Below are positions 1-43,365 of a stretch of 43,365 bases of DNA, piece after piece. The translations under genes were made by a program, and so were the position numbers. The notes under the pieces are model-generated. The model was given only the letters and a program-made list of their open reading frames with translations. It was not told where the DNA came from and made no database searches. The stretch is from a virus (taxonomy: Duplodnaviria; Heunggongvirae; Uroviricota; Caudoviricetes), in IMG/VR virus record IMGVR_UViG_3300042863_001217; one strand, written 5' to 3'. How positions within the stretch are numbered: the stretch's first letter is position 1; every line of letters begins with the position of its first letter.

Positions 1-157
1 TTTCAATTACTGGTACATTAGGTTGATCCAAAGAAATGTTAGTAGGATCAAAGAATATTTTCCAGTTTATTTTACCGTTGTCTTTAGAGGCCAGTGCACG
101 TCTCTTATCGATTAATGCCAAAGTTCCGTCTAAATCAAATATTACTGTTTTTTTCAT
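1..157 (-). CDS. HAD-superfamily phosphatase, polynucleotide 3'-phosphatase-like (partial, runs off the left edge)
   Basis: Manual translation from ATG at 157: MKKTVIFDLDGTLALIDKRRALASKDNGKINWKIFFDP..., with the HAD DxDGT motif in a PseT-phosphatase-like context. Confidence 0.7.
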   Translation of the reverse strand, partial: MKKTVIFDLDGTLALIDKRRALASKDNGKINWKIFFDPTNISLDQPNVPVIE

Positions 158-189
158 AATTATTATATTATCGTTTTTAAAATAGTTTA

Positions 190-594
190 TTAGTCCCATT
201 GTTTTTCATAAGTATACCAATGGTCACATTCGCCAGAATATGATAAAGCTGCCATAACCCATTCTTGTATATCTAAGTCAGACATATTCTCACAAATCGC
301 TAAGCAATTCATTTGAGCTAATAGAGTAATCTCAGGAGTTCTATCTATAAATCTAGACTCTGTAAATGATTCAATAGCCGAACTATGCATCTCACCTAAA
401 ATAACAGAAGCTACTCGCTCGTTATCTTCAACCCTACGACCAGACATCCATTGAGATCCAAAATCATATTGTTTAAATGTGTCACTTTGTTTGGTAGCAA
501 TTATTGCTTCTATTAATTTTTGTTTAAACCCCTCGGGGAAGAATTCTGGACTGTGACCACTATATCCAGAAACACTAACTTTTAACTTGTTCAT
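190..594 (-). CDS. hypothetical protein
   Basis: 134-aa ORF directly downstream of a class A promoter motif; no recognisable domain. Confidence 0.75.
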   Translation of the reverse strand: MNKLKVSVSGYSGHSPEFFPEGFKQKLIEAIIATKQSDTFKQYDFGSQWMSGRRVEDNERVASVILGEMHSSAIESFTESRFIDRTPEITLLAQMNCLAICENMSDLDIQEWVMAALSYSGECDHWYTYEKQWD

Positions 595-617
595 ATTGTT
601 TATCTTTTAATTACATA

Positions 618-675
618 GTAAATATACGACAAATAATTGACATAAAAAAATCCTGGCTAAAAAAGTTACGAACAA
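618..675 (-). promoter_or_regulatory. class A tripartite promoter motif (TTGTTCGTAACTTTT-N18-TGTCAA-N9-GTATATTTAC on the minus strand)
   Basis: Same three boxes with identical spacing at 6800-6857, 8421-8478 and 10958-11015, each just upstream of an ORF start. Confidence 0.75.
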
Positions 676-710
676 TTTCAATCAGGATTACCCAAATCGC
701 TTAAATAAGC

Positions 711-944
711 TTATCTAAACGATTTTCTTTTAATTCTGAGCGTAGATTCTACACTCTCTTCCACCTGCCTTAAATAGTTTAATTGAGCAGAGTCCTTACA
801 AGCCAAACTTGTACATAATCTTTTTAGATACTTAACATACTTCGTAGCAGCTATCATCTGATCTGATGTTTCACAAGACAAAATAATTCTGTTAGCTTTG
901 TCATGTGCAACTTTAATAATTTTTAAAGTTTCCATAGTGTCCAT
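711..944 (-). CDS. hypothetical protein
   Basis: 77-aa ORF packed tightly in the minus-strand operon. Confidence 0.7.
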   Translation of the reverse strand: MDTMETLKIIKVAHDKANRIILSCETSDQMIAATKYVKYLKRLCTSLACKDSAQLNYLRQVEESVESTLRIKRKSFR

Positions 945-946
945 AA

Positions 947-1399
947 TTAATTAACATTTAAATATTCCAATACTGAATCCCAATCAGGATATTTTTCTGT
1001 GGCAAATTGAATTAATTCACCTTTAAATTCACCGGCACCATTAGCAGTTCTGTCATCAATCAAATAATCACCGATCATTAAATTCTTATTGTGACTTACA
1101 ATCATGCGCTTATCAGCAGATGCACCTAAGTATTTCATAACCCATCGTTGTTTAGCTTCTGTAGAACCCATACTTTTCCAAGGTGCGCTAGTCAATAAAT
1201 ATACATCGAATACTTCGATCAATTTATTATAAGCTTCAATTGCACCAGGAATAGGCTCAGCTTCAAAAAACAATTGAGGATCCTCATCTAATAAATCACC
1301 AATTTCAGATATTGATTCCTTACCATATTTGGTTTCACATGCTTTGAAGATGTCCACAAGAACACCGTCCATGTCTAAGTACATTATCTTCTTTTGCAT
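947..1399 (-). CDS. 5'(3')-deoxyribonucleotidase (HAD, NT5C family)
   Basis: YLDMDGVLVD motif I, LTSAPW, GDYLIDDR and a C-terminal PDW, all typical of the family. Confidence 0.88.
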   Translation of the reverse strand: MQKKIMYLDMDGVLVDIFKACETKYGKESISEIGDLLDEDPQLFFEAEPIPGAIEAYNKLIEVFDVYLLTSAPWKSMGSTEAKQRWVMKYLGASADKRMIVSHNKNLMIGDYLIDDRTANGAGEFKGELIQFATEKYPDWDSVLEYLNVN

Positions 1400-1400
1400 A

Positions 1401-1625
1401 TTACTTAGTTGTTGTTTTCGAGTTAGACGTAGTGCTTTTAAATAAGATTGATGCTAGCACATTAATTCCTAACGCTTGAAAAAATCCAATAGGATTCACA
1501 GCATTAACCGCTGGTACTAAACAATAGTTCCATAATAATTGAGTAGGAAGAGCTAAAATTAAAGCTGCTAAAGCTACTAGAGCTAGGGCTCCAAATATTG
1601 TTCCTAGTTTTTCTGTTGTATTCAT
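1401..1625 (-). CDS. small membrane protein
   Basis: Two hydrophobic segments; follows a class A-like promoter. Confidence 0.7.
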   Translation of the reverse strand: MNTTEKLGTIFGALALVALAALILALPTQLLWNYCLVPAVNAVNPIGFFQALGINVLASILFKSTTSNSKTTTK

Positions 1626-1648
1626 ATAGTTTATCTTTTATTTATACA

Positions 1649-1673
1649 GCTAATATACCAATAATAATTGACA
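1649..1673 (-). promoter_or_regulatory. class A promoter, core only (TGTCAA-N9-GTATATTAGC, no upstream GTTCGTAAC box)
   Basis: Same two core boxes and spacing as the four full copies. Confidence 0.65.
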
Positions 1674-1692
1674 TAAAAAAATTATTTAGAGT

Positions 1693-1953
1693 TTATTTTT
1701 CTATTATTTGCGCTTTTTTTATCTTATATGCCTTTGCATATGACTTTATAAAGCCAACACCTATCCCAAGTTCTACTATTTCGTATTTATGGTCTATAAT
1801 TGGCTTAGTTGCTCTAAGATTATTTATAATATCCACATGGACATTTGTAACTATCATGTAATAGATTTTGCTGGTTTTTGTTTTTCTATAAACAGCAACA
1901 GTGGTAGGTTTTCCACTTTCTAACCAAGGTAATTTCAATTTTTCTACTTCCAT
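1693..1953 (-). CDS. hypothetical protein (likely start MEVEK at 1953)
   Basis: The ORF track start at 1995 overlaps the upstream gene heavily; the ATG at 1953 gives a short coupling overlap. Confidence 0.65.
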   Translation of the reverse strand: MEVEKLKLPWLESGKPTTVAVYRKTKTSKIYYMIVTNVHVDIINNLRATKPIIDHKYEIVELGIGVGFIKSYAKAYKIKKAQIIEK

Positions 1954-2288
1954 AATAATTGTATTAAAATGATAGCACAAGCAAGTCCTAAACAAACAAA
2001 TGTTTTGGCATTGATATTCTCGTTCATTATCATATATGTGAGTGTTGAGAATGCAATCATTCCAGTTGCAAAGCCAATAAATCTACCAGGCCAAAGTTCA
2101 CCGTTATAATATTTTGCCAGAAAATTGGTAGCATGTATAAATGTAAAACTAATAATTGTTCCACCAGTTATTGAAATTATCCAAGGATGGTTTTTAGCCC
2201 ATGTAGAAAAGAACTGACTATTAGTTTGAAACCAAACTAAAGATTGACCAATTAAAAATAATAAAATACCTGCTAATAAATTTCTCAA
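1944..2288 (-). CDS. multi-pass (about 4 TM) membrane protein
   Basis: Four hydrophobic stretches in 114 aa. Confidence 0.75.
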   Translation of the reverse strand: MRNLLAGILLFLIGQSLVWFQTNSQFFSTWAKNHPWIISITGGTIISFTFIHATNFLAKYYNGELWPGRFIGFATGMIAFSTLTYMIMNENINAKTFVCLGLACAIILIQLLWK

Positions 2289-2917
2289 AATAAAGTGCTT
2301 GTCTTGGTTAACATATGACTAATAAAGGAATATCTGTGGTGAGGTGTTACACCTTCACTTACAATAGCATCACGATGTTGCTTTGTACCATAACCTTTAT
2401 TTGATCCCCAACCATATGCTGGAAATTCAACGCTTAAGTCCTTCATAAGAAGGTCACGTTCTGTCTTAGCTAATATAGAAGCTGCTGCGATGCTGACATA
2501 AGTATTGTCACCACCGATGATGGTTTCAAATGGAACACCCTCGTATCCATGAAATTGATCTCCATCAACAAGAATAAAATCAAACTTATAATCTTTAGCA
2601 ACATTATCAAGGCATTGTTTCATACCGTTTAATGTAGCTTTAAGAATATTCGTGGATTCTATTTCCTCAACTGGAATATGGACAATTGACCATGCTAATG
2701 CATTTTCAAGTACCATTCTACGAGCATCTACTCGTTGAGGTTCGCTCAATAGTTTTGAGTCTTTAATAAGTTCGTGTTGAAAACCGAATGGCATAATACA
2801 TGCAGCTACGGTTACTGGTCCTGATAATGCACCTCGGCCCGCTTCGTCCAATCCAATCTCAATGATGTTTTGGTTTCCAGTATGACTATGCTTTAATAAA
2901 ATTTGATATTGATCCAT
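2285..2917 (-). CDS. rnhB: ribonuclease HII
   Basis: GLDEAGRGALSGPV, DSK, VDGD, IAAASILAK, GYGT and HRYSF motifs. Confidence 0.95.
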   Translation of the reverse strand: MDQYQILLKHSHTGNQNIIEIGLDEAGRGALSGPVTVAACIMPFGFQHELIKDSKLLSEPQRVDARRMVLENALAWSIVHIPVEEIESTNILKATLNGMKQCLDNVAKDYKFDFILVDGDQFHGYEGVPFETIIGGDNTYVSIAAASILAKTERDLLMKDLSVEFPAYGWGSNKGYGTKQHRDAIVSEGVTPHHRYSFISHMLTKTSTLF

Positions 2918-2931
2918 GTATATGTTTAGTA

Positions 2932-2958
2932 GTTATACATGGATCAATCAAATTGTTT
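2932..2958 (-). promoter_or_regulatory. class B promoter (AAAC-N17-TATAAC)
   Basis: One of six copies with an exact 17-bp spacer; lies upstream of the rnhB start. Confidence 0.65.
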
Positions 2959-3678
2959 CTAAAATTTAGATTCGTTCTTCGCTCTCCATTCATCGTAACG
3001 CTGTACAACGTCTTGTAAAATCTTAGCTCTAACTATATCGCTATTGCCGAACACGTGTACCCCAACGCCTTTAATGTCTTTCATGATGTCAATAAAACTA
3101 GGTAAACTTACTTGTTGTCTTGAGATGTCATGTTGACTAACGTCACCCGTAACTAACACTTTACTATCTTTACCCATACGAGTAACGAATAACATAAGTT
3201 GTTTAAATGTTGCATTTTGAGCTTCGTCTAAAACCATAAGTGCATCATCGTAAGTATCACCTCTCATGTATGCTAATGGTTCAAATCTAATTGTATTGCT
3301 ATCGAATAGATATTTGGCTTGTTGACCTCCTACTATTTTTGTAATATTCGAGATATATGAATTCATATATGGATCGATCTTCTCTTCTTTTGTACCTGGT
3401 AAAAATCCTAATTTCTCACCAGCTTCTTGTATCGGTTTGCAAAGAATAATTTCTTTGACTTTCTTTTCTTCTAATAATTTAAGTGCTACGTAACATGCTG
3501 TAAATGTTTTCGATGTTCCTGCTGGACCGTAGCAAAAGGTGATGTCGTTTTCTTCTATGTGTTTGACATATTTTTGTTGTGATTGTCTAAGGCTAACTTG
3601 TTTAAGACCTGTTGCGATTGTACCGCCTTTACTTTGTCTTGATTGTTCATTCTTTGATTGTCCACTACCTTTATTCAT
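2959..3678 (-). CDS. phoH: PhoH-family ATPase
   Basis: GPAGTSKT Walker A, LGFLPG, MRGDTY, DEAQN and TGDVSQHD. Confidence 0.95.
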   Translation of the reverse strand: MNKGSGQSKNEQSRQSKGGTIATGLKQVSLRQSQQKYVKHIEENDITFCYGPAGTSKTFTACYVALKLLEEKKVKEIILCKPIQEAGEKLGFLPGTKEEKIDPYMNSYISNITKIVGGQQAKYLFDSNTIRFEPLAYMRGDTYDDALMVLDEAQNATFKQLMLFVTRMGKDSKVLVTGDVSQHDISRQQVSLPSFIDIMKDIKGVGVHVFGNSDIVRAKILQDVVQRYDEWRAKNESKF

Positions 3679-3692
3679 ATAGTTATTTATTT

Positions 3693-3953
3693 TTAATCGC
3701 CTGCCATTATGACAAGTTCTTTAAGTTTCATCAACTTTGTACACTTCTCATACTCTTCTAAATCCTCAAAGTATTTGATCATTAAGTCGATAAATTTGCT
3801 GCGCTGTTTGATACCGTGAGGTATTTCTACGATACGGTCACTATCCTTGAATGCTATAAAACGATTTACAGTTTTTGTGAAATTTCTAGTGATTTGATAA
3901 TAACTAGCTCTCATTAAACTATCTTTATCCGAATTGGAAATAAAGCTTGCCAT
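3693..3953 (-). CDS. small protein with a C-terminal UVR-like (EEYEKC) helical motif
   Basis: LMIKYFEDLEEYEKCTKL, shared with four other ORFs in the window. Confidence 0.7.
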   Translation of the reverse strand: MASFISNSDKDSLMRASYYQITRNFTKTVNRFIAFKDSDRIVEIPHGIKQRSKFIDLMIKYFEDLEEYEKCTKLMKLKELVIMAGD

Positions 3954-4068
3954 CCTAGTGTGCTTTTTTTTATACGAGGAATATTTCCTCTGTGTATATA
4001 TTATTTAATTGTATACCCTAATCTGTATATTCAATACGTAAATATTAGGATATTTTAATAATATGTTA

Positions 4069-4251
4069 TTAAGAATTCTTTTTTGATTCTAGATACTTAG
4101 CCTTTTGTAGTTTTAGGCGATTCTTAACGGATGGTTTTGTAAAATCTTGCTGATCTCTGAGTTTTTTTAATTGTTTGGTTCTAATAACCTTTCCTTTATA
4201 TTGTTTTAGAGCCTGTTCTAAGTTACCTTTATTTACTTCAATTATCAGCAT
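4069..4251 (-). CDS. rpsU: 30S ribosomal protein S21 (phage-encoded)
   Basis: MLIIEV..NLEQALKQYKGKV...FTKPSVKNR matches the Bacteroidota-type bS21 pattern. Confidence 0.88.
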   Translation of the reverse strand: MLIIEVNKGNLEQALKQYKGKVIRTKQLKKLRDQQDFTKPSVKNRLKLQKAKYLESKKNS

Positions 4252-4511
4252 ATTTTGATTTGTTTTTTAATTTTGTTTATTTCAGCGCACTTTTCAAATT
4301 CTTCTTTGATTTCAAAGTGTTTTAACATTGCGCCTAATATAGTGCTCTTACGTTCATCTTCCATATCAGATGCAATAACGTACGTTGGATGATTAGTTAT
4401 AGCTTGATACAATGCGTTAAAAAACATATCGGCATCGTTAGCAACTATACCATCAATGACTTTAAACCAATTTGATTTATTGTTTTTACCACTAGAAAAA
4501 TAACTATTCAT
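4245..4511 (-). CDS. small protein with a C-terminal UVR-like motif
   Basis: AMLKHFEIKEEFEKCAEI. Confidence 0.7.
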   Translation of the reverse strand: MNSYFSSGKNNKSNWFKVIDGIVANDADMFFNALYQAITNHPTYVIASDMEDERKSTILGAMLKHFEIKEEFEKCAEINKIKKQIKIC

Positions 4512-5304
4512 ATTGAGCGTTCTTTACTTTCTCTATATATTCTATCTGCTCATCACTAAGTTCATAATATCTAGCATTTAATTTACATAAGAGCGCACCT
4601 TTATTCTCAGTGCCATATATAGGGTATCCACGATCTTTGATTCTTAGTGTTTTTCCTGGATAACTATTCTTTGGAATGTTAATGTATATCATACCTTCTG
4701 GTGTGTTTACACTCATTTTGGTTCCTAACATTATATCATACCATGGTAAATCTAATTCAATCCATATATCATCATTTTGTAAAATCCACTCAGTCCTATA
4801 CATCACGTGTATGTGTATAATCAAATCACCATTGGGCATTGTACTATTATATTGATGTGGTTGACCTTTACCAGGCACTCTTAATTTCATACCTGTTTTT
4901 AGACCAGGTTTGAAATCAACTTTAATTTCTTGACCATTTACTGCAAATTGTTTTGACGTACCATGATATGCTTCATCAAAACTTAGATGTAGATCTAATC
5001 TTAAATCGGTACCTTTTGTAGTTTGTTGAGAATTGAAAGCATTGCCAAACATTTGATCAAATATATCTGACATGTTGAATCGACCTTCAAATCCTGAAAA
5101 GTTTTGGAAATTAGAAGTACTGTCGTATTTCTTTCTTGAGGATTCATCACCTATTTTTTCATAAGCTTCAGCAATTTGCTTGAATCTGTCATCGCTGCCA
5201 CCATTTTTATCGGGATGATGTTCTTTGGCTAGTTTACGATATGCTTGTTTTATATCATCTTGAGAGGATGATTTGTCTACACCTAATATATTATACGGAT
5301 CCAT
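4504..5304 (-). CDS. dnaJ: DnaJ/CbpA-type co-chaperone (J domain plus C-terminal domain, no zinc finger)
   Basis: DPYNILGV..AYRKLAKEHHPDKN J domain, G/F-rich linker, GDL C-terminal domain. Confidence 0.9.
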   Translation of the reverse strand: MDPYNILGVDKSSSQDDIKQAYRKLAKEHHPDKNGGSDDRFKQIAEAYEKIGDESSRKKYDSTSNFQNFSGFEGRFNMSDIFDQMFGNAFNSQQTTKGTDLRLDLHLSFDEAYHGTSKQFAVNGQEIKVDFKPGLKTGMKLRVPGKGQPHQYNSTMPNGDLIIHIHVMYRTEWILQNDDIWIELDLPWYDIMLGTKMSVNTPEGMIYINIPKNSYPGKTLRIKDRGYPIYGTENKGALLCKLNARYYELSDEQIEYIEKVKNAQYE

Positions 5305-5482
5305 CAGATATATTTGCAGTATTAAGTTTACCTCTTAAGTCCACTTTAAGATTCTTTTCTTGTAATTTCTCAATCACAATCTTTCTCTTTTCTGCAACTT
5401 CTGCACTCTTATTAGATTTCTCTAAAGCGTCTGCGATTCTTTTCAACTGAGTTATTAACTCTTTTGCTATTTTATCTTCCAT
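5291..5482 (-). CDS. hypothetical coiled-coil protein
   Basis: 63-aa charged helical ORF (LKRIADALEK) overlapping both neighbours. Confidence 0.6.
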   Translation of the reverse strand: MEDKIAKELITQLKRIADALEKSNKSAEVAEKRKIVIEKLQEKNLKVDLRGKLNTANISDGSV

Positions 5483-5729
5483 ATTTATTCTTTACTAAGT
5501 CTGACTTACCATTTTGAAAATCTTGATAAGGCAATGAATTATCTTTTTGACCTTTATGTGGGCCATTAACCATTATAGTGTCTTTATACGGATTTGTTTC
5601 ACCTATCTTATTACGTAACCAATCATCTAAGCTTTGAATAGATCCTTGGAAATGTCTTATGCTAACTAAAAGAGGATCTTCGTTTTCAAGATCTGCTCTG
5701 TATTCTTCGTATAGTTTAATGTGTTTCAT
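5472..5729 (-). CDS. hypothetical protein with an N-terminal MKHIKLYEEY motif (putative head-packaged protein)
   Basis: The start at 5729 forms an ATGA overlap with the upstream small ORF. Confidence 0.65.
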   Translation of the reverse strand: MKHIKLYEEYRADLENEDPLLVSIRHFQGSIQSLDDWLRNKIGETNPYKDTIMVNGPHKGQKDNSLPYQDFQNGKSDLVKNKYGR

Positions 5730-5851
5730 TTTAATTCCATTTTTTGTATTACGGGTTCTATAGAACCGCATGTTCTACAAGTCCAATATTGTCCATTAGT
5801 TGATGCTGTACCAACCAATATCATTTCAGATTTACATGTGCATGTTTTCAT
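5726..5851 (-). CDS. small zinc-ribbon protein (41 aa, not in the ORF track)
   Basis: Manual translation MKTCTCKSEMILVGTASTNGQYWTCRTCGSIEPVIQKMELK: CxC..CxxC, GATATATA motif immediately upstream, ATGA coupling downstream. Confidence 0.6.
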   Translation of the reverse strand: MKTCTCKSEMILVGTASTNGQYWTCRTCGSIEPVIQKMELK

Positions 5852-5867
5852 ATATTATATATCACAC

Positions 5868-5897
5868 AAAAAAACCCGAAACATGGTTCCGGGTTTT
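5868..5897 (-). terminator. intrinsic terminator
   Basis: AAAACCCG/CGGGTTTT stem followed by a T-run on the minus strand, just after the 5921..6457 ORF. Confidence 0.65.
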
Positions 5898-5920
5898 GAT
5901 TAAATATTGGTGGTTATAGT

Positions 5921-6457
5921 TTATTTAAATACCTTTTCAACGTTCTCTTTTGAAAACTTTGCTTCTAATGCTTCAATAGCACCTTTTTTATCTTTAGAAC
6001 TCAATGCTTTAAATCTCTTCAATATCCTTTCATTGTTGTCAGTTGCGTTTCTGTATTGTCCGCCGTTATCAATATACTGAGCATAAAAATCATAAGAGAA
6101 TGCATACTTTAAAAACTTCTCAAGATCTGACATATATTTGTCTTCTAATGTCTTTGTTAAATCAGAAGAATTGATTTTCTTTTTATTGAAATAGAATTCC
6201 CAAGAATCAGTTGTCATTCTCCATTTTGAAACCATATACATGTGGATAACATCACCATCAGAAAGTGTTACTTGAAACTTAATACCTTTCTCTGTAGATT
6301 GGTCCTCGATATTCTTGATCCATTTCTCGTCTCTTGTTGGTAGAACTTTTAAGACTACAAATTTTGCATCTTCTAGTATTTCTTCAGGAGTACCCCATTT
6401 ACCCTTACTCATGTCAGTGTAAGTAGTATATTTTTCAAATGTCATTACTGGTTTCAT
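5921..6457 (-). CDS. hypothetical protein with an N-terminal MKPVMTFEKY motif
   Basis: 178-aa ORF; N-terminus resembles those of 5472..5729 and 12488..13441. Confidence 0.75.
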   Translation of the reverse strand: MKPVMTFEKYTTYTDMSKGKWGTPEEILEDAKFVVLKVLPTRDEKWIKNIEDQSTEKGIKFQVTLSDGDVIHMYMVSKWRMTTDSWEFYFNKKKINSSDLTKTLEDKYMSDLEKFLKYAFSYDFYAQYIDNGGQYRNATDNNERILKRFKALSSKDKKGAIEALEAKFSKENVEKVFK

Positions 6458-6472
6458 ATGTCTCGTTTTTTA

Positions 6473-6781
6473 TTATATATTCTGCTTTGTCTTTAAAGCT
6501 TCAACAATCTTATTCTTTGCTGATAGAATAACTGCACACTTTTCATACTCTTCAAGATCTTGAAAGTGTTCGATCATCATCCTAAAGGTTTCATTAAGAT
6601 CATTTAGTTCAGACTGTGGCAAATGTCTAAGATGCCATTCACTGATTCCGTTCTTGGCTATATTGTCATAGTTAGATTCAATGGCAATAAGCATCATACG
6701 TTCTTTGTAAGTTGCTAAATCACTTTCGAACTTACGTTGACTGTTTTCCATAAACTCGTCAAAATCAAAATCTTCTTCCAT
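6473..6781 (-). CDS. small protein with a C-terminal UVR-like motif
   Basis: MMIEHFQDLEEYEKCAVI. Confidence 0.75.
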   Translation of the reverse strand: MEEDFDFDEFMENSQRKFESDLATYKERMMLIAIESNYDNIAKNGISEWHLRHLPQSELNDLNETFRMMIEHFQDLEEYEKCAVILSAKNKIVEALKTKQNI

Positions 6782-6799
6782 GTTATATTTATTTATACA

Positions 6800-6857
6800 G
6801 CTAATATACTAATAATATTTGACATAAAAAAATCCTGGCTAAAAAAGTTACGAACAA
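6800..6857 (-). promoter_or_regulatory. class A tripartite promoter motif
   Basis: Full copy; the upstream box is flanked by an AATCCTGG/CCAGGATT inverted repeat. Confidence 0.75.
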
Positions 6858-6878
6858 TTTTCACCAGGATTAAATATA

Positions 6879-8015
6879 TTAATGAGAGTCTCCAATATTG
6901 TTTTTCTCTCCATAAATCAAGTAATCTGGGTTGATTACCTTTGCAACTTTTTGTCTTTCGCCAGTTACATGTTTGATAACAATACCTTCATGTGGTACTT
7001 TACTACCTTCAATAAAGTTATTGAAAACAAAACTATCTTGTACATCTTGGTTCCACAAACCTTCATAAAGAACTTCAGCATGTGGTAATTCTAAAACATC
7101 TTCAATGATATATTGAGTCATTTCAGGATCCATATATTTACCATCAATAGTTAAATCGAATCCTGCAAATCTAATATCTGTTAGACCATAGTCATAATTA
7201 GATTGAATTCCTGCACCGTAGATTTCTCCATAAAGTACAAATCCACCGCCAACTTCTTCGATATCTCTGGTCTTTACAGCTTCCCATAATTTCTGTTTGA
7301 TACCACATTCTTCAGCAACTGTACGCCAAACATCAGTTGAATAGAATCCTTGAGAATCACTTCCCTTTTCTACGTTATGAGAACCATATACATATTCATA
7401 TCCAATCCACTCATCAGCAAATCCAAAGAATTTCTTTAACTTATCAAAGAATGACAATTTGTTTTTGCGAACAATACCAAATCTTGCATTTGTACCATGT
7501 AATTTTCTAGTGATCTGTACGCCATCCTCTTCAGTAAACATGCCTATCACATTCTTTAAGTTTGGAAACTTATAGTAAACTGTAAAGTTAGGATTAGATT
7601 GGTATCTGATCTTTTTACCATTAGCTAATTGAATCTGTTTAACTGGCGGTTCAAATTTAGTAATACCTAAGATTTCCATCATATCATCACCGATCTTTAC
7701 GTTCTTTTCTAATGATTTAGGTGCAAGATATTTAAAAGGAATTAAAAGACATTCAGAATAAACACCGCGCAACTTTACAGTACGCACACGCTGTCCTTTG
7801 CGAAGGTACGATGTTACACTCATCAAATCTGAAAGTGCTTCAGGGATCACGGCATCTGTTGTGGCAACTACCACTTTAGCACCTACTTCATACTCACCTT
7901 TTTTAGTGATTGCATTCCAACCTCCAACTACTGCTAATTCAATATTATCAGCACCTTCGATTGCTTTAATTTCTGTGACTGTTGCTACATAGCAAACTGA
8001 GTTGTTATTTTCCAT
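6879..8015 (-). CDS. ATP-dependent RNA ligase, DRB0094 family
   Basis: N-terminal IEGADNIELAVVGGW module; nucleotidyltransferase motifs KLHG (I), YGEIYG (III), FAGFDL (IIIa), EGIVIK (IV) and KVINPDY (V). Confidence 0.9.
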   Translation of the reverse strand: MENNNSVCYVATVTEIKAIEGADNIELAVVGGWNAITKKGEYEVGAKVVVATTDAVIPEALSDLMSVTSYLRKGQRVRTVKLRGVYSECLLIPFKYLAPKSLEKNVKIGDDMMEILGITKFEPPVKQIQLANGKKIRYQSNPNFTVYYKFPNLKNVIGMFTEEDGVQITRKLHGTNARFGIVRKNKLSFFDKLKKFFGFADEWIGYEYVYGSHNVEKGSDSQGFYSTDVWRTVAEECGIKQKLWEAVKTRDIEEVGGGFVLYGEIYGAGIQSNYDYGLTDIRFAGFDLTIDGKYMDPEMTQYIIEDVLELPHAEVLYEGLWNQDVQDSFVFNNFIEGSKVPHEGIVIKHVTGERQKVAKVINPDYLIYGEKNNIGDSH

Positions 8016-8398
8016 TATATTAATTCATATTTAGTTAATGTATCTCTTCTCTCTTCTTTGTTAATTCCTATTAAATAGTTCTTAACGTTTTTGACAATTA
8101 GTTTACTATAGAAAGTACCAATATATGATAGTGTTACTTTTTTCTTTTCTGAAACTATATTTGTCATGTTAATCTTACCATTTTTAATCTCACTTATTGC
8201 CAATAGTATTTGATTTTTATAACCAGAATTACCATCAATAAGATTAATAACTCTTGTTGATAAAATCCCATTGACAACAATTCTAATCTGATGTGGTTTA
8301 TTACCTTTAAGATATGTGATTTGGTATTCATCATATCCAAGGTGATTAAATCCTTCATCTGTTTTTTCGTACTTGGCAACTTTAAAATTTGTTTCCAT
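8015..8398 (-). CDS. hypothetical protein
   Basis: 127-aa ORF after a class A promoter, coupled to the RNA ligase start. Confidence 0.75.
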   Translation of the reverse strand: METNFKVAKYEKTDEGFNHLGYDEYQITYLKGNKPHQIRIVVNGILSTRVINLIDGNSGYKNQILLAISEIKNGKINMTNIVSEKKKVTLSYIGTFYSKLIVKNVKNYLIGINKEERRDTLTKYELI

Positions 8399-8420
8399 TA
8401 TATCTTCTTTTAATTATAGA

Positions 8421-8478
8421 GCTAATATACTACTTATATTTGACATATAAAAATTTATTTGATAAAAGTTACGAACAA
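8421..8478 (-). promoter_or_regulatory. class A tripartite promoter motif
   Basis: Full copy with identical spacing. Confidence 0.75.
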
Positions 8479-8480
8479 TT

Positions 8481-8762
8481 TTACTTACCATAATATTGCC
8501 ATAGGACTGCATTACACTTTGCATGAACTGCAGCTTCTGTCATATTAGTTTTGTGACAGTGTTGAAGATGTATTGGATTTCTTAAAAAACCAGGTGGGAA
8601 TAATCTAAAATTGATCTTAGTATTTTCTATATCAATTCTAGGTGGTCCATCTAAAGATCTATCACAAACCGGGCAGATGTTATTCTGTTCTATTGCATAT
8701 TGTTCTCTAACTTCTTTTCGTTGCTTAGAACTTAATTTAGTATAATCAGTTGGCAATTCCAT
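8481..8762 (-). CDS. small His-Me finger, endonuclease VII-like Zn-binding protein
   Basis: QNNICPVCD...HLQHCH...VHAKCN pattern. Confidence 0.65.
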   Translation of the reverse strand: MELPTDYTKLSSKQRKEVREQYAIEQNNICPVCDRSLDGPPRIDIENTKINFRLFPPGFLRNPIHLQHCHKTNMTEAAVHAKCNAVLWQYYGK

Positions 8763-8775
8763 ATCTTAATATTTG

Positions 8776-8883
8776 TAGTCGGGACAGGATTCGAACCTGT
8801 AAGTTAATATCAAAGCTCCACGATATTAGCCATTGCTTTATAGGAACTTTCTAATGTGCGTTTACCAATTCCGCCACCCGACT
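8776..8883 (-). tRNA. non-canonical tRNA-like element (108 nt, no assignable anticodon)
   Basis: Acceptor AGTCGGG/CCCGACT, Leu-like D arm GCG-GAATTGGTAAA-CGC, T arm ACAGG-TTCGAAT-CCTGT, long variable stem AATATC/GATATT. The anticodon arm is a 4-bp stem with an 18-nt loop, and the 3' end reads ACAA rather than NCCA. Confidence 0.6.
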
Positions 8884-9043
8884 GTTTGCAATTATGGTTG
8901 ATTAGACCTCATGAAGTTTATTGCCCTCCAAGCTCAGTTTCCGTAACGGCGCTACTGAATTTCAAAACCCGCTCTTGCCTGCGCCCAAGAGTATGTCGAC
9001 ATGTTTTATAGATACATGTATCATCTGAGTAATCAACTCATTG

Positions 9044-9124
9044 TAGTCAAGGTAGGACTCGAACCTACAACAATACAACCATAAAGGGTGACATAACCAT
9101 TTTGCCATTACGTATTACTTGACT
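9044..9124 (-). tRNA. non-canonical tRNA-like element (81 nt, aberrant D and anticodon region)
   Basis: Acceptor AGTCAAG/CTTGACT, T arm GTAGG-TTCGAGT-CCTAC, 3' ACAA; the interior does not fold as a standard cloverleaf. Confidence 0.5.
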
Positions 9125-9321
9125 CCAACTTATCGACCTGTGTCTTTCGGGGTTTCTGATTGAGTGCAATGAGTGAGCCCTTCCTACTGTAAACCCTTAT
9201 TCGGAAATTAATACACTCTACTTCTCAATTAACAGCAAGCATCGATAAGTAATCCAGTCTGACCTTCCAGACAGTACATGTCACAATTAATTTGGCGCCG
9301 TGTTATGTAGTGGATTTGGGT

Positions 9322-9348
9322 ATTATATTATAAACCTTTAAAAAGTTT
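9322..9348 (-). promoter_or_regulatory. class B promoter (AAAC-N17-TATAAT) for the ncRNA region
   Basis: Exact 17-bp spacer; the predicted start site falls close to the 5' strand of the first helix. Confidence 0.65.
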
Positions 9349-9928
9349 AAATCATAATATCTTTATATTCTGGTTTCCATTCTAACCAAGGTGTATCAAT
9401 TGCTTTCAACATTGTTAGATATTTCCAGTGCATAAATAACTTACGCTCGTTCCAATCTTCATACTTCTTAATCAGATCCGATTGTTTTTCAATTTCAGCT
9501 TTATAAACATCTGCCTTTTCCGTAAGCTTAGTAAAATCATTATCTAATTTTACCATTCTTTTTACAGCTTTTTCAGTTGATAAACCCTGTACTGATAATG
9601 AAACTATCAATTCTTTAAGATTAACTATTTTATCAATCATAGAATTTAGAGTTGGAACACACGCATTATAAGAAGTCTTTGCAGAATCTAGATGTATTTT
9701 AAAACGATCATAGTTTCCTTGTAATTCTTTGTCTGCTAGATCCTCGTGAATCAATTGAGTAACATCAATACCATAATACTTGTCGAAATCATCTCCACCT
9801 GGAAGTGGCGCTTTAGTTGCCAAACCTGCAATTTCTTTGTCTTTAGTTTCTGACAAAATTGCAACGTAACAATTAGCTCGTTGAGTTTCCAATAAATCTT
9901 TAACCTGTTTTTCAGTGTATAGTTTCAT
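9347..9928 (-). CDS. hypothetical coiled-coil protein
   Basis: 193-aa ORF with a helical central region. Confidence 0.75.
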   Translation of the reverse strand: MKLYTEKQVKDLLETQRANCYVAILSETKDKEIAGLATKAPLPGGDDFDKYYGIDVTQLIHEDLADKELQGNYDRFKIHLDSAKTSYNACVPTLNSMIDKIVNLKELIVSLSVQGLSTEKAVKRMVKLDNDFTKLTEKADVYKAEIEKQSDLIKKYEDWNERKLFMHWKYLTMLKAIDTPWLEWKPEYKDIMI

Positions 9929-9932
9929 AATT

Positions 9933-10172
9933 TTATTTTGTGTAATTTCTATCTAATAAATCATGCCATGTTAGGACTCCAACTAAATGTGGAATTGAAT
10001 ATGAATCTGTGTTCATTTCCCAATCTCCATCGAAATTAGTAAATTGAATCATATAACAATCCTCTAATATTGTTACCAAACATTTATCATTGGCCCATTT
10101 ATTAGGACCAACATTCTTAAACGAGTTTCTCTCTAAGAAACTATCTGCATATGGATTTATAATTGCTTCCAT
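9933..10172 (-). CDS. hypothetical protein
   Basis: 79-aa ORF coupled to its neighbours. Confidence 0.7.
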   Translation of the reverse strand: MEAIINPYADSFLERNSFKNVGPNKWANDKCLVTILEDCYMIQFTNFDGDWEMNTDSYSIPHLVGVLTWHDLLDRNYTK

Positions 10173-10585
10173 TATAATTTAACTTCAAAACGATCTCTCA
10201 TTCTTGTTAGTGCCTCATCTGGAACACCGTGTTGGTTTACACCACCGTGTCTATTTTCTACAATTACAGTAAAGACCATATAACCATATTGTTTGGCTAA
10301 GTCAATATATGCCTGCATTTCCCATTCTTGTGTGAACGTATTTGATACCGCGATCTCTCTGTAGAATTGATCATTGACCAGAGAATCTTTCATGTAGGTT
10401 TCTACAAGATTTCTACAAGATTCGTGGGCTTCCTTTAATTTAGATCCATCAAATTTATATTCTCCGTCAACCATAAAATACTTGTCAGCTTCACAAACTA
10501 AAAAGTCTGATCCAACCAAGTCTAATGCAAATGTAGATTTTCCAGATCCTGGCAATCCACGTACGATGTATAATTTTTTATTCAT
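10172..10585 (-). CDS. P-loop kinase (AAA_33, polynucleotide kinase-like); likely start MNKK at 10585
   Basis: IVRGLPGSGKSTFA Walker A, CEADKYF, VSNTF and NQHGVP motifs. Confidence 0.85.
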   Translation of the reverse strand: MNKKLYIVRGLPGSGKSTFALDLVGSDFLVCEADKYFMVDGEYKFDGSKLKEAHESCRNLVETYMKDSLVNDQFYREIAVSNTFTQEWEMQAYIDLAKQYGYMVFTVIVENRHGGVNQHGVPDEALTRMRDRFEVKL

Positions 10586-10727
10586 AATATTGTTGTTTTT
10601 GTGATTCGTAATATTCCTCTTCGGTGATTGGTCTCTTGTCATAAATTGCCTGAGCAACTATAAAACCAAGACAAAATCCTGTTAGTAATATTATCAAAAT
10701 AATCCAATTTGTTTCTTTATTTTCCAT
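10578..10727 (-). CDS. small single-TM membrane protein (49 aa, not in the ORF track)
   Basis: Manual translation MENKETNWIILIILLTGFCLGFIVAQAIYDKRPITEEEYYESQKQQYYE; fills the gap with short overlaps at both ends. Confidence 0.6.
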   Translation of the reverse strand: MENKETNWIILIILLTGFCLGFIVAQAIYDKRPITEEEYYESQKQQYYE

Positions 10728-10935
10728 ATTTTCTAATTCCAGTTACGAGTACATATTTATAGGTACCATATTCATTAAACCAATGTTGAATGAATTCTAT
10801 GTCATAATCATTTTGCGTTCCGTCAGGATTTGCCATTGATATTATTTCACCCTTTATGGGCTTTTCCATATTGAGTTCAAAGTCATGTTCTGTACGACCT
10901 TGATGCATTAAAATTAATCTAACTGATGTTAACAT
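10717..10935 (-). CDS. hypothetical protein
   Basis: 72-aa ORF following a class A promoter. Confidence 0.65.
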   Translation of the reverse strand: MLTSVRLILMHQGRTEHDFELNMEKPIKGEIISMANPDGTQNDYDIEFIQHWFNEYGTYKYVLVTGIRKYGK

Positions 10936-10957
10936 GTATATGTGTTTTAATTATAAG

Positions 10958-11015
10958 GCTAATATACAAATAATATTTGAAATAAAAAAGCTTTTTAGCA
11001 AAAAGTTACGAACAA
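10958..11015 (-). promoter_or_regulatory. class A tripartite promoter motif
   Basis: Full copy (middle box TTTCAA) with identical spacing. Confidence 0.7.
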
Positions 11016-11067
11016 AATGAATAAATATTCCGTTATCCTAATGTAACTAAAAATATAATAAAGTGTT

Positions 11068-11211
11068 GTGGCAAAAGTAAAACAATCTACAGGTGGAGCA
11101 TTCGATAAAAGCTCTAGATCAAAACGACCAGGTGTACATTCTAAGAAAAAGAATTCAGTCCACAAAAAAGGCAAAAACTATAATAAAAAATATAGAGGCC
11201 AAGGTAAATAA
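11068..11211 (+). CDS. small highly basic protein ending KKYRGQGK (47 aa, GTG start)
   Basis: Manual translation MAKVKQSTGGAFDKSSRSKRPGVHSKKKNSVHKKGKNYNKKYRGQGK, followed at once by a plus-strand terminator. Confidence 0.75.
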   Translation: MAKVKQSTGGAFDKSSRSKRPGVHSKKKNSVHKKGKNYNKKYRGQGK

Positions 11212-11215
11212 TTAG

Positions 11216-11240
11216 AGAAGCGACATTGTCGCTTCTTTTT
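11216..11240 (+). terminator. intrinsic terminator between convergent genes
   Basis: Perfect 9-bp stem AGAAGCGAC/GTCGCTTCT followed by TTTT. Confidence 0.75.
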
Positions 11241-11241
11241 A

Positions 11242-11985
11242 TTAGAAAGGTATCTCATCAATTATAGGCATTCCCGCTATTCTTAGTAAGACGTTAGCTG
11301 TAGCTTTAATATCCTTTTCACAGTAAGTTTTAATCTCTTCTAACTTACCATCCCAATAATACTCATTAACTTCTGGTCCACTCATTGCATCTTTAGGTGA
11401 AGGAATACCTAATAGTTCTGAAATCAGTCCTAATTTGGCAGTGTTATATCCACCGAATTTCCAAACATCTTGTGTATCCAATAAACAGTTTTCCCATGGT
11501 TTTTGTTTATGTAAATGAAATGCTTGTGGAATTGCAACTCCATGAATTAATGCACGTTTAATAATATATGGTAAATCAAAACCTTTTATATTATGACCAA
11601 CCCATTGCATCTTAGGATATTTTACCATGATCTTTGCTGCAGTTTGTAGAAAGTCTTTAAGCATTTGCTTTTCATCATGACTTGAATATGATACCGCTTT
11701 GAAATCATTAGGAAATCCTGTTTCATCAAACTTCAATTGACCCATCGAAATACAAACTATTTTACCCCATTCAGGATATAAACCTGCCATACGAGACCAC
11801 ATTTTGTGTGGATCTGTAAAGTCTTTAAGAGTTTCTGGTTGTGCTTCTACTAATTGACTAGTCTTTATATTCCAATACTCTTCGAGAACGGGATTCTCAT
11901 CTATTAGTTCCTGGAATGTTTGTTTCTGTGTACTAGTTTCGATGTCTATAAAGATCATCTGTTGAATTTCGCTTAGTGTATACAT
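11242..11985 (-). CDS. DEDD 3'-5' exonuclease (PolB-exonuclease-related family)
   Basis: FIDIETS (ExoI), HNIKGFDLPY (ExoII) and YCEKD (ExoIII). Confidence 0.88.
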   Translation of the reverse strand: MYTLSEIQQMIFIDIETSTQKQTFQELIDENPVLEEYWNIKTSQLVEAQPETLKDFTDPHKMWSRMAGLYPEWGKIVCISMGQLKFDETGFPNDFKAVSYSSHDEKQMLKDFLQTAAKIMVKYPKMQWVGHNIKGFDLPYIIKRALIHGVAIPQAFHLHKQKPWENCLLDTQDVWKFGGYNTAKLGLISELLGIPSPKDAMSGPEVNEYYWDGKLEEIKTYCEKDIKATANVLLRIAGMPIIDEIPF

Positions 11986-12011
11986 GTTAATGTCGTTTAT
12001 CGTTTAAACCT

Positions 12012-12042
12012 AAAAAAACGTCTAAGGATTAACTTAGACGTT
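12012..12042 (-). terminator. intrinsic terminator-like hairpin
   Basis: 10-bp stem AACGTCTAAG/CTTAGACGTT with a T-run on the minus strand. Confidence 0.65.
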
Positions 12043-12043
12043 C

Positions 12044-12070
12044 TTTATACATGTGTTTTCGAAAAGGTTT
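12044..12070 (-). promoter_or_regulatory. class B promoter (AAAC-N17-TATAAA)
   Basis: Exact 17-bp spacer, upstream of the exonuclease. Confidence 0.55.
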
Positions 12071-12182
12071 ATTTCTTTTTTGTAATAAACTGCCAAATGA
12101 TACCTAAGAAAGTATCTGCTTTGTACTTGATTCCTTTATGATTTAAAAGGAATGCTTTCATTTCTGTTTGTTGTTTTTTCAT
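12069..12182 (-). CDS. possible 37-aa protein
   Basis: Manual translation MKKQQTEMKAFLLNHKGIKYKADTFLGIIWQFITKKK; fills the gap after 12187..12426. Confidence 0.45.
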   Translation of the reverse strand: MKKQQTEMKAFLLNHKGIKYKADTFLGIIWQFITKKK

Positions 12183-12186
12183 ATTA

Positions 12187-12426
12187 TTAATTTATCCAAC
12201 CTGGTGCTTCGTCCCAATTTCTATTAGAGGATAAATGAGAATAAGAATCATAAGTCAATGAAATCATAACATATCCACCAGTAATTGATGTAGGCACTGA
12301 AGCCTCATTTAACCAATAATGCGGAGCTTTATTGATGCGCATGTTTAAGAAGTCGAATAACTCATCGACTTGCATATGGTGTACCCACACATTAATAATC
12401 ATACAACTCATATTAGCTTCTGCCAT
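12187..12426 (-). CDS. hypothetical protein
   Basis: 79-aa ORF preceded by a GATAAATA motif at 12446-12453. Confidence 0.7.
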   Translation of the reverse strand: MAEANMSCMIINVWVHHMQVDELFDFLNMRINKAPHYWLNEASVPTSITGGYVMISLTYDSYSHLSSNRNWDEAPGWIN

Positions 12427-12487
12427 AATTTTATTTATTAGGTTCTATTTATCTTTTTAATTAATTGGAAATAGTCCAAGTTTATTT

Positions 12488-13441
12488 TTATTTTTCTACA
12501 GTGAATCTATCTCCGCCATCTAATTCGGCAGATCTTTTAATCATGTAGTCCGCTAACTCTTGGAGTTTAGCATCTGTTTCTGCATCTACTTTTCTACCAT
12601 AGAAATCTTCAAACAACACTCTATAAATATCTACAGTTGAATCAAAGGGTACACCTGGCATTGAATTAGATTCAATGATATAAAGTTTCCCATCTTGATC
12701 TTCCATAATATCAAAGCAAATATAAGGTAAATCAGAAAAGATCTTACCAAATTTTGCTATTAATGTATTGAATTTTTCAGGAGTTTTAGATACGTCTTTT
12801 TTAATGTAATCAAACATCATCTTTTCTTTTCCGTCACCATCGCCAGTCTTAGCTTTATCATTAGTAGGTTGTCTCTCTTGCCAAAAGAAAGGTTTGCCTT
12901 TAAATGTAAAGAATCTATGTTCACTCTTTTTATCAATGTATTGTGAATACACATCTAACTTATCGTGATCTGCCGCGTCAAAGTCTTTTTGATTTTTAAT
13001 TACGGTAATTCCTAAACCAGAGTGACCTTCAGTTGGTTTTGCAATCATAGGAAATCCTACTTCTTTAATTGCATCTTCTGTTTTCAAACAAGTCTTTGGT
13101 ATATTCTCGTCACCATCAACTATTTTGTGAAACTCTGCTTTAGATCCTGAATTTACAATAAATTCAGGTTTATTATATACATTTTCTGGATTAATTAAAT
13201 CTTCATCTATTAAAGTTTGTACAACTTTGCTATTATAAGTTAAAACCGGGAAATCCTTATTGATTGTGATTTTTTTATAATTTTCAGGTGTCAATCTGAT
13301 GAAGAATTTATCTGCAGCGAAATCTTTATAAGACCAAAATCTATGGCCTAAATCTGGATTATACGCTAAATAAATCTTATTTAGATCTTGAGGTCCTTTA
13401 GCCTCGTTTAAGAAATCTTCGAATTTGTGTATTGCTCTCAT
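12488..13441 (-). CDS. ATP-grasp (RimK-like) ligase
   Basis: FPMIAKPTEGHSGLGI, SQYID..EHRF and CFDIMEDQDGKLYIIESNSMPG. Confidence 0.8.
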   Translation of the reverse strand: MRAIHKFEDFLNEAKGPQDLNKIYLAYNPDLGHRFWSYKDFAADKFFIRLTPENYKKITINKDFPVLTYNSKVVQTLIDEDLINPENVYNKPEFIVNSGSKAEFHKIVDGDENIPKTCLKTEDAIKEVGFPMIAKPTEGHSGLGITVIKNQKDFDAADHDKLDVYSQYIDKKSEHRFFTFKGKPFFWQERQPTNDKAKTGDGDGKEKMMFDYIKKDVSKTPEKFNTLIAKFGKIFSDLPYICFDIMEDQDGKLYIIESNSMPGVPFDSTVDIYRVLFEDFYGRKVDAETDAKLQELADYMIKRSAELDGGDRFTVEK

Positions 13442-13451
13442 CTAATATATA

Positions 13452-13880
13452 TCAATCTTTAAATACTTCAATGGTAACTTTCTTTTCTATTAGTTCTGAC
13501 CATACACCATTATATCTGGTACCTCTTACAATGTGATTGTCAATCCAGTGATAATTACCTCCTCGAGGTTTCCCCATTAATAAACCATGATATTTAAAAC
13601 CATGCTTATTTAACCAAGTTTCAGTAATATCTCTAGTCTCTTCGGTTCTTGAAGTAAAAAATGTAATGATGTGTCCTTCATTAAACCATCCGTTTAAAGT
13701 TTCTGCAGCACCATCATATGGTAATACAACTGACATTCTTTCTGGTTCTTCGTTAGGTACATCATCTGTAATTGTACCATCAATATCAATCAAATAGTTT
13801 TTGCATCCAGGATTTAATACTGGTGAAACTAAATGTCCATCATCTCCGATGGTTTGATTAAATGTAATCTCTTTTTTCAT
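13452..13880 (-). CDS. HAD-superfamily phosphatase
   Basis: YLIDIDGT motif I, FFTSR motif II, MGKPRG and WIDN. Confidence 0.8.
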   Translation of the reverse strand: MKKEITFNQTIGDDGHLVSPVLNPGCKNYLIDIDGTITDDVPNEEPERMSVVLPYDGAAETLNGWFNEGHIITFFTSRTEETRDITETWLNKHGFKYHGLLMGKPRGGNYHWIDNHIVRGTRYNGVWSELIEKKVTIEVFKD

Positions 13881-13896
13881 TTTTATATTTAATTAA

Positions 13897-15231
13897 TTAA
13901 TTCTCTTTTCTCATAAACGATACACAAACATATCTTTTACCTGCTGTTATTGGTCTAGCTCCGTGTAAATGTGTGACCATGCCTGGATGTAATGTTGCTG
14001 TTCCAACTTTTCTTGGATTTGATAGTGTTTTGTATTTAGGAAACCATGTTCCACCACCATCAAACTCGTCATTCAATTTTACAACCATAGTAACATGACT
14101 GAAATCATGATGTAAGCTCAAGTGAGATTGACGATCTGTTGTGTATCTTGCCATAAAGTTTTCACTAAACATTGTTGACCAACCTTGACCATCTAATCTC
14201 CATAAATGAATACAAATAGGATATACAACTTCTCTTAATACTCTACCATAAATTTGATCTAAACCAAGTTCGGGTAATAAGACATCATTTGTTGGATAAA
14301 ATTCATGTCTGTCTAGTGTCCACTTATCTAGAGTCTCTGCTAAAGCTACTGCTTCTTTACAGAATTTATCAGTGAATAATGGAAACTCGTAGATATTATT
14401 ACCAATATCATCTATCATTAAGTCATATTCACCCTTAGATAATGTATGATTTAAATATTTAGATTTCCATAATTCCCAATCTGAATCATCTAAGATTTCA
14501 AAATACGGTTGATTGCTTTCTTTCATTAGATTTATATTTGCACCAACAGGTTCTGTGTTAGATTCAGAATGTGGTCGATCTTGTTCTATAAAATTTACAG
14601 TAGGTGCTATTGCTTTAAGTTTAGGAGGAAATAGTTCTGCAATATCTTCACGTCTATGCTTTGTAAAAGTCGCTGTTAAAAATTCATCAGGCGTAATAAG
14701 ATTCTCCGTAAAATTATATTCATTTAACAATGTAAGTGCAGTGTTGTGTTTAATAATATATGCATGCGTATTATAACTACTTAACACTTCTACCCAATTA
14801 TGAGCAACTAATAATTCATCTCCTGGAAATAAAGCATGTCGACCTAGGAATGCAATATCGTATTCGACTTCTGGAATTATTGGATTATTAAATGATTTTA
14901 CTTTATGAAAATCATCTTCTAATATCAGTGCTACTTCAACTTTGTCATCTATGATTTTTTGCCAAATCATATGATGACTTATTGCACAACCTGTTTCACC
15001 TGGAGTTACTTCACGTTGCCACCAACCATTTGTGGTTTCATCTTTTAAATTCCAACCATTATATACAGAATATCCTGGTAATATTTCACCAGATCTTCCA
15101 TCAAATCCTTGAACAATTTCCCATGCAACTGCATATGGTAATTGCAAAGCATCGATCTTTTCTATTATTTTACCTTGAGCTTCAGGTTTATTAGCTTCTA
15201 AACTAATTATATAAATTTTATCTATTTTCAT
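13897..15231 (-). CDS. GT25 glycosyltransferase fused to a PLOD-like 2OG-Fe(II) lysyl hydroxylase domain
   Basis: N-terminal GT25 motifs (IYIISL, GFDG, GETGCAISH, LILEDD); C-terminal WKSKY..IYEFPLFTDKFC..PTND..NFMARY..LSLHHDFS..GGGTWF..LHPGMVTHLHG..GKRYVCVSF. Start at 15231 forms an ATGA overlap with the GT4 gene. Confidence 0.85.
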   Translation of the reverse strand: MKIDKIYIISLEANKPEAQGKIIEKIDALQLPYAVAWEIVQGFDGRSGEILPGYSVYNGWNLKDETTNGWWQREVTPGETGCAISHHMIWQKIIDDKVEVALILEDDFHKVKSFNNPIIPEVEYDIAFLGRHALFPGDELLVAHNWVEVLSSYNTHAYIIKHNTALTLLNEYNFTENLITPDEFLTATFTKHRREDIAELFPPKLKAIAPTVNFIEQDRPHSESNTEPVGANINLMKESNQPYFEILDDSDWELWKSKYLNHTLSKGEYDLMIDDIGNNIYEFPLFTDKFCKEAVALAETLDKWTLDRHEFYPTNDVLLPELGLDQIYGRVLREVVYPICIHLWRLDGQGWSTMFSENFMARYTTDRQSHLSLHHDFSHVTMVVKLNDEFDGGGTWFPKYKTLSNPRKVGTATLHPGMVTHLHGARPITAGKRYVCVSFMRKEN

Positions 15232-16247
15232 ATAGATTCTAATGTAGATTTCCAATCATAAGATCTAGCATTCCATGTTTGACATTTAGCCCATTGGAAA
15301 GCATCTTCAATTGCTTTGTTTTTAAGTTCATTACCTAGTGTGTCTAATATTTTTACGACTTGTTCCCAATTTGTTTCATGACGATCTAATATAATTCCAG
15401 AATTTACAGTCTCATTTAATGCTGCAATATTTGTAACTATAGGAAGTACCTTAGCGTATTGCATTTCTAGTGCAGTGATACAATAAGTCTCTTCATAATC
15501 TGTTATGTAGCACCAATATTCTGATCTTAACATTGCGTTATGTAAGATTTCTTGATTAACAGAACCGTGGAATTTTATTCCCATGCTTTTGTTGTAATGA
15601 CTATCATCAATATCTGTAATTGCATATGCTGGTGAAAACACATCTAATGTAGCATGTGGCATTATTCTTTTAATCGTGTGCCAATTCTCCAATAATTCCT
15701 TTAAACCCCGTTCTGCTGCTGAACTATATATGAATTTACCTTTTATTTTTTCAGGGTTGCCATAGAAGGTAGACAAGTCTATACCGTTTCCAATGACAGA
15801 TATTTTATCTAGTGGTATATTATATGCATTTGACCATTGATTCTTATGCCAATTAGTTAAACATATTGTATGATCCACTTGTTGTATTAATTGGTCAGCA
15901 TCTTGTAATTCTATACCATTAAACCACGGATGATGATGTGTATTATGTGCCCAAAATATCTTCTTAGCATTGTACCCTTTAAATTCTTTTAGGAAATGAA
16001 TATAACTTGCTGAAACAATAAAATCAAATTGATCAAAGTATTTGTTATGTAAATCATTAGTTGAAATCCATTCTACTCCATCGATTAATCCTGAATTATT
16101 AACTTCGCCTGAAACAACAACTTTATAACCAAACTTAACCATCTCTTTGGCTAATTTAATTATAGATACTTCTGTTCCACCGAGACCATATGTAGTGTTA
16201 CCATCGAATCCATGGCTTTGATAACCCGCATAAATTAGTAGTTTCAT
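15228..16247 (-). CDS. GT4-family (GT-B) glycosyltransferase
   Basis: GLGGTE N-terminal motif, IGNGID, YSSAAERGL and EETYCITALE (EX7E). Confidence 0.88.
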   Translation of the reverse strand: MKLLIYAGYQSHGFDGNTTYGLGGTEVSIIKLAKEMVKFGYKVVVSGEVNNSGLIDGVEWISTNDLHNKYFDQFDFIVSASYIHFLKEFKGYNAKKIFWAHNTHHHPWFNGIELQDADQLIQQVDHTICLTNWHKNQWSNAYNIPLDKISVIGNGIDLSTFYGNPEKIKGKFIYSSAAERGLKELLENWHTIKRIMPHATLDVFSPAYAITDIDDSHYNKSMGIKFHGSVNQEILHNAMLRSEYWCYITDYEETYCITALEMQYAKVLPIVTNIAALNETVNSGIILDRHETNWEQVVKILDTLGNELKNKAIEDAFQWAKCQTWNARSYDWKSTLESI

Positions 16248-16280
16248 TTAATTATAATATTATAATATATTTATCTAACT

Positions 16281-16308
16281 AAAAAAAACCTATATTTCTA
16301 TAGGTTTT
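16281..16308 (-). terminator. intrinsic terminator
   Basis: AAAACCTATA/TATAGGTTTT stem with a T-run. Confidence 0.6.
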
Positions 16309-16314
16309 AAATTG

Positions 16315-16842
16315 TTATTTTTTTGTTGCTAATCCCCATACATGTCCACGTGGAGAAACAATATCTTCTAATGTGTAATATTTAGATAATTTATCTAACC
16401 AAAATTCTTTAGGTTCGACTATCAGATGTAGATTTGTTCCATCTTCAAATGAATTAAAAGAAGGTAACAAACACACTTTAAAATAAAATATCTTATTTGT
16501 CTTTGAAGCAATATGTTCTAATACATTATCTAATTTGTCGGGCTCGATATGTTCGAGTACATCAACACAAATTACCATATCACTGGCGATTGGATCACTA
16601 GCTAATTCAGGTCTTGCTGGTTCATATTGATTAATCTGAAAACCATGATCTGGAAAATCACGATCTATTGTTTTCAAGAAATCAGATTTACCAGAACCAT
16701 AATCTAAAATAGATTTGCAATTATGTTCAGATGCATATTTATAAATTCTAGGAACCGATCCTATTACATCTCCGCCCCATGGCATTTTTTGAGTAACAGC
16801 TTCTATCTTGGATCTATACTCGTCTGATAGTAAATTTTCCAT
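16315..16842 (-). CDS. class I SAM-dependent methyltransferase
   Basis: ILDYGSGKS motif I, DMVICVDVLEHI and NLHLIVEPKEFW. Confidence 0.88.
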   Translation of the reverse strand: MENLLSDEYRSKIEAVTQKMPWGGDVIGSVPRIYKYASEHNCKSILDYGSGKSDFLKTIDRDFPDHGFQINQYEPARPELASDPIASDMVICVDVLEHIEPDKLDNVLEHIASKTNKIFYFKVCLLPSFNSFEDGTNLHLIVEPKEFWLDKLSKYYTLEDIVSPRGHVWGLATKK

Positions 16843-17778
16843 TTATCGTTTAGGACCACTAGGTCCATTTGGTTTATTTTGTGGATTTTTCTTAGGTTGA
16901 TCTAAGAACCATCCTTTGTAATATTTACGTTTGGCAAAAATGTATTCAAAATACAAGTCAACCTTTTTCTTCCAATCTTTGTCAATTACTGGATGAATAA
17001 GTCCAGACTTAGGACTTGAAAATGTTCTATTAACCCATTCTGGTGCATTATTTCTGTGGTCAAATAAGTGTGAATTGATTGCATAGAAAGAACCTTGGTG
17101 TACATTATTCCAAACATCAATAGGCTCAACTTCTTTACCTAAAACGGTAGCATATAAAGCACTTTCACTGATGTGAGTTGTATAAACCTTTTCTGCTTTT
17201 TGTAAGAAGTGATACAAATCGATATCTCTAGGTAAAATAGCTTCTTCACCGAAGAGATCTTTGATTTCTCCAATTACAGCGTGCGTTGTAATTGGATGTG
17301 GTTTAAAGTAAATATCACCCTTATGCTCTTTAGCAATTTGAATTAATTTATTTAAACAACAATTTGTTTTAAGCTTATTTGATCCAGGAAGAATAACAAG
17401 AATAGATTTATTTGAATAAGAATCAAAATCTTCTTTACGCTCTTGATACTTGTTAGCCATTTTAGATTCTATATTAGATCTGAAATATGCAGCCCAATCT
17501 GAAACGTCTTCAACATTATCTAGATATGCATCCATGATTTGGCCTGTTCGCATCTTTAGATTTAAAGGTTGTAACATAAATACTGTTGCATATTCGGTAT
17601 ATCCCATAGTTTTGAAGTATGGCATTTCTTCGGCAATCACATCATAACTATGTTCAATACCTAATTCTTTACATTTCTTAATCACATATCTTTCAACCTC
17701 TTCCAAGGCATCCAGATTTACATTCTTTTTTAGAGGTCCTATTCGTTCTGCTAGAACTTTCTTGTTAAACATTTCCAT
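16843..17778 (-). CDS. KpsS/KpsC-like (capsule synthesis family) GT-B protein
   Basis: IYFKPHP...DLYHFLQKAEKVYTTHISESALYATVLGKEV fits the K-HP / ll..a..V.T..S...eA...gk.V pattern. Confidence 0.55.
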   Translation of the reverse strand: MEMFNKKVLAERIGPLKKNVNLDALEEVERYVIKKCKELGIEHSYDVIAEEMPYFKTMGYTEYATVFMLQPLNLKMRTGQIMDAYLDNVEDVSDWAAYFRSNIESKMANKYQERKEDFDSYSNKSILVILPGSNKLKTNCCLNKLIQIAKEHKGDIYFKPHPITTHAVIGEIKDLFGEEAILPRDIDLYHFLQKAEKVYTTHISESALYATVLGKEVEPIDVWNNVHQGSFYAINSHLFDHRNNAPEWVNRTFSSPKSGLIHPVIDKDWKKKVDLYFEYIFAKRKYYKGWFLDQPKKNPQNKPNGPSGPKR

Positions 17779-17797
17779 ATGTTAAAATAATTTAATT

Positions 17798-17824
17798 GTT
17801 ATACAAACAAACTTCTGTTTGTTT
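17798..17824 (-). promoter_or_regulatory. class B promoter (AAAC-N17-TATAAC), with an adjacent GATAAATA motif at 17828-17835
   Basis: Exact spacing; heads the glyco-modification gene run. Confidence 0.65.
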
Positions 17825-17852
17825 AATTATTTATCTAACTTATTTTATAGGC

Positions 17853-17882
17853 AAAAAAAAGACCTACCGAAGTAAGTCTTTT
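17853..17882 (-). terminator. intrinsic terminator with a C(UUCG)G tetraloop
   Basis: Minus strand GACTTAC-TTCG-GTAGGTC followed by T8. Confidence 0.8.
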
Positions 17883-17901
17883 CATTTTAGTATTTTGTGT
17901 T

Positions 17902-20061
17902 TTAATTACCTTGATATGGATTTTGTCTCCATTGTCTATTTGTAGATAGTTTATTAAGAGGTGTATTATTTGCGTACCAAGTTTCTAATTTTTCGTAAGC
18001 TGTAATCCAAGTTGTTGTCCAACTTGTACTCGTAGATACACTTGTAGTCCAAGTTGTTGTGGTTGCCCATGTGGTTGTCCATTCTGTACTAACACTATAA
18101 ATAGTTGACCAAGTTGTAGTTGTCGATTGACTCGTACTCTGGCTCGTATTATAAGTGGTCGTTGTAGATACACTTGTATTATACGTAGTAGTCGTAGATG
18201 CACTCGTATTATACGTAGTAGTCGTAGACTGTGACGTATTTTTAAGAGTTGCCCAAGTAGTTGTCCATTCTGTAACCCAACTTGTAGTTGTACTTTGGCT
18301 CGTATTCCAATTTGTAGTCCACGAAGTAGTATACGTCATAGTCGTTGACTGATTGGTAGACTGACTCGTTGTCCAACTTGTAGTTGTACTTTGTGAAGTA
18401 GAAAATGAAGTTGACCATGAAGTCGTCCATGTTGTCGTTGTACTATGACTCGTAGATTGACTCGTTGTCCAATTAGTTTGCCAAATTGTCGTTGTACTAA
18501 GCGTAGTAGATTGACTCGTTGTGTGACTAGTTGAATATGTTGTTGTCCACGTAGTAGTCGTAGACTGACTCGTTGATTGGCTAGTTCCATGACTAGTTGA
18601 CCAAGTTGTAGTTGTACTATGACTTGTACTATGACTCGTTGTATGACTCGTTGTCCATGTAGTCGTGTACGTGGTTGTAGTCGATTGGTTAGTAGACCGA
18701 CTTGTAGCCCATGTAGTAGTTGTACTTCGACTCGTAGATTGACTCGTAGTGTGACTTGTTAACCATGTAGTTGTATACGTAGTTGTGGTACTTTGACTCG
18801 TATTATATGTAGTTATCCAAGATGTAATCCAACTTGTAGATGTAGATCTACTCGTACCTTGACTCGTATTATATGTTGTCGATGTAGCATGACTCGTTGT
18901 GTGACTAGTTACATATGCAGTAGTCCATGAAGTTGTCCACGTAGTAGTTGTACTATGACTCGTATTATACGTGGTCGTTGTAGATCTACTTGTTGACTGA
19001 CTCGTAGTGTGACTAGTTGAATATGTAGTTGTCCACGTAGTAGTTGTACTATGACTCGTAGACCAAGCTGTCGTTGTAGATCTACTAGTACTTTGACTCG
19101 TCATGTGACTAGTTACATAATTTGTAAGCCATGTTGTAGTCGTTGTATGACTCGTTGACCAATTAGTTGTATATGTTGTCGTTGTATTCTGAGCTGTTAA
19201 ATCACTGGTAACTCGACTTGTAATATATGTTGTAGTCCATGAAGTTGATGTTGAATGACTAGTGTTATATGCAGTTGTTGTCGATTGACTCGTCGCATGA
19301 CTCGTATTATACGTTGTAGTCCAATATGTAGTCCACGTAGTAGTCGTACTTTGACTCGTTGCATGACTCGTTATGTATGTAGTAGTTGTACTTTGACTCG
19401 TTACATGACTCGTTGCCCAACTAGTGATCCACTCAGTCCAATATGAAGTTGATGTTGAATGACTAGTGTTATATGTTGTTGATGTTGCTAGACTTGTACT
19501 TTGACTCGTTGAATGACTAGTTGCATATGATGTTGTATACGTAGTTGATGTTGCATGACTCGTCGCCCAAGTAGTAGTCCAAGCTGTTGATACATCCGAA
19601 AATGTACTTTGACTAGTAGTATGTGAAGTACTTGCAGAAGTATTATATACTGTACTAGTAGAATGACTCGTTGCCCAAGTAGTAGTTGTATTATGACTCG
19701 TAGTTTGGCTAGTGTTAAAATAAGTAGTCCAATAAGTATCCCAATAAGTTGCGGTTACATGTGATGTAGTTCTGCTAGTATTGTATGATGTTGTCCATGC
19801 AGTAGATGTAACATGACTAGTATTAAAATATGTAGTCCATGAAGTACTAGCATAAATTATAGGAGGATATGTAACCTGAGAAGTATTTGCATAATAGAAT
19901 GTACTTTGACTAGTGTTTCTATAAAACGAAGTAGTTCTACTAGGATACGCGATATAACTCGTAGTTCTACTAGGATATACCCATGCAGCAGTTGCACGAG
20001 AATATGGAACAGGGCCATATGCTTGATATGAAGTAGTCCAATATGTTGTATAAATCGCCAT
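17902..20061 (-). CDS. Thr/Ser-rich repetitive protein (xTS-W/Y/H/Q repeats), putative virion fibre or decoration protein
   Basis: 719-aa uninterrupted ORF in a region where other frames close; degenerate codons under a strict peptide pattern. Confidence 0.85.
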   Translation of the reverse strand: MAIYTTYWTTSYQAYGPVPYSRATAAWVYPSRTTSYIAYPSRTTSFYRNTSQSTFYYANTSQVTYPPIIYASTSWTTYFNTSHVTSTAWTTSYNTSRTTSHVTATYWDTYWTTYFNTSQTTSHNTTTTWATSHSTSTVYNTSASTSHTTSQSTFSDVSTAWTTTWATSHATSTTYTTSYATSHSTSQSTSLATSTTYNTSHSTSTSYWTEWITSWATSHVTSQSTTTTYITSHATSQSTTTTWTTYWTTTYNTSHATSQSTTTAYNTSHSTSTSWTTTYITSRVTSDLTAQNTTTTYTTNWSTSHTTTTTWLTNYVTSHMTSQSTSRSTTTAWSTSHSTTTTWTTTYSTSHTTSQSTSRSTTTTYNTSHSTTTTWTTSWTTAYVTSHTTSHATSTTYNTSQGTSRSTSTSWITSWITTYNTSQSTTTTYTTTWLTSHTTSQSTSRSTTTTWATSRSTNQSTTTTYTTTWTTSHTTSHSTSHSTTTTWSTSHGTSQSTSQSTTTTWTTTYSTSHTTSQSTTLSTTTIWQTNWTTSQSTSHSTTTTWTTSWSTSFSTSQSTTTSWTTSQSTNQSTTMTYTTSWTTNWNTSQSTTTSWVTEWTTTWATLKNTSQSTTTTYNTSASTTTTYNTSVSTTTTYNTSQSTSQSTTTTWSTIYSVSTEWTTTWATTTTWTTSVSTSTSWTTTWITAYEKLETWYANNTPLNKLSTNRQWRQNPYQGN

Positions 20062-20100
20062 GTTTTAGTTTATATAATTTATTTCTATTTATTATTCTAT

Positions 20101-22830
20101 TTACATCTCTTTAATTCCAGGACCATCTTTACCACATAAATAATCACAACCAAAGTCACCTGCATATGGGCTACATGGATCATAACATGGATCATTTGGA
20201 TCACATAAGAATGGACCATATCCATTAAAATCACATAAACCTGGTTTCTTATTATGAGTTAAGATTCCATTTGCAAAAAATGTATCGTTGGGTTCAGTGT
20301 CTAATTTATAAACAACATATGGTGTAGTAGTATCTTCAACTAATGAAGTTATTTCTATTTCTATACCACTGATGTGATATAATTTATCTCCAAGTTGTAA
20401 TGCAGAAGCAGCTCTAGAGATCCATGCGCCATCTCTTTTAAAAATGTGCATATGTTCAGCTGTAGTTTTTAATAATCCATTATTTATATCTATGATACCG
20501 AAAACATTTACACGATCTGCTCTAACTAAAATATCATCTATTGATAAACTATTTGTAATATTAGGAGTAGATACTGCTATTAATGCCGGTATATTATCAA
20601 CATTAAATGGTCCATCCATTGTTAAAATATTATCGTTTAGTTTTAAACTTTCAACAAGCACAGTAGTATTCGTTGAAATATTAATCGGCGTTCCTTCGAC
20701 TATACAATCGAAAGCTTCAGTACTTCTTTCTGCTGTATAACTTACCCAATAATATTCATATTGATCCCAGTAAGTTGTCCATTCTTGCCATGATGACCAT
20801 GTAGTTGTGTAAGAAACAGTAGACGTCCAATTGGTTCCATATTCAACATAAGTACTCCATGTCGTTGTATAATTTATAGCTGTCGACCATGTGGTTGTAT
20901 AAGATCCACCTCCACCAACTTGTGTAGATCTAGATAATGCTAGAGAAGTTCCATAAGTCGTAGTTGTACTTTGACTCGTAACATGTGAAGTTACCCAAGT
21001 AGTTGTATATGTAGTTGTGGTATTTATTCCAGTACTTCTACTTGCACCAGCTGATGTCCCCCATGTAGTTGTATAAGTAGTCGAAGTTATTCGAGATGTA
21101 TTATAAACTGTTGAAGTTGCATGACTCGTTGCCCAAGTAGTTGTATATGAGGTAGTCCATGAAGTAGTCCAAGTATATCTAGTTATTTGACTCGTAGATC
21201 TACTTGTATTATATGTAGTTGTAGTAGAATGACTCGTACTATGACTAGTTGCATATGTTGTAACCCATGAAGTTGTCCACGTAGTAGTCGTTGAATGACT
21301 AGTTGCATATGTTGTTGTTGTATTATGAGAAGTTACTCTTTGTGTAACTTGACTTGTATTATATGTTGTAGTCCACGTGGTAGTCGTTGAATGGCTAGTT
21401 GCATATGAAGTTGTCCACGTAGTACTTGTAGTTCTACTTGTTGACTGACTCGTAGTGTGACTAGTTGCATATGTTGTTGTCCACGTAGTACTTGTACTAT
21501 GACTTGTGTTATATGTTGTAGTAGTTGATTGACTCGTAGTGTGACTAGTTGCCCATGAAGTAGTCCACGTAGTAGTCCATATTGTAACGGTTGTATGACT
21601 AGTACTTTGGCTTGTGTTATACGTGGTCGTAGTTGATTGACTCGTACTATATAATGTATTATATGAAGTAGACCATGAAGTAGTCCACGTAGTAGTTGTA
21701 CTTTGGCTTGTGTTATACGTGGTCGTAGTCGATTGACTTGTAGCATGACTTGTGCTATAAGTTGTAGTCCACGCAGTAGTCCACGTAGTAGTAGTTGAAT
21801 GACTCGTACTATAAGTTGTTGTTGTAGACGCACTAGTACTTTGACTCGTTGTATGACTAGTTGCATATGACGTTGTGTATGTAGTTGTAGTTGAATGACT
21901 CGTTAACCACACAGTAGTCCATGAAGTAGTTGTACCCATTGAAGTTGTCAGTTCATATGCAGTAGTATGCGAAGTTGTCCAAGTTGTTGTTGTACTATGT
22001 GAAGTGGTCTGACTAGTATTATATGAAGTAGTCCATGAAGTTGTCCATGAAGTTGTCGTAGAAACACCAGTATCCCAAGTTGTAGTCCACGCAGTAGTTG
22101 TACTATGCGAAGTAGTTTGATTTGTATTATACGAAGTTGTCCATGAAGTTGTATAAGTAGTTGTAGTCGATTGACTAGTACTATATGTTGTAACCCATGA
22201 AGTAGTCCATACAGTAGATGTACTTTTATTCGTCGAATGACTAGTGCTATAAGTTGTAGTCCATGAAGTTGTCCAAGTAGTTGTCGTACCTTGACTTGTA
22301 TTCCATAATGTAGTCCATGAAGTTGTATAAGTAGTAGTTGTACTTTGACTCGTAGATTGACTAGTTGTCCAAGTTGTTACCCATGAAGTGCTCGTACTCT
22401 GATTAGTTGTCCATGAAGTAGTCCAAGTAGTTGTAGTACTATGTGATGTGCTTTGACTGGTTCCAATAGAAGTACCCCAAACTGTTGTTGTAGATCTAGA
22501 AGTACCCAAACTAGTAGTCTGATTAGTATCAACCAATGTAGCCCAAACTGTTGATGTACTATGTGATGTAGACCAAACTGTAGTTGTACTATGTGATGTA
22601 GACCAAACTGTAGTTGTACTATGTGAAGTTGACCACACTGTTGTCCAAGTGGTCGTAGTAGATTGACTAGTATTAAATGCCTTGTCAGTCATTCTTGAAG
22701 TTGTTACAGCTTCATTCGTAGACTGAGAAGTTGACCACGCAGTCGTAGTAGACTGTGCAGTACTCTTTGAAGTTGATACACCGCTTGATGTACTCCAAAA
22801 ATCGATTCTAGAAAATCCTATATTCTTCAT
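20101..22830 (-). CDS. Thr/Ser-rich repetitive protein with a C-terminal Hint domain and Cys-rich tail
   Basis: 909 aa; same repeat as its neighbour, then CIVEGT..TTAEH..FFANGILTHN and a 49-aa peptide with 6 Cys. Confidence 0.85.
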   Translation of the reverse strand: MKNIGFSRIDFWSTSSGVSTSKSTAQSTTTAWSTSQSTNEAVTTSRMTDKAFNTSQSTTTTWTTVWSTSHSTTTVWSTSHSTTTVWSTSHSTSTVWATLVDTNQTTSLGTSRSTTTVWGTSIGTSQSTSHSTTTTWTTSWTTNQSTSTSWVTTWTTSQSTSQSTTTTYTTSWTTLWNTSQGTTTTWTTSWTTTYSTSHSTNKSTSTVWTTSWVTTYSTSQSTTTTYTTSWTTSYNTNQTTSHSTTTAWTTTWDTGVSTTTSWTTSWTTSYNTSQTTSHSTTTTWTTSHTTAYELTTSMGTTTSWTTVWLTSHSTTTTYTTSYATSHTTSQSTSASTTTTYSTSHSTTTTWTTAWTTTYSTSHATSQSTTTTYNTSQSTTTTWTTSWSTSYNTLYSTSQSTTTTYNTSQSTSHTTVTIWTTTWTTSWATSHTTSQSTTTTYNTSHSTSTTWTTTYATSHTTSQSTSRTTSTTWTTSYATSHSTTTTWTTTYNTSQVTQRVTSHNTTTTYATSHSTTTTWTTSWVTTYATSHSTSHSTTTTYNTSRSTSQITRYTWTTSWTTSYTTTWATSHATSTVYNTSRITSTTYTTTWGTSAGASRSTGINTTTTYTTTWVTSHVTSQSTTTTYGTSLALSRSTQVGGGGSYTTTWSTAINYTTTWSTYVEYGTNWTSTVSYTTTWSSWQEWTTYWDQYEYYWVSYTAERSTEAFDCIVEGTPINISTNTTVLVESLKLNDNILTMDGPFNVDNIPALIAVSTPNITNSLSIDDILVRADRVNVFGIIDINNGLLKTTAEHMHIFKRDGAWISRAASALQLGDKLYHISGIEIEITSLVEDTTTPYVVYKLDTEPNDTFFANGILTHNKKPGLCDFNGYGPFLCDPNDPCYDPCSPYAGDFGCDYLCGKDGPGIKEM
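20251..20706 (-). other. Hint (intein-like, BIL-type) autoprocessing domain, 152 aa
   Basis: Cys1 (AFD|CIVEG), block B TxxH (TTAEH), terminal His-Asn; the +1 residue is Lys; no endonuclease insert. Confidence 0.85.
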
Positions 22831-22857
22831 ATTGTTATATTCTTTATATTCTTTTTA

Positions 22858-25809
22858 TTATGCGAAATGTCCTACATAGTTACATAATACTTGACCGCTA
22901 TTATTTATTATGAATGATATTACTGATACTAGATTTGGTGCAGTTACAAAATTAATATCTGCTCCAGATGGTGTTAACATGTTTGCTGGTAACTGTGACC
23001 ACGTAGTTCCACTTGGTCCATTTACAAGTATGATAGTTCCTGATTGTCCATAATTAGTAGCTCCAACAGGAGTCATAGTTATTGCAGCAGTTGCTCCACC
23101 TGTAATTTGAAATATATTACCTAAATCTGGAGAAACATTGTATATGCCTCCTGCACCAGTGACTGTGATAATTCTCACCTTTTCTGCTCTTGTAATAATT
23201 ACATCATTAAATTGAACATTTGAATCAGTTTTAGTATCTTGATTCATTGCCGTAGCATATGCGTTAGAAGTACCGGTATCACCTTTTACACCTGAAGATC
23301 CGTTTGTACCATTAGTTCCTGAAGAACCATTAGTTCCATTAGTTCCTGAAGATCCGTTTGTACCATTAGTTCCTGAAGAACCATTAGTTCCGCTAGTTCC
23401 ATTAGTACCACTTGTTCCATTAGTTCCAGAAGAACCAGAACTACCATTCGTTCCTGAAGTACCGTTAGTTCCTGAAGATCCATTTGTACCGTTAGTTCCT
23501 GAAGATCCATTAGTACCACTTGTTCCATTAGTTCCTGAAGTACCGTTAGTTCCTGAAGATCCATTTGTTCCATTAGTTCCTGAAGATCCATTAGTACCAC
23601 TTGTTCCATTAGTTCCTGAAGATCCATTAGTTCCACTTGAACCTGAAGATCCATTTGTACCTGATGTACCATTAGTTCCTGATGTACCATTAGTTCCTGA
23701 AGTTCCGTTAGTTCCACTTGAACCTGAACTACCATTAGTACCACTTGAACCATTAGTTCCTGAAGTTCCAGGAGCACCTTTAGCACCTGAAGTTCCATTT
23801 GTACCAGAAGTTCCATTTGTTCCACTTGAACCTGAACTACCATTAGTTCCTGAAGTTCCATTAGTTCCAGATGTACCGTTAGTTCCACTTGAACCATTTG
23901 TTCCACTAGTTCCATTAGTACCAGTATTACCTTGAGGTCCTTGAATAGAACCGCCTCCCATCCATCCGTCTGTTGAAGTCCATATCCAAAGTGAATCATC
24001 TGCTTGTACAATATATGCATCTCCATTTAAATTACCTTGTGTTGGTAATAATAAAGAAGTTGCAACTTGTCCTTGCATTGTAACGCCCCAACCTGGATTT
24101 CCTTGTACACCTATTTCACCCTTTTGACCTTTAATACCTGAAGTTCCATTAGTTCCAGATGTACCATTTGTACCTGAAGTTCCATTCGTACCGTTTGTTC
24201 CTGAAGATCCATTAGTTCCTGAAGTTCCATTAGTTCCTGAAGTACCATTAGTACCATTTGTACCTGAAGTTCCATTCGTTCCAGAAGAACCAGATGTTCC
24301 ATTAGTTCCAGATGTACCATTTGTACCTGAAGTTCCATTAGTACCACTTGAACCAGAAGATCCATTCGTTCCAGATGTACCGTTAGTTCCTGAAGATCCA
24401 TTCGTTCCAGATGTACCGTTAGTTCCTGAAGTTCCATTAGTACCATTAGTTCCAGAAGATCCATTAGTTCCAGATGTACCATTCGTACCTGAAGTTCCAT
24501 TAGTTCCTGAAGTTCCATTAGTTCCTGAAGTTCCATTTGTACCATTAGTTCCAGAAGTTCCATTAGTTCCAGATGTACCATTCGTACCTGAAGTTCCATT
24601 AGTTCCATTAGTTCCACTTGAACCATTAGTTCCTGAAGTTCCATTAGTTCCACTTGAACCATTAGTTCCTGAAGTTCCATTAGTTCCATTAGTTCCACTT
24701 GAACCATTAGTTCCTGAAGTTCCATTAGTTCCTGAAGTTCCATTTGTACCATTAGTTCCAGAAGTTCCAGGAGCACCTTTAGCACCTGAAGTACCATTAG
24801 TTCCAGATGTACCGTTAGTTCCTGAAGATCCATTAGTACCATTTGTACCTGAAGATCCATTCGTTCCAGATGTACCGTTAGTTCCACTTGAACCAGAAGA
24901 TCCATTCGTTCCAGATGTACCGTTAGTTCCACTTGAACCTGATGTACCTGGAGCACCCTTTAAACCTGTTGCACCTACTGGAATTGTGAATTTCAATATC
25001 GCATTACTTTCAGTACCCATATTAACGACATTGGCAGGAGTACCTTCTAAACCTGTTACAGTAGGATCTATACTAATTACAGCATTCGTTCCAGTTACAC
25101 CTTTGATACCTGAAGTACCATTCGTTCCACTAGTTCCATTAGTTCCGCTTGAACCAGAACTACCATTCGTTCCACTAGTTCCATTCGTTCCTGAAGTACC
25201 ATTAGTTCCATTCGTTCCTGAAGTACCATTAGTTCCAGATGTACCATTAGTACCGCTAGTTCCATTCGTTCCATTAGTACCAGAACTACCATTCGTTCCT
25301 GAAGTACCATTCGTTCCATTAGTTCCTGAAGTTCCTCTGTCACCAATAGGTAGAATAAACATGAATAAGTCATCATTATTAACTAACGATGACCAGTTTG
25401 AACTTGCTATAGGTTCTAAAGCAAGCGTTCTTTCACCTGATCCTAGAGTTACACTATTTACGTAAAATGTTTTGTAGATATTGCCATTGGTTGCACTTGT
25501 AATAACGATGATTGACTTTCTATTATTAGTAGAAAGTGTCATAGCATCTAATGAAATTGTAGCACTAAGACTTTTAGAGCTTGTTTCACTTATAACAAGA
25601 GATGTAGGCGTAACTATATTATTAAATCTTAAAAAACCTGATGCTACCAAACCAGATGTAGAATTACTATATTTATATGGTAATCCAAATGTGTTTGGCA
25701 ATGCTGCGTTTGCATATTTACCAGTGCTTGAATTATACATTAAAACGTCACCGGTAGCTGGTGATGTAGATAGGAATTCAAGAATTTGTTTTAGTTTCAG
25801 TTGAGACAT
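22858..25809 (-). CDS. collagen-like (G-T-N / G-T-S / G-S-S) fibre protein with globular N- and C-terminal domains
   Basis: Long G-X-Y runs with two interruptions, few Pro; C-terminal beta-rich domain. Confidence 0.88.
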   Translation of the reverse strand: MSQLKLKQILEFLSTSPATGDVLMYNSSTGKYANAALPNTFGLPYKYSNSTSGLVASGFLRFNNIVTPTSLVISETSSKSLSATISLDAMTLSTNNRKSIIVITSATNGNIYKTFYVNSVTLGSGERTLALEPIASSNWSSLVNNDDLFMFILPIGDRGTSGTNGTNGTSGTNGSSGTNGTNGTSGTNGTSGTNGTSGTNGTNGTSGTNGTSGTNGSSGSSGTNGTSGTNGTSGIKGVTGTNAVISIDPTVTGLEGTPANVVNMGTESNAILKFTIPVGATGLKGAPGTSGSSGTNGTSGTNGSSGSSGTNGTSGTNGSSGTNGTNGSSGTNGTSGTNGTSGAKGAPGTSGTNGTNGTSGTNGTSGTNGSSGTNGTNGTSGTNGSSGTNGTSGTNGSSGTNGTNGTSGTNGTSGTNGTSGTNGTNGTSGTNGTSGTNGTSGTNGTSGTNGSSGTNGTNGTSGTNGTSGTNGSSGTNGTSGTNGSSGSSGTNGTSGTNGTSGTNGTSGSSGTNGTSGTNGTNGTSGTNGTSGTNGSSGTNGTNGTSGTNGTSGTNGTSGIKGQKGEIGVQGNPGWGVTMQGQVATSLLLPTQGNLNGDAYIVQADDSLWIWTSTDGWMGGGSIQGPQGNTGTNGTSGTNGSSGTNGTSGTNGTSGTNGSSGSSGTNGTSGTNGTSGAKGAPGTSGTNGSSGTNGSSGSSGTNGTSGTNGTSGTNGTSGTNGSSGSSGTNGSSGTNGTSGTNGSSGTNGTNGSSGTNGTSGTNGTSGTNGSSGTNGTNGSSGTNGTSGTNGSSGSSGTNGTSGTNGTSGTNGSSGTNGTNGSSGTNGTNGSSGTNGTNGSSGVKGDTGTSNAYATAMNQDTKTDSNVQFNDVIITRAEKVRIITVTGAGGIYNVSPDLGNIFQITGGATAAITMTPVGATNYGQSGTIILVNGPSGTTWSQLPANMLTPSGADINFVTAPNLVSVISFIINNSGQVLCNYVGHFA
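23270..25344 (-). repeat. coding 9-bp-period degenerate tandem repeat (Gly-X-Y); boundaries approximate
   Basis: Repeated GTTCCATTA / GTTCCTGAA units on the plus strand. Confidence 0.85.
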
Positions 25810-25897
25810 GAATGGTATATTCTTTTTTCGTTTATATTATTATATATCCTTTATTGTTAGACTCAATAATTGACTGGGGGATATAGTTTAAAAAATA

Positions 25898-26503
25898 TTA
25901 TTTTTTTCTGGTCAAAAGATCCATGAAATTTAAATGTTGCTTTAAAATGTCTAATTTGGTATCACTGTCGTTTGTTTTATACCAAGCCCATGCAGTAGAA
26001 GATAATATATTATTCTGTTTTTCTTTTAACTTATTAATACTATTTTCGATAGATTCTATTTGATCGTATGCAGATTCCGGTAATTCAATTTCTAATTTAA
26101 TAGCACATCTAATTAATTTAGCCCAATCTTCAGTTTCATTAGCATCTACCGAGTCTTCATAAATAGCTTTATATTCATTTGATTTAACTTCAGTTAAATC
26201 AGTTGGTAATTTATCAGGATGACATCTTATGACTACCTTTCTAAATAAGCTTTTAAAATCTGGATGTTTATTAGATTCCTTTTCTTCGTCTTCAAGATCT
26301 TTTACACTACGAGCCCAATCATTTGCCATAGAGTCCATTTGTTCAGTCTCTAAAATACCAGTCTCATCAATATCTGATAGTGACTTCATAAACGAATCTT
26401 TTATTTCAGAGTTCGCAACTTCAATATCTTTTAGATCTTCTATTAGAAATTCATATTCTCGTACTAATCTTTTAAAAATTATCTTATTTGTGTTAATAGA
26501 CAT
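25898..26503 (-). CDS. coiled-coil protein with an internal J-domain-like HPD motif
   Basis: FKSLFRKVVIRCHPDKL followed by a helical segment. Confidence 0.65.
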   Translation of the reverse strand: MSINTNKIIFKRLVREYEFLIEDLKDIEVANSEIKDSFMKSLSDIDETGILETEQMDSMANDWARSVKDLEDEEKESNKHPDFKSLFRKVVIRCHPDKLPTDLTEVKSNEYKAIYEDSVDANETEDWAKLIRCAIKLEIELPESAYDQIESIENSINKLKEKQNNILSSTAWAWYKTNDSDTKLDILKQHLNFMDLLTRKK

Positions 26504-26506
26504 ATC

Positions 26507-27706
26507 TTATTTATATAGATTAGTTGACCAATCATATATAGAACCCAACTTATGATCTTTAATTCCCATCGTAGTTTCAATTAATTGCTTATAAGTCTCT
26601 AATAAACCTTCATTGAATATGGTGTATCGTGTTAGAACTTTCTCACTTCTTTCAGTGTATTCTTCTATATTGTTGTCATGTTGTTCTATTGCCAGTTTCA
26701 GTTGTCTAGCTCCCATACCTATACTATTACCTGAATAATAATATCCGGCGTCCTTAATCATTGGCGCATTATGTACTAACGGAAACTGTAAATAAAGTGC
26801 ATCCAGGTATGAGTAGTTAAGAGGATTTGATAATTGATGTGCAATTACAATATCTGCAAATTGAGCAAGTGCATCAATAGCCATTAGTCTTGGTAAATAT
26901 GTAAGTTTAATAGGATCTGTATTAAAAATAGTAGTATGTTTAATCACTGATGTGTAATATTCACTATGTAAAAGTTTATCTCCACATATAATGTTTAATC
27001 TACTAAACTTTCCACCTGAATTTAAATAATCTTCAGCTATTAATAAGTTATTAATATGCCATTTTTGAATACCAATATTAGGTTCAAAACATGCTAATTG
27101 TTTTTCTTCATTTGCTTTCCCGGGTTTGTATATTGGAATTGGTAATCCTTTTTCTATAACTTCAGAATTGTTATATTTTTCAGAAGTTATATCTAAAAAT
27201 ACAGGATCCCATATAAATGGAACTGGTCTAACTTTACTTGCAGGTAAATTATGTAATACTCTATAATATTCTCTATTTAATTCTTCTTGCTGCGGTACAT
27301 ACCATATCTCGTCAATTTCTTGATTATATCCGGCGGCTCCGGGATTGTTAAATATCACATGTTCGGCATCATTCATATAATTATTACCACATACATATTT
27401 TACAACCTTTTTATTGGGTCCAGTCTTTTTAAAATCTAAAATATCTTGATCAGAATATGTAGCACCCAACCATATCATTAAATCGGTATCGTTTGCTTTT
27501 TCTTTATAATCATATATTGGAAATTCATTTATATCCCATGCAATTTTACCTTCATAAGGTGCTTGAACTTCACTTGCATTTAATATGTATACATTATAAC
27601 CTATTTCTTTTAAAGCCTTAAGTAAATAAAGAGCATTTAATTTAATACCATTTATCCAAATGCTTTCGTTTTCTGTTGACAAGTGAATTGTAATACCAAT
27701 ATTCAT
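26507..27706 (-). CDS. DUF2827-like putative glycosyltransferase
   Basis: SIWINGIKLN, YVCGNNY, VPFIWDP, FEPN, NPLNYSYLDALY..PLVHNA..GYYY; recalled family pattern, not searched. Confidence 0.65.
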   Translation of the reverse strand: MNIGITIHLSTENESIWINGIKLNALYLLKALKEIGYNVYILNASEVQAPYEGKIAWDINEFPIYDYKEKANDTDLMIWLGATYSDQDILDFKKTGPNKKVVKYVCGNNYMNDAEHVIFNNPGAAGYNQEIDEIWYVPQQEELNREYYRVLHNLPASKVRPVPFIWDPVFLDITSEKYNNSEVIEKGLPIPIYKPGKANEEKQLACFEPNIGIQKWHINNLLIAEDYLNSGGKFSRLNIICGDKLLHSEYYTSVIKHTTIFNTDPIKLTYLPRLMAIDALAQFADIVIAHQLSNPLNYSYLDALYLQFPLVHNAPMIKDAGYYYSGNSIGMGARQLKLAIEQHDNNIEEYTERSEKVLTRYTIFNEGLLETYKQLIETTMGIKDHKLGSIYDWSTNLYK

Positions 27707-27737
27707 ATTTCTAGTTTTATTTTTATTATATATTCAT

Positions 27738-27767
27738 AAAAAAAGGGTCAGCTTAAGCTGACCCTTT
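27738..27767 (-). terminator. intrinsic terminator
   Basis: 11-bp stem AAAGGGTCAGC/GCTGACCCTTT with a T-run on the minus strand. Confidence 0.8.
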
Positions 27768-27792
27768 AGTTTAAACAAAATTAATTAATTAA

Positions 27793-29220
27793 TTATGCAT
27801 TTACACCGTATACAACGATATGATCGTTAGCATCGATAACATAACCTAAAGTAACTAAGGTAAATGTTCTACCGTCTGCTGTTGTGTAACCATCACCAGA
27901 AGCGTTAGCATGAATTTGTAAACCATTAATGAATACTTTTACTCCTAAGTCACCAGTTTTAACTGGATTAACAACGCTAAATGAAGTTCCACTAACGAAA
28001 GTACCAATTTGTTGAACAATGTCTTGTCCTTCAAGTGTATCGATTCTAGCGTCTAATGCATTAGTTAATACAGTAGCAGAAGATACAGCAGAAGCGATAG
28101 CTTCAGATTTTGCAGTTGCAATACTAGTTACTCCAGAAGCGATAGCTTCAGATTTTGCAGTTGCAATGTTAGTTGCTGTGGTAGTAGCTCTTGCAACGTC
28201 TTTAGCTTCAGCAGAAGATAACGCAGAAGCGATAGCTTCAGATTTTGCAGTTGAAATGTTACTTACAGCATCTGCAGCTCTTACAACGTCTTTAGATTCC
28301 GCAGAAGATAACGCAGAAGCGATAGCTTCAGATTTTGCAGTTGCAATGTTAGATACCGCTGTAGCAGCTCTTAACACGTCTTTAGATTCCGCAGAAGCGA
28401 TAGCATTAGATTCAGCTGTATTAGCGAAAGTCTGTGCAGATGTGTTTACACTTGCGATTGCACTAGAGTTAGCAGAAATTGCAGAAGCATGAACCGCGTC
28501 ATTAGAAACAGCAGTAGAAATTGCAGCAAATACTGTAACGTCAGCAGAAGCTAATGAATCAATAAATCCTTTGATTTCACCAAAAGTGTCTAATGCAGCT
28601 GTAGAACCACCTAATAAAGTTGTTACTCTACCATCAACCGTAGCAATAGCAGAAGAAACCGCAGAACTTAATACAACATCAGCAGAAAATGCAGAAGAGA
28701 TAGCTCCAGATTTTGCAACTGAAATAGCAGAGTTTCTGTCTACAACTTCTGTAGAGATAGCTCCAGATAAGTTAGAAGCAGTAGTAGTAGCTCTTGCAAC
28801 ATCTTTAGCTTCAGCAGAAGCGATAGCTTCAGATTTTGCATTTGCAATGTTAGTTACTGCAGTTGCAGCTCTTAACACGTCTTTAGATTCAGCAGCATCG
28901 ATAGCTTCAGTTTTTGCAGTAGCAATGTTAGATACTGCAGTAGCAGCTCTTAACACATCTTTAGATTCTGCAGCATCGATAGCTTCAGTTTTTGCAGTAG
29001 CAATTGCACTGTTTCTTCCAGAAACTTCTGTAGCGATAGCTCCAGACAAGTTAGTAGAAACCGTAGTAGCTAACACAGTGTCAGCAGATTGAGCTGCAAC
29101 TAATGCTTCAGATTTTGCAACTGAAATCGCTGTAGTGTTAGCAGTTCCAACCGTAGCATTGTGGATAGTTCCAACCGCTGATACGAAATCCGAAATTTGT
29201 TTTACTTTTAATTGTGCCAT
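27793..29220 (-). CDS. Ala-rich coiled-coil repeat protein (AKSEAIASA repeats), putative structural fibre
   Basis: Repeat units of 15, 26 and 30 aa; 78-bp DNA repeat at 28865/28943; C-terminal VFING..YVIDANDHI domain. Confidence 0.85.
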   Translation of the reverse strand: MAQLKVKQISDFVSAVGTIHNATVGTANTTAISVAKSEALVAAQSADTVLATTVSTNLSGAIATEVSGRNSAIATAKTEAIDAAESKDVLRAATAVSNIATAKTEAIDAAESKDVLRAATAVTNIANAKSEAIASAEAKDVARATTTASNLSGAISTEVVDRNSAISVAKSGAISSAFSADVVLSSAVSSAIATVDGRVTTLLGGSTAALDTFGEIKGFIDSLASADVTVFAAISTAVSNDAVHASAISANSSAIASVNTSAQTFANTAESNAIASAESKDVLRAATAVSNIATAKSEAIASALSSAESKDVVRAADAVSNISTAKSEAIASALSSAEAKDVARATTTATNIATAKSEAIASGVTSIATAKSEAIASAVSSATVLTNALDARIDTLEGQDIVQQIGTFVSGTSFSVVNPVKTGDLGVKVFINGLQIHANASGDGYTTADGRTFTLVTLGYVIDANDHIVVYGVNA

Positions 29221-29280
29221 AATTTTTTATATAGATATTTTTAGGCCTAAAGGTCATTATTGACCTTCTGTATTATATAT

Positions 29281-29317
29281 AAAAAACGCTGAGTATATTT
29301 GGTATACCCAGCGTTTT
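29281..29317 (-). terminator. intrinsic terminator
   Basis: AAAACGCTG..CAGCGTTTT stem with an inner GTATA/TATAC extension. Confidence 0.65.
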
Positions 29318-29350
29318 AATTTTATTTTATTTTATATATTTTATAATATA

Positions 29351-30193
29351 TTAATCTAAGCTTGATTTTTGGTAAGAAATATCGATATCGTCGGTTGCGT
29401 CTAACTCGTAGCCTGCAATTGAACCGTTCCAGTAAAGTAAATCATTAGCTGCAATATTTGCTATAGATCTTGCAGTTGAACCTGCATCGTTAGAAAAATA
29501 AGCAGCTTCGGTTTTAACTCCGTCACCTAAATTAATTTCTACACCATTTACTTTAACCGTTACAATTGAATCATGAAACGGAGTAAAAGTTATTGCAATT
29601 CCTGTTGAATCACCATCAGCTTCAGTTATTGTTGAAACTTTATTTAAGTCAATTCCAGTACCTACACCAACTTCAGTAATACCCGCAGTTGAAGTAGCTT
29701 CGAATCTTCCAATAATATCATCGATCCAATAACCTCTATCTGGTAATTCTCCCGACAATTGTGAAATATTAGCTATAATAGGTAAACCTTCGCTATCTAA
29801 TTCTATACAAACTCCAGCTTGTTCTTCATCTGGATAATTATTACTAGTACCAGACACATCACTTAAAAGTATATAATTGTCAACATCTTCAATAATTACT
29901 ACCATATTGGAATCACCATCTCTAGAAATTACAGAAGATATTTTATATGCTTTTCCAGAAGGTTGTAATAACCAGTCACCTGCTGTAATATCACTAGCAC
30001 CATATTGAAATGGTGTAGGAGTTGAAACATCTGAATGTGATTGTACAGTGATTGTTAGACCTACTTGAAATTTCGTAGGATAGCCGAACAATGTGCTAGT
30101 TTCATCTGTTATAGTATCTGCTACAACTAAAGATCCTGAGTTTATCTTAGTAATTAATAATTGTGTTGGTTTCCCCGTTTGATTAGTTGCCAT
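29351..30193 (-). CDS. putative structural protein (beta-rich)
   Basis: C-terminal VKVNG..YELDATDDI domain resembles the C-terminus of 27793..29220. Confidence 0.75.
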   Translation of the reverse strand: MATNQTGKPTQLLITKINSGSLVVADTITDETSTLFGYPTKFQVGLTITVQSHSDVSTPTPFQYGASDITAGDWLLQPSGKAYKISSVISRDGDSNMVVIIEDVDNYILLSDVSGTSNNYPDEEQAGVCIELDSEGLPIIANISQLSGELPDRGYWIDDIIGRFEATSTAGITEVGVGTGIDLNKVSTITEADGDSTGIAITFTPFHDSIVTVKVNGVEINLGDGVKTEAAYFSNDAGSTARSIANIAANDLLYWNGSIAGYELDATDDIDISYQKSSLD

Positions 30194-30212
30194 TTTATAA
30201 TTTTGTTTTTAT

Positions 30213-33200
30213 TTATGATTCTACAAAGAATGTTATAATTATGTAAGAAGGCGTAGCTCCTGTTGCAACACCAACTGCTGTTGTAACTGCAGTAAATTGT
30301 ACAGAGGCATTACTTTCTGTATTTATTATTGCATTTACAGAGGCAGTAGTACCTATAATAGCTTTGGTAAATAAATTACCTACACCATCTCTTGCCGTAG
30401 TAGAACCCATTAAAACTGGTTTTCCTAAAGGATGTGTAAGTGTTAGGTTATTGCTTGATTTTGCAATATTCCAACCACTAACTAACCAACCTGATGCACT
30501 ATTGTATATTTCTGTACCATTAGGTGCATACACGTTTGCGATAGGTGTAGTAGCATCTATACTACCAGATAATGTGTTAACTTTAATTTTATAAGCAACT
30601 ATAGCTCCAGTAGCATTTGTTCCATCATTACCTGGAGCACCTTGTACTCCATCGATTCCAGATGTACCATTAATACCATCGATTCCAGAAGTACCATCTA
30701 AACCATTTGTTCCGTCGTTTCCATTAGCACCATCAATACCTGAAGTACCATCAAAACCACTTGTTCCATCAATACCTGAAGTACCATTAGTTCCATCGTT
30801 TCCATTAGCACCTTGTAAACCATCGATTCCAGATGTACCATTTAAACCATCAATTCCTGATGTTCCGTTTAAACCATCGATTCCAGATGTACCATCGTTT
30901 CCATTAGCACCTTGAATTCCATCAATACCTGATGTTCCGTTTAAACCATCGATTCCAGATGTACCATCGTTTCCATTAGCACCTTGAATTCCATCGATTC
31001 CAGAAGTACCATTTGTACCGTCTAAACCATTAGTTCCATCGTTACCATTAGCACCTTGTAAACCATCGATACCTGATGTTCCGTTTAAACCATCGATTCC
31101 AGATGTACCATCGTTTCCATTAGCACCTTGAATTCCATCGATTCCAGAAGTACCATTTGTACCGTCTAAACCATTAGTTCCATCGTTACCATTAGCACCT
31201 TGAATTCCATCGATTCCAGAAGTACCATTTGTACCGTCTAAACCATTAGTTCCATCGTTACCATTAGCACCTTGTAAACCATCGATACCAGAAGTTCCAT
31301 CTAAACCGTTTGTTCCATCGTTACCATTAGTACCTTGAAGTCCATCAATACCTGAAGTACCATTAGTTCCATCGTTACCATTAGCACCTTGAAGTCCATC
31401 GATTCCAGAGGTTCCATCTTGACCAGCTAAACCTGAAGTTCCGTTTTGACCATCAATACCTGATGTTCCATTAATACCTGAAGTTCCAGTATCACCTTGA
31501 ATACCTTGTGCTCCATTAGTTCCTGAAGTTCCGTTTTGACCAGCTAAACCCGAAGTTCCATTTTGACCGTTTATTCCAGATGTACCATCAATACCTGATG
31601 TTCCATCGTTTCCAGCATTACCTTGGTCACCTTGAATACCCTGTGCTCCATTAGTTCCTGAAGTTCCATCTTGACCATTTAAACCGGAAGTTCCATTGAT
31701 ACCAGAAGTTCCACTAACTCCTGAAGTTCCATTAGTTCCACTAGTTCCATTTTCTCCGGCAAGACCTTGATCTCCTTGTGCTCCATTTGTTCCATCAATA
31801 CCTGAACTTCCATTAAGTCCTGAAGTACCATTAACTCCTGAAGTTCCAGCAGGTCCAGTTTCACCTTGATCACCTTTTACACCTATTTCTCCGTTTGTTC
31901 CAGAAGTACCATTAATACCTGATGTACCATCTTGACCATTTATACCTGAAGTACCATCAATTCCTGATGTACCATCGTTTCCATTTATACCGTTTAAACC
32001 AGAAGTTCCATTTGTTCCAGAAGTTCCATCAATACCAGAAGTTCCAGCATTACCTTGTAAACCAGTTTCACCTTGTAAACCAGTTTCACCTTGTAAACCT
32101 TGTGCTCCATCAATACCCGAAGTTCCATCTAAACCATTAATTCCAGAAGTTCCATCTAAACCATTTGTACCATCGTGACCTGAAGTTCCATCAATTCCTG
32201 ATGTACCATTTACTCCAGAAGTTCCATCATTACCAGCAGCTCCTTGTGTTCCATCAATTCCTGATGTACCATCTAAACCATTAGTACCAGATGTACCATC
32301 TAAACCATTTGTACCATTAATTCCTGATGTACCACTTTCGCCATTTGTTCCTGAAGTTCCATCATTACCAACATTACCTTGTGCTCCGTTAATTCCAGAT
32401 GTACCATCTAAACCATTTGTTCCTGAAGTTCCATCATTACCAGCATTACCTTGTGCTCCGTTAATTCCAGAAGTTCCATTGATACCTGATGTACCATCTT
32501 GACCATTGATTCCAGAAGTTCCAGCTAAACCATTGATTCCTGATGTTCCATCTTGACCATTGATTCCAGAAGTTCCAGAAGTTCCATTAGTTCCAGATGT
32601 ACCATCAATACCAGCATCACCTTGTAAACCTTGTGCTCCATTAATACCACTAGTTCCATTGATTCCTGAAGATCCAGAAGTTCCAGACGTAGTAACAGTA
32701 ACTGAAGGGAAAATAACTTCAACACTTCCGTTTCCATCATTATTTACAATTGCACCACCACTAAATTTAATGTTATGTACATCATTTATAGCAGCAGCGC
32801 CGTTTGGTGTGATTGATATACCATGTGGTGAAGAATAAGATTCTGTAAAAATACCTAATTCATCTCCAGCTTCAATTAAGTAAGATGATCCAGGTACATA
32901 TGAATTTCCTTCTGCCTGAACTATTAATTCAATAGCATCATCAGCTTCATTTACAAGAGGATTATTTTGATCAGCGTTAATTACATCAATTCTACTCCAG
33001 CTTTTAATTTCAAATGCAGAATATTCGCTATTATTATTTACGTTAGTTAAGAATAAAGAAACTAAAACACCATCTATATTAATTCTATTCTCTAATACTG
33101 ATTCAAGATATGCATTTCTATAACCCTTATCATCTTTAAGTGCAATTCTAATTTTACTAACACTCGATGGATTTGCAGCATTTAAAATAATTTCACCCTG

Positions 33201-33689
33201 TGCTGGTTTACCAGTGATTGAAAATGATTTTACTTTATATACAGATCCTGGTAAAGTAAATCTACTAGTTACTATATCTCCGACAGCTTTTCCTGCATCA
33301 TAAACATTTGCAACCTTAATAGCAGGTAAGTCAACTTTATTAATACCTAAAGTAGTATAAACTTTAGCTTTTATTGCTCCTGATATATTAGCATCACTAA
33401 ATGGTAAAGCTGCAGTTTGTTCAGCAGATATTGCTATAGATATTTCTCCTTGGAAATCTGAATTAGGTGAACCAAAAACAAGTGTTCCTGATGTTTTTGC
33501 AAATGTAGCAATTAAAGTATTATTAGTGTCAAATAAATCTACTTTAATTTCATTGGCAACCCCAATATTTAGTTGATTACCAATGTAATCTTGGTGTAGC
33601 ATAAGTTTTATGCTATTAGCTTGACCTCTAACGATTCTCGCTACTTCCGGTAATACTAAAATTATGTTTTGATTTGAAACAGTTGGCAT
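30213..33689 (-). CDS. large collagen-like (GTS/GID/GLN/GND) fibre protein
   Basis: About 330-aa globular N-terminus, about 690 aa of G-X-Y, about 110-aa C-terminal domain. Confidence 0.88.
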   Translation of the reverse strand: MPTVSNQNIILVLPEVARIVRGQANSIKLMLHQDYIGNQLNIGVANEIKVDLFDTNNTLIATFAKTSGTLVFGSPNSDFQGEISIAISAEQTAALPFSDANISGAIKAKVYTTLGINKVDLPAIKVANVYDAGKAVGDIVTSRFTLPGSVYKVKSFSITGKPAQGEIILNAANPSSVSKIRIALKDDKGYRNAYLESVLENRINIDGVLVSLFLTNVNNNSEYSAFEIKSWSRIDVINADQNNPLVNEADDAIELIVQAEGNSYVPGSSYLIEAGDELGIFTESYSSPHGISITPNGAAAINDVHNIKFSGGAIVNNDGNGSVEVIFPSVTVTTSGTSGSSGINGTSGINGAQGLQGDAGIDGTSGTNGTSGTSGINGQDGTSGINGLAGTSGINGQDGTSGINGTSGINGAQGNAGNDGTSGTNGLDGTSGINGAQGNVGNDGTSGTNGESGTSGINGTNGLDGTSGTNGLDGTSGIDGTQGAAGNDGTSGVNGTSGIDGTSGHDGTNGLDGTSGINGLDGTSGIDGAQGLQGETGLQGETGLQGNAGTSGIDGTSGTNGTSGLNGINGNDGTSGIDGTSGINGQDGTSGINGTSGTNGEIGVKGDQGETGPAGTSGVNGTSGLNGSSGIDGTNGAQGDQGLAGENGTSGTNGTSGVSGTSGINGTSGLNGQDGTSGTNGAQGIQGDQGNAGNDGTSGIDGTSGINGQNGTSGLAGQNGTSGTNGAQGIQGDTGTSGINGTSGIDGQNGTSGLAGQDGTSGIDGLQGANGNDGTNGTSGIDGLQGTNGNDGTNGLDGTSGIDGLQGANGNDGTNGLDGTNGTSGIDGIQGANGNDGTNGLDGTNGTSGIDGIQGANGNDGTSGIDGLNGTSGIDGLQGANGNDGTNGLDGTNGTSGIDGIQGANGNDGTSGIDGLNGTSGIDGIQGANGNDGTSGIDGLNGTSGIDGLNGTSGIDGLQGANGNDGTNGTSGIDGTSGFDGTSGIDGANGNDGTNGLDGTSGIDGINGTSGIDGVQGAPGNDGTNATGAIVAYKIKVNTLSGSIDATTPIANVYAPNGTEIYNSASGWLVSGWNIAKSSNNLTLTHPLGKPVLMGSTTARDGVGNLFTKAIIGTTASVNAIINTESNASVQFTAVTTAVGVATGATPSYIIITFFVES
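30612..32690 (-). repeat. coding Gly-X-Y repeat with higher-order duplications; boundaries approximate
   Basis: GTSGIDG(L/I)QGANGNDG blocks recur several times at about 30800-31400. Confidence 0.85.
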
Positions 33690-33726
33690 GTTGTCTATTG
33701 TTTTTTTCTTTGTTTATATATCATTA

Positions 33727-34437
33727 TTAAAATGTATAGTCTCTACGTATCATTGAATAAATTATTTGACTAATTACACCTATGACGCTATTTTCTAGAA
33801 TAGTATTAGTTCTAACAGTCGTTTTGATAATAATCTTATCATCTTGTTTTGAAATTAATTCTTCTATTCTTTTAAAATAATTTTCATCAGTCCACTTTTC
33901 AGTGTACATTAAGTTCATTTTAAATCCTTTCCAATCACTTGCAAAATACTTATTAGGTTTTAAAAAGTGGTAAACATGCATCATATTGTCAGGAGTGTGA
34001 ACGAATACAAAACCGTCATTTAAAAAATATGGTTTCTTTGGAACATAGTTACATGTGGTACCCTCTTCTATTTCTCTCCATTGTTCTCTGCAAATAGCGT
34101 GTAGATTTTCAAATTCATCTATAGCTTCATCTAATAATTCATCTAACACTTCATCATCTTCTGGCTCTTCAGCAGTACTAAATACCAATTCTAAGTCTGG
34201 AAATTCAAAGCCACTAATTATTTGATTTACTTGACTATCATCTTGAGTCATTTTAACTGCATCATATCTATAAAGATAATCTAACGTGTCGTCAATTTCT
34301 GTCAAAGCTTCCATCAATTTACCTTCAGCTAATTTCTTTTTAAGTTCAGAAACTGCACCGCGTAACTTATACATGTGATACTCTATATCACGAGGACCTT
34401 CATGGATCCAGACCGGTATTTTAAATTTCACGTTCAT
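33727..34437 (-). CDS. hypothetical protein
   Basis: 236-aa ORF preceded by GATAAATA at 34442-34449. Confidence 0.8.
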   Translation of the reverse strand: MNVKFKIPVWIHEGPRDIEYHMYKLRGAVSELKKKLAEGKLMEALTEIDDTLDYLYRYDAVKMTQDDSQVNQIISGFEFPDLELVFSTAEEPEDDEVLDELLDEAIDEFENLHAICREQWREIEEGTTCNYVPKKPYFLNDGFVFVHTPDNMMHVYHFLKPNKYFASDWKGFKMNLMYTEKWTDENYFKRIEELISKQDDKIIIKTTVRTNTILENSVIGVISQIIYSMIRRDYTF

Positions 34438-34471
34438 AATCTATTTATCGATTTATAAAAACTATAAAAAC

Positions 34472-34510
34472 AAAAAAAGGGCATTATATTGATATAATGC
34501 CCTTTTTTTT
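34472..34510. terminator. intrinsic terminator (symmetric A and T runs)
   Basis: AAAAAAAGGGCATTATA/TATAATGCCCTTTTTTT perfect stem. Confidence 0.8.
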
Positions 34511-34525
34511 CATAATATAATAATA

Positions 34526-34849
34526 CTATTTACGTGTTCTCTTCAGATTTTCTTTCTTAGTTTCTATAAAAACCTCTTCTGCGTTGTCTACTGTATTGTT
34601 GGTTGTTAAACCCCATTGCAAAATAAACCAATTGATTTCTTTCTCTGCAACTGAGTTACTCATTCTTAGTTTTGTTTTGAGAATCTGCATAGCTTTCTTT
34701 ATGAATTCTTGTTCCTTTTCTCTAGTAGTGCTATATTGCATATACCAGTCGTTTTCATTTACGACATCTTCATATTTCTTGCCATGTGGTTCAAGCTGAA
34801 GATTGATTAATTCAATAAAGACTTCGCGTGTTTTTTCTCTTCTAATCAT
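34526..34849 (-). CDS. hypothetical protein
   Basis: 107-aa ORF downstream of clpP. Confidence 0.75.
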   Translation of the reverse strand: MIRREKTREVFIELINLQLEPHGKKYEDVVNENDWYMQYSTTREKEQEFIKKAMQILKTKLRMSNSVAEKEINWFILQWGLTTNNTVDNAEEVFIETKKENLKRTRK

Positions 34850-34860
34850 GGTTTATATAT

Positions 34861-35550
34861 TTATATTTGTTTTGGTTTTATGATCTCATCTATAATACCA
34901 TATTTAACTGCTTCTTCTGCATTTAACCAAAAATCTCGAGTAGCATCTTTCATTACTCTTTCTGGTTTCTTGCCACAATATGATCCTAATAGATTAAATA
35001 GTTCATAGTTTACTTTTTGCCATTCTGCCCAATCTACTTCAGCGTCTTGTATATTTCCACTAAAACCACCCGAAGATTGGTGTAACATTGTTGTCGAATG
35101 TCTCAAAGACGCTCTTTTACCTTTAGTTCCAGCACCTAATAAGACTGAACCCATTGATGCTGCCATACCAGTATTAACTGTGCGTATATCACATGGTATG
35201 TATTCCATAACGTCTACCATAGAAAGCCCTGACTTAACTGAACCACCTGGAGAATCGATATGCATTGTAATATCGTCTGCGCTATTGCTTGATAAAAACA
35301 TTAATTGTGCTTGTACAACAGTGCTCATATTGTCATCTACTGGACCTGCAACCCATAATAATCTATCTGCCATTAATCTTGAAAAAATATCCATTTGAGT
35401 AACTCGCATTTCACGCTCCTCTAAAATATAAGGAGTCATTGAAGCTTGCTTACTTGCAATTGAACTATATAAGTCTAAGTGTGATCCACCTAAATTGAAT
35501 TCTGATTTTGCGAATCTGTGAAATTCTTTTTCTTTTGGAAAATAATTCAT
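34861..35550 (-). CDS. clpP: ATP-dependent Clp protease proteolytic subunit
   Basis: MDIFSRL, IDSPGG, GMAASMGS (Ser), MLHQ (His) and RDFWL (Asp). Confidence 0.96.
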   Translation of the reverse strand: MNYFPKEKEFHRFAKSEFNLGGSHLDLYSSIASKQASMTPYILEEREMRVTQMDIFSRLMADRLLWVAGPVDDNMSTVVQAQLMFLSSNSADDITMHIDSPGGSVKSGLSMVDVMEYIPCDIRTVNTGMAASMGSVLLGAGTKGKRASLRHSTTMLHQSSGGFSGNIQDAEVDWAEWQKVNYELFNLLGSYCGKKPERVMKDATRDFWLNAEEAVKYGIIDEIIKPKQI

Positions 35551-35879
35551 TATTGTATCTGTTTTTGTATTTGTTTAATTAAATCACACGTTTCATACTC
35601 TTCAATAAGAGAAAAATAGTTCTTTGCTTTGTTCAAAGATTTTTCATAACCAGATTCTGGTAATACCATCTCGTATTCTCTGTCTTCGGCATCTACTAAA
35701 ATTGCTAGTAAATGTGAATCAGGTTTCCTCTCTATCTTATTTAGTATATATTCTACAATTCTTCTATAGAATATGTCATACTTGGACATTAAGAGTTTTT
35801 CAAAGTCTTCTGCTAAAATATGTGTGGGATCAATATGTATTCTTGGAGGTGTATTCATGTTATAACGTAAAGTAATCAC
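35550..35879 (-). CDS. small protein with a C-terminal UVR-like motif, coupled to clpP
   Basis: AKNYFSLIEEYETCDLI; its stop overlaps the clpP start by 1 nt. Confidence 0.75.
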   Translation of the reverse strand: MITLRYNMNTPPRIHIDPTHILAEDFEKLLMSKYDIFYRRIVEYILNKIERKPDSHLLAILVDAEDREYEMVLPESGYEKSLNKAKNYFSLIEEYETCDLIKQIQKQIQ

Positions 35880-36708
35880 TTAATATTGCTTTGTAGTTAA
35901 CATCACTGTCTCCGCTTGTTTGATCTACTCTTGTTACGAATTCAATTCCAGCATCTGTCAAAAATACATTACCGTCTTTGTAATCTATAAGTGGTTGTTT
36001 TAGAATTAAACTAGATACAGTATCTTTTAAATCTTCTTGTTTGATTTTTTCAGCTAGTTCAAAATGTCTTTCGTAAAAGTGTAAGTTGTCTGCGAAATGG
36101 TAATAATCACCTAATTCTAAAGATTTATACTTGTCATCTTTTTTAAGAATCAAATATACAGATTGCATTAAGAATGAAAAGAACGGTGCATCAAATGTAA
36201 GACCATAGAAAACATCATTTGATCTCATCTGAATCTTCATGTTTAATTTATTATCTCTAATAAAGAAGTTAGCGTACATTGTACATACGAAATCTTTATT
36301 GCCTTTGAATTGAAACTTAGGTTGATTAAAGAACATGATAGCTTGACGACTATTGTCATCAGCTAATAATGAATCAACTACCCAACCAATTTGTTCATTA
36401 TTGATAACTAATGCACCATAATTTGAATTGATTTGGTTTGTACCTTGATTTGTGATACCTTTCCAGAAATTTGAAAATTTATTAATGTAACTAATATCTG
36501 TGTCTCTGTGAAGATACCATGCCATTTCACCTGCAAAGTATTTCCAATTGAATTTTCTTGATTCAAAATTTGCAATTGGTTTTTTAGGATCAATTGTTAT
36601 ATCAGCTAATAATAATTCTTTGACTTCAAGATCTCTCGGTTTCGAGAGATCTCCGAATGTGTCTATTTGTAATATAGCTTCTTTAAGTATATTTGAAAAG
36701 TCTGTCAT
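35860..36708 (-). CDS. dCMP hydroxymethylase-like enzyme (thymidylate synthase superfamily, T4 gp42-like)
   Basis: INSNYG, SRQAIM, KDFVCT (catalytic Cys) and MRSNDVFYGLTFD, with Asp at the base-specificity position. Confidence 0.8.
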   Translation of the reverse strand: MTDFSNILKEAILQIDTFGDLSKPRDLEVKELLLADITIDPKKPIANFESRKFNWKYFAGEMAWYLHRDTDISYINKFSNFWKGITNQGTNQINSNYGALVINNEQIGWVVDSLLADDNSRQAIMFFNQPKFQFKGNKDFVCTMYANFFIRDNKLNMKIQMRSNDVFYGLTFDAPFFSFLMQSVYLILKKDDKYKSLELGDYYHFADNLHFYERHFELAEKIKQEDLKDTVSSLILKQPLIDYKDGNVFLTDAGIEFVTRVDQTSGDSDVNYKAILSDYFTL

Positions 36709-36729
36709 TTGTTAATTGTTTTTATAGTA

Positions 36730-36756
36730 GTTATACTATAATTTAATAAATAGTTT
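36730..36756 (-). promoter_or_regulatory. class B promoter (AAAC-N17-TATAAC)
   Basis: Exact spacing; overlaps the clpC 3' end, upstream of the hydroxymethylase-like gene. Confidence 0.65.
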
Positions 36757-38751
36757 ATCTTCTGATGTAATCTTAGTGATTGTGTATTCTATATCTTTTT
36801 TAATACTTTGATCGATAATTGCATCTGCAACAATATCTTCAACATATTTTTGTATAGCTCTTTTTACTGGTCTTGCACCATAAGATTGATCGTATCCTTC
36901 TTTTACTAAGAAATCTTTAGCTTGTTTAGAAAACTTAAAGAAGTAACCTTCGTCTTGCATTCTATAAGAAAAGTTATCTAGTTCTATTTGAACAATTTTT
37001 AATATGTCAGTGTTCTCTAATTGATCGAATAAAACAATATCATCTAATCTGTTTAAGAATTCAGGACTAAATTTGTTCTTTAATTCTTTTTTAATAATGG
37101 AATCCATCTTTTTGCTTTCTTCGGCTATTGCTGAGCCACTTGCAAATCCAATTCCTGATCCAAAATCTGCAACCTTTCTGGCACCAACATTTGATGTCAT
37201 GATGATAATAGTATTTGTAAAATCTACTGTACGTCCACTTGAATCTGTTAATCGACCTTCATCTAATACCTGTAATAAAGTGTTGAATACATCTGGGTGG
37301 GCTTTCTCGATCTCATCAAACAAGACAACTGAATAAGGTTTACGTCTAACCGCTTCAGTTAATTGACCGCCTTCCTCGTGTCCTACGTAACCTGGAGGAG
37401 ATCCTATCAAACGACTCACATTGAATTTTTCTTGATACTCACTCATATCAATTCTAATCATAGCATCAATATCTCCAAATAAGTATTCGGCTAAAGCTTT
37501 TACTGTTTCAGTTTTACCAACACCAGTTGGTCCTAAGAACATGAATGATCCACTTGGTTTTCTATGACTAGCAACACCAGTTCTAGATCTTTTAATAACA
37601 CTACATAAAGCATCTACCGCTTTGTCTTGTCCGATAATCATTTTCTTGATTTCTGCGGCCATGTTCTTAATCATCTTAAGATCGTCAACTCCTAATTTAT
37701 TTACAGGAATTCCAGTTTGTGTAGATATTGTTTCAGCTATATCTTCTACTGTGATTTTTAATTTAGTCACCTTAAGTGACTCTTCCCATAAAGTAGTCTC
37801 TTGAGCAATTTTATTTTCTATTGACAATTGATCATCTCTAAGTCTTGCAGCAACTTCATAATCTTGTTCTTCGACTGCTTTTTTCTTTTGTAATTTAATG
37901 TCTTCAGATTGTTTCTCAAGGTTTTTTATCTTTGATGGAATTTTAACCTCTAGTAAATGTGTTCTTGCACCAGCTTCATCCATTAAATCAATGGCCTTGT
38001 CAGGAAGTTCTCTTTGTTTAATATAACGATCACTCATTCTTACACATGCATCAATAGCTTCATCTGTATATTCTACAGAGTGATACTCTTCGTAGTTATG
38101 TTTGATACGCATAAGAATATCAATGGTATCTTCAACTGATGGAGCATCTACAAACACTTCTTGGAAACGTCTAGTTAATGCACCATCATCTTCAATATTC
38201 TCGCGATATTCATCTAATGTTGTTGCACCAATACATTGTACTTGTCCACGTGCTAATGCTGGTTTAAGGATATTAGATGCATCTAAAGCACCGCTAACAC
38301 CACCTGCACCAACAATTGTATGTAACTCATCAATGAATATAATAACATTATCATTGGCTTTAAGTTCCTCTACAATATTTTTCATTCTCTCTTCGAATTC
38401 ACCCCTGTATTTAGTACCTGCTACGATGGTAGTCATATTCAATGAAATAAGTCTTTTATTAATCAAGACTCTTGCCACTTTCTTATCAACTATTCGTTGT
38501 GCGATAGCTTCTACAATTGCAGTTTTACCAACACCTGGATCACCTAAGATAATTGGATTGTTTTTCTTTCTTCGTGCCAAAATCTGACAAATTCTATGAA
38601 TCTCTTTATCTCTACCGATAATAGGATCCAATTTACCTTCAGCTGCAGCCGCAGTCAAATCCTCACCGAATTCATCTAAGAATGGTGTAGTCTTTTTCTT
38701 TTGGTTGCCCTTTCTGTTTTTCTCGTTTTCGTATCCGTCTGCTAATGACAT
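36736..38751 (-). CDS. clpC: ClpC-type AAA+ unfoldase lacking the N-terminal domain
   Basis: Two Walker A motifs (GDPGVGKT, GPTGVGKT), UVR M-domain EQDYEVAARLRD and IGF ClpP-docking loop; the ORF begins about 20 aa before NBD1. Confidence 0.92.
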   Translation of the reverse strand: MSLADGYENEKNRKGNQKKKTTPFLDEFGEDLTAAAAEGKLDPIIGRDKEIHRICQILARRKKNNPIILGDPGVGKTAIVEAIAQRIVDKKVARVLINKRLISLNMTTIVAGTKYRGEFEERMKNIVEELKANDNVIIFIDELHTIVGAGGVSGALDASNILKPALARGQVQCIGATTLDEYRENIEDDGALTRRFQEVFVDAPSVEDTIDILMRIKHNYEEYHSVEYTDEAIDACVRMSDRYIKQRELPDKAIDLMDEAGARTHLLEVKIPSKIKNLEKQSEDIKLQKKKAVEEQDYEVAARLRDDQLSIENKIAQETTLWEESLKVTKLKITVEDIAETISTQTGIPVNKLGVDDLKMIKNMAAEIKKMIIGQDKAVDALCSVIKRSRTGVASHRKPSGSFMFLGPTGVGKTETVKALAEYLFGDIDAMIRIDMSEYQEKFNVSRLIGSPPGYVGHEEGGQLTEAVRRKPYSVVLFDEIEKAHPDVFNTLLQVLDEGRLTDSSGRTVDFTNTIIIMTSNVGARKVADFGSGIGFASGSAIAEESKKMDSIIKKELKNKFSPEFLNRLDDIVLFDQLENTDILKIVQIELDNFSYRMQDEGYFFKFSKQAKDFLVKEGYDQSYGARPVKRAIQKYVEDIVADAIIDQSIKKDIEYTITKITSEDKLFIKL

Positions 38752-38776
38752 ATATTAATTTAGTTTTATTATAGTT

Positions 38777-38803
38777 GTTATATGTATCAATTTCATTTAG
38801 TTT
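38777..38803 (-). promoter_or_regulatory. class B promoter (AAAC-N17-TATAAC)
   Basis: Exact spacing, upstream of clpC. Confidence 0.65.
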
Positions 38804-39252
38804 ACAATATTATCGGCAGCGTATGCACCCGGTAAAAGATCAGGTTTACATCTAGCTTTAAATCCTAAAGACTCTACATATCCAACAGCTGCGCTAACTA
38901 GTTTATTGGATTTTTTAGCTGGATCTGTGTTGTAATCTAAATCTATCGTTGAGACTTCAATTCCATGTTCTCTTAAATATAATGCAGTTTCACATGATAA
39001 TTCGGTTTCCTTCCACAATCTTGTCCACATATCTCTAACAATGGGAATCTCTTCTCTTTTATAAATCACATGACAACCTGTGTTTGATATATGAAATACT
39101 ACGGTCACTGCATAAACAGTTTTGATAGCTTTGTTTTGACTATCGCATCCGAGATATATTTTTACATCAAGACCCTCGTTTTCTTTAAGAATATTTTTAA
39201 CGTATGAAGCTAGTTCAAATTGAGGTGGACCCGTTAGTTTTTGAAATTTCAT
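38797..39252 (-). CDS. RNase H-like YkuK (DUF458) family protein
   Basis: IYLGCDSQ, RLWKETELS, IDLDYN and KPD..AYAAD. Confidence 0.8.
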   Translation of the reverse strand: MKFQKLTGPPQFELASYVKNILKENEGLDVKIYLGCDSQNKAIKTVYAVTVVFHISNTGCHVIYKREEIPIVRDMWTRLWKETELSCETALYLREHGIEVSTIDLDYNTDPAKKSNKLVSAAVGYVESLGFKARCKPDLLPGAYAADNIVN

Positions 39253-39301
39253 TATTTAACATATTAGTATATGCTATTTATCTCAAAAAGTAGGGTATGA
39301 A

Positions 39302-39601
39302 TTATACGTAAAGTGTTAGTATATATGCAAGCTTATAACCGATGAATGCTCCTAATGCAGTTGGAATTGGAAACACTATTAATTTACCAAGATCTGTTAC
39401 GTATTTAGGTCTATTAACAATAGTTCCCATATATGAATAATATACTAAGTATCCAACTAATACTGCCCAGTCAATATGAGCCGAAATAAAAACCACAAGT
39501 ATGGCTCCTAAAAATCCAAAAATAAAGTTATCACGAGTAGCTTCCCAAATTTCTTTACGAGTTGCATCTTTCCATTCTTTAACAATTTTCTTTAAGCGCA
39601 T
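39302..39601 (-). CDS. small membrane protein
   Basis: Three hydrophobic segments. Confidence 0.75.
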   Translation of the reverse strand: MRLKKIVKEWKDATRKEIWEATRDNFIFGFLGAILVVFISAHIDWAVLVGYLVYYSYMGTIVNRPKYVTDLGKLIVFPIPTALGAFIGYKLAYILTLYV

Positions 39602-39604
39602 ATA

Positions 39605-40303
39605 TTATTGATTGATAAATTTATTGGCACGTTCAAGATCTTCTGGCGTATCAATACCAAATGACTTGTATTCTGTGAATTCAGAAACTACTTGGATTCC
39701 ATTATCCATCCAAGTCAATTGCTCTAATGAATTATTTATTGAGTTTTCTGAAGGTTTCAATTTAGATATTCTATTTAATGTTTCCTTAGAATATCCATAT
39801 ATTCCGATATGTTTAAATATAAAATTGTTTTTATCATAAACATTGCTCCGCGTAAACATCACTGCAATACCCATATGATTAGTTAAAATCTTAACTGCAT
39901 TCGGATCAATAGATTCATTTTCAATTAAGTCGGTTTTAAGAGTAGCTACTGAGTTTGGATTTGCCTTAATCAATTTTATAATTAGGTCAATATCCGATGG
40001 ATTGATAAAAGGTTCATCACCCTGTACATTAATAATAATATCGCTATTAATTGATCGATGTGCTTGAATAACTCTCTCTGTTCCAGTTTCACATTCGGTT
40101 GTTGCTATTACTTTAGCTCCGAAATTTTCAGCAACTTCAGATATTAATCGACTATCTGTGGCAATAATTACTTCATCTGCATTAGATTGACATGCTCGTT
40201 CCCAAGTATGTTGAATCATTGGTTTGTCACCGATCATTGCTAATGGTTTTCCAGGTAATCGAGTTGACTTAAATCTTGCAGGTATAATAACCGTCACTTT
40301 CAT
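39605..40303 (-). CDS. kdsB: 3-deoxy-manno-octulosonate cytidylyltransferase (CMP-Kdo synthetase)
   Basis: IPARFKSTRLPGKPL, TGTERV, NVQGDEP, KHIGIYGY, LEQL and GIDTPEDL. Confidence 0.92.
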   Translation of the reverse strand: MKVTVIIPARFKSTRLPGKPLAMIGDKPMIQHTWERACQSNADEVIIATDSRLISEVAENFGAKVIATTECETGTERVIQAHRSINSDIIINVQGDEPFINPSDIDLIIKLIKANPNSVATLKTDLIENESIDPNAVKILTNHMGIAVMFTRSNVYDKNNFIFKHIGIYGYSKETLNRISKLKPSENSINNSLEQLTWMDNGIQVVSEFTEYKSFGIDTPEDLERANKFINQ

Positions 40304-40899
40304 TATTGCTCTTTACTCTTTTGACCTAAATAACCGCTGTGATGTCTTTTTGAATATTCTCTTTTAGTGAAGCCAATTTTCTTCATTAACTCTACCACTA
40401 TAATATCTCCAATTACTGTCATCAGTGTTGTTGAAATAGTAGGTGTTAATCCAAGTGGACAAATTTCTTCTGAATCACCAGTATGCAATACAACATCTGA
40501 TTCGATTGCTAATGGACTGTCTATTTTACCAGTGATAGAAATTACTTTAACCTTCGGTTGTAAAATCCTAGACAGCATGATTAATTCACTGATCTCTCTG
40601 GTTTTACCAGAATTTGATAATAATATAAGAACGTCGTGTTTACAAAGAATTCCTAAATCACCATGTTGAGCTTCGCTTGGATGCAAATAAACAGCAGGTG
40701 TTCCAGTTGAACACAAAGTCTGTGCTATGTTTATACCAATTTGTCCAGCCTTTCCCATTCCACTAACAACTATTTTTCCACCTAAATCGTGTACTTGATA
40801 TTTGATTATATCCACGGCAGATTCGAATGAATCATTTATTGGAATATTTTGAATTGCTTCAACTTCTAGTTGAATTATTTTTTTAATATTATCTTGCAT
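40303..40899 (-). CDS. kdsD: arabinose-5-phosphate isomerase, SIS domain only (no CBS pair)
   Basis: GMGKAG, STGTPAVYLHPSEAQHGDLG, SNSGKT and CPLGLTPTIST. Confidence 0.9.
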   Translation of the reverse strand: MQDNIKKIIQLEVEAIQNIPINDSFESAVDIIKYQVHDLGGKIVVSGMGKAGQIGINIAQTLCSTGTPAVYLHPSEAQHGDLGILCKHDVLILLSNSGKTREISELIMLSRILQPKVKVISITGKIDSPLAIESDVVLHTGDSEEICPLGLTPTISTTLMTVIGDIIVVELMKKIGFTKREYSKRHHSGYLGQKSKEQ

Positions 40900-40902
40900 A
40901 AT

Positions 40903-42018
40903 CTAGTTTGATAGTGGTGCTTTGATTTCTGGATGTGATTCGTAATTTACCAGTTTAATTGAGTTCCTGTCTATTTTATTAAATTCAGTAATGTAACCAT
41001 CATAATATGTATACTCAAAATCTAATTCAATATTGGGCAATTTCATAGGTTCTCTATTTAATTGTTCTTTTGCCTGTTCAATATGATTAGAATATAGGTG
41101 AACATCTCCAAGATTTCCAATTAATTCATCAGGAACCATGTTAACGCGTTTTGCTAACATCATCAATAATAGACCATACGAAGCAATGTTAAATGGTAAC
41201 CCCAAGAATGTGTCTACACTTCGCTGATTCCACATTAATGAGATTGCTCGAGCTGGTATTTCATTTTCATCATATTGATTATGAGTGTAGATATTTCCAG
41301 CAGGGTTATGTGTATTATTCCATAATTTTGCTCGCTCTTCTAAACTCAACTCTCTTGTATAAACTTGAAATCCATAGTGACATGGCGGAAGTACCATTTG
41401 ATCAATTTCTGCAACATTCCATGCATTAACCATTAATCTTCTAGAATCTGGATTCCTTTCAAGATCTGCAATAAGTCGAAGTATTTGATCGTACCAAAGA
41501 GAACCGTGTCCTTTCGAACCATCATCGTTTTTATAATGCATCCAACCTTGCCATTGTCTCCATTGTTTGCCATAAACTGGACCTAAATCTCCAAGTTGGT
41601 AACCTGTCAAATCTGGAATAAAATGAGTAGCAGGACTTTTAATCTTCTCGATCCAATCTCGATCATCTTTGTAGTTCTTAATTCCCTGGATAAATTGTTC
41701 CATCGACATTGGATCTACACCATGTGCAACACATTCCTTTTCATATCCTTTGTATGCATCACCATTCCAAATATTACAATTGTTGTCAACTAAGAATTTG
41801 ATATTGGTATCGCCCTGTAAAAACCAAAGTAACTCAGTTACCATGGTTTTAAATGCCATTTTCTTGGTAGTCAATAATGGAAATCCTTCGGACATTTTGT
41901 GTCTAATCTGACGACCAAAAATTGAGACAGTTCCTGTTCCAGTTCTATCTTGTTTCTCGATACCATTGTCAAGAATGTCTTTAAGTAATTTTAAGTAATC
42001 GTGTTCTATGTTATTCAT
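40903..42018 (-). CDS. thyA: thymidylate synthase
   Basis: DRTGTGT, ELLWFL, LPPCH and RSVDTFLGLPFNIASY; carries two insertions. Confidence 0.96.
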   Translation of the reverse strand: MNNIEHDYLKLLKDILDNGIEKQDRTGTGTVSIFGRQIRHKMSEGFPLLTTKKMAFKTMVTELLWFLQGDTNIKFLVDNNCNIWNGDAYKGYEKECVAHGVDPMSMEQFIQGIKNYKDDRDWIEKIKSPATHFIPDLTGYQLGDLGPVYGKQWRQWQGWMHYKNDDGSKGHGSLWYDQILRLIADLERNPDSRRLMVNAWNVAEIDQMVLPPCHYGFQVYTRELSLEERAKLWNNTHNPAGNIYTHNQYDENEIPARAISLMWNQRSVDTFLGLPFNIASYGLLLMMLAKRVNMVPDELIGNLGDVHLYSNHIEQAKEQLNREPMKLPNIELDFEYTYYDGYITEFNKIDRNSIKLVNYESHPEIKAPLSN

Positions 42019-42172
42019 TTTTGTCTAGTCTTCTTTTAATTATCTCTTCAATAGAGGATTCAATCTCTTCTTGTGTATCATCATCTAAATTATACCACCA
42101 ATCATCAAATCCGCTTCTATCACAAAGTGCATCAAAAATTTCTAATACACATTTTTTAATTTGTCTACTCAT
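42011..42172 (-). CDS. small acidic hypothetical protein (53 aa, not in the ORF track)
   Basis: Manual translation MSRQIKKCVLEIFDALCDRSGFDDWWYNLDDDTQEEIESSIEEIIKRRLDKNE; overlaps both neighbours by a few nt. Confidence 0.65.
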   Translation of the reverse strand: MSRQIKKCVLEIFDALCDRSGFDDWWYNLDDDTQEEIESSIEEIIKRRLDKNE

Positions 42173-42384
42173 ATGAAAAGATCAAATGTTTCATCTTCTT
42201 CCACCCACATATAAATGTCTGTCTCTAATGGATTTGATTTGCCAGGAATATAATCAGGATTGCTAACAGTTTTCCATTTCCTACCACATCTTTTACATGA
42301 ACACTTACTCGGCATCCATCCGAAGTTATAAGAGTATTGATGTCCTCTAATCTTGCAAATAATTTGAGCTATCGTCCTTTTCAT
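42169..42384 (-). CDS. small putative Zn-binding protein
   Basis: CKIRGH..CSCKRCG pattern. Confidence 0.6.
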   Translation of the reverse strand: MKRTIAQIICKIRGHQYSYNFGWMPSKCSCKRCGRKWKTVSNPDYIPGKSNPLETDIYMWVEEDETFDLFI

Positions 42385-42784
42385 CTAATTCATGTATTTT
42401 AAAACTAATTTTTTGTAATGAAGCATTTAGTCTTTCTCGTGACTTTGCAAATTCTGTGCGAATCCACCCCTCACGACCTTCTTCGATCAAAGCCTTATTA
42501 ACAATTTTATAAATCTTCTTGTATATTTCATTACTTAATTGATCTGGACTCTTATGACTCGACATATAAAATATATCTTCACGGTGAATCCCTTCAAATG
42601 TTAAATGTAATTTTGCAGATCTGCTATAAATATCAACAACTTCTACTTGGACACTTACTTTGACAAATGGTCCAAGTTTGCTTAAAAACCATGGTTTTGA
42701 TTCATCCTCGTTTTTAGGTTGGTCTAATGAAACCTTATAAATATCATTTAGATATTCTTGTACAATAAATTCAGGATATGTCAT
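42347..42784 (-). CDS. hypothetical protein
   Basis: 145-aa ORF in the operon. Confidence 0.7.
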   Translation of the reverse strand: MTYPEFIVQEYLNDIYKVSLDQPKNEDESKPWFLSKLGPFVKVSVQVEVVDIYSRSAKLHLTFEGIHREDIFYMSSHKSPDQLSNEIYKKIYKIVNKALIEEGREGWIRTEFAKSRERLNASLQKISFKIHELDEKDDSSNYLQD

Positions 42785-42976
42785 TTAATCTAGATATTTG
42801 TTAAACATTTCTTTTGCTTTCTCTAATTTCTCAGTGCGCTCATCCATAATTACATTAATAATGAAGTTAGCTTCTCTATTAGAACATTCATTTTCAATAA
42901 TTCTAATATATGTTTCTACATCAACACCCAATTCTTCAGCAATAGCCATATCCATCATGTCATATAATCCTGCCAT
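42785..42976 (-). CDS. hypothetical protein
   Basis: 63-aa acidic helical ORF abutting its neighbours. Confidence 0.7.
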   Translation of the reverse strand: MAGLYDMMDMAIAEELGVDVETYIRIIENECSNREANFIINVIMDERTEKLEKAKEMFNKYLD

Positions 42977-42977
42977 G

Positions 42978-43205
42978 TTATTTCTGTTTTTCTATTAGAA
43001 TTTCTTTTAAGATAACACAATGCTCATAAAGTCCATCCTTTTCAAATGCTATTAATGCAGCGCGTAAATCTTGAGGTGTACCTAATTCTGCCCATTCTTT
43101 GAATTCTTGAGTACCACCCAAATAATCAATTAATTTGTTTGGTTGCACCAATTCACTATAAGCCTTGTCTAAAGTTTTAATGTGTTGTTCGTTTAAATTA
43201 TCCAT
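42978..43205 (-). CDS. small protein with a divergent C-terminal UVR-like motif
   Basis: ALIAFEKDGLYEHCVIL. Confidence 0.65.
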   Translation of the reverse strand: MDNLNEQHIKTLDKAYSELVQPNKLIDYLGGTQEFKEWAELGTPQDLRAALIAFEKDGLYEHCVILKEILIEKQK

Positions 43206-43209
43206 TGTA

Positions 43210-43365
43210 TTATTTTTCAGTTGATACAGTATAAGATTCTCCTTTGATATTACCTACACTTCTAGAAGTGCAACGCCAGCATAAACCTTTGGTTGCATTT
43301 TGATCAATGTACATTTTTTCATTGCAACCACCTTCTGGTGCATAGTCGCCCCATTTTGAGTTTTC
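43210..43365 (-). CDS. partial hypothetical protein (3' end) with a C..CxxC pattern
   Basis: Manual translation ENSKWGDYAPEGGCNEKMYIDQNATKGLCWRCTSRSVGNIKGESYTVSTEK-stop. Confidence 0.55.
   Translation of the reverse strand, partial: ENSKWGDYAPEGGCNEKMYIDQNATKGLCWRCTSRSVGNIKGESYTVSTEK

What the first reader, a model, noticed from the sequence alone, without database searches (positions are those of the whole stretch)
3693..43205. Five paralogous UVR-like (EEYEKC) proteins as candidate adaptors for a phage ClpCP protease
Seen: ORFs 3693..3953, 4245..4511, 6473..6781, 35550..35879 and 42978..43205 share only a C-terminal helix pair, (M/A)..(Y/H)F...EEYE(K/T)C..(I/L), while their N-termini are unrelated. 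The phage ClpC has a UVR M-domain (EQDYEVAARLRD), and one paralogue is translationally coupled to clpP. Established: UVR coiled coils dimerise head to head, and ClpC M-domains mediate adaptor and regulator contacts. Inference: a modular adaptor set, with a constant docking module and variable substrate-binding heads, that redirects proteolysis to chosen host or phage targets. This would be an undescribed phage targeted-degradation system.
Basis: partly seen in the sequence, partly recalled or inferred. Interest (0 to 1): 0.8.

Follow-up and report, generated by a model that had tools for sequence, protein, structure and literature searches.

The report
Shared UVR-like hairpin in phage proteins
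Five small genes of an uncultured T4-like jumbo phage end in the same conserved helical hairpin, a distant relative of the UVR motif that is widespread in phages. Only one of the five is tied to the phage's own ClpC-ClpP protease, so a five-member adaptor set is not supported.

Summary
All five ORFs lie on the minus strand and end in a ~30-residue module, L..MI.(Y/H)FE...EEYEKCA.L. The core [YF]E.C occurs exactly five times in the six-frame translation, always 11-20 residues from a C-terminus.

The module is a helix-turn-helix hairpin. It defines a large viral family absent from Pfam and PHROGs, with 412 clusters at 50% identity. The five proteins do not match Pfam UVR, but a "CA.IRD" subgroup does: one member at the curated cut-off and three just below. 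I read the module as a diverged UVR motif.

The adaptor idea is only partly supported. The P0004 subfamily sits directly upstream of clpP, next to an N-domain-less clpC, in every relative examined, down to 37% identity. The other four paralogues are elsewhere; one is wedged between dnaJ and bS21.

The module also occurs once per genome in four (near-)complete phages with no ClpP or Hsp100. Two of three other ClpC+ClpP phages lack it. Expansion to 3-5 copies was seen only in this lineage.

Binding to ClpC is untested. The scan reached a similar reading before on other DNA (e1-5399705).

The parts
3693..3953 (-). P0001, 86 aa, EEYEKC-hairpin protein. Lies between bS21 and PhoH. Core gene of the lineage.
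   Evidence: Hundreds of orthologs at 80-97% identity in marine and freshwater contigs. AF2 pLDDT 88.6: helix, beta-hairpin, C-terminal helical hairpin.
4245..4511 (-). P0002, 88 aa, EEFEKC-hairpin protein. Overlaps the dnaJ stop by 8 nt and the bS21 start by 7 nt.
   Evidence: Orthologs P0251 and P0259.
6473..6781 (-). P0003, 102 aa, EEYEKC-hairpin protein with an acidic N-terminus. Lies downstream of an RNA ligase gene.
35550..35858 (-). P0004, 102 aa from the ATG at 35858 (the GTG at 35879 would give 109 aa). EEYETC-hairpin protein. Its stop overlaps the clpP start (TAATG).
   Evidence: AF2 pLDDT 84.6. The order ClpC / TS-like / P0004 / ClpP is kept in relatives down to 37% identity.
42978..43205 (-). 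P0005, 75 aa, the most divergent member (GLYEHC).
   Evidence: Relatives P0270, P0280, P0332 and P0390.
36736..38751 (-). ClpC-type Hsp100 ATPase, 671 aa. No N-domain, UVR motif in the M-domain, GIGF ClpP-docking loop.
   Evidence: AAA_2, AAA_lid_9 and ClpB_D2-small; UVR 23.7 bits at residues 283-313. Sequence read. Best bacterial relatives are Bacteroidota, 54-58% identity.
34861..35550 (-). ClpP peptidase, 229 aa.
   Evidence: PF00574, E 1e-56.
35860..36708 (-). Thymidylate-synthase-fold enzyme lying between clpC and P0004.
   Evidence: PF00303, E 6e-19. Its stop is 1 nt before the P0004 ATG.
4504..5304 (-). Phage DnaJ (J domain plus DnaJ_C), directly upstream of P0002.
4069..4251 (-). Ribosomal protein bS21 homolog, directly downstream of P0002.
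   Evidence: Pfam annotation of the orthologous gene in L001-L004.

Best explanation
The five ORFs are real genes for small (75-102 aa) phage proteins. They belong to one large, virus-only, unannotated family defined by a C-terminal helix-turn-helix hairpin, L..MI.(Y/H)FE...EEYEKCA.L.

The hairpin is most likely a strongly diverged UVR motif. The Tyr, Cys-Ala and Leu take the places of the Phe, Ala-Ala and Leu of UVR's FE.AA.LRD.

In the two proteins modelled, the hairpin packs with an N-terminal helix and a beta-hairpin into a compact mini-domain.

I infer (not shown) that the hairpin is a protein-protein contact or dimerisation element, as UVR hairpins are in UvrB/UvrC and in ClpC M-domains, and that the divergent N-terminal halves give each paralogue its own partner.

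Only the P0004 ('EEYETC') subfamily is a fixed member of the phage clpC-clpP gene block, so it is the single credible Clp cofactor candidate (adaptor, regulator or assembly factor). I put that at about 40%. P0002 is coupled instead to dnaJ and bS21. P0001, P0003 and P0005 have no Clp link.

Because the module occurs in complete phages without Clp genes, its basic function does not depend on a phage-encoded ClpCP.
For: - Motif statistics in the window.
- Family size and C-terminal position: 412 clusters at E<=1e-3; Cys invariant in 155 of 155.
- No Pfam or PHROGs family for the module.
- Link to UVR, at the Pfam level: the module ORF of a complete 120-kb phage scores 21.6 bits on PF02151 (cut-off 21.5). 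Three further 'CA.[ILV]RD' members score 16.9-17.5 bits in the same register.
- Link to UVR, at the profile level: hhalign of the module against a 68-sequence ClpC-UVR profile scores 11.8 (P 0.019). That is above all 150 column shuffles and in the register EEYEKCA.L = Q.FE.AA.L.
- Link to UVR, from the Atlas: neighbouring viral clusters carry UVR in 13% and 32% of members.
- Predicted fold: AF2 pLDDT 85-89, with helices at 50-64/68-83 (P0001) and 68-84/88-101 (P0004).
- Clp link of P0004: the TAATG overlap. A module ORF lies directly upstream of clpP in 4 of 4 IMG/VR records of the lineage that contain clpP. The same order is found in marine and distant relatives at 37-66% identity.
- Independence from phage Clp: ClpP is present in 1 of 30 module-bearing viral records. 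Of 4 records at least 90% complete, none has ClpP or an AAA_2 ATPase, and each has one module copy.
Against: - None of the five window proteins matches Pfam UVR, even at E<=10. The profile-profile probability is only 2.5%. The UVR relationship therefore rests on intermediates and is not proven.
- The invariant Cys is unexplained by a purely structural role, since Ala, Ser or Gly would be expected at a small core position. It hints at chemistry (metal, redox) that this explanation does not cover.
- The conserved gene order around P0004 extends to the whole block (RNaseH-like, ClpC, TS-like, P0004, ClpP and three downstream genes). It may therefore reflect lineage-wide synteny rather than function.
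- No partner of any paralogue has been identified.
Confidence: 0.55

Rival explanations
1. All five are modular adaptors. The constant hairpin docks on the UVR M-domain of the N-domain-less phage ClpC, and the variable N-termini bring chosen host or phage proteins to ClpCP for degradation.
For: - The hairpin is UVR-like.
- ClpC has lost the N-domain, the usual adaptor site, but keeps a UVR M-domain and an IGF loop.
- P0004 is coupled to clpP.
- 3-5 copies per record in this ClpCP-bearing lineage, against one copy in other phages.
- Precedents: the chloroplast UVR-domain proteins ClpF, EXE1/2 and UVR2-4 interact with CLPC1 (PMC8889267); SPO1 Gp53 acts as an adaptor-like protein on host ClpC (PMC6873191).
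Against: - Four of the five genes are not near the clp genes.
- The family is present in complete phages without ClpP or an Hsp100 ATPase.
- Two of three other ClpC+ClpP phages have no module, and in the third the module ORFs lie far from the clp genes.
- In the AF2 models the hairpin is packed into a compact domain rather than left free.
Confidence: 0.12
2. A mimic of host UVR partners. The hairpin imitates the UVR motif so as to bind host proteins that carry one (UvrB/UvrC in nucleotide excision repair, or host ClpC/ClpB M-domains), blocking or redirecting them during infection.
For: - UVR hairpins pair with other UVR hairpins (UvrB-UvrC, established knowledge). UvrB and UvrC are nearly universal in bacteria, which would explain single copies in many unrelated phages lacking Clp genes.
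- The family is virus-only in the Atlas clusters.
- The phage probably modifies its DNA, given the second TS-fold enzyme, which could make excision repair a threat.
Against: - Similarity to genuine UVR is weak.
- It does not explain five paralogues, or the fixed position of one of them beside clpP.
- No host is known and no interaction was tested.
Confidence: 0.1
3. Purely structural conservation. The hairpin is only the folding core of an old, fast-evolving family of small single-domain phage proteins. There is no shared partner, and the paralogues have unrelated functions set by their surfaces.
For: - P0001 and P0004 are predicted to have the same overall topology over their whole length.
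- The conserved hydrophobic positions and the Cys fall on the helix faces that would pack together.
- Genomic neighbours differ from phage to phage: PhoH, ligase, DUF5675, dnaJ, clpP.
Against: The near-invariance of the charged residues E-E-Y-E-K and of the Cys, across about 400 clusters whose remaining sequence is unalignable, is more than a folding core usually needs. It suggests a conserved functional surface.
Confidence: 0.2

Closest known systems
UVR motif (Pfam PF02151) of UvrB and UvrC, the ClpC M-domain and McsA
   Same: - A helix-turn-helix hairpin of about 35 residues.
- The same spacing of aromatic, small-small and Leu positions: (F/Y)E.(A/C)A.L.
- A subgroup keeps the following R-D and reaches Pfam's cut-off.
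- Often the last element of the protein, as in UvrB.
   Different: - The five window proteins give no Pfam UVR match.
- An invariant Cys replaces the first Ala, and the acidic EE pair is fixed.
- The turn is one residue longer in the alignment with UvrB.
- R-D is usually K-K.
- It occurs in stand-alone viral mini-proteins rather than in repair enzymes or AAA+ ATPases.
Chloroplast ClpF and the UVR-domain proteins that interact with CLPC1 (EXE1/2, UVR2-4), PMC8889267
   Same: Proteins that combine a UVR motif with varied other domains and associate with a ClpC-type unfoldase. This is the nearest functional precedent for the adaptor idea.
   Different: Eukaryotic organelle proteins with bona fide Pfam UVR domains, and with the ClpC N-domain present. 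No sequence relationship to the phage family was shown, and the role of the UVR motif in binding is itself not established.
[quoted passage not shown]
   Same: A small phage protein proposed to re-programme a ClpCP protease during infection.
   Different: Gp53 is 25 kDa and acts on the host ClpC. No UVR motif is reported in that paper's abstract. Here the ClpC and ClpP are phage-encoded and the ClpC has no N-domain.
Bacterial ClpC adaptors MecA and McsB/McsA, and ClpS
   Same: They work like the role proposed for P0004, as a small partner encoded with clpC/clpP. McsA also carries a UVR motif according to its annotation (my own knowledge, not tested here).
   Different: No sequence match to any adaptor family. 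By established knowledge those adaptors need the ClpC N-domain, which this ClpC lacks.

Membership tests
UVR motif (PF02151) | Match to the Pfam HMM at the gathering score (21.5 bits) | tested here: not met
   The five window proteins give no UVR hit even at E<=10, and none of 78 family members does at E<=0.1. Other members of the same family do match: the G004 ORF at 21.6 bits and three more at 16.9-17.5 bits.
UVR motif (PF02151) | Helix-turn-helix hairpin of about 35 residues | tested here: met
   AF2 models have helices at 50-64/68-83 (P0001) and 68-84/88-101 (P0004), with block-mean pLDDT of 92-96 over most of the module, falling to 79-88 in the last residues. These are predictions, not solved structures.
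UVR motif (PF02151) | Profile-level similarity to genuine UVR motifs (ClpC M-domain, UvrB C-terminus) | tested here: inconclusive
   hhalign score 11.8, P 0.019, probability 2.5%. This is above all 150 column-shuffled controls (maximum 11.4). The positive control, UvrB against the ClpC-UVR profile, scores 33.7 with P 9e-8.
UVR motif (PF02151) | Pairs with another UVR hairpin (UvrB-UvrC, or ClpC M-domain head-to-head contacts) | not testable with these tools
   Needs binding experiments.
Clp adaptor proteins (MecA, ClpS, McsB/McsA, ClpF) | Sequence membership in a known adaptor family | tested here: not met
   No Pfam hit to any adaptor family in the five proteins or in 78 relatives.
Clp adaptor proteins (MecA, ClpS, McsB/McsA, ClpF) | Conserved genomic linkage with clpC/clpP | tested here: met
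   Met for P0004 only: the TAATG overlap with clpP and the same gene order in all relatives examined. Not met for P0001, P0002, P0003 and P0005.
Clp adaptor proteins (MecA, ClpS, McsB/McsA, ClpF) | Co-occurrence of the module with phage clpC/clpP across phages | tested here: not met
   ClpP is present in 1 of 30 module-bearing records and in 0 of 4 that are at least 90% complete. The module is absent from 2 of 3 other ClpC+ClpP phages.
Clp adaptor proteins (MecA, ClpS, McsB/McsA, ClpF) | Binds ClpC, stimulates its ATPase and delivers substrates | not testable with these tools
   Biochemical assays are needed.
TPR / Sel1-like repeats | Match to TPR or Sel1 HMMs | tested here: not met
   No TPR or Sel1 family among the Pfam hits of the five proteins. 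None is among the families listed for 78 relatives (25 of 59 families shown) or among the hits of the further members scanned. Only a chance-level match to the Sel1-like protein HcpC was seen (1ouv, E 0.74).

The most novel reading that the evidence does not exclude
The EEYEKC hairpin is a phage-wide docking handle for UVR-bearing machines. In this jumbo-phage lineage it has been multiplied into a set of small proteins that steer the phage's own N-domain-less ClpC-ClpP (and perhaps DnaJ-dependent chaperoning) towards chosen targets. That would be a virus-encoded targeted-proteolysis system built on UVR-UVR pairing.
Probability: 0.1. Interest if true: 0.8.

Novelty: new variant of a known kind. 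Interest (0 to 1): 0.5.

Why it matters
A family of more than 400 sequence clusters of small phage proteins has no annotation in Pfam or PHROGs. It now has a defined signature, a predicted fold and a probable evolutionary link to the UVR motif.

One subfamily is a fixed neighbour of a phage-encoded ClpP and of a ClpC that has lost the normal adaptor-binding domain. That makes it a concrete, cheap target for asking how such 'headless' viral unfoldases are regulated.

If the hairpin proves to be a docking handle for UVR-bearing machines, it would show how phages re-aim proteolysis or repair. If it does not, the family is still a useful new domain definition.

Tried and rejected
- **Complex prediction.** ClpC(1-345) plus P0004, with alignments, returned 'no answer'. 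The score was 0.40 and a control with an unrelated chain 1 scored 0.37. This counts neither for nor against binding.
- **Fold searches.** Searches of both models against PDB (Foldseek), the wide VIA-align set and the AFDB clusters gave only generic helical matches (best Z 6.5; E>=0.2) or uncharacterised viral proteins.
- **Profile against solved chains.** The module profile gave nothing (best E 0.74).
- **PHROGs.** No family for any of the five proteins.
- **GenBank phages.** tblastn of P0001 found no match. tblastn of P0003 gave only chance-level hits. megablast of the clp region found no match.
- **Whole genome.** None is held for the window.
- **The search for related loci.** P0003 in viral contigs found nothing. 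A DNA pattern for EEYEKCA was used instead.
- **ClpC-only UVR HMM.** No module protein scores significantly (maximum 6.5 bits), though the distribution is shifted above other ORFs. I treat this as weak, because the controls include non-coding frames.
- **Scan for further UVR ORFs.** None was found beside ClpC in two megaphages or in a Staphylococcus phage.
- **Full-text search.** No paper contains 'EEYEKC'.
- **Metal-site idea.** Considered and set aside. There is only one conserved Cys per protein and no conserved His/Cys partner, apart from a C-terminal Cys in the P0002 subfamily.
Full report
**1. Observation**

The five ORFs exist at the stated coordinates but on the minus strand. Their products are P0001 (86 aa), P0002 (88 aa), P0003 (102 aa), P0004 (109 aa from a GTG, 102 aa from the next ATG) and P0005 (75 aa).

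They share a C-terminal stretch: ...MIKYFEDLEEYEKC..., ...MLKHFEIKEEFEKC..., ...MIEHFQDLEEYEKC..., ...AKNYFSLIEEYETC..., and the looser ...ALIAFEKDGLYEHC... .

The core [YF]E.C occurs exactly five times among all 514 six-frame ORFs of at least 30 residues. Every occurrence is in these ORFs, 11-20 residues from the C-terminus. An HMM of the module scores the five at 55-69 bits and nothing else above 4 bits. The phage ClpC ORF is not detected by it. This is far beyond chance.

**2. Context**

The window is AT-rich (33.6% GC) and almost all of its genes are on the minus strand.

- 36736..38751 encodes a ClpC-type Hsp100 (AAA_2, AAA_lid_9, ClpB_D2-small). It has a Pfam UVR match at residues 283-313 (23.7 bits, cut-off 21.5) and no Clp_N domain. 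A GIGF loop is present.
- 34861..35550 encodes ClpP (E 1e-56).
- Between them lie a thymidylate-synthase-fold gene and P0004.
- The P0004 stop and the clpP start overlap as TAATG. The TS-like stop is one base before the P0004 ATG at 35858. Orthologs of 101-102 aa favour that ATG.
- P0002 is wedged between a phage dnaJ (J domain plus DnaJ_C) and a bS21 gene, overlapping them by 8 and 7 nt.
- P0001 lies between bS21 and phoH. P0003 lies next to an RNA ligase gene. P0005 lies in a run of small genes near thyA.

Nearly identical contigs come from lake metagenomes, and relatives reach 262 kb. Earlier notes of this scan call the genome an uncultured T4-like jumbo phage of about 240-260 kb, probably infecting Bacteroidota. 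My only check of that is that the closest bacterial ClpC sequences are from Bacteroidota, at 54-58% identity.

**3. The family**

A profile of the module (alignment A2) finds 412 clusters at 50% identity, at E<=1e-3 against 1.84 billion representatives. Almost all are proteins of 40-150 aa with the module at the extreme C-terminus.

The consensus is L-(N/D)-x-M-(I/L)-x-(Y/H)-F-E-x3-E-E-Y-E-K-C-A-x-(L/I). The Cys is present in 155 of 155 aligned members.

The N-terminal parts are diverse. A few members carry other domains, namely LPD38 and an A2L zinc ribbon.

No Pfam or PHROGs family covers the module. Atlas and AFDB neighbours are all 'hypothetical protein' clusters; the Atlas ones are viral.

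P0001 orthologs are 80-97% identical across marine and freshwater samples. In the 262-kb marine relative this is 86%, higher than for ClpC (79%) or P0004 (66%). P0004 orthologs run from 95% down to 37%.

**4. Is it UVR?**

- Direct test: negative. No Pfam UVR hit for the five proteins at E<=10 or for 78 relatives at E<=0.1.
- Profile-profile test: weak. Against a 68-sequence alignment of ClpC M-domain UVR motifs taken from loci L129-L208, the score is 11.8, P 0.019, probability 2.5%. It is nevertheless higher than all 150 column-shuffled controls (mean 7.1, maximum 11.4). It is also in the expected register, EEYEKCA.L over Q.FE.AA.L.
- Positive control: the UvrB C-terminus against the same profile scores 33.7, P 9e-8.
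- Bridge: family members whose hairpin reads EEYEKCA.(I/L/V)RD do hit PF02151 on the module itself. The ORF of a complete 120-kb phage (L243:4743-5084) scores 21.6 bits, just over the 21.5 cut-off, at E 1.8e-4. Three others score 16.9-17.5 bits at E about 4e-3.
- Atlas: clusters near P0001 (by features) and near P0004 (by shape, TM 0.67) carry UVR in 32% and 13% of their members.

I conclude that the module is probably a diverged branch of the UVR motif. The five window proteins are not members by Pfam's criterion.

**5. Fold**

AF2 with ortholog alignments gives confident models: P0004 at pLDDT 84.6 and P0001 at 88.6. Both have the order N-terminal helix(es), beta-hairpin, C-terminal helical hairpin.

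By sequence only the last 36 columns of the two ortholog sets align (91% probability). The 'heads' are therefore unrelated by sequence, but they may share a topology. The hairpin appears to be built into a compact mini-domain rather than hanging free.

No solved structure gives an informative match.

**6. Link to Clp**

For:
- In 12 IMG/VR records of this lineage (27-76% complete) there are 3-5 module ORFs each. In all four records that include clpP, a module ORF lies directly upstream of it.
- The order RNaseH-like, ClpC, TS-like, P0004-like, ClpP is kept in a 262-kb marine relative at 66% identity.
- The same order is kept in members at only 37-40% identity.

Against:
- Of 30 other viral records found through the EEYEKCA pattern, only one has ClpP, and it is a fragment of this lineage.
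- The four records that are at least 90% complete (56, 70, 94 and 120 kb) have neither ClpP nor an AAA_2 ATPase, and each has one module ORF.
- The other records have one copy each. The exceptions are one record with no match at that threshold and one with three copies, whose best copy matches the profile end to end like a P0001 ortholog.
- Of three other phages that carry both ClpC and ClpP, a 642-kb megaphage has one or two module ORFs far from its clp genes. A 484-kb megaphage and a Staphylococcus phage have none.
- Neighbours of the module gene in the complete phages differ: DUF5675, PhoH a few genes away, a DNA ligase.

But the module itself is clearly not tied to a phage-encoded ClpCP.

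**7. Reading**

Shown:
- A real, large family with a conserved C-terminal hairpin.
- A probable remote UVR relationship.
- One subfamily fixed beside clpP.

Inferred:
- The hairpin is a protein-contact or dimerisation element, by analogy with UvrB/UvrC and ClpC M-domains (established knowledge).
- The divergent halves select partners.
- P0004 is a plausible cofactor of the N-domain-less ClpC/ClpP (about 40%).
- That all five are M-domain-docking adaptors is possible but poorly supported (about 12%).

The invariant Cys remains unexplained.

**8. What is known**

Small UVR-domain proteins that associate with ClpC have a precedent in chloroplasts. ClpF, EXE1/2 and UVR2-4 were enriched in CLPC1 traps (PMC8889267).

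A phage protein acting as an adaptor-like factor on host ClpC is also known: SPO1 Gp53 (PMC6873191).

No paper in the library contains the motif.

An earlier follow-up of this scan on other DNA (e1-5399705) reached essentially the same reading. Other notes report tandem-UVR mini-proteins beside N-domain-less ClpC in different jumbo phages. I did not verify those.

**9. Verdict**

This is a new variant of a known kind: a diverged UVR-type hairpin defining an unannotated viral family. It includes one concrete, testable candidate partner of a phage ClpCP.

Noticed in passing
window 4069-5304 (minus): dnaJ, P0002 and bS21 form a tightly overlapping trio, with overlaps of 8 nt and 7 nt. A phage co-chaperone, a hairpin protein and a ribosomal protein therefore look co-translated. 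This arrangement is kept in four near-identical lake contigs.
   Followed up: partly
window 3693-3953 (minus): P0001 is unusually conserved for an 86-aa ORFan: 80-97% identity across marine and freshwater relatives, and higher than ClpC or P0004 in the same 262-kb relative. This suggests a very constrained partner.
   Followed up: partly
window 4245-4511 and relatives P0259, P0353, P0331, P0329, P0366: P0002 and several relatives end in a second Cys, either as the very last residue (P0002, P0331, P0353, P0329, P0366) or about 16 residues after the invariant one (P0259). A disulfide or metal site is conceivable.
   Followed up: no
window 22858-25809 and 30213-33689 (minus): Two very long proteins rich in collagen-like G-x-x repeats (983 and 1158 aa). 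The first matches tail-fibre PHROGs at E 3e-78.
   Followed up: partly
window 39605-42018 (minus): Read from the translations only, this looks like a CMP-KDO synthetase-like gene (39605..40303), a SIS-domain sugar isomerase-like gene (40303..40899) and a long thymidylate synthase (40903..42018). That would make this a second TS-fold gene, besides the one beside clpC.
   Followed up: no
P0298 and P0295 (metagenomic relatives): The module can be fused to other domains. In P0298 an LPD38 polyvalent-protein domain (E 2.5e-30) precedes it. In P0295 an A2L-type zinc ribbon follows it.
   Followed up: partly
LR756502.1 (642-kb uncultured phage; L246): This megaphage has an N-domain-less ClpC homolog (52% identity) and three separate ClpP-family genes, at about 59, 112 and 365 kb.
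   Followed up: no
L249/L250 1-267: In a more distant relative of the lineage, a seryl-tRNA synthetase gene lies just upstream of the RNaseH-like / ClpC block.
   Followed up: no

What the first reader, a model, noticed from the sequence alone, without database searches (positions are those of the whole stretch)
8776..9316. About 540-nt promoter-driven structured RNA with two embedded tRNA-like modules
Seen: an ORF-free region with its own AAAC-N17-TATAAT promoter. The 5' part forms a multi-way junction (AATCCA 9311-9316 with TGGATT 9251-9256, enclosing TACAT/ATGTA and GTCTG/CAGAC) and a 9-bp helix (9242-9250 with 9128-9136) enclosing further complementary pairs (GAGTG/CACTC, GGGTTT/AAACCC). 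Then come tRNA-like module 1, a run of hairpins (TGAGT/ACTCA, ACATGT/ACATGT, CTCTTG/CAAGAG, TCAGT/ACTGA) and module 2. Established: large ornate phage RNAs such as GOLLD and ROOL are often tRNA-associated. Inference: a new or divergent ornate RNA, or a polycistronic precursor in which tRNA mimics serve as RNase P/Z cut sites to release small RNAs.
Basis: partly seen in the sequence, partly recalled or inferred. Interest (0 to 1): 0.78.

Follow-up and report, generated by a model that had tools for sequence, protein, structure and literature searches.

The report
Phage tRNA-operon-style array of small RNAs
The gene-free stretch is not one big RNA but a string of five separately conserved, folded small RNAs (two tRNA look-alikes that cannot read codons and three new structured RNAs) laid out like a phage tRNA operon, so the host's tRNA-cutting enzymes probably release them.

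Summary
The 584-nt ORF-free gap (minus strand) is a mosaic of five independent modules.

- A (9316-9251): a three-way junction whose hairpin loop always carries a GC-rich 6-nt palindrome.
- B (9250-9128): a closed domain with a pseudoknot.
- M1 (9124-9045): a tRNA-like RNA without an anticodon arm.
- S (9044-8884): a multi-hairpin RNA.
- M2 (8883-8777): a tRNA-Leu frame with a unique insert.

Each module recurs in 10 to over 120 IMG/VR stretches, in different combinations and with compensatory base changes. In related phages they sit flush between genuine tRNA genes in tRNA islands, which are often followed by polynucleotide-kinase-like and RNA-ligase genes.

Rfam 15 and ARAGORN recognise none of them. 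The GOLLD/ROOL-like "one ornate RNA" reading fails. The "polycistronic precursor cut at tRNA-like units" reading fits best, but transcription and processing were not tested and the function is unknown.

This scan has already found the Leu-frame family (M2) on other DNA. New here, as far as I could find, are the covariation tests of A, B and S, the A-loop palindrome rule (a kissing-dimer signature) and the link to RNA-repair genes.

The parts
9322..9351 (-). Promoter-like site: TTTAAA (9351-9346), 18-nt spacer, TATAAT (9327-9322), ending 5 nt before module A
   Evidence: Consensus scan, 10 of 12 matches, which is not above chance on its own. A TATAAT/TATAAAT-like box recurs 5-12 nt upstream of A in most homologues. 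In some loci, however, A follows a tRNA directly.
9251..9316 (-). Module A: 66-nt three-way junction. P1 is AATCCA/TGGATT. P2 is a hairpin whose loop starts with the palindrome GGCGCC (9299-9294). P3 is GUCUGG-AAGG-UCAGAC
   Evidence: 69 IMG/VR stretches carry it. In a 37-sequence alignment 97.7% of cells are paired and 12 of 21 pairs are compensatory. Of 12 distinct loops, 11 carry a palindrome of 6 nt or more, of seven kinds at the same place. GGCGCC occurs only once in the 43-kb window.
9128..9250 (-). Module B: 123-nt closed domain. It has a 10-bp closing helix (9250-9241 with 9137-9128), three inner helices, and a pseudoknot GGGUUU/AAACCC
   Evidence: 75 IMG/VR stretches carry it. In a 41-sequence alignment the core is 98% paired, with compensatory change in P2, P4 and the pseudoknot. 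There are 26 distinct closing helices of 8-12 bp. In other phages it is flanked by tRNA ends.
9045..9124 (-). Module M1: 80-nt tRNA-like RNA. It has a 7-bp acceptor stem, a T arm (T loop 9065-9055), a 4-5-bp stem AUAC/GUAU enclosing a D-like hairpin with GG and a mini-hairpin, and no anticodon arm. The discriminator A is at 9044
   Evidence: In an alignment of 10 homologues, 24 pairs are predicted and 9 are compensatory. ARAGORN does not call it. The Rfam tRNA model scores 20.5 bits against a gathering score of 29, and YrlA scores 21.3 against 69.
8884..9044 (-). Module S: 161-nt multi-hairpin RNA that exactly fills the interval between M1 and M2
   Evidence: 26 IMG/VR stretches carry its 17-nt core, and 19 distinct sequences were aligned. 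33 pairs are predicted and 16 are compensatory. Except in three chance matches to the 17-mer and the divergent L316, it starts at the discriminator of an upstream tRNA(-like) unit and ends at the next unit.
8777..8883 (-). Module M2: 107-nt tRNA-Leu-frame ('chassis') RNA. It has the acceptor AGUCGGG/CCCGACU, a Leu-type D arm and a T arm (T loop 8797-8787). A unique 57-nt insert replaces the anticodon and variable arms. The discriminator A is at 8776
   Evidence: The frame matches the family consensus at 24 of 26 nt (5') and 27 of 28 nt (3'). The acceptor difference is a compensatory pair. The family has more than 120 exact 21-mer hits in IMG/VR. ARAGORN and Rfam tRNA do not call it.
10172..10657 (-). 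Context: P-loop polynucleotide-kinase-like gene (161 aa)
   Evidence: Pfam AAA_33 6e-10 and PHROG polynucleotide kinase. Homologues lie downstream of A-led tRNA arrays in about 26 loci.
6879..8015 (-). Context: RNA ligase gene (378 aa; N-terminal OB domain plus RNA_ligase domain)
   Evidence: Pfam PF09414 3e-16 and PF21189 3.5e-13; PHROG 968 3e-59. Homologues of 66-73% identity follow the PNK-like gene after A-led tRNA arrays.

Best explanation
The stretch is a compact non-coding RNA operon built like a phage tRNA operon. It belongs to an uncultured T4-related jumbo phage.

It encodes five separate folded RNAs in a row on the minus strand: A, B, M1, S and M2. M1 and M2 keep the part of a tRNA that RNase P, the 3'-end processing enzymes and the CCA-adding enzyme recognise, namely the stacked 7-bp acceptor stem and 5-bp T arm plus an elbow. 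They have no anticodon arm, so they cannot decode.

The likely sequence of events is as follows. Transcription starts just upstream of A. RNase P cuts at the 5' ends of M1 and M2. 3' processing cuts at their discriminator A. This yields four stable species: an A-B leader of about 190 nt, M1 of 80 nt, S of about 160 nt and M2 of 107 nt. A probably pairs with a second copy of itself through its palindromic loop, as a kissing dimer.

Shown here: the structures, their conservation, their modularity, and their position among real tRNA genes and RNA-repair genes in relatives.

Inferred: transcription, the cleavage sites, dimerisation, and a role in the phage-host conflict over tRNAs (as decoys for, or binders of, tRNA-directed host factors). 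The last of these is the weakest step.
For: 1. Structure. Covariation supports every module: A, B including its pseudoknot, M1 and S.
2. Selection. The RNA modules are better conserved than the neighbouring protein gene at the DNA level. Against L044 the gene is 70% identical, A 98%, S 93% and B 85%.
3. Modularity. The modules occur in different combinations and orders.
4. tRNA-operon context.
   - In tRNA-island contigs A precedes blocks of real tRNAs, with tRNA-Cys first in most of those scanned.
   - B and S lie flush between tRNA ends.
   - In L312, S spans 937-1097, between tRNAs at 865-938 and 1097-1182.
5. Shared processing signals. M1 and M2 have 7+5-bp acceptor/T stacks and the same A-C-A-A trailer as the real tRNAs of these arrays, none of which encodes CCA.
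6. Palindrome rule in the loop of A. Seven different GC-rich hexamers occur at one position. The chance product is about 5e-9 as computed, or about 2e-8 for the seven GC-rich hexamers alone. The short variants have 9-nt loops built like the HIV-1 dimerisation hairpin; that comparison is from my own knowledge.
7. Linkage to RNA repair. The window places the array between a PNK-like kinase gene and an RNA ligase gene. The same two genes follow A-led tRNA arrays in many contigs.
Against: - There are no expression or end-mapping data.
- The promoter match is no better than chance in AT-rich DNA, and no terminator follows. The array may therefore simply be part of a longer mRNA that runs into the 93-aa ORF 14 nt downstream of M2.
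- In some relatives A follows a tRNA rather than a promoter-like box.
- The whole-region fold is not unusually stable.
- RNase P or Z cleavage of anticodon-less mimics is plausible from minimal-substrate work (established knowledge) but was not tested for these RNAs or this host.
- Linkage to RNA-repair genes is not universal. Many close relatives have a DNA ligase as the next gene.
- Nothing here points to a specific target. The M2 insert has no significant antisense match in the window.
Confidence: 0.65

Rival explanations
1. One large ornate RNA, GOLLD- or ROOL-like, of about 540 nt. It would fold and act as a single molecule, with the tRNA-like parts as embedded domains.
For: The modules abut with linkers of 0-3 nt. 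A carries a self-complementary loop; from my own knowledge, large ornate RNAs use such loops to build multimers. GOLLD and ROOL are also often found near tRNA genes in phages (established knowledge).
Against: There is no Rfam match even at E up to 10. Each module has its own closing helix and occurs without the others in relatives. No long-range pairing between modules was found. The whole-region fold has z = +1.15.
Confidence: 0.05
2. A decaying tRNA gene cluster. M1 and M2 would be tRNA pseudogenes and A, B and S meaningless spacers.
For: ARAGORN finds no tRNA. Relatives carry real tRNAs at the equivalent place. The region clearly derives from a tRNA operon.
Against: The frames of M1 and M2 are nearly invariant while only the centre differs. 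Compensatory changes keep every helix. The RNA modules are more conserved than the adjacent coding DNA. B and S recur in 75 and 26 stretches.
Confidence: 0.05
3. A cis-acting 5' leader for the downstream genes (the EndoVII-like ORF, the 127-aa ORF and the RNA ligase). A and B would act as an antitermination or riboswitch-like control element rather than as free RNAs.
For: A is usually the first element after a promoter-like box. No terminator separates M2 from the next ORF, which starts 14 nt downstream. Long untranslated transcripts in bacteria often need protection from premature termination (established knowledge).
Against: In other phages B is flanked on both sides by tRNAs, and A by tRNAs on its 3' side, with no ORF to control. 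The downstream gene differs among relatives: RNA ligase, DNA ligase, metallophosphatase or ATP-grasp.
Confidence: 0.12
4. M1 and/or M2 are working adaptor tRNAs of unusual shape. They might have an intron or an expanded loop that is removed or tolerated, and would decode after maturation, perhaps with help from the neighbouring kinase and ligase.
For: A healing-and-sealing enzyme pair flanks the array. A few family members are called as odd tRNAs by ARAGORN or pass the Rfam tRNA threshold (L317 2095-2189, 38.6 bits).
Against: Family inserts share no conserved anticodon-stem halves or variable arm on either side of a putative intron. The centres are unrelated in sequence and range from 17 to about 110 nt. 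Neither M1 nor M2 has a 5-bp stem with a 7-nt loop at the tRNA position.
Confidence: 0.04

Closest known systems
Bacteriophage T4 species 1 and species 2 RNAs (rnaC, rnaD)
   Same: They are small stable RNAs of unknown function encoded in a phage tRNA operon, next to tRNA genes and a homing endonuclease gene (annotation fetched). rnaC carries a tRNA-type T arm. They work like the model proposed here: by-products or co-products of tRNA-operon processing.
   Different: Apart from the 11-nt T loop, only chance-level matches of 7-8 nt link them to any module here. Their architectures differ. Here there are five modules, each with its own wide family.
Class II tRNA-Leu (Rfam RF00005)
   Same: M2 has a 7-bp acceptor stem, U8, a Leu-type D arm, a canonical T arm and the discriminator A73. 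Its D arm matches that of a genuine phage tRNA-Leu(UAA) in L039 at 15 of 19 positions, and the stem differences are compensatory.
   Different: M2 has no anticodon arm. ARAGORN does not call it and Rfam tRNA gives no hit at E up to 10. A unique 57-nt insert takes the place of the anticodon and variable arms.
Phage 'tRNA-Leu chassis' RNAs seen earlier by this scan (e1-5376335, e1-1836382, e1-1873350 and others); I found no publication
   Same: M2 shares the near-invariant frame. M2 reads AGUCGGG-UG-GCGGAAUUGGUAAACGC ... ACAGGUUCGAAUCCUGU-CCCGACU-ACAA; the family consensus has AGUCAGG, GGUAGACGC and CCUGACU. The centre is hypervariable.
   Different: Here there is only one such unit, not an array of 7-14. 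It is embedded among three other RNA families (A, B, S) and a second, conserved kind of tRNA mimic (M1).
YrlA, the bacterial Y RNA-like RNA (Rfam RF02553)
   Same: It is a non-coding RNA with a tRNA-like module encoded near RNA-repair genes. It gave the best, though sub-threshold, Rfam hit on M1.
   Different: The score is 21.3 bits against a gathering score of 69. YrlA has its ends at the Ro-binding stem and a closed acceptor-like arm, whereas M1 has free ends at the acceptor stem. No TROVE/Ro60 protein appeared among the 30 window proteins scanned.
HIV-1 dimerisation initiation site and other kissing-loop hairpins
   Same: The P2 loop of A always holds a GC-rich 6-nt palindrome. The short variants have 9-nt loops of the form two nt, hexamer, A.
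   Different: The context is unrelated (DNA phage, tRNA operon). Dimerisation was not tested. The long variants have loops of 14-19 nt.
GOLLD (RF01998) and ROOL (RF03087)
   Same: They are structured RNAs of phages that are often found near tRNA genes.
   Different: There is no Rfam match. The present region is a chain of separable small RNAs.

Membership tests
tRNA (Rfam RF00005 / ARAGORN) | 7-bp acceptor stem stacked on a 5-bp T stem with a GTTCRANTC-type T loop | tested here: met
   Both M1 and M2 have it. The T-loop motif occurs twice in the window; 0.08 are expected.
tRNA (Rfam RF00005 / ARAGORN) | Anticodon arm (5-bp stem, 7-nt loop) at the canonical place, and a score at or above the family threshold | tested here: not met
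   ARAGORN finds 0 genes in the window. Rfam tRNA scores 20.5 bits against a gathering score of 29 on M1 and gives no hit on M2 at E up to 10.
Phage tRNA-Leu-chassis RNAs (unpublished; seen earlier by this scan) | Near-invariant frame: AGUCAGG acceptor, UGGCGGAAUUGGUAGACGC D arm, ACAGGUUCGAAUCCUGU T arm, CCUGACU, A-C-A-A trailer | tested here: met
   M2 matches at 24 of 26 and 27 of 28 positions. The acceptor difference A5-U68 to G5-C68 is compensatory. M1 does not have this D region and is not a member.
Phage tRNA-Leu-chassis RNAs (unpublished; seen earlier by this scan) | A hypervariable structured insert in place of the anticodon and variable arms | tested here: met
   The 57-nt insert of M2 has no relative among 81 distinct units, whose inserts range from 17 to about 110 nt.
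YrlA (RF02553) | Score at or above the gathering score; Ro60/Rsr gene nearby; RNA ends in the Ro-binding stem | tested here: not met
   The score is 21.3 bits against 69. No TROVE domain appeared among 30 window proteins scanned with Pfam or PHROGs; not every ORF was scanned. M1 has its ends at the acceptor stem.
GOLLD / ROOL / tmRNA / RNase P RNA | A match to the Rfam covariance model | tested here: not met
   There are no hits at gathering score in the window and none at E up to 10 in 8600-9450. ARAGORN finds no tmRNA. Relatives give only tRNA hits at or above gathering score, with nothing on A, B or S.
T4 rnaC / rnaD type stable RNAs of tRNA operons | Encoded within a phage tRNA operon, flush with tRNA genes | tested here: met
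   This holds for the families of A, B and S in relatives. In the window itself only tRNA-like units remain.
T4 rnaC / rnaD type stable RNAs of tRNA operons | Sequence or structural homology to rnaC or rnaD | tested here: not met
   Only the 11-nt T loop is shared with rnaC. The other matches are 7-8 nt and at chance level.
T4 rnaC / rnaD type stable RNAs of tRNA operons | Accumulates as a stable processed RNA during infection | not testable with these tools
   No transcriptome data are available for this uncultured phage.
Kissing-loop dimerisation hairpins | A self-complementary hexamer exposed in a hairpin loop and kept palindromic while its sequence changes | tested here: met
   Seven hexamers occur: GGCGCC, CGCGCG, CACGTG, CGATCG, AGCGCT, ACCGGT, TGCGCA. 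Of 12 distinct loops, 11 carry a palindrome of 6 nt or more.
Kissing-loop dimerisation hairpins | The RNA forms a dimer | not testable with these tools
   This needs a native gel or SEC with loop mutants.

The most novel reading that the evidence does not exclude
The operon would be a phage RNA toolkit for the conflict over tRNAs.

M1 and M2 would be matured like tRNAs, CCA-tailed, and in the case of the Leu frame perhaps even leucylated. From my own knowledge, bacterial LeuRS does not read the anticodon. These mimics would occupy or mislead host tRNA-directed defence nucleases or tRNA enzymes, while the neighbouring kinase and ligase mend cut tRNAs.

A, B and S would be trans-acting partners released by the same cuts. 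A would act as a kissing-loop homodimer, and B as a pseudoknotted ligand- or protein-binding fold.
Probability: 0.15. Interest if true: 0.85.

Novelty: new variant of a known kind. Interest (0 to 1): 0.62.

Why it matters
Phage tRNA clusters are now seen as counter-defence loci against host nucleases that cut tRNAs. The only long-known extra RNAs in such clusters, T4 rnaC and rnaD, have had no assigned function for fifty years.

This locus shows that a broad group of uncultured aquatic phages packs its tRNA operons with at least five further RNA families that are supported by covariation:
- a three-way junction with a self-complementary loop;
- a pseudoknotted closed domain;
- a 160-nt multi-hairpin RNA;
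- two kinds of tRNA mimic that cannot decode.

None of them is in Rfam 15, and their arrays are often followed by RNA-repair genes. That provides defined sequences, boundaries and testable predictions (cleavage sites, dimerisation, aminoacylation) for a class of phage RNAs whose role is open. It also provides natural examples of the tRNA-scaffold principle used in RNA engineering.

Tried and rejected
- Whole-region folding: MFE -130.3 kcal/mol, z = +1.15, so uninformative.
- Nucleotide search of 50,697 GenBank phage records: no match, so no cultured relative was found.
- No whole genome is held for this window.
- Scan of 185,579 species genomes for the conserved core of A: 61 hits. Sixty are chance matches lacking the rest of A. 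One real copy lies on a 637-nt contig binned to an Aequorivita MAG. That is too weak to name a host.
- The conserved upstream 193-aa protein:
  - no Pfam or PHROG family;
  - the AlphaFold model (pLDDT 77.5) is a long helical hairpin;
  - Foldseek against PDB gives nothing at E <= 0.001, only generic coiled coils;
  - A also occurs without it.
  No functional link can be claimed.
- Idea that the 93-aa EndoVII-like gene is tied to tRNA-like units: only 3 of 24 distinct upstream regions end in a tRNA-type 3' end. Rejected.
- Antisense targets of the M2 insert within the window: the best match is 12 nt at E = 0.1, which is chance level.
- Pairing of the palindrome of A with the GCGCC stretch of S: it does not covary between loci, judged by eye. 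Rejected.
- Homology to T4 rnaC or rnaD: none beyond the T loop.
- Literature searches found no description of these RNAs. The 2023 catalogue of 8,495 IMG/VR candidate RNAs (PMC10690425) could not be checked, because no supplementary files are held.
- In S, a local hairpin UGAGU/ACUCA competes with a long-range helix GUUGAU/AUCAAC. L174 and L312 favour the local hairpin and RNAalifold favours the long-range one. Unresolved.
- In B, an alternative 7-bp pairing GAGUGUA/UGCACUC competes with P2/P3. It is not separable on nearly invariant columns.
Full report
**Where and what.**
All genes of the 43-kb window lie on the minus strand, and so do the features of the finding. Between the stop of a 193-aa ORF (9347-9928) and the start of a 93-aa EndoVII-like ORF (8481-8762) lies a 584-nt gap with no ORF above 51 aa. 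GC is 0.41 in the gap against about 0.30 in the flanks.

- ARAGORN finds no tRNA or tmRNA in the window.
- Rfam 15 gives nothing at gathering score.
- At E up to 10 the only hits of any relevance are YrlA (21.3 bits, gathering score 69) and tRNA (20.5 bits, gathering score 29), both on the first tRNA-like module. The other two hits are chance-level.
- The region has no nucleotide match among 50,697 GenBank phage records.
- Folded as one 556-nt molecule it is no more stable than shuffled sequence (z = +1.15).

**Relatives.**
Homologues of the two flanking ORFs brought in 53 IMG/VR loci. The gap after the 193-aa gene is 300-1400 nt long in those loci and holds one to five tRNA-type T arms. BLAST shows that the window's region is a mosaic: separate pieces match different loci, in different orders, at 72-98% identity. 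From these matches I defined five modules in window coordinates:

| Module | Coordinates |
|---|---|
| A | 9316-9251 |
| B | 9250-9128 |
| M1 | 9124-9045 |
| S | 9044-8884 |
| M2 | 8883-8777 |

L032 lacks B, L042 lacks S and L048 lacks M1. The RNA pieces are better conserved than the adjacent protein gene at the DNA level. Against L044 the gene is 70% identical, A 98%, S 93% and B 85%.

**Module A.**
A degenerate 19-mer from its third helix finds 69 IMG/VR stretches.

- In an alignment of 37 distinct sequences, my three-helix model has 97.7% of cells paired. With the partners slid by 1-3 columns the figure is 24-34%.
- 12 of 21 pairs show changes on both sides, and the covariation score is 0.495 against 0.05-0.10 for the slid controls.
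- The loop of the second helix always begins with, or contains, a GC-rich self-complementary hexamer: GGCGCC (window, 9299-9294), CGCGCG, CACGTG, CGATCG, AGCGCT, ACCGGT or TGCGCA.
- Of 12 distinct loops, 11 have a palindrome of 6 nt or more and the twelfth has ACGT. The product of the per-loop chance values is about 5e-9 as computed, or about 2e-8 for the seven GC-rich hexamers alone.
- GGCGCC occurs nowhere else in the window.
- The short variants have 9-nt loops of the form two nucleotides, hexamer, A. From my own knowledge this is the layout of the HIV-1 dimerisation hairpin.

The sequence changes while the palindromic character stays, inside a hairpin whose stem covaries. I therefore read it as an RNA-RNA kissing contact between two copies. 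That is an inference.

**Where A sits.**
- In the 193-aa sub-lineage A directly follows the gene and a TATAAT/TATAAAT-like box 5-12 nt upstream.
- In many other contigs it lies inside islands of 7-25 genuine tRNA genes. There it precedes a block that begins with tRNA-Cys in most of the loci scanned.
- In a few loci A follows a tRNA 3' end rather than a promoter-like box.
- Among 185,579 species genomes only one real copy was found, on a 637-nt contig binned to an Aequorivita MAG. The other 60 pattern hits lack the rest of the element.

**Module B.**
A 21-mer from its core finds 75 IMG/VR stretches.

- All 41 aligned homologues close with a helix of 8-12 bp. There are 26 different closing-helix sequences, falling into several unrelated classes.
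- The core is 98% paired, against 35-49% for slid controls.
- Compensatory change occurs in P2 (A-U 32, G-C 8), in P4 (U-A 19, A-U 16, G-U 5, G-C 1), and in the pseudoknot helix GGGUUU/AAACCC (U-A 21, A-U 18, two unpaired).
- GAGUG/CACUC varies only by wobble in that set. A compensatory change at this helix is seen in the L044 type.
- In other phages B begins right after a tRNA or tRNA-like 3' end and is followed by the next tRNA.

**Modules M1 and M2.**
Both have perfect 7-bp acceptor stems, 5-bp T stems and a canonical T loop. The T-loop motif occurs only at these two places in the window, where 0.08 are expected.

*M2* carries the frame of a family that gives more than 120 exact hits in IMG/VR to a 21-mer.
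- That family has 81 distinct units of 70-162 nt, with an almost invariant 5' 26 nt and 3' 28 nt and unrelated centres.
- M2 differs from the consensus frame at three positions, two of which form a compensatory acceptor pair.
- Its D arm resembles that of a genuine phage tRNA-Leu(UAA) in L039: 15 of 19 positions match and the stem changes are compensatory.
- Its 57-nt centre has no relative in the loci and no significant antisense match in the window.

*M1* is of a different kind.
- After U8-A9, a 4-5-bp stem (AUAC/GUAU, covarying with UUGC/GCAA) encloses a D-like hairpin with a GG loop and a CC/GG mini-hairpin. A 4-nt link and the T arm follow.
- Of 24 predicted pairs, 9 show compensatory change in 10 homologues.
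- The strict M1 signature is confined to the 193-aa sub-lineage.

Neither RNA has an anticodon arm.

**Module S.**
A 17-mer from its core finds 26 stretches. In 19 aligned sequences RNAalifold predicts 33 pairs, 16 of them with compensatory change.

In the homologues (three of the pattern hits are chance matches, and the divergent L316 has no upstream unit) S starts at the discriminator of an upstream tRNA or tRNA-like unit. It ends a few nucleotides before the next one. In L312 it spans 937-1097, between tRNAs that Rfam places at 865-938 (69.9 bits) and 1097-1182 (58.2 bits). Rfam gives no hit on A, B or S in six relatives at E up to 0.5.

**Processing logic.**
The genuine tRNAs of the A-led arrays do not encode CCA. 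They end with discriminator, C, A, A. M1 and M2 end the same way (A-C-A-A).

It is established knowledge that bacterial RNase P and RNase Z recognise the acceptor/T-arm stack and do not need the anticodon arm. From that I infer cuts at 9125/9124 and 8884/8883, and at the discriminators 9044 and 8776. These would release A-B (about 190 nt), M1, S and M2. None of this was tested.

No terminator-like site follows M2, and the next ORF starts 14 nt downstream. Read-through into mRNA is therefore likely, as in T4 tRNA transcription units (my own knowledge).

**Gene context.**
- Upstream lies a P-loop polynucleotide-kinase-like gene (10172-10657). Downstream lies an RNA ligase with an N-terminal OB domain (6879-8015).
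- Homologues of both (55-64% and 66-73% identity in most loci) lie 2.5-4 kb downstream of A-led tRNA arrays in about 20-26 other loci.
- In many close relatives the next gene after the array is instead a DNA ligase.
- The 193-aa protein has no family and models as a helical hairpin with no significant structural match.
- The EndoVII-like gene roams among contexts; only 3 of 24 are next to a tRNA-type end.
- No TROVE/Ro60 protein was seen among 30 window proteins scanned.

**Comparison with what is known.**
- The closest functional counterpart is the pair of T4 stable RNAs rnaC and rnaD at the end of the T4 tRNA operon. Only the T loop is shared with them; the other matches are 7-8 nt and at chance level.
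- M2 works like a class II tRNA-Leu top half without the decoding half. It is a member of the frame family that this scan has already reported on other DNA.
- Earlier notes also mention a B-like pseudoknot domain and an alternation of unknown RNAs with tRNA-like units in other genomes. I used these as leads and tested them here.
- I found no paper that describes A, B, S, M1 or the frame family. A 2023 catalogue of IMG/VR candidate RNAs may contain some of them but could not be checked.

**Verdict.**
The 'single ornate RNA' reading is rejected. The 'polycistronic precursor' reading is the best supported, with expression, cleavage, dimerisation and function still to be shown.

Noticed in passing
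window 8481-8762 (-): A 93-aa EndoVII-like small nuclease gene (PHROG 14729, E 4e-30) starts 14 nt after M2. Its 31 IMG/VR homologues sit in very different contexts, and only 3 of 24 lie behind a tRNA-type 3' end. It looks like a roaming, possibly homing-type gene.
   Followed up: partly
window 9347-9928 (-): A 193-aa protein with no Pfam or PHROG family lies directly upstream of module A in about 40 loci. The AlphaFold model is a long antiparallel helical hairpin. No significant PDB match was found.
   Followed up: partly
L001:2893-2984 and L210, L212, L215, L228 (about 17 nt after module A): A 92-nt tRNA-like unit contains two T-arm motifs, one nested inside the other unit's body (GGTCGGTTCGAGTCCGAT within an acceptor/T frame). 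It is a further kind of tRNA mimic that follows module A.
   Followed up: no
L037:4552-4755 and L038:4176-4379: A 204-nt unit with a perfect acceptor stem (CGGCCAG/CTGGCTG), a T arm, and an insert of about 150 nt. It is conserved between two contigs.
   Followed up: no
L317:2095-2189: One Leu-frame unit scores 38.6 bits on the Rfam tRNA model, above the gathering score of 29. Automatic annotation will therefore call some family members tRNAs.
   Followed up: no
L043:4478-5287 and L043:5338-6228: Right after the RNA array in one relative lies an ORF with weak, sub-threshold Hint/intein-splicing matches, and then a DUF7487 protein with a weak Vsr-like match. Mobile-element-type genes may cluster at this spot.
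   Followed up: no
L040:1761-2426: In one relative a gene with a weak, borderline calcineurin-like metallophosphoesterase match follows the array and precedes the PNK-like gene. It could be the end-healing phosphoesterase of an RNA-repair set.
   Followed up: no
window 34861-35550, 36736-38751, 4504-5304 (-): The phage encodes ClpP, an AAA+ ATP-dependent protease (PHROG 4871) and a full DnaJ. That is a sizeable proteostasis set for a virus.
   Followed up: no
window 39605-40899 and 26507-27706 (-): A CMP-sugar cytidylyltransferase (CTP_transf_3), a SIS-domain protein and a DUF2827 protein lie near collagen-like fibre genes (22858-25809, 30213-33689). These are sugar-pathway genes for virion or host-surface modification.
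   Followed up: no
window 35860-36708 and 40903-42018 (-): Two separate thymidylate-synthase-family genes lie within 6 kb of each other. One of them may act on a modified pyrimidine.
   Followed up: no
L246:383-458: The only copy of module A in cellular-genome assemblies is on a 637-nt contig binned to an Aequorivita (Flavobacteriaceae) MAG. It lies directly after a tRNA 3' end and its loop palindrome is TGCGCA. This is probably phage DNA in the bin, and it is a weak hint at the host group.
   Followed up: partly

Follow-up and report, generated by a model that had tools for sequence, protein, structure and literature searches.

The block at positions 13452–33689 of the analysed stretch (43,365 nucleotides, the window) interleaves sugar-modifying enzymes with very long repeat proteins and, hence, raises the question of whether these enzymes act on the fibres encoded beside them, and whether they do so as one system. 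The source is an uncultured T4-related marine jumbo phage; the block most likely encodes fibres of its virion, and all genes lie on the minus strand. Comparative genomics supports the sugar enzymes being dedicated to the adjoining fibre proteins, and the neighbouring fibres are, on balance, the probable targets of the hydroxylating and glycosylating enzymes. A first-pass annotation had proposed a single dedicated fibre-glycosylating system, with glycan shielding, host attachment, or buoyancy as putative roles. Its pairing of enzymes with fibres stands on the grounds of synteny, but the single system does not: the block resolves by gene order into three modules with separate histories, since these are found apart in other phages. 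Module 1 is most likely a Lys-to-Hyl-to-glycosyl-Hyl cassette made of collagen-like fibres, a GT25–lysyl hydroxylase (LH) fusion, and a translationally coupled GT4. Module 2 consists of two Thr/Ser/Trp-rich repeat proteins, a KpsC/WbbB-fold transferase, and a methyltransferase. Module 3 is the DUF2827 protein, a predicted GT-B glycosyltransferase whose gene holds a constant place within a conserved block of fibre genes. The observations comprise the genes themselves, their domain homologies, the catalytic motifs that they keep, their fold predictions, and their synteny; from these we infer all substrates, all sugars, and the virion location of the proteins. The annotated HAD, GT25-hydroxylase, GT4, methyltransferase, KpsS-like, and DUF2827 genes were all recovered by family or fold searches (Table 1).

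Table 1. Features of the fibre block and of the Kdo genes, in positions of the window
Feature	Position	Strand	Basis or remark
Small HAD-superfamily phosphatase, 142 aa	13452..13880	-	Pfam LNS2 6e-7, weak matches
GT25–lysyl hydroxylase fusion	13897..15231	-	Pfam GT25 57.3 bits vs cut-off 24
GT4-family glycosyltransferase, 339 aa	15228..16247	-	Pfam Glyco_transf_4 42.8 bits vs cut-off 28.5
Small SAM-methyltransferase-like protein, 175 aa	16315..16842	-	Pfam Methyltransf_23 7e-4, under cut-off; PHROG methyltransferase 4.8e-24
KpsS-like transferase, 311 aa	16843..17778	-	predicted fold of retaining beta-Kdo glycosyltransferases (KpsC/KpsS, WbbB, KrkA)
Second Thr/Ser/Trp-rich repeat protein, 719 aa	17902..20061	-	T 39%, S 20%; ~36-residue period
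Thr/Ser/Trp-rich repeat protein, 909 aa	20101..22830	-	T 34%, S 17%; ~36-residue period
Hint (bacterial-intein-like) domain, residues ~709–860 of 909-aa protein	20251..20706	-	Cys start, T-H-N end, then Lys
Collagen-like fibre, 983 aa	22858..25809	-	Pfam Collagen 2e-86
HPD-motif protein, 201 aa	25898..26503	-	HPDK motif read in sequence
DUF2827 protein, 399 aa	26507..27706	-	Pfam PF10933 6.4e-76; 256 bits vs cut-off 25
Terminator-like hairpin	27742..27767	-	upstream of DUF2827; 11-pair stem, 6 GC pairs, T run
Ala/Ser-rich repeat fibre, 475 aa	27793..29220	-	sequence; N-terminal motif M-x-x-L-K-x-K-Q-I
Terminator-like hairpin	29283..29317	-	between 280-aa gene and Ala-rich fibre gene; 15-pair stem then T run; consensus match only
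Fibre-block protein without family, 280 aa	29351..30193	-	homologues of 250–660 aa kept in block
Collagen-like fibre, 1158 aa	30213..33689	-	Pfam Collagen 2.4e-106; PHROG tail-fibre families
Protein without family, 236 aa	33727..34437	-	conserved first gene of fibre block in relatives
KdsB, CMP-Kdo synthetase (3-deoxy-manno-octulosonate cytidylyltransferase)	39605..40303	-	Pfam CTP_transf_3 3.5e-44
KdsD-like arabinose-5-phosphate isomerase, SIS domain only	40303..40899	-	Pfam SIS 3e-17; NCBIfam KdsD 6.5e-48

The five long low-complexity proteins of the first-pass annotation exist but are not of one kind: Two are collagen-like by Pfam, one is Ala/Ser-rich, and two are Thr/Ser/Trp-rich. The 1158-aa fibre features 230 G-X-Y triplets in one run (residues 336–1025) with globular domains at both termini, and a triplet census finds a single Lys at Y. 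The 983-aa fibre carries 202 triplets in three runs, mainly GTN, GTS, and GSS, with seven Lys at Y and none at X. Its N-terminal motif is common to the 475-aa fibre and 63 proteins of relatives, and its conserved C-terminal domain recurs immediately before Ser/Thr-rich genes in other phages. The 909-aa protein ends in a Hint domain and a Cys-rich tail, and both of its termini are conserved in relatives, as is the C-terminus of the 719-aa protein. The Hint domain scores below the cut-off in Pfam (Intein_splicing 1e-4, PT-HINT 6e-4), matches PDB 6y75 at 4e-4, and falls among protein-atlas Hint families at a score of ~0.8. The 280-aa and 236-aa proteins have no match in Pfam or PHROG; in most loci with DUF2827, the gene of the latter keeps its place upstream of the fibre genes.

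The GT25-hydroxylase of module 1 gains its meaning from two fibres being collagen-like, which the first-pass annotation had left out of account. The fusion probably starts at the ATG at 15231, which gives 444 aa and matches the length of its homologues; GT25 spans ~14644–15222 and LH ~13912–14475. The LH domain matches mimivirus L230 (PDB 6ax6; E 5e-28) and human LH3 (6e-23), with H-x-D, the distal His, and the Arg all aligned. For the GT25 domain, the match is to the GT2 catalytic domain of COLGALT1 (E about 7e-10 to 2e-9), and EDD, the unusual metal motif of that enzyme (PMC12003778), is kept. The TGA stop of GT4 overlaps the ATG start of the fusion as ATGA, read directly, and both genes adjoin in eight of nine related loci; in the exception (L009), a 190-aa 2OG oxygenase sits between them. 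The HAD protein, with weak matches to an NCBIfam 'capsule biosynthesis phosphatase' (1.7e-4) and PDB 1xpj (2e-4), is by gene order a backbone gene: In L010 and L014, it directly follows the KpsS-like/methyltransferase genes where the GT4/GT25-LH pair is missing.

In the proposed cassette, the C-terminal PLOD/L230-type domain would hydroxylate Y-position Lys of the collagen-like fibres, the N-terminal COLGALT1-type domain would attach a hexose to the hydroxylysine, and the coupled GT4 would probably add a second sugar. The phage would thereby have its own equivalent of the Glc-Gal-Hyl mark of animals. Another possibility is that GT4 targets the abundant Thr/Ser of the collagen triplets. The position of the lysines supports the cassette, both fibres together having eight Lys at Y and none at X, but their small number, eight in 432 triplets, counts against it. 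Collagens of relatives, too, favour Y, with 1975 Lys there versus 145 at X. Relatives with Pro-rich collagens have, in the corresponding position, an additional 2OG oxygenase (PF13640); in others, an LH that stands alone is encoded ~3 kb away from the gene of a 1852-aa collagen, in which Lys makes up 23% at Y. The tail-fibre gene of the cultured cyanophage S-8S55 encodes 24 Lys at Y among 55 triplets and is followed by two 2OG oxygenases and then a GT25-LH fusion. Across fragmentary contigs, LH presence and Lys-rich collagen do not correlate cleanly, and three long LH-negative contigs carry Lys-rich collagens.

The KpsS-like protein of module 2 has no sequence-family match. Its model (pLDDT 83.7) retrieves beta-Kdo glycosyltransferases throughout its best 24 Foldseek matches. 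A further structure comparison (VIA) gives Z scores of 10.7 for KpsC, 9.8 for WbbB, and 8.4 for KrkA versus at most 7.2 for other GT-B proteins. The HP motif (K-P-H-P) is invariant in the family. KpsC has a Q-x-x-x-D nucleophile motif (PMC10148158); the KpsS-like family shows none at this site, the strand reading L-P-G-S-N-K, and the chemistry, possibly also the donor, may therefore differ from KpsC. Of 77 related phage loci, 76 have a Ser/Thr-rich ORF directly upstream of the KpsS-like gene—in jumbo and ~40–60-kb phages alike—and so do the cultured KVP40 and Caulobacter phage Lullwater. Identity of the KpsS-like protein is 59–81% among relatives and goes down to ~25% in cultured phages. A methyltransferase homologue follows the KpsS-like gene in L014, L058, L060, L070, and L078.

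Outside the block, the KdsD-like gene probably supplies a Kdo precursor; its product lacks the CBS part and, for this reason, stays below the full-length NCBIfam cut-off. KdsB exceeds both NCBIfam KdsB models (235.6 versus a cut-off of 193; TIGR00466, 169.9 versus 155.2). In L058, KdsA is encoded two genes after the transferase, and a cupin–cytidylyltransferase–KdsA cluster is found in the two phages that are the most complete of those with the transferase; Kdo genes occur in only two of 20 transferase-bearing contigs, most of which are fragments. The two Thr/Ser/Trp-rich repeat proteins would be the acceptors of the KpsC/WbbB-fold transferase and a CMP-activated ulosonic acid its donor, most likely Kdo made via the phage KdsB and KdsD. 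The transferred ulosonic acid may afterwards be methylated by the small methyltransferase. We know of no precedent for a Kdo–protein linkage.

The DUF2827 model (pLDDT 90.8) best matches the GT4 enzymes MshA and BshA in the PDB (E 2.5e-10, TM 0.55–0.6), in line with the predicted GT-B fold. Its place in the fibre block is conserved, and a collagen-like ORF lies within 8 kb in 53 of 79 loci. The DUF2827 transferase may glycosylate one of the adjoining trimeric fibres. Bacterial DUF2827 genes adjoin trimeric autotransporter adhesins, and a role as a cytoplasmic transferase that glycosylates proteins has been proposed for their product (bioRxiv 10.64898/2026.01.22.700529).

The KpsS-like, DUF2827, and GT4 transferases might instead act during infection to remodel the lipopolysaccharide or capsule of the host, for instance to keep out superinfecting phages. 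Their location among fibre genes would then reflect no more than the hypervariable region that T4-like marine phages use for host recognition. This is the published interpretation for glycosyltransferases among the tail-fibre genes of pelagimyophages and cyanomyophages (PMC7029224), the solved structures nearest in fold to the 311-aa protein make capsule linkers and O-antigen caps, and bacterial KdsB and KdsD feed lipopolysaccharide and capsule synthesis. However, it leaves unexplained the LH–GT25 fusion, the near-invariant order of Ser/Thr-rich ORF and KpsS-like gene across unrelated phage types, and the fixed place of DUF2827 among fibre genes together with its bacterial adhesin linkage, and we regard it as unlikely. 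Because the phage has a dCMP-hydroxymethylase-like gene, glucosylation of hydroxymethyl-cytosine in phage DNA by DUF2827 and/or GT4, like that by the T4 alpha- and beta-glucosyltransferases, has to be weighed as well. The 282-aa ThyA-like product of 35860–36708 best matches T4 dCMP hydroxymethylase (4e-19, versus 4e-12 for thymidylate synthases), and T4 alpha-glucosyltransferase is the rank 43 structural match of the DUF2827 model (TM 0.54). Yet dozens of other GT-B enzymes match no worse, GT4 is translationally coupled to a collagen enzyme, and DUF2827 stays between fibre genes over wide divergence, which makes a role in DNA modification improbable.

The dense N-x-S/T triplets noted in the first-pass annotation, which allowed that their density may reflect composition, would suggest asparagine-linked glycosylation. 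Compared with a composition-preserving shuffle of the five long proteins, only the 983-aa protein shows an excess (97 observed versus 46 expected, z=10), the remaining four giving z values of 0.9–2.2. Bacteria possess cytoplasmic N-glycosyltransferases that need no oligosaccharyltransferase (HMW1C/NGT, GT41), which counts for this interpretation. Against it, the excess is a by-product of GTN and GTS collagen units in alternation; related fibres span densities of 0 to 9.9 per 100 aa, and orthologues that share the termini carry 0.3–6.5 versus 9.9 in this protein, Asp or Ser standing in place of Asn. Pfam scans of the window ORFs find neither STT3/PglB, in agreement with the annotated absence of an oligosaccharyltransferase, nor GT41. 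N-glycosylation is, hence, not supported, and we consider it very improbable, whereas synteny supports fibre glycosylation as such. A block without functional link, in which the enzymes are unrelated cargo of a plastic region and some repeat ORFs are non-virion, would fit the independent occurrence of the three modules and the metabolic and chaperone genes flanking the block. It is at odds with the within-module gene pairing kept across large divergence and differing phage architectures, and its probability is low.

For the preferred assignment of the enzymes to their neighbouring fibres, a literature search found no publication describing module 1 or module 2 in phages. Closest to module 1 is the mimivirus set of L230 (lysyl hydroxylase and Hyl glucosyltransferase), R655 (GLT25D-like), R699 (Gal-Hyl glucosyltransferase), L593 (prolyl hydroxylase), and eight collagen-like proteins (PMC9546862). 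Both viruses combine genes for collagen-like fibres with one for a bifunctional enzyme (predicted in the phage) in the order GT then LH, and relatives of the phage add a prolyl-hydroxylase-family enzyme. In contrast to the amoeba-infecting mimivirus, the phage infects a bacterium, its fusion has half the size, its GT domain is GT25/COLGALT1-like and nearer to R655 than to that of L230 itself, and its partner enzyme is a GT4 instead of a PLOD-type GT; the phage enzyme genes also adjoin those of their presumed substrates. Both catalytic domains are, in addition, homologous to those of the animal procollagen pathway, PLOD1-3 (LH) and COLGALT1/GLT25D1 (PMC12003778, PMC11897130), with the Fe/2OG ligands and the EDD Mn motif kept and Y-position Lys before Gly as candidate sites. 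The animal enzymes are separate ER-resident proteins in complex, whereas the phage has a single cytoplasmic polypeptide without accessory GT1/AC domains.

With the retaining beta-Kdo enzymes KpsC/KpsS (GT107), WbbB (GT99), and KrkA (PMC10148158, PMC9587256, PMC12887879), the phage transferase shares the modified GT-B architecture, the invariant HP motif for the CMP leaving group, and the genomic company of CMP-Kdo synthesis genes. It differs by lacking detectable sequence similarity and a visible Q-x-x-x-D motif, and it neighbours a Ser/Thr-rich protein instead of lipid or polysaccharide machinery.

Virion glycosylation has reportedly been demonstrated in mycobacteriophages (Freeman et al. 2023, Cell Host Microbe, cited in PMC12582341). 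There, phage-encoded glycosyltransferases act on the phages' own virion proteins. Alike are the transferase genes beside structural genes and the Ser/Thr-rich tracts of own virion proteins as acceptors; however, the enzyme families differ, and those acceptors are short C-terminal tracts of capsid and tail-tube proteins, whereas here they are putatively whole 700–1700-aa repeat proteins and collagen helices. BclA of Bacillus anthracis is an exosporium collagen-like glycoprotein with Thr-rich O-glycosylated triplets and, like the phage fibres, a prokaryotic collagen-like filament. BclA has Thr at Y of GPT and rhamnose/anthrose enzymes, whereas the phage has Thr at X (GTN, GTS) with GT4 and DUF2827 as candidates. 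The DUF2827 proteins of Burkholderia, Veillonellales, and Pasteurellales belong to the same Pfam family and lie beside long trimeric fibrous surface proteins (bioRxiv 10.64898/2026.01.22.700529)—secreted adhesins there, phage fibres here, with a putative function in both.

Counting against the preferred assignment, the neighbours of the block are metabolic, no recognisable T4 baseplate or tail genes adjoining it in the window. Apart from the two terminator-like hairpins of Table 1, a hairpin scan finds no further strong ones from DUF2827 down to the HAD gene, which counts in favour of that assignment. The 201-aa protein, annotated as a J-domain protein, does carry the HPD motif but has no DnaJ match in the Pfam scan; a protein-atlas lead to a related cluster with DnaJ in 27% of members makes a degenerate J-domain co-chaperone possible.

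The gene block is transcribed from 33689 to 13452 on the minus strand, where all ORFs of the window (G+C approximately 32%) are located. It encodes, in this order, the 1158-aa, 280-aa, 475-aa, DUF2827 (399 aa), 201-aa, and 983-aa proteins; the 909-aa, 719-aa, and 311-aa proteins and a 175-aa methyltransferase-like protein; and a GT4 protein (339 aa), a GT25–oxygenase fusion, and a 142-aa HAD phosphatase. Every gene listed for the block by the first-pass annotation is present. The feature specific to the window is the occurrence of three modules within one 20-kb block: collagen-like fibres with a GT25–lysyl hydroxylase (LH) fusion and the GT4 protein; two Thr/Ser/Trp-rich proteins with a KpsS-like transferase; and a DUF2827 gene among the fibre genes. 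The 475-aa gene is flanked by two terminator-like hairpins, and none of similar strength occurs from the DUF2827 gene to the HAD gene. A sigma-70 promoter scan yielded fewer sites than shuffles; the probable host is a member of the Bacteroidota, with promoters differing from this consensus. The enzyme block gave no match in a nucleotide search against cultured phages, and PHROGs has no family for the 280-aa, 475-aa, DUF2827, 201-aa, 909-aa, 719-aa, and 236-aa proteins.

Location of the features discussed in the window and in loci of related phages
Feature	Location	Strand
DnaJ	4504-5304	-
ORF with leader-like start	5921-6457	-
ATP-grasp protein	12488-13441	-
GT25–LH fusion	13897-15231	-
GT4	15228-16247	-
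KpsS-like transferase (311 aa)	16843-17778	-
Region of positive GC skew	18001-22000	
Hint-type domain of the 909-aa protein	20251-20706	-
983-aa collagen-like protein (motif bearer)	22858-25809	-
C-terminal ~140 aa of the 983-aa protein	22858-23300	-
Interruption in the 983-aa protein	23900-24100	-
HPD-motif protein (201 aa)	25898-26503	-
DUF2827	26507-27706	-
475-aa protein (motif bearer)	27793-29220	-
ClpP	34861-35550	-
ThyA-like protein (282 aa)	35860-36708	-
Double AAA+ ATPase	36736-38751	-
Normal ThyA, beside the ThyA-like gene	40903-42018	-
ORF with leader-like start	42347-42784	-
Motif bearer in a related phage	L007:1417-3804	
Hint-like ORF (~350 aa) in a smaller phage	L026:5342-6406	
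Variant enzyme set	L065:2211-5262	
L171, sugar-gene cluster (ORFs 3753-8039)	G057:C1:3000-15000	

The five long proteins, described jointly as low-complexity in the first-pass annotation, are not one family; they are of three different kinds. The 1158-aa and 983-aa proteins are collagen-like, with Pfam Collagen (PF01391) scores of 348 and 284 bits (cut-off 27.2) and 230 and 202 Gly-X-Y triplets, respectively, between globular ends. The 475-aa protein is an Ala/Ser-rich repeat fibre. The 909-aa and 719-aa proteins have a Ser+Thr content of 51-59%, an aromatic residue at every fourth position, and a repeat of approximately 36 residues; GC skew is positive only over their two genes and negative elsewhere, codon composition being the probable cause. 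The N-terminal motif M-x-x-[LI]-K-x-K-Q-I is common to the 983-aa and 475-aa proteins and to 63 proteins in relatives; one of these bearers is a collagen protein that also has the Peptidase_S74 domain of tail-spike chaperones. Since it sits on unrelated fibre proteins—collagen-like, Ala-rich, and 250-aa proteins—a common docking site is suggested, and the motif is possibly the docking peptide. A role as T4-type capsid-targeting leader was rejected: the motif looks different, and its last residues vary (E, D, G). The C-terminal part of the 983-aa protein is also found in many small, unrelated phages, where it terminates the fibre gene preceding the Ser/Thr-rich genes, as though it belonged to the Thr-rich module. 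Residues ~575-625 of the same protein form a conserved non-collagen interruption between collagen runs (G-D-A-Y-I-V...L-W-I-W...G-W...G-S-I-Q-G), which relatives have too.

The GT25–LH fusion probably starts at the ATG at 15231, which overlaps the GT4 stop as ATGA—a classical arrangement for translational coupling; its homologues comprise 444-445 aa. The LH domain (residues 261-448) matches the L230 structure 6ax6 at 5e-28 and human LH3 at 6e-23, and the His-x-Asp...His Fe(II) ligands and the 2-oxoglutarate-binding Arg are all four identical in the HMMER alignment to L230. By homology and ligands, the C-terminal half is a putative collagen lysyl hydroxylase of the PLOD/L230 type, predicted to hydroxylate Lys in the X-Lys-Gly context of collagen. 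The N-terminal half scores 57.3 bits with Pfam GT25 (cut-off 24), and its residues 45-204 align with the catalytic GT2 domain of human COLGALT1 (E 7e-10). Here, L-E-D-D of the fusion is aligned to the metal-binding motif F-E-D-D of COLGALT1, the E-D-D of which forms an unusual Mn site in the COLGALT1 structure (PMC12003778). The GT25 domain is a putative hydroxylysine hexosyltransferase of the COLGALT1 type; the sugar of mimivirus L230 is glucose (PMC9546862). The GT4 protein features a Glyco_transf_4 N-domain (42.8 bits, cut-off 28.5) and a GT1-type C-domain that, at 22.9 bits, lies under the cut-off of 26.4. Both genes are kept together in nine related IMG/VR loci, adjacent in eight and with one gene between them in locus L009. 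Another variant of the enzyme set occurs in locus L065 of a related phage, where the genes after the KpsS-like gene encode an unknown protein of 344 aa, a 449-aa GT25-type protein whose C-terminal half is unlike the LH domain, and a dioxygenase of the PhyH family.

The helices of the two collagen-like fibres carry eight Lys at Y and none at X, that is, eight G-X-K-G candidate sites, and Y is the position at which lysyl hydroxylases act (PMC9546862). This phage's own collagens contain few Lys. The collagens of L007, a locus of a related phage, carry 34 Lys at Y and none at X; the neighbouring collagens are Pro- and Lys-rich, and in such relatives the gene directly upstream of GT4 encodes a 2OG oxygenase (PF13640, prolyl-hydroxylase family). 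In another branch, a stand-alone LH of 211 aa is encoded approximately 3 kb away from the gene of a 1852-aa collagen, in which 23% of the Y positions are Lys. The cultured Synechococcus phage S-8S55 encodes a protein of 1452 aa, annotated as a tail fibre, whose 55 triplets include 24 with Lys at Y; its gene is followed by two 2OG oxygenases and a 621-aa GT25–LH fusion. Across 50 related contigs, mostly fragments, the relation between LH presence and the Lys content of neighbouring collagens is suggestive, not clean. The proposed logic is that of the mimivirus L230/R655/R699/L593 set (PMC9546862), here in a bacteriophage.

The 311-aa protein gave no relevant sequence match in the PDB (as a single sequence or as a 26-sequence profile), Pfam, or NCBIfam, and its identity is visible only through fold comparison. 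Structure prediction, a check proposed in the first-pass annotation, was run with 26 homologues (pLDDT 83.7) and yielded the modified GT-B architecture common to KpsC, WbbB, and KrkA. Foldseek ranks 1-24 are all retaining β-Kdo glycosyltransferases, as are the top 15 VIA matches (Z 8.2-10.7; KpsC 10.7, WbbB 9.8, KrkA 8.4), other GT-B proteins scoring 7.2 or lower; the model additionally matches AlphaFold-DB clusters that carry the name 'capsule polysaccharide biosynthesis protein'. The sequence K-P-H-P, containing the HP motif of CMP-sugar enzymes in which the His protonates the CMP phosphate, is invariant in the 26 homologues. Retaining β-Kdo transferases (GT99/GT107, KrkA) have an invariant Q-x-x-x-D with the Asp as nucleophile (PMC10148158); no such motif is found among the conserved columns of the 26 homologues, and the strand that precedes the half with the HP motif has the sequence L-P-G-S-N-K.

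IMG/VR contains 259 relatives of this protein, contigs that encode an identical copy reaching 260,917 bp, and the gene upstream of the transferase encodes at least 45% Ser+Thr in 76 of the 77 loci having an upstream gene. The usual order is as follows: a fibre gene whose product closes with the domain found at the C-terminus of the 983-aa protein; Ser/Thr-rich protein 1; a ~350-aa Hint-like protein; Ser/Thr-rich protein 2; and the transferase. It is kept in jumbo phages and in phages of ~40-60 kb, capsid-module genes then following in the latter. In the cultured Vibrio phage KVP40, KVP40.0254, with 49% Ser+Thr and the T-W-T-T-S-W-type repeats also seen here, precedes KVP40.0256, and Caulobacter phage Lullwater encodes the tail fibre gp40, the Thr-rich gp41, and gp42 in that order. 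The methyltransferase accompanies the KpsS-like transferase, not the collagen enzymes. The window also encodes KdsB, which exceeds the NCBIfam cut-offs, as well as an isomerase resembling KdsD. In the related locus L058, a cupin–methyltransferase–KdsA set comes directly after the transferase, and a cluster of cupin, cytidylyltransferase (KdsB), and KdsA genes is present in G057 and G059, the two genomes with the highest completeness among the transferase-bearing phages. Comparison of the cytidylyltransferase with the KpsS-like gene gives 2/20 versus 0/23, too few for significance, and a KdsA family search of five related fragments found none, which is uninformative at their completeness of 27-59%. 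The 62-kb, 98%-complete phage of locus L171 has a cluster apart from its Thr-rich/transferase module, consisting of a JmjC-type oxygenase, a cupin, a cytidylyltransferase, a KdsA-like gene, an unknown gene, and a weak sialyltransferase-like (GT29) gene. As acceptors, the transferase would use the Thr-rich proteins, and as donor, CMP-Kdo or one of its derivatives.

A putative Hint-type domain closes the 909-aa protein, followed by a Cys-rich tail. It starts with a Cys at ~709 and T-H-N at ~858-860; profile support is weak, with Pfam scores of 22.5 and 20.6, both under the cut-offs, and a match to PDB 6y75 at 4e-4. The +1 nucleophile of a splicing intein (Cys/Ser/Thr) is lacking, a Lys standing directly after the terminal H-N. 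As judged by these residues, the domain could perform cleavage, not classical splicing. Smaller phages encode the homologue of this region as an ORF of its own (~350 aa), from which both the Cys and the His-Asn are gone; the Thr-rich ORF before it ends in a Gly run and C-x-x-G-C.

The DUF2827 protein matches PF10933 over profile positions 1-361 of 362 (256 bits, cut-off 25). Its structure, predicted as the first-pass annotation had also proposed (pLDDT 90.8), features a GT-B fold, the nearest structures being the retaining GT4 enzymes MshA and BshA. In 79 related loci, the gene occupies one place within a conserved block: ClpP; a 107-aa gene; a 236-aa gene; (a collagen fibre); a 280-aa-type gene; a fibre; DUF2827; further genes; and a collagen fibre. 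A collagen-like ORF lies at most 8 kb away in 53 of the 79. Bacterial DUF2827 genes are constantly found beside trimeric autotransporter adhesins, and protein glycosylation has been proposed for them (bioRxiv 10.64898/2026.01.22.700529). Synteny, likewise put forward as a check, is conserved across related phages for the GT4/GT25–LH pair, the KpsS-like gene with its Ser/Thr-rich ORF, and the DUF2827 fibre block.

A comprehensive reading, tentative and on balance doubtful, is that a CMP-activated ulosonic acid, either Kdo or a methylated form of it, is transferred in marine phages to Ser/Thr residues of their giant Thr-rich fibre proteins by a new β-Kdo-fold family without the Asp-nucleophile motif. 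In the present phage, this linkage would occur alongside glycosyl-hydroxylysine of the animal type on the collagen-like fibres, and alongside a Hint domain by which the Thr-rich protein may be cleaved or passed covalently to another partner. We know of no protein–Kdo linkage described in any organism. The glycosyltransferases might instead remodel host LPS or capsule, which is possible for individual enzymes and is the published reading of glycosyltransferases among the tail-fibre genes of marine T4-like phages (PMC7029224); however, it cannot explain the LH fusion or the pairing with Ser/Thr-rich proteins. DNA is a further candidate acceptor: the ThyA-like protein has T4 dCMP hydroxymethylase as best match (4e-19, versus 4e-12 for true thymidylate synthases), and a GT-B enzyme could therefore glucosylate phage DNA, which, as judged by this homology, probably contains hydroxymethyl-cytosine.

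Modification of the fibres themselves would not be N-linked. The N-x-S/T triplets, noted as dense in the first-pass annotation, outnumber those of a composition-preserving shuffle in the 983-aa protein only (97 versus 46, z=10; z 0.9-2.2 in the other four long proteins), where the excess is a by-product of alternating GTN and GTS triplets. Their density ranges from 0 to 9.9 per 100 residues across related collagen-like fibres and is unconserved even among orthologues with the same N-terminus (6.5, 4.5, 1.0, 1.2, and 0.3 per 100 residues), in which Asp or Ser replaces Asn. Pfam scans of the window ORFs contain neither an oligosaccharyltransferase (STT3/PglB) nor a GT41-type family. On these grounds, N-linked glycosylation was rejected.

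No description of a lysyl hydroxylase–GT25 enzyme or of a Kdo-transferase-like/Thr-rich pair in bacteriophages was found in the literature. If the fibres are modified as proposed, phages carry a compact, cytoplasmic, single-polypeptide machinery for collagen Lys hydroxylation and glycosylation, of a type for which animals and giant viruses are, to our knowledge, the only sources to date. Its presence would bear on where collagen Lys modification originated and would provide small enzymes for modified recombinant collagen in bacteria. The Thr-rich/Kdo-transferase-like pair, widespread with its IMG/VR relatives, KVP40, and Caulobacter phages, would represent a second type of virion glycosylation, one with a new chemistry. 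These findings suggest that at least some of the glycosyltransferases among the tail-fibre genes of marine T4-like phages target the phage's own receptor-binding apparatus, which would alter the reading of host range and phage–host recognition in the ocean. Marine-virus prolyl hydroxylases have been called cryptic (PMC9301287). Three cultured phages—S-8S55, KVP40, and Lullwater—carry these systems and make the idea directly testable.

The chaperone/protease set of the window is unusually rich: ClpP, a ClpB/ClpC-type double AAA+ ATPase, a full DnaJ, and a small HPD-motif protein. The latter, the 201-aa protein, sits inside the fibre block; HPD is present in its sequence, Pfam DnaJ (PF00226) gave no match up to E=1, and a possible J-domain is a lead from a protein atlas. 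Downstream of the HAD gene, an ATP-grasp protein begins M-R-A-I-H-K-F-E-D-F-L-N-E, an N-terminus that resembles a T4-type capsid-targeting leader, and two further ORFs have similar starts.

Follow-up and report, generated by a model that had tools for sequence, protein, structure and literature searches.

What does a tailed phage do with a gene that joins a glycosyltransferase to a hydroxylase resembling the collagen lysyl hydroxylases of animals? To our knowledge, hydroxylysine and its Glc-Gal glycosylation are held as hallmarks of animal collagens, with mimivirus as the sole viral exception. The gene lies in the IMG/VR record IMGVR_UViG_3300042863_001217 (Caudoviricetes), the whole 43,365 nucleotides of which are referred to here as the window, and its carrier is a large marine bacteriophage with genes for collagen-like fibres nearby. 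A first-pass annotation of the window had proposed that the phage modifies its own collagen in a eukaryote-like way, adding that no described phage example was known to it; a literature search has likewise found no paper on a phage lysyl hydroxylase. In the reading preferred here, which is given a probability of about 65% as a whole explanation, the protein would be a cytoplasmic bifunctional enzyme modifying collagen lysine, and the phage's own fibres probably receive hydroxylysine that bears sugars in the animal style. When 10 kb of the window was searched against GenBank phages for near-identity, there was no match.

Two domains in one chain

The gene occupies positions 13897..15231 of the minus strand, as first annotated, and encodes 444 amino acids plus a stop. 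The frame is uninterrupted from the ATG at 15231 to the stop codon at 13897-13899, and the N-termini of 24 homologues line up with this ATG and not with an upstream TTG. Full-length homologues, 430-475 amino acids long, number at least 271. The AF2 model (mean pLDDT 82) consists of two domains with a disordered linker between them. A GT25 (COLGALT-like) glycosyltransferase domain (14572..15231, minus strand; residues 1-220) is followed by the linker (14509..14571, minus strand; residues 221-241), which has a pLDDT below 50 and differs in both length and sequence among homologues, and by a lysyl hydroxylase (LH) domain of the PLOD/L230 type (13900..14499, minus strand; residues 245-444), so that a glycosyltransferase and a C-terminal LH are carried in one chain. 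This arrangement had been read from motifs in the first place, and both Pfam and a sequence search of the PDB agree with it far beyond chance. No NCBIfam model matched the protein.

The GT25 half matches Pfam PF01755 over residues 4-111 with 57.4 bits, the curated cut-off being 24 (E 2e-15). COLGALT1 is found with E 2e-9 in a single-sequence search of the PDB, and in the family profile search the catalytic GT2 domain of human COLGALT1 is matched over profile positions 1-211 with E 1.8e-24, in contrast to 1.5e-6 for a bacterial LPS GT25 enzyme (8xlz). The order is the same in Foldseek (3e-14 for COLGALT1 vs 5e-8 for bacterial GT25). COLGALT1/GT25 is the best match by sequence as well as by fold, and in sequence the GT25 half stands much nearer to COLGALT1, a collagen enzyme, than to bacterial LPS GT25 enzymes of solved structure. 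The GT1+GT2 pair of COLGALT was not found; a single GT domain (residues 1-220), corresponding to GT2, precedes the linker. The PLOD-type GT domain PF25342 likewise has no Pfam match in the window protein (P0001) at E up to 1. The putative metal site E105-D106-D107 is part of LILEDDF, and the counterpart of this stretch in the COLGALT1 alignment is the FEDD motif; E105 and D107 are invariant. In COLGALT1, the Mn site is formed by E435-D436-D437, of which E435 and D437 are essential (PMC12003778).

The C-terminal half is matched most closely by the LH domain of mimivirus L230 (E 5e-28) and by human LH3 (E 6e-23) in the single-sequence search of the PDB. In the family profile search these values are 1.5e-36 and 1.3e-32, respectively, and the next family, the prolyl hydroxylases (P4H), reaches only 5e-3; the grouping with prolyl or nucleic-acid oxygenases that had been named as the outcome contrary to the proposal was not found. 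The profile match spans chain residues 34-234 of 235, including the N-terminal helical part. Structural comparison points in the same direction: the TM score of the modelled LH half is 0.81 to the LH domain of L230 (6ax6) and about 0.5 to P4H, and the best Foldseek matches are LH3, the LH domain of L230 and COLGALT1. Judged in this way, the C-terminal domain is a PLOD/L230-type 2OG/Fe(II) lysyl hydroxylase domain, for which the PLOD/L230 family is the best match by both sequence and fold.

The PLOD motifs listed in the first-pass annotation are all found, namely WKSKY at residue 255, YEFPLF at 281, FC at 290, PTND at 313, NFMARY at 358, HHDFS at 374, GGGTWF at 392, LHPGMVTHLH at 414 and RYVCVSF at 433, and the Fe ligands and 2OG-binding Arg are intact, as claimed there. 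The Fe(II) facial triad H374/D376/H423 aligns with H825/D827/H877 of L230 and the 2OG ligand Y363, in an R/K-Y motif, with Y814; the other 2OG ligand, R433, lies ten residues past the distal His and corresponds to R887 of L230 and R729 of LH3. None of these catalytic residues varies among 25 homologues, the most distant at 42% identity, and neither do E105 and D107. In L230 the corresponding residues are those for Fe and 2OG, and the mapped catalytic residues have been proven essential (PMC5802723). In the tail-to-tail dimer contact of L230, L873 enters a pocket of Y798/Y801/Y831; by alignment, the phage protein has V419 (a V or I throughout the family) at the place of L873, W344 and W351 at those of Y798 and Y801, but V380 at that of Y831.

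The gene block and the fibre genes

Directly upstream of the fusion gene is a gene for a GT4-family (GT-B) glycosyltransferase (15228..16247, minus strand; PF13439 and PF00534), the stop codon of which overlaps the start codon of GT25-LH as ATGA. GT4 is found in the same position at the loci L001, L005-L008, L020 and L035-L038, and it is fused with GT25-LH into a single chain in P0224, P0225 and P0227 as well as at 14 IMG/VR loci. Its E-x7-E motif (E253..E261) is invariant, and both genes are jointly absent in two close relatives, G005 and G006. GT4 is likely to be the second-sugar transferase of the module. Downstream, an HAD-type phosphatase gene (13452..13880, minus strand; Pfam LNS2/HAD matches) is a frequently linked neighbour that follows GT25-LH in most relatives and is also kept in the LH-less G005 and G006. 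The ATP-grasp ligase-like gene beyond it (12488..13441, minus strand; weak ATP-grasp matches) is a variable neighbour present in some relatives, LH-less ones included.

The order of collagen gene(s), GT4 and GT25-LH is kept across relatives at 43-91% identity. From the first collagen gene through the ATP-grasp gene all genes lie on one strand with intergenic gaps of at most 123 nucleotides. No convincing terminator was found in the gaps of this run, the terminator-like matches being inside coding sequence; the T4-type late promoter motif TATAAATA occurs 13 times in the window against 9.3 expected, which is no enrichment, and a sigma-70 promoter scan of the window gave fewer sites than shuffled sequence. 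Because these scans gave no support, it is the short gaps and the common strand that suggest co-transcription. The same block holds further sugar-related genes, for a GT4 enzyme, a DUF2827 protein and a methyltransferase, and CMP-Kdo pathway-like genes are also present in the window.

Collagen-like fibre protein 1 (22858..25809, minus strand; 983 amino acids, PF01391 with E 2e-86) has G-X-Y segments at residues 156-242, 279-575 and 624-848. The seven G-x-K-G sites first noticed in it are exactly as described (GIKG twice, GLKG, GAKG twice, GQKG and GVKG), with the lysines at 236, 284, 344, 560, 563, 677 and 842; every Lys occupies position Y, and X has none. Collagen-like fibre protein 2 (30213..33689, minus strand; 1158 amino acids) contains 690 residues of G-X-Y, in which the single GVKG site (K605), also noted before, provides the one Lys at Y, with none at X. 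Both proteins are almost pure G-T-N/G-T-S and are poor in Lys compared with relatives (7 + 1 sites in about 430 triplets). Protein 1 is most likely the main substrate, and protein 2 a possible minor one.

The LH domain would most likely hydroxylate Lys of X-Lys-Gly triplets in collagen-like chains that have yet to form triple helices, with the seven sites of fibre protein 1 as its main target. The GT25 domain most likely moves a hexose from a UDP-sugar onto the new hydroxyl, and the translationally coupled GT4 probably adds a second sugar, a role that the PLOD-type GT domain plays in LH3 and in three-domain phage proteins. For the donor, two precedents exist: L230 uses glucose and COLGALT1 galactose. 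From domain identity, intact catalytic residues, conservation, linkage and fusions, all of which are observed, we infer which substrate is modified, with what sugar and in which sequence of steps, and how the fibre is affected, be it in stability, protease resistance or adhesion.

Distribution and the probable target

For scanning of loci, an alignment of 11 LH sequences was used as the profile, one of 30 sequences being too diverse. The LH domain is on at least 398 IMG/VR contigs. Its architectures in phages and bacteria are GT25-LH, GT4-GT25-LH, GT4-LH, GT25-PLOD_GT-LH and LH alone, and PF25342 is present in P0220, P0245, CRP-6 gp58 and S-CAM9 gp218. A collagen ORF lies within 10 kb of the gene, usually directly upstream, at 33 of 54 distinct IMG/VR loci. 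The co-occurrence expected in the first-pass annotation was accordingly seen: related phages, including cultured carriers of the three-domain form, have the gene by G-x-K-G collagens. In the collagens of the IMG/VR loci, Lys is at Y 927 times and at X 31 times (7079 triplets), and of the 178 triplets in the collagen beside one GT4-GT25-LH fusion, 113 have Lys at Y.

Lys at Y only was considered as a marker of LH substrates and dropped. The collagen-2 orthologue of G005, a contig estimated to be 27% complete, has 21 G-x-K-G-D sites although no LH gene is present on this contig, and such placement is therefore compatible with the proposed modification but unspecific; at that completeness, an LH gene might lie elsewhere in the genome of G005. 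K-G-D/E is a known stabilising pattern, and the Lys at Y in G005 may simply reflect it. On this point the earlier case for eukaryote-like self-modification is weaker than had been thought, while its other supports, homology, fold and co-occurrence, have held. Orthologues of collagen 1 behave in another way. In G005 only one of the seven G-x-K-G sites is kept and K is replaced by R, N or D elsewhere, and in G006 the collagen region is gone. The last collagen-1 site is kept in the LH-positive L159, L160 and L005 and is Asp in the LH-negative G005.

The hydroxylase might instead modify Lys or another residue of a non-collagen phage or host protein, and GT25 might glycosylate that product or an envelope glycan of the host such as LPS, the gene being an auxiliary or host-remodelling one. 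Homologues carry the JGI label 'GR25 family glycosyltransferase involved in LPS biosynthesis', and PHROGs places both halves among moron/auxiliary metabolic genes. No collagen was found in the examined flanks at 21 of the 54 phage loci, and in a whole-contig check of five of these, four had no collagen match. A nearby collagen gene is absent in a phage subgroup (L076, L106, L112 and L113), in which the gene of L112/L113 sits among sugar-metabolism-like genes and not fibre genes. In bacterial genomes a collagen ORF is within 8 kb at only 1 of 33 LH loci, the other 32 being without one, and the CMP-Kdo pathway-like genes of the window would also suit a glycan target. Such a target is nevertheless unlikely, since the GT25 half is much nearer to COLGALT1 than to the LPS enzymes of bacteria, the hydroxylase resembles LH in particular, and the two fused domains represent consecutive steps of one known pathway. 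Adjacency to collagen also recurs in at least four architectures, cultured phages among them, and where the genes are lost, collagen 1 has also lost Lys sites or its collagen region.

Alternatively, the domains could act separately, GT25 and GT4 O-glycosylating Ser/Thr of the collagens and repeat proteins, which are very rich in these residues, and plain hydroxylysine serving another purpose such as cross-linking or stability. The G-T-N/G-T-S composition of the window collagens would fit this, as would the Thr/Ser-rich repeats with very few Lys in two neighbouring proteins (17902..22830) and the GT4, DUF2827 and methyltransferase genes of the block, and there is a precedent in Bacillus BclA, the Thr-rich collagen-like region of which is O-glycosylated. 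On the other hand, recurrent GT25-LH and GT4-GT25-LH fusions speak for reactions that are coupled at a single residue of the substrate, and among solved structures the GT25 half is closest to the COLGALT1 domain, which is specific for hydroxylysine. Ser/Thr richness is also missing from the Pro/Gln/Lys-type collagens of relatives that carry the module, and separate action is improbable on these grounds. That we are dealing with a decaying or catalytically inactive remnant, retained only for a structural or binding role, as the lone LH half with a stop codon in front in G007 and the missing genes of the two close relatives might suggest, is very hard to believe of an uninterrupted frame with at least 271 full-length homologues and both active sites intact and invariant down to 42% identity.

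Relation to known systems

For the preferred reading, modification of the phage's own collagen lysine, a close viral parallel is L230, an LH3-like protein in which an N-terminal GT and a C-terminal LH in one chain act on the collagen of Acanthamoeba polyphaga mimivirus itself (PMC5802723). L230 (6ax6, 6ax7, 9nev) is the best PDB sequence match of the LH half, with 32-35% identity, and the alignment shows the same three Fe ligands and the same Tyr and Arg for 2OG. Unlike L230, which has 895 amino acids and is found with a eukaryotic host, the phage protein has 444, with GT25 joined directly to LH; it pairs with a separate GT4 and would act in the bacterial cytoplasm. Human LH3 (PLOD3) and COLGALT1 (GLT25D1; 6fxk, 9evj, 8zgc) belong to the same two families and catalyze consecutive steps, and the unusual E-D-D Mn motif of COLGALT1 is conserved in the phage protein. 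LH3 and COLGALT1 form a complex in animals, whereas the phage has both as one chain. COLGALT1 has an additional non-catalytic GT1 domain, LH3 has GT and accessory domains, and both are ER-lumenal, so that the phage version is minimal by comparison. The second sugar, for which LH3 has a PLOD-type GT-A domain, is probably added in the phage by the GT-B enzyme GT4.

On a broader view, tailed phages and some bacteria might run the full 'animal' collagen-lysine pathway, from hydroxylysine to the addition of one or two sugars, in the prokaryotic cytoplasm, phage or prokaryotic LH, GT25 and PLOD-GT modules being the evolutionary source of metazoan and giant-virus PLOD/COLGALT, with hydroxylysine-linked fibre glycans tuning host range or adsorption. 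The many ways in which phages and bacteria combine these domains would fit such a scheme, which is nevertheless speculative and rather doubtful. If modification of the fibres is true, this compact GT25-LH enzyme, common in marine phages and present in cultured ones, would extend hydroxylysine/Glc-Gal chemistry to bacterial viruses, which bears on the origin of the metazoan collagen-modification enzymes, and a minimal, soluble, prokaryote-compatible enzyme might be a tool for hydroxylated, glycosylated recombinant collagens. Present labels ('LPS biosynthesis GT25', 'hypothetical protein', '2OG-Fe(II) oxygenase') overlook both the fusion and its likely role.

More distant fold matches are the 2OG/Fe(II) dioxygenases PBCV-1 vCPH and Bacillus anthracis P4H, a viral and a bacterial enzyme for collagen-like repeats; they hydroxylate Pro and have no fused glycosyltransferase, whereas the phage LH is of another subfamily. 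Cultured phages provide further parallels. Roseobacter phage CRP-6 gp58 and Synechococcus phage S-CAM9 gp218 are GT25+PLOD_GT+LH proteins annotated as 'hypothetical protein', and no paper discussing either was found. Both share the GT25 and LH families with the window protein. Tail-fibre genes with collagen regions rich in G-x-K-G, namely gp60 in CRP-6 and gp222 in S-CAM9, lie upstream at a distance of two annotated genes from gp58 and four from gp218. Unlike the window phage, they have an extra PLOD-type GT domain and no separate GT4, and their LH domains are about 28% identical to that of the window protein, with Lys in place of the 2OG-binding Arg.

Domain structure and catalytic residues

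The GT25-lysyl hydroxylase gene (13897..15231, minus strand) is an open reading frame of 444 residues, the product of which is referred to as P0001. The ATG at 15231 overlaps the stop codon of the upstream gene as ATGA and is the true start, with which the initial Met of 24 homologues aligns. By Pfam, residues 4-111 belong to GT25 (PF01755, E 2e-15). Among all PDB sequences, residues 253-440 match the lysyl hydroxylase (LH) domain of the bifunctional mimivirus enzyme L230 (E 5e-28) and human LH3 (6e-23), and the N-terminal half matches human COLGALT1 (E 2e-9). When a profile of 25 homologues was used for a second PDB search, the LH half matched L230 at 1.5e-36 and LH3 at 1.3e-32, whereas prolyl 4-hydroxylases reached just 5e-3, and positions 1-211 matched the catalytic GT2 domain of COLGALT1 at 1.8e-24, whereas solved bacterial GT25 enzymes reached just 1.5e-6. 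An AlphaFold2 model (mean pLDDT 82) consists of two folded domains with a disordered linker (221-241) between them. In a Foldseek search with this model, LH3, the LH domain of L230 (TM 0.81 by target) and COLGALT1 occupy the top ranks, and mimivirus R655, bacterial GT25 enzymes and prolyl hydroxylases rank far lower. The first-pass annotation had recognised a GT25 domain and, from a series of LH motifs, a PLOD-type LH domain after it; all of these motifs are found in P0001 in the order described, and the profile search and Foldseek confirm the assignment of both halves. The C-terminal domain does not group with prolyl or nucleic-acid oxygenases, since the profile E-values far favour L230 and LH3.

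In L230, iron is bound by H825, D827 and H877, and 2-oxoglutarate (2OG) by Y814 and R887 (PMC5802723). According to the HMMER alignment and this structure, the corresponding residues of P0001 are H374, D376 and H423 for iron, and Y363 and R433 for 2OG. In the GT25 half, E105-D106-D107 of the LILEDDF sequence aligns with the FEDD motif of COLGALT1, where E435-D436-D437 forms an unusual Mn-binding motif in which Glu and the second Asp are essential (PMC12003778). H374/D376/H423, Y363/R433 and E105/D107 do not vary among 25 homologues with identities as low as 42%. The "leucine lock" of the L230 dimer is only partly mirrored in the alignment, in that V419, W344 and W351 fit, although V380 stands where L230 has Tyr. 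The enzyme should act in the cytoplasm of the host, because its N-terminus has no signal peptide-like stretch.

L230 is the closest characterised enzyme, and the animal pathway of LH3 and COLGALT1 the closest pathway; the phage protein is predicted to work like them. It is not, however, a member of the LH3/L230 architecture, since it lacks the PLOD-type GT domain in Pfam, nor is it of the COLGALT-type two-domain architecture. Full-text searches brought up no publication that describes a lysyl hydroxylase from a phage or hydroxylysine in the collagens of phages. Other bacterial 2OG dioxygenase families, but not the LH family, have been predicted by Iyer and colleagues to modify collagen-like proteins (PMC2938197).

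Gene neighbourhood and the probable GT4 partner

The gene lies in a minus-strand run that leads from the fibre gene collagen 1 (22858..25809) through two Thr/Ser-rich repeat proteins, a 311-aa protein, a methyltransferase, a GT4-family GT-B enzyme (15228..16247) and GT25-LH to a HAD phosphatase and an ATP-grasp gene. Gaps in this run are at most 123 nt, no convincing terminator is found in them, and we infer from this layout that GT25-LH is co-transcribed with the fibre genes.

GT4, in which the E-x7-E motif is invariant, lies directly 5' of GT25-LH in relatives of 43-91% identity, and both genes are jointly absent from two close relatives (G005 and G006). A scan of IMG/VR with the LH-domain alignment gave at least 398 contigs, and the best 80 loci correspond to 54 distinct ones. 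In other lineages, GT4-GT25-LH is a single protein (P0224, P0225, P0227 and 14 of these 54 loci), and the same LH domain also occurs as GT25-PLOD_GT-LH, GT4-LH, LH alone, C39 peptidase-LH and GT25-LH-TPR. Such a range of arrangements is consistent with a module that combines one hydroxylase with one or two sugar transferases. In animals, the second sugar is added by the PLOD-type GT domain; by analogy, GT4 would stand here in its place. We propose that the enzyme encounters freshly synthesised collagen-like chains late in infection, before they fold, and that its LH domain turns selected X-Lys-Gly lysines into hydroxylysine with Fe(II), 2OG and O2. The tethered GT25 domain would then use a UDP-sugar and a divalent metal to add a hexose, and the glycan would be extended by GT4.

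One relative, G007, has the LH half only (G007:C1:34612-35250; L034/L051), as a 212-aa ORF corresponding to residues 230-442 of P0001 with a TAA stop just 5'. It still adjoins GT4 and Lys-rich collagens; the GT25 domain was either lost recently or is missing through an error of assembly. In relatives with collagens rich in Pro at the X position, a gene for a 2OG-FeII_Oxy_3/PKHD-type hydroxylase of about 190-200 aa lies directly upstream of GT4 (L007:8400-8978, L008:1505-2089, L006:1407-1988, L020:8312-8923), which may be a prolyl-hydroxylase partner co-varying with its substrate. It has no counterpart at 16248-17900 of the window. Collagens of the window and its nearest relatives are of the G-T-N/G-T-S type with hardly any Pro, and in these genomes the slot is taken by the 311-aa gene (16843-17778, minus strand, in the window), for which no family is found in Pfam or NCBIfam; the methyltransferase follows it in the window and in the relative of 91% identity.

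The two very long Thr/Ser-rich proteins (17902-20061 and 20101-22830, minus strand) have regularly spaced Trp/Tyr and nearly Lys-free repeats, and the second ends in a non-repetitive, Cys-rich C-terminus with no Pfam match. The pair is kept in relatives, including LH-less ones. A DUF2827 protein (26507-27706, minus strand; E 6e-76) is encoded amid the fibre genes, where it neighbours a 201-aa protein. LH-less G005 has it at 79% identity, and it is therefore not tied to the module. A CTP_transf_3, KdsB-like cytidylyltransferase and a KpsF/KdsD-like SIS-domain protein (39605-40899, minus strand) suggest a phage-encoded CMP-Kdo-type sugar activation.

Phage-typical genes of the window include PhoH, RNase HII, RNA ligase, ClpP, a ClpB/C-like double-AAA ATPase and two thymidylate-synthase-family genes, the last four lying within 34861-38751 (minus strand), 35860-36708 and 40903-42018 (minus strand). 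One thymidylate-synthase-family gene is canonical (E 2.5e-92); the other, divergent one (E 6e-19) may encode an enzyme of the dCMP or dUMP hydroxymethylase type. Related contigs that share the gene cluster have a gene for a gp23 capsid protein of the T4 type. A contig assigned to a Flavobacteriaceae MAG carries a GT25-LH gene with an 80%-identical LH domain, which hints weakly at the host.

Candidate collagen substrates and relatives lacking the enzyme

Collagen 1 contains seven G-x-K-G sites and the second fibre protein, collagen 2 (30213..33689, minus strand), one, exactly as counted in the first-pass annotation, all with Lys at Y of G-X-Y. Most of the sites are found at an end of one of the three collagen segments of collagen 1, so that their modification may serve to mark or stabilise the boundaries of segments rather than coat the whole helix.

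Wherever the sequence of a syntenic relative extends far enough upstream, the module is preceded by collagen-like genes, in which Lys is at Y and hardly ever at X (Y/X per collagen: 10/0 and 24/0 in L007, with GDKG 21 times; 11/0 in L008; 64/0 and 23/0 in G003; 61/0 and 55/8 in L020). Lys occupies Y in 113 of the 178 triplets of a collagen directly 5' of one GT4-GT25-LH fusion, at a locus that also has a tail-sheath gene. The expected co-occurrence with GxKG-bearing collagens thus holds for the syntenic relatives and, as a collagen ORF within 10 kb, for 33 of the 54 distinct IMG/VR loci from the best 80 (and for 20 of those 29 loci whose upstream flank measures 5 kb or more), whereas the examined flanks of the other 21 have no collagen. 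Four fragmentary contigs of one phage subgroup have none anywhere on them. Lys is at Y in 927 and at X in 31 of the 7079 collagen triplets of the scanned loci. On related T4-like contigs, L014, L015 and L016 (G004, G002 and G001) have a 500-600-aa protein with a single run of 13 collagen triplets, 4-5 of which have Lys at Y; such proteins could form a further class of substrate that is easy to miss. The G004 contig, with its own short-run protein, has only a GT25-only homologue.

G005 (L032/L042) and G006 (L033/L043) are syntenic to 12488-25809 of the window, with neighbour genes 52-90% identical, but GT4 and GT25-LH are missing from both as one block. Their contigs, of 78.5 kb and 150 kb, respectively, contain no detectable LH domain, and the estimated completeness of G005 is only 27%. 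The collagen-1 orthologue of G005 has one G-x-K-G site versus seven, three of the window's sites having R, N and D instead, and the C-terminal site, GSSG(V/I/L)KG in three LH-positive relatives, is GSSGLDG. In G006, the orthologue is reduced to 159 aa, in which the N-terminal 34 residues directly join the C-terminal globular domain and the whole collagenous region is gone. These losses would amount to a natural experiment in favour of the link between collagen 1 and the enzyme. Lys at Y was also considered as a substrate marker on its own, which is ruled out because the collagen-2 orthologue of LH-less G005 has 21 G-x-K-G-D sites versus one in the window. K-G-D/E is a known stabilising pattern, and these lysines probably belong to it.

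Homologues in cultured phages and bacteria

The two-domain GT25-LH protein was not found in GenBank phages. The cultured Roseobacter phage CRP-6 and Synechococcus phage S-CAM9 each encode a GT25+PLOD_GT+LH protein (gp58 and gp218, respectively) that is annotated as "hypothetical protein". It follows, two annotated genes downstream in CRP-6 and four in S-CAM9, a tail-fibre gene with collagen runs that abound in GAKGQKGE or GQKG/GPKG. In the LH domains of both proteins the Fe triad is intact, and the 2OG Arg is replaced by Lys.

In bacteria, GT25-LH is present in chromosomes of cultured Cytophagales (Dawidia, Parachryseolinea and Chryseosolibacter; L134, L136-L138), GT4-LH fusions in Rhodobacteraceae and Granulosicoccaceae MAGs and one Chromatiales bacterium, and LH alone in Thiotrichales, including Thiothrix fructosivorans (L131). 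A collagen ORF lies within 8 kb of one of the 33 bacterial LH loci, and none does at L131, L134, L136-L138 and L141-L145. Elsewhere in the genome, collagen-like genes are present in four of the five whole bacterial genomes checked versus two of 14 control genomes.
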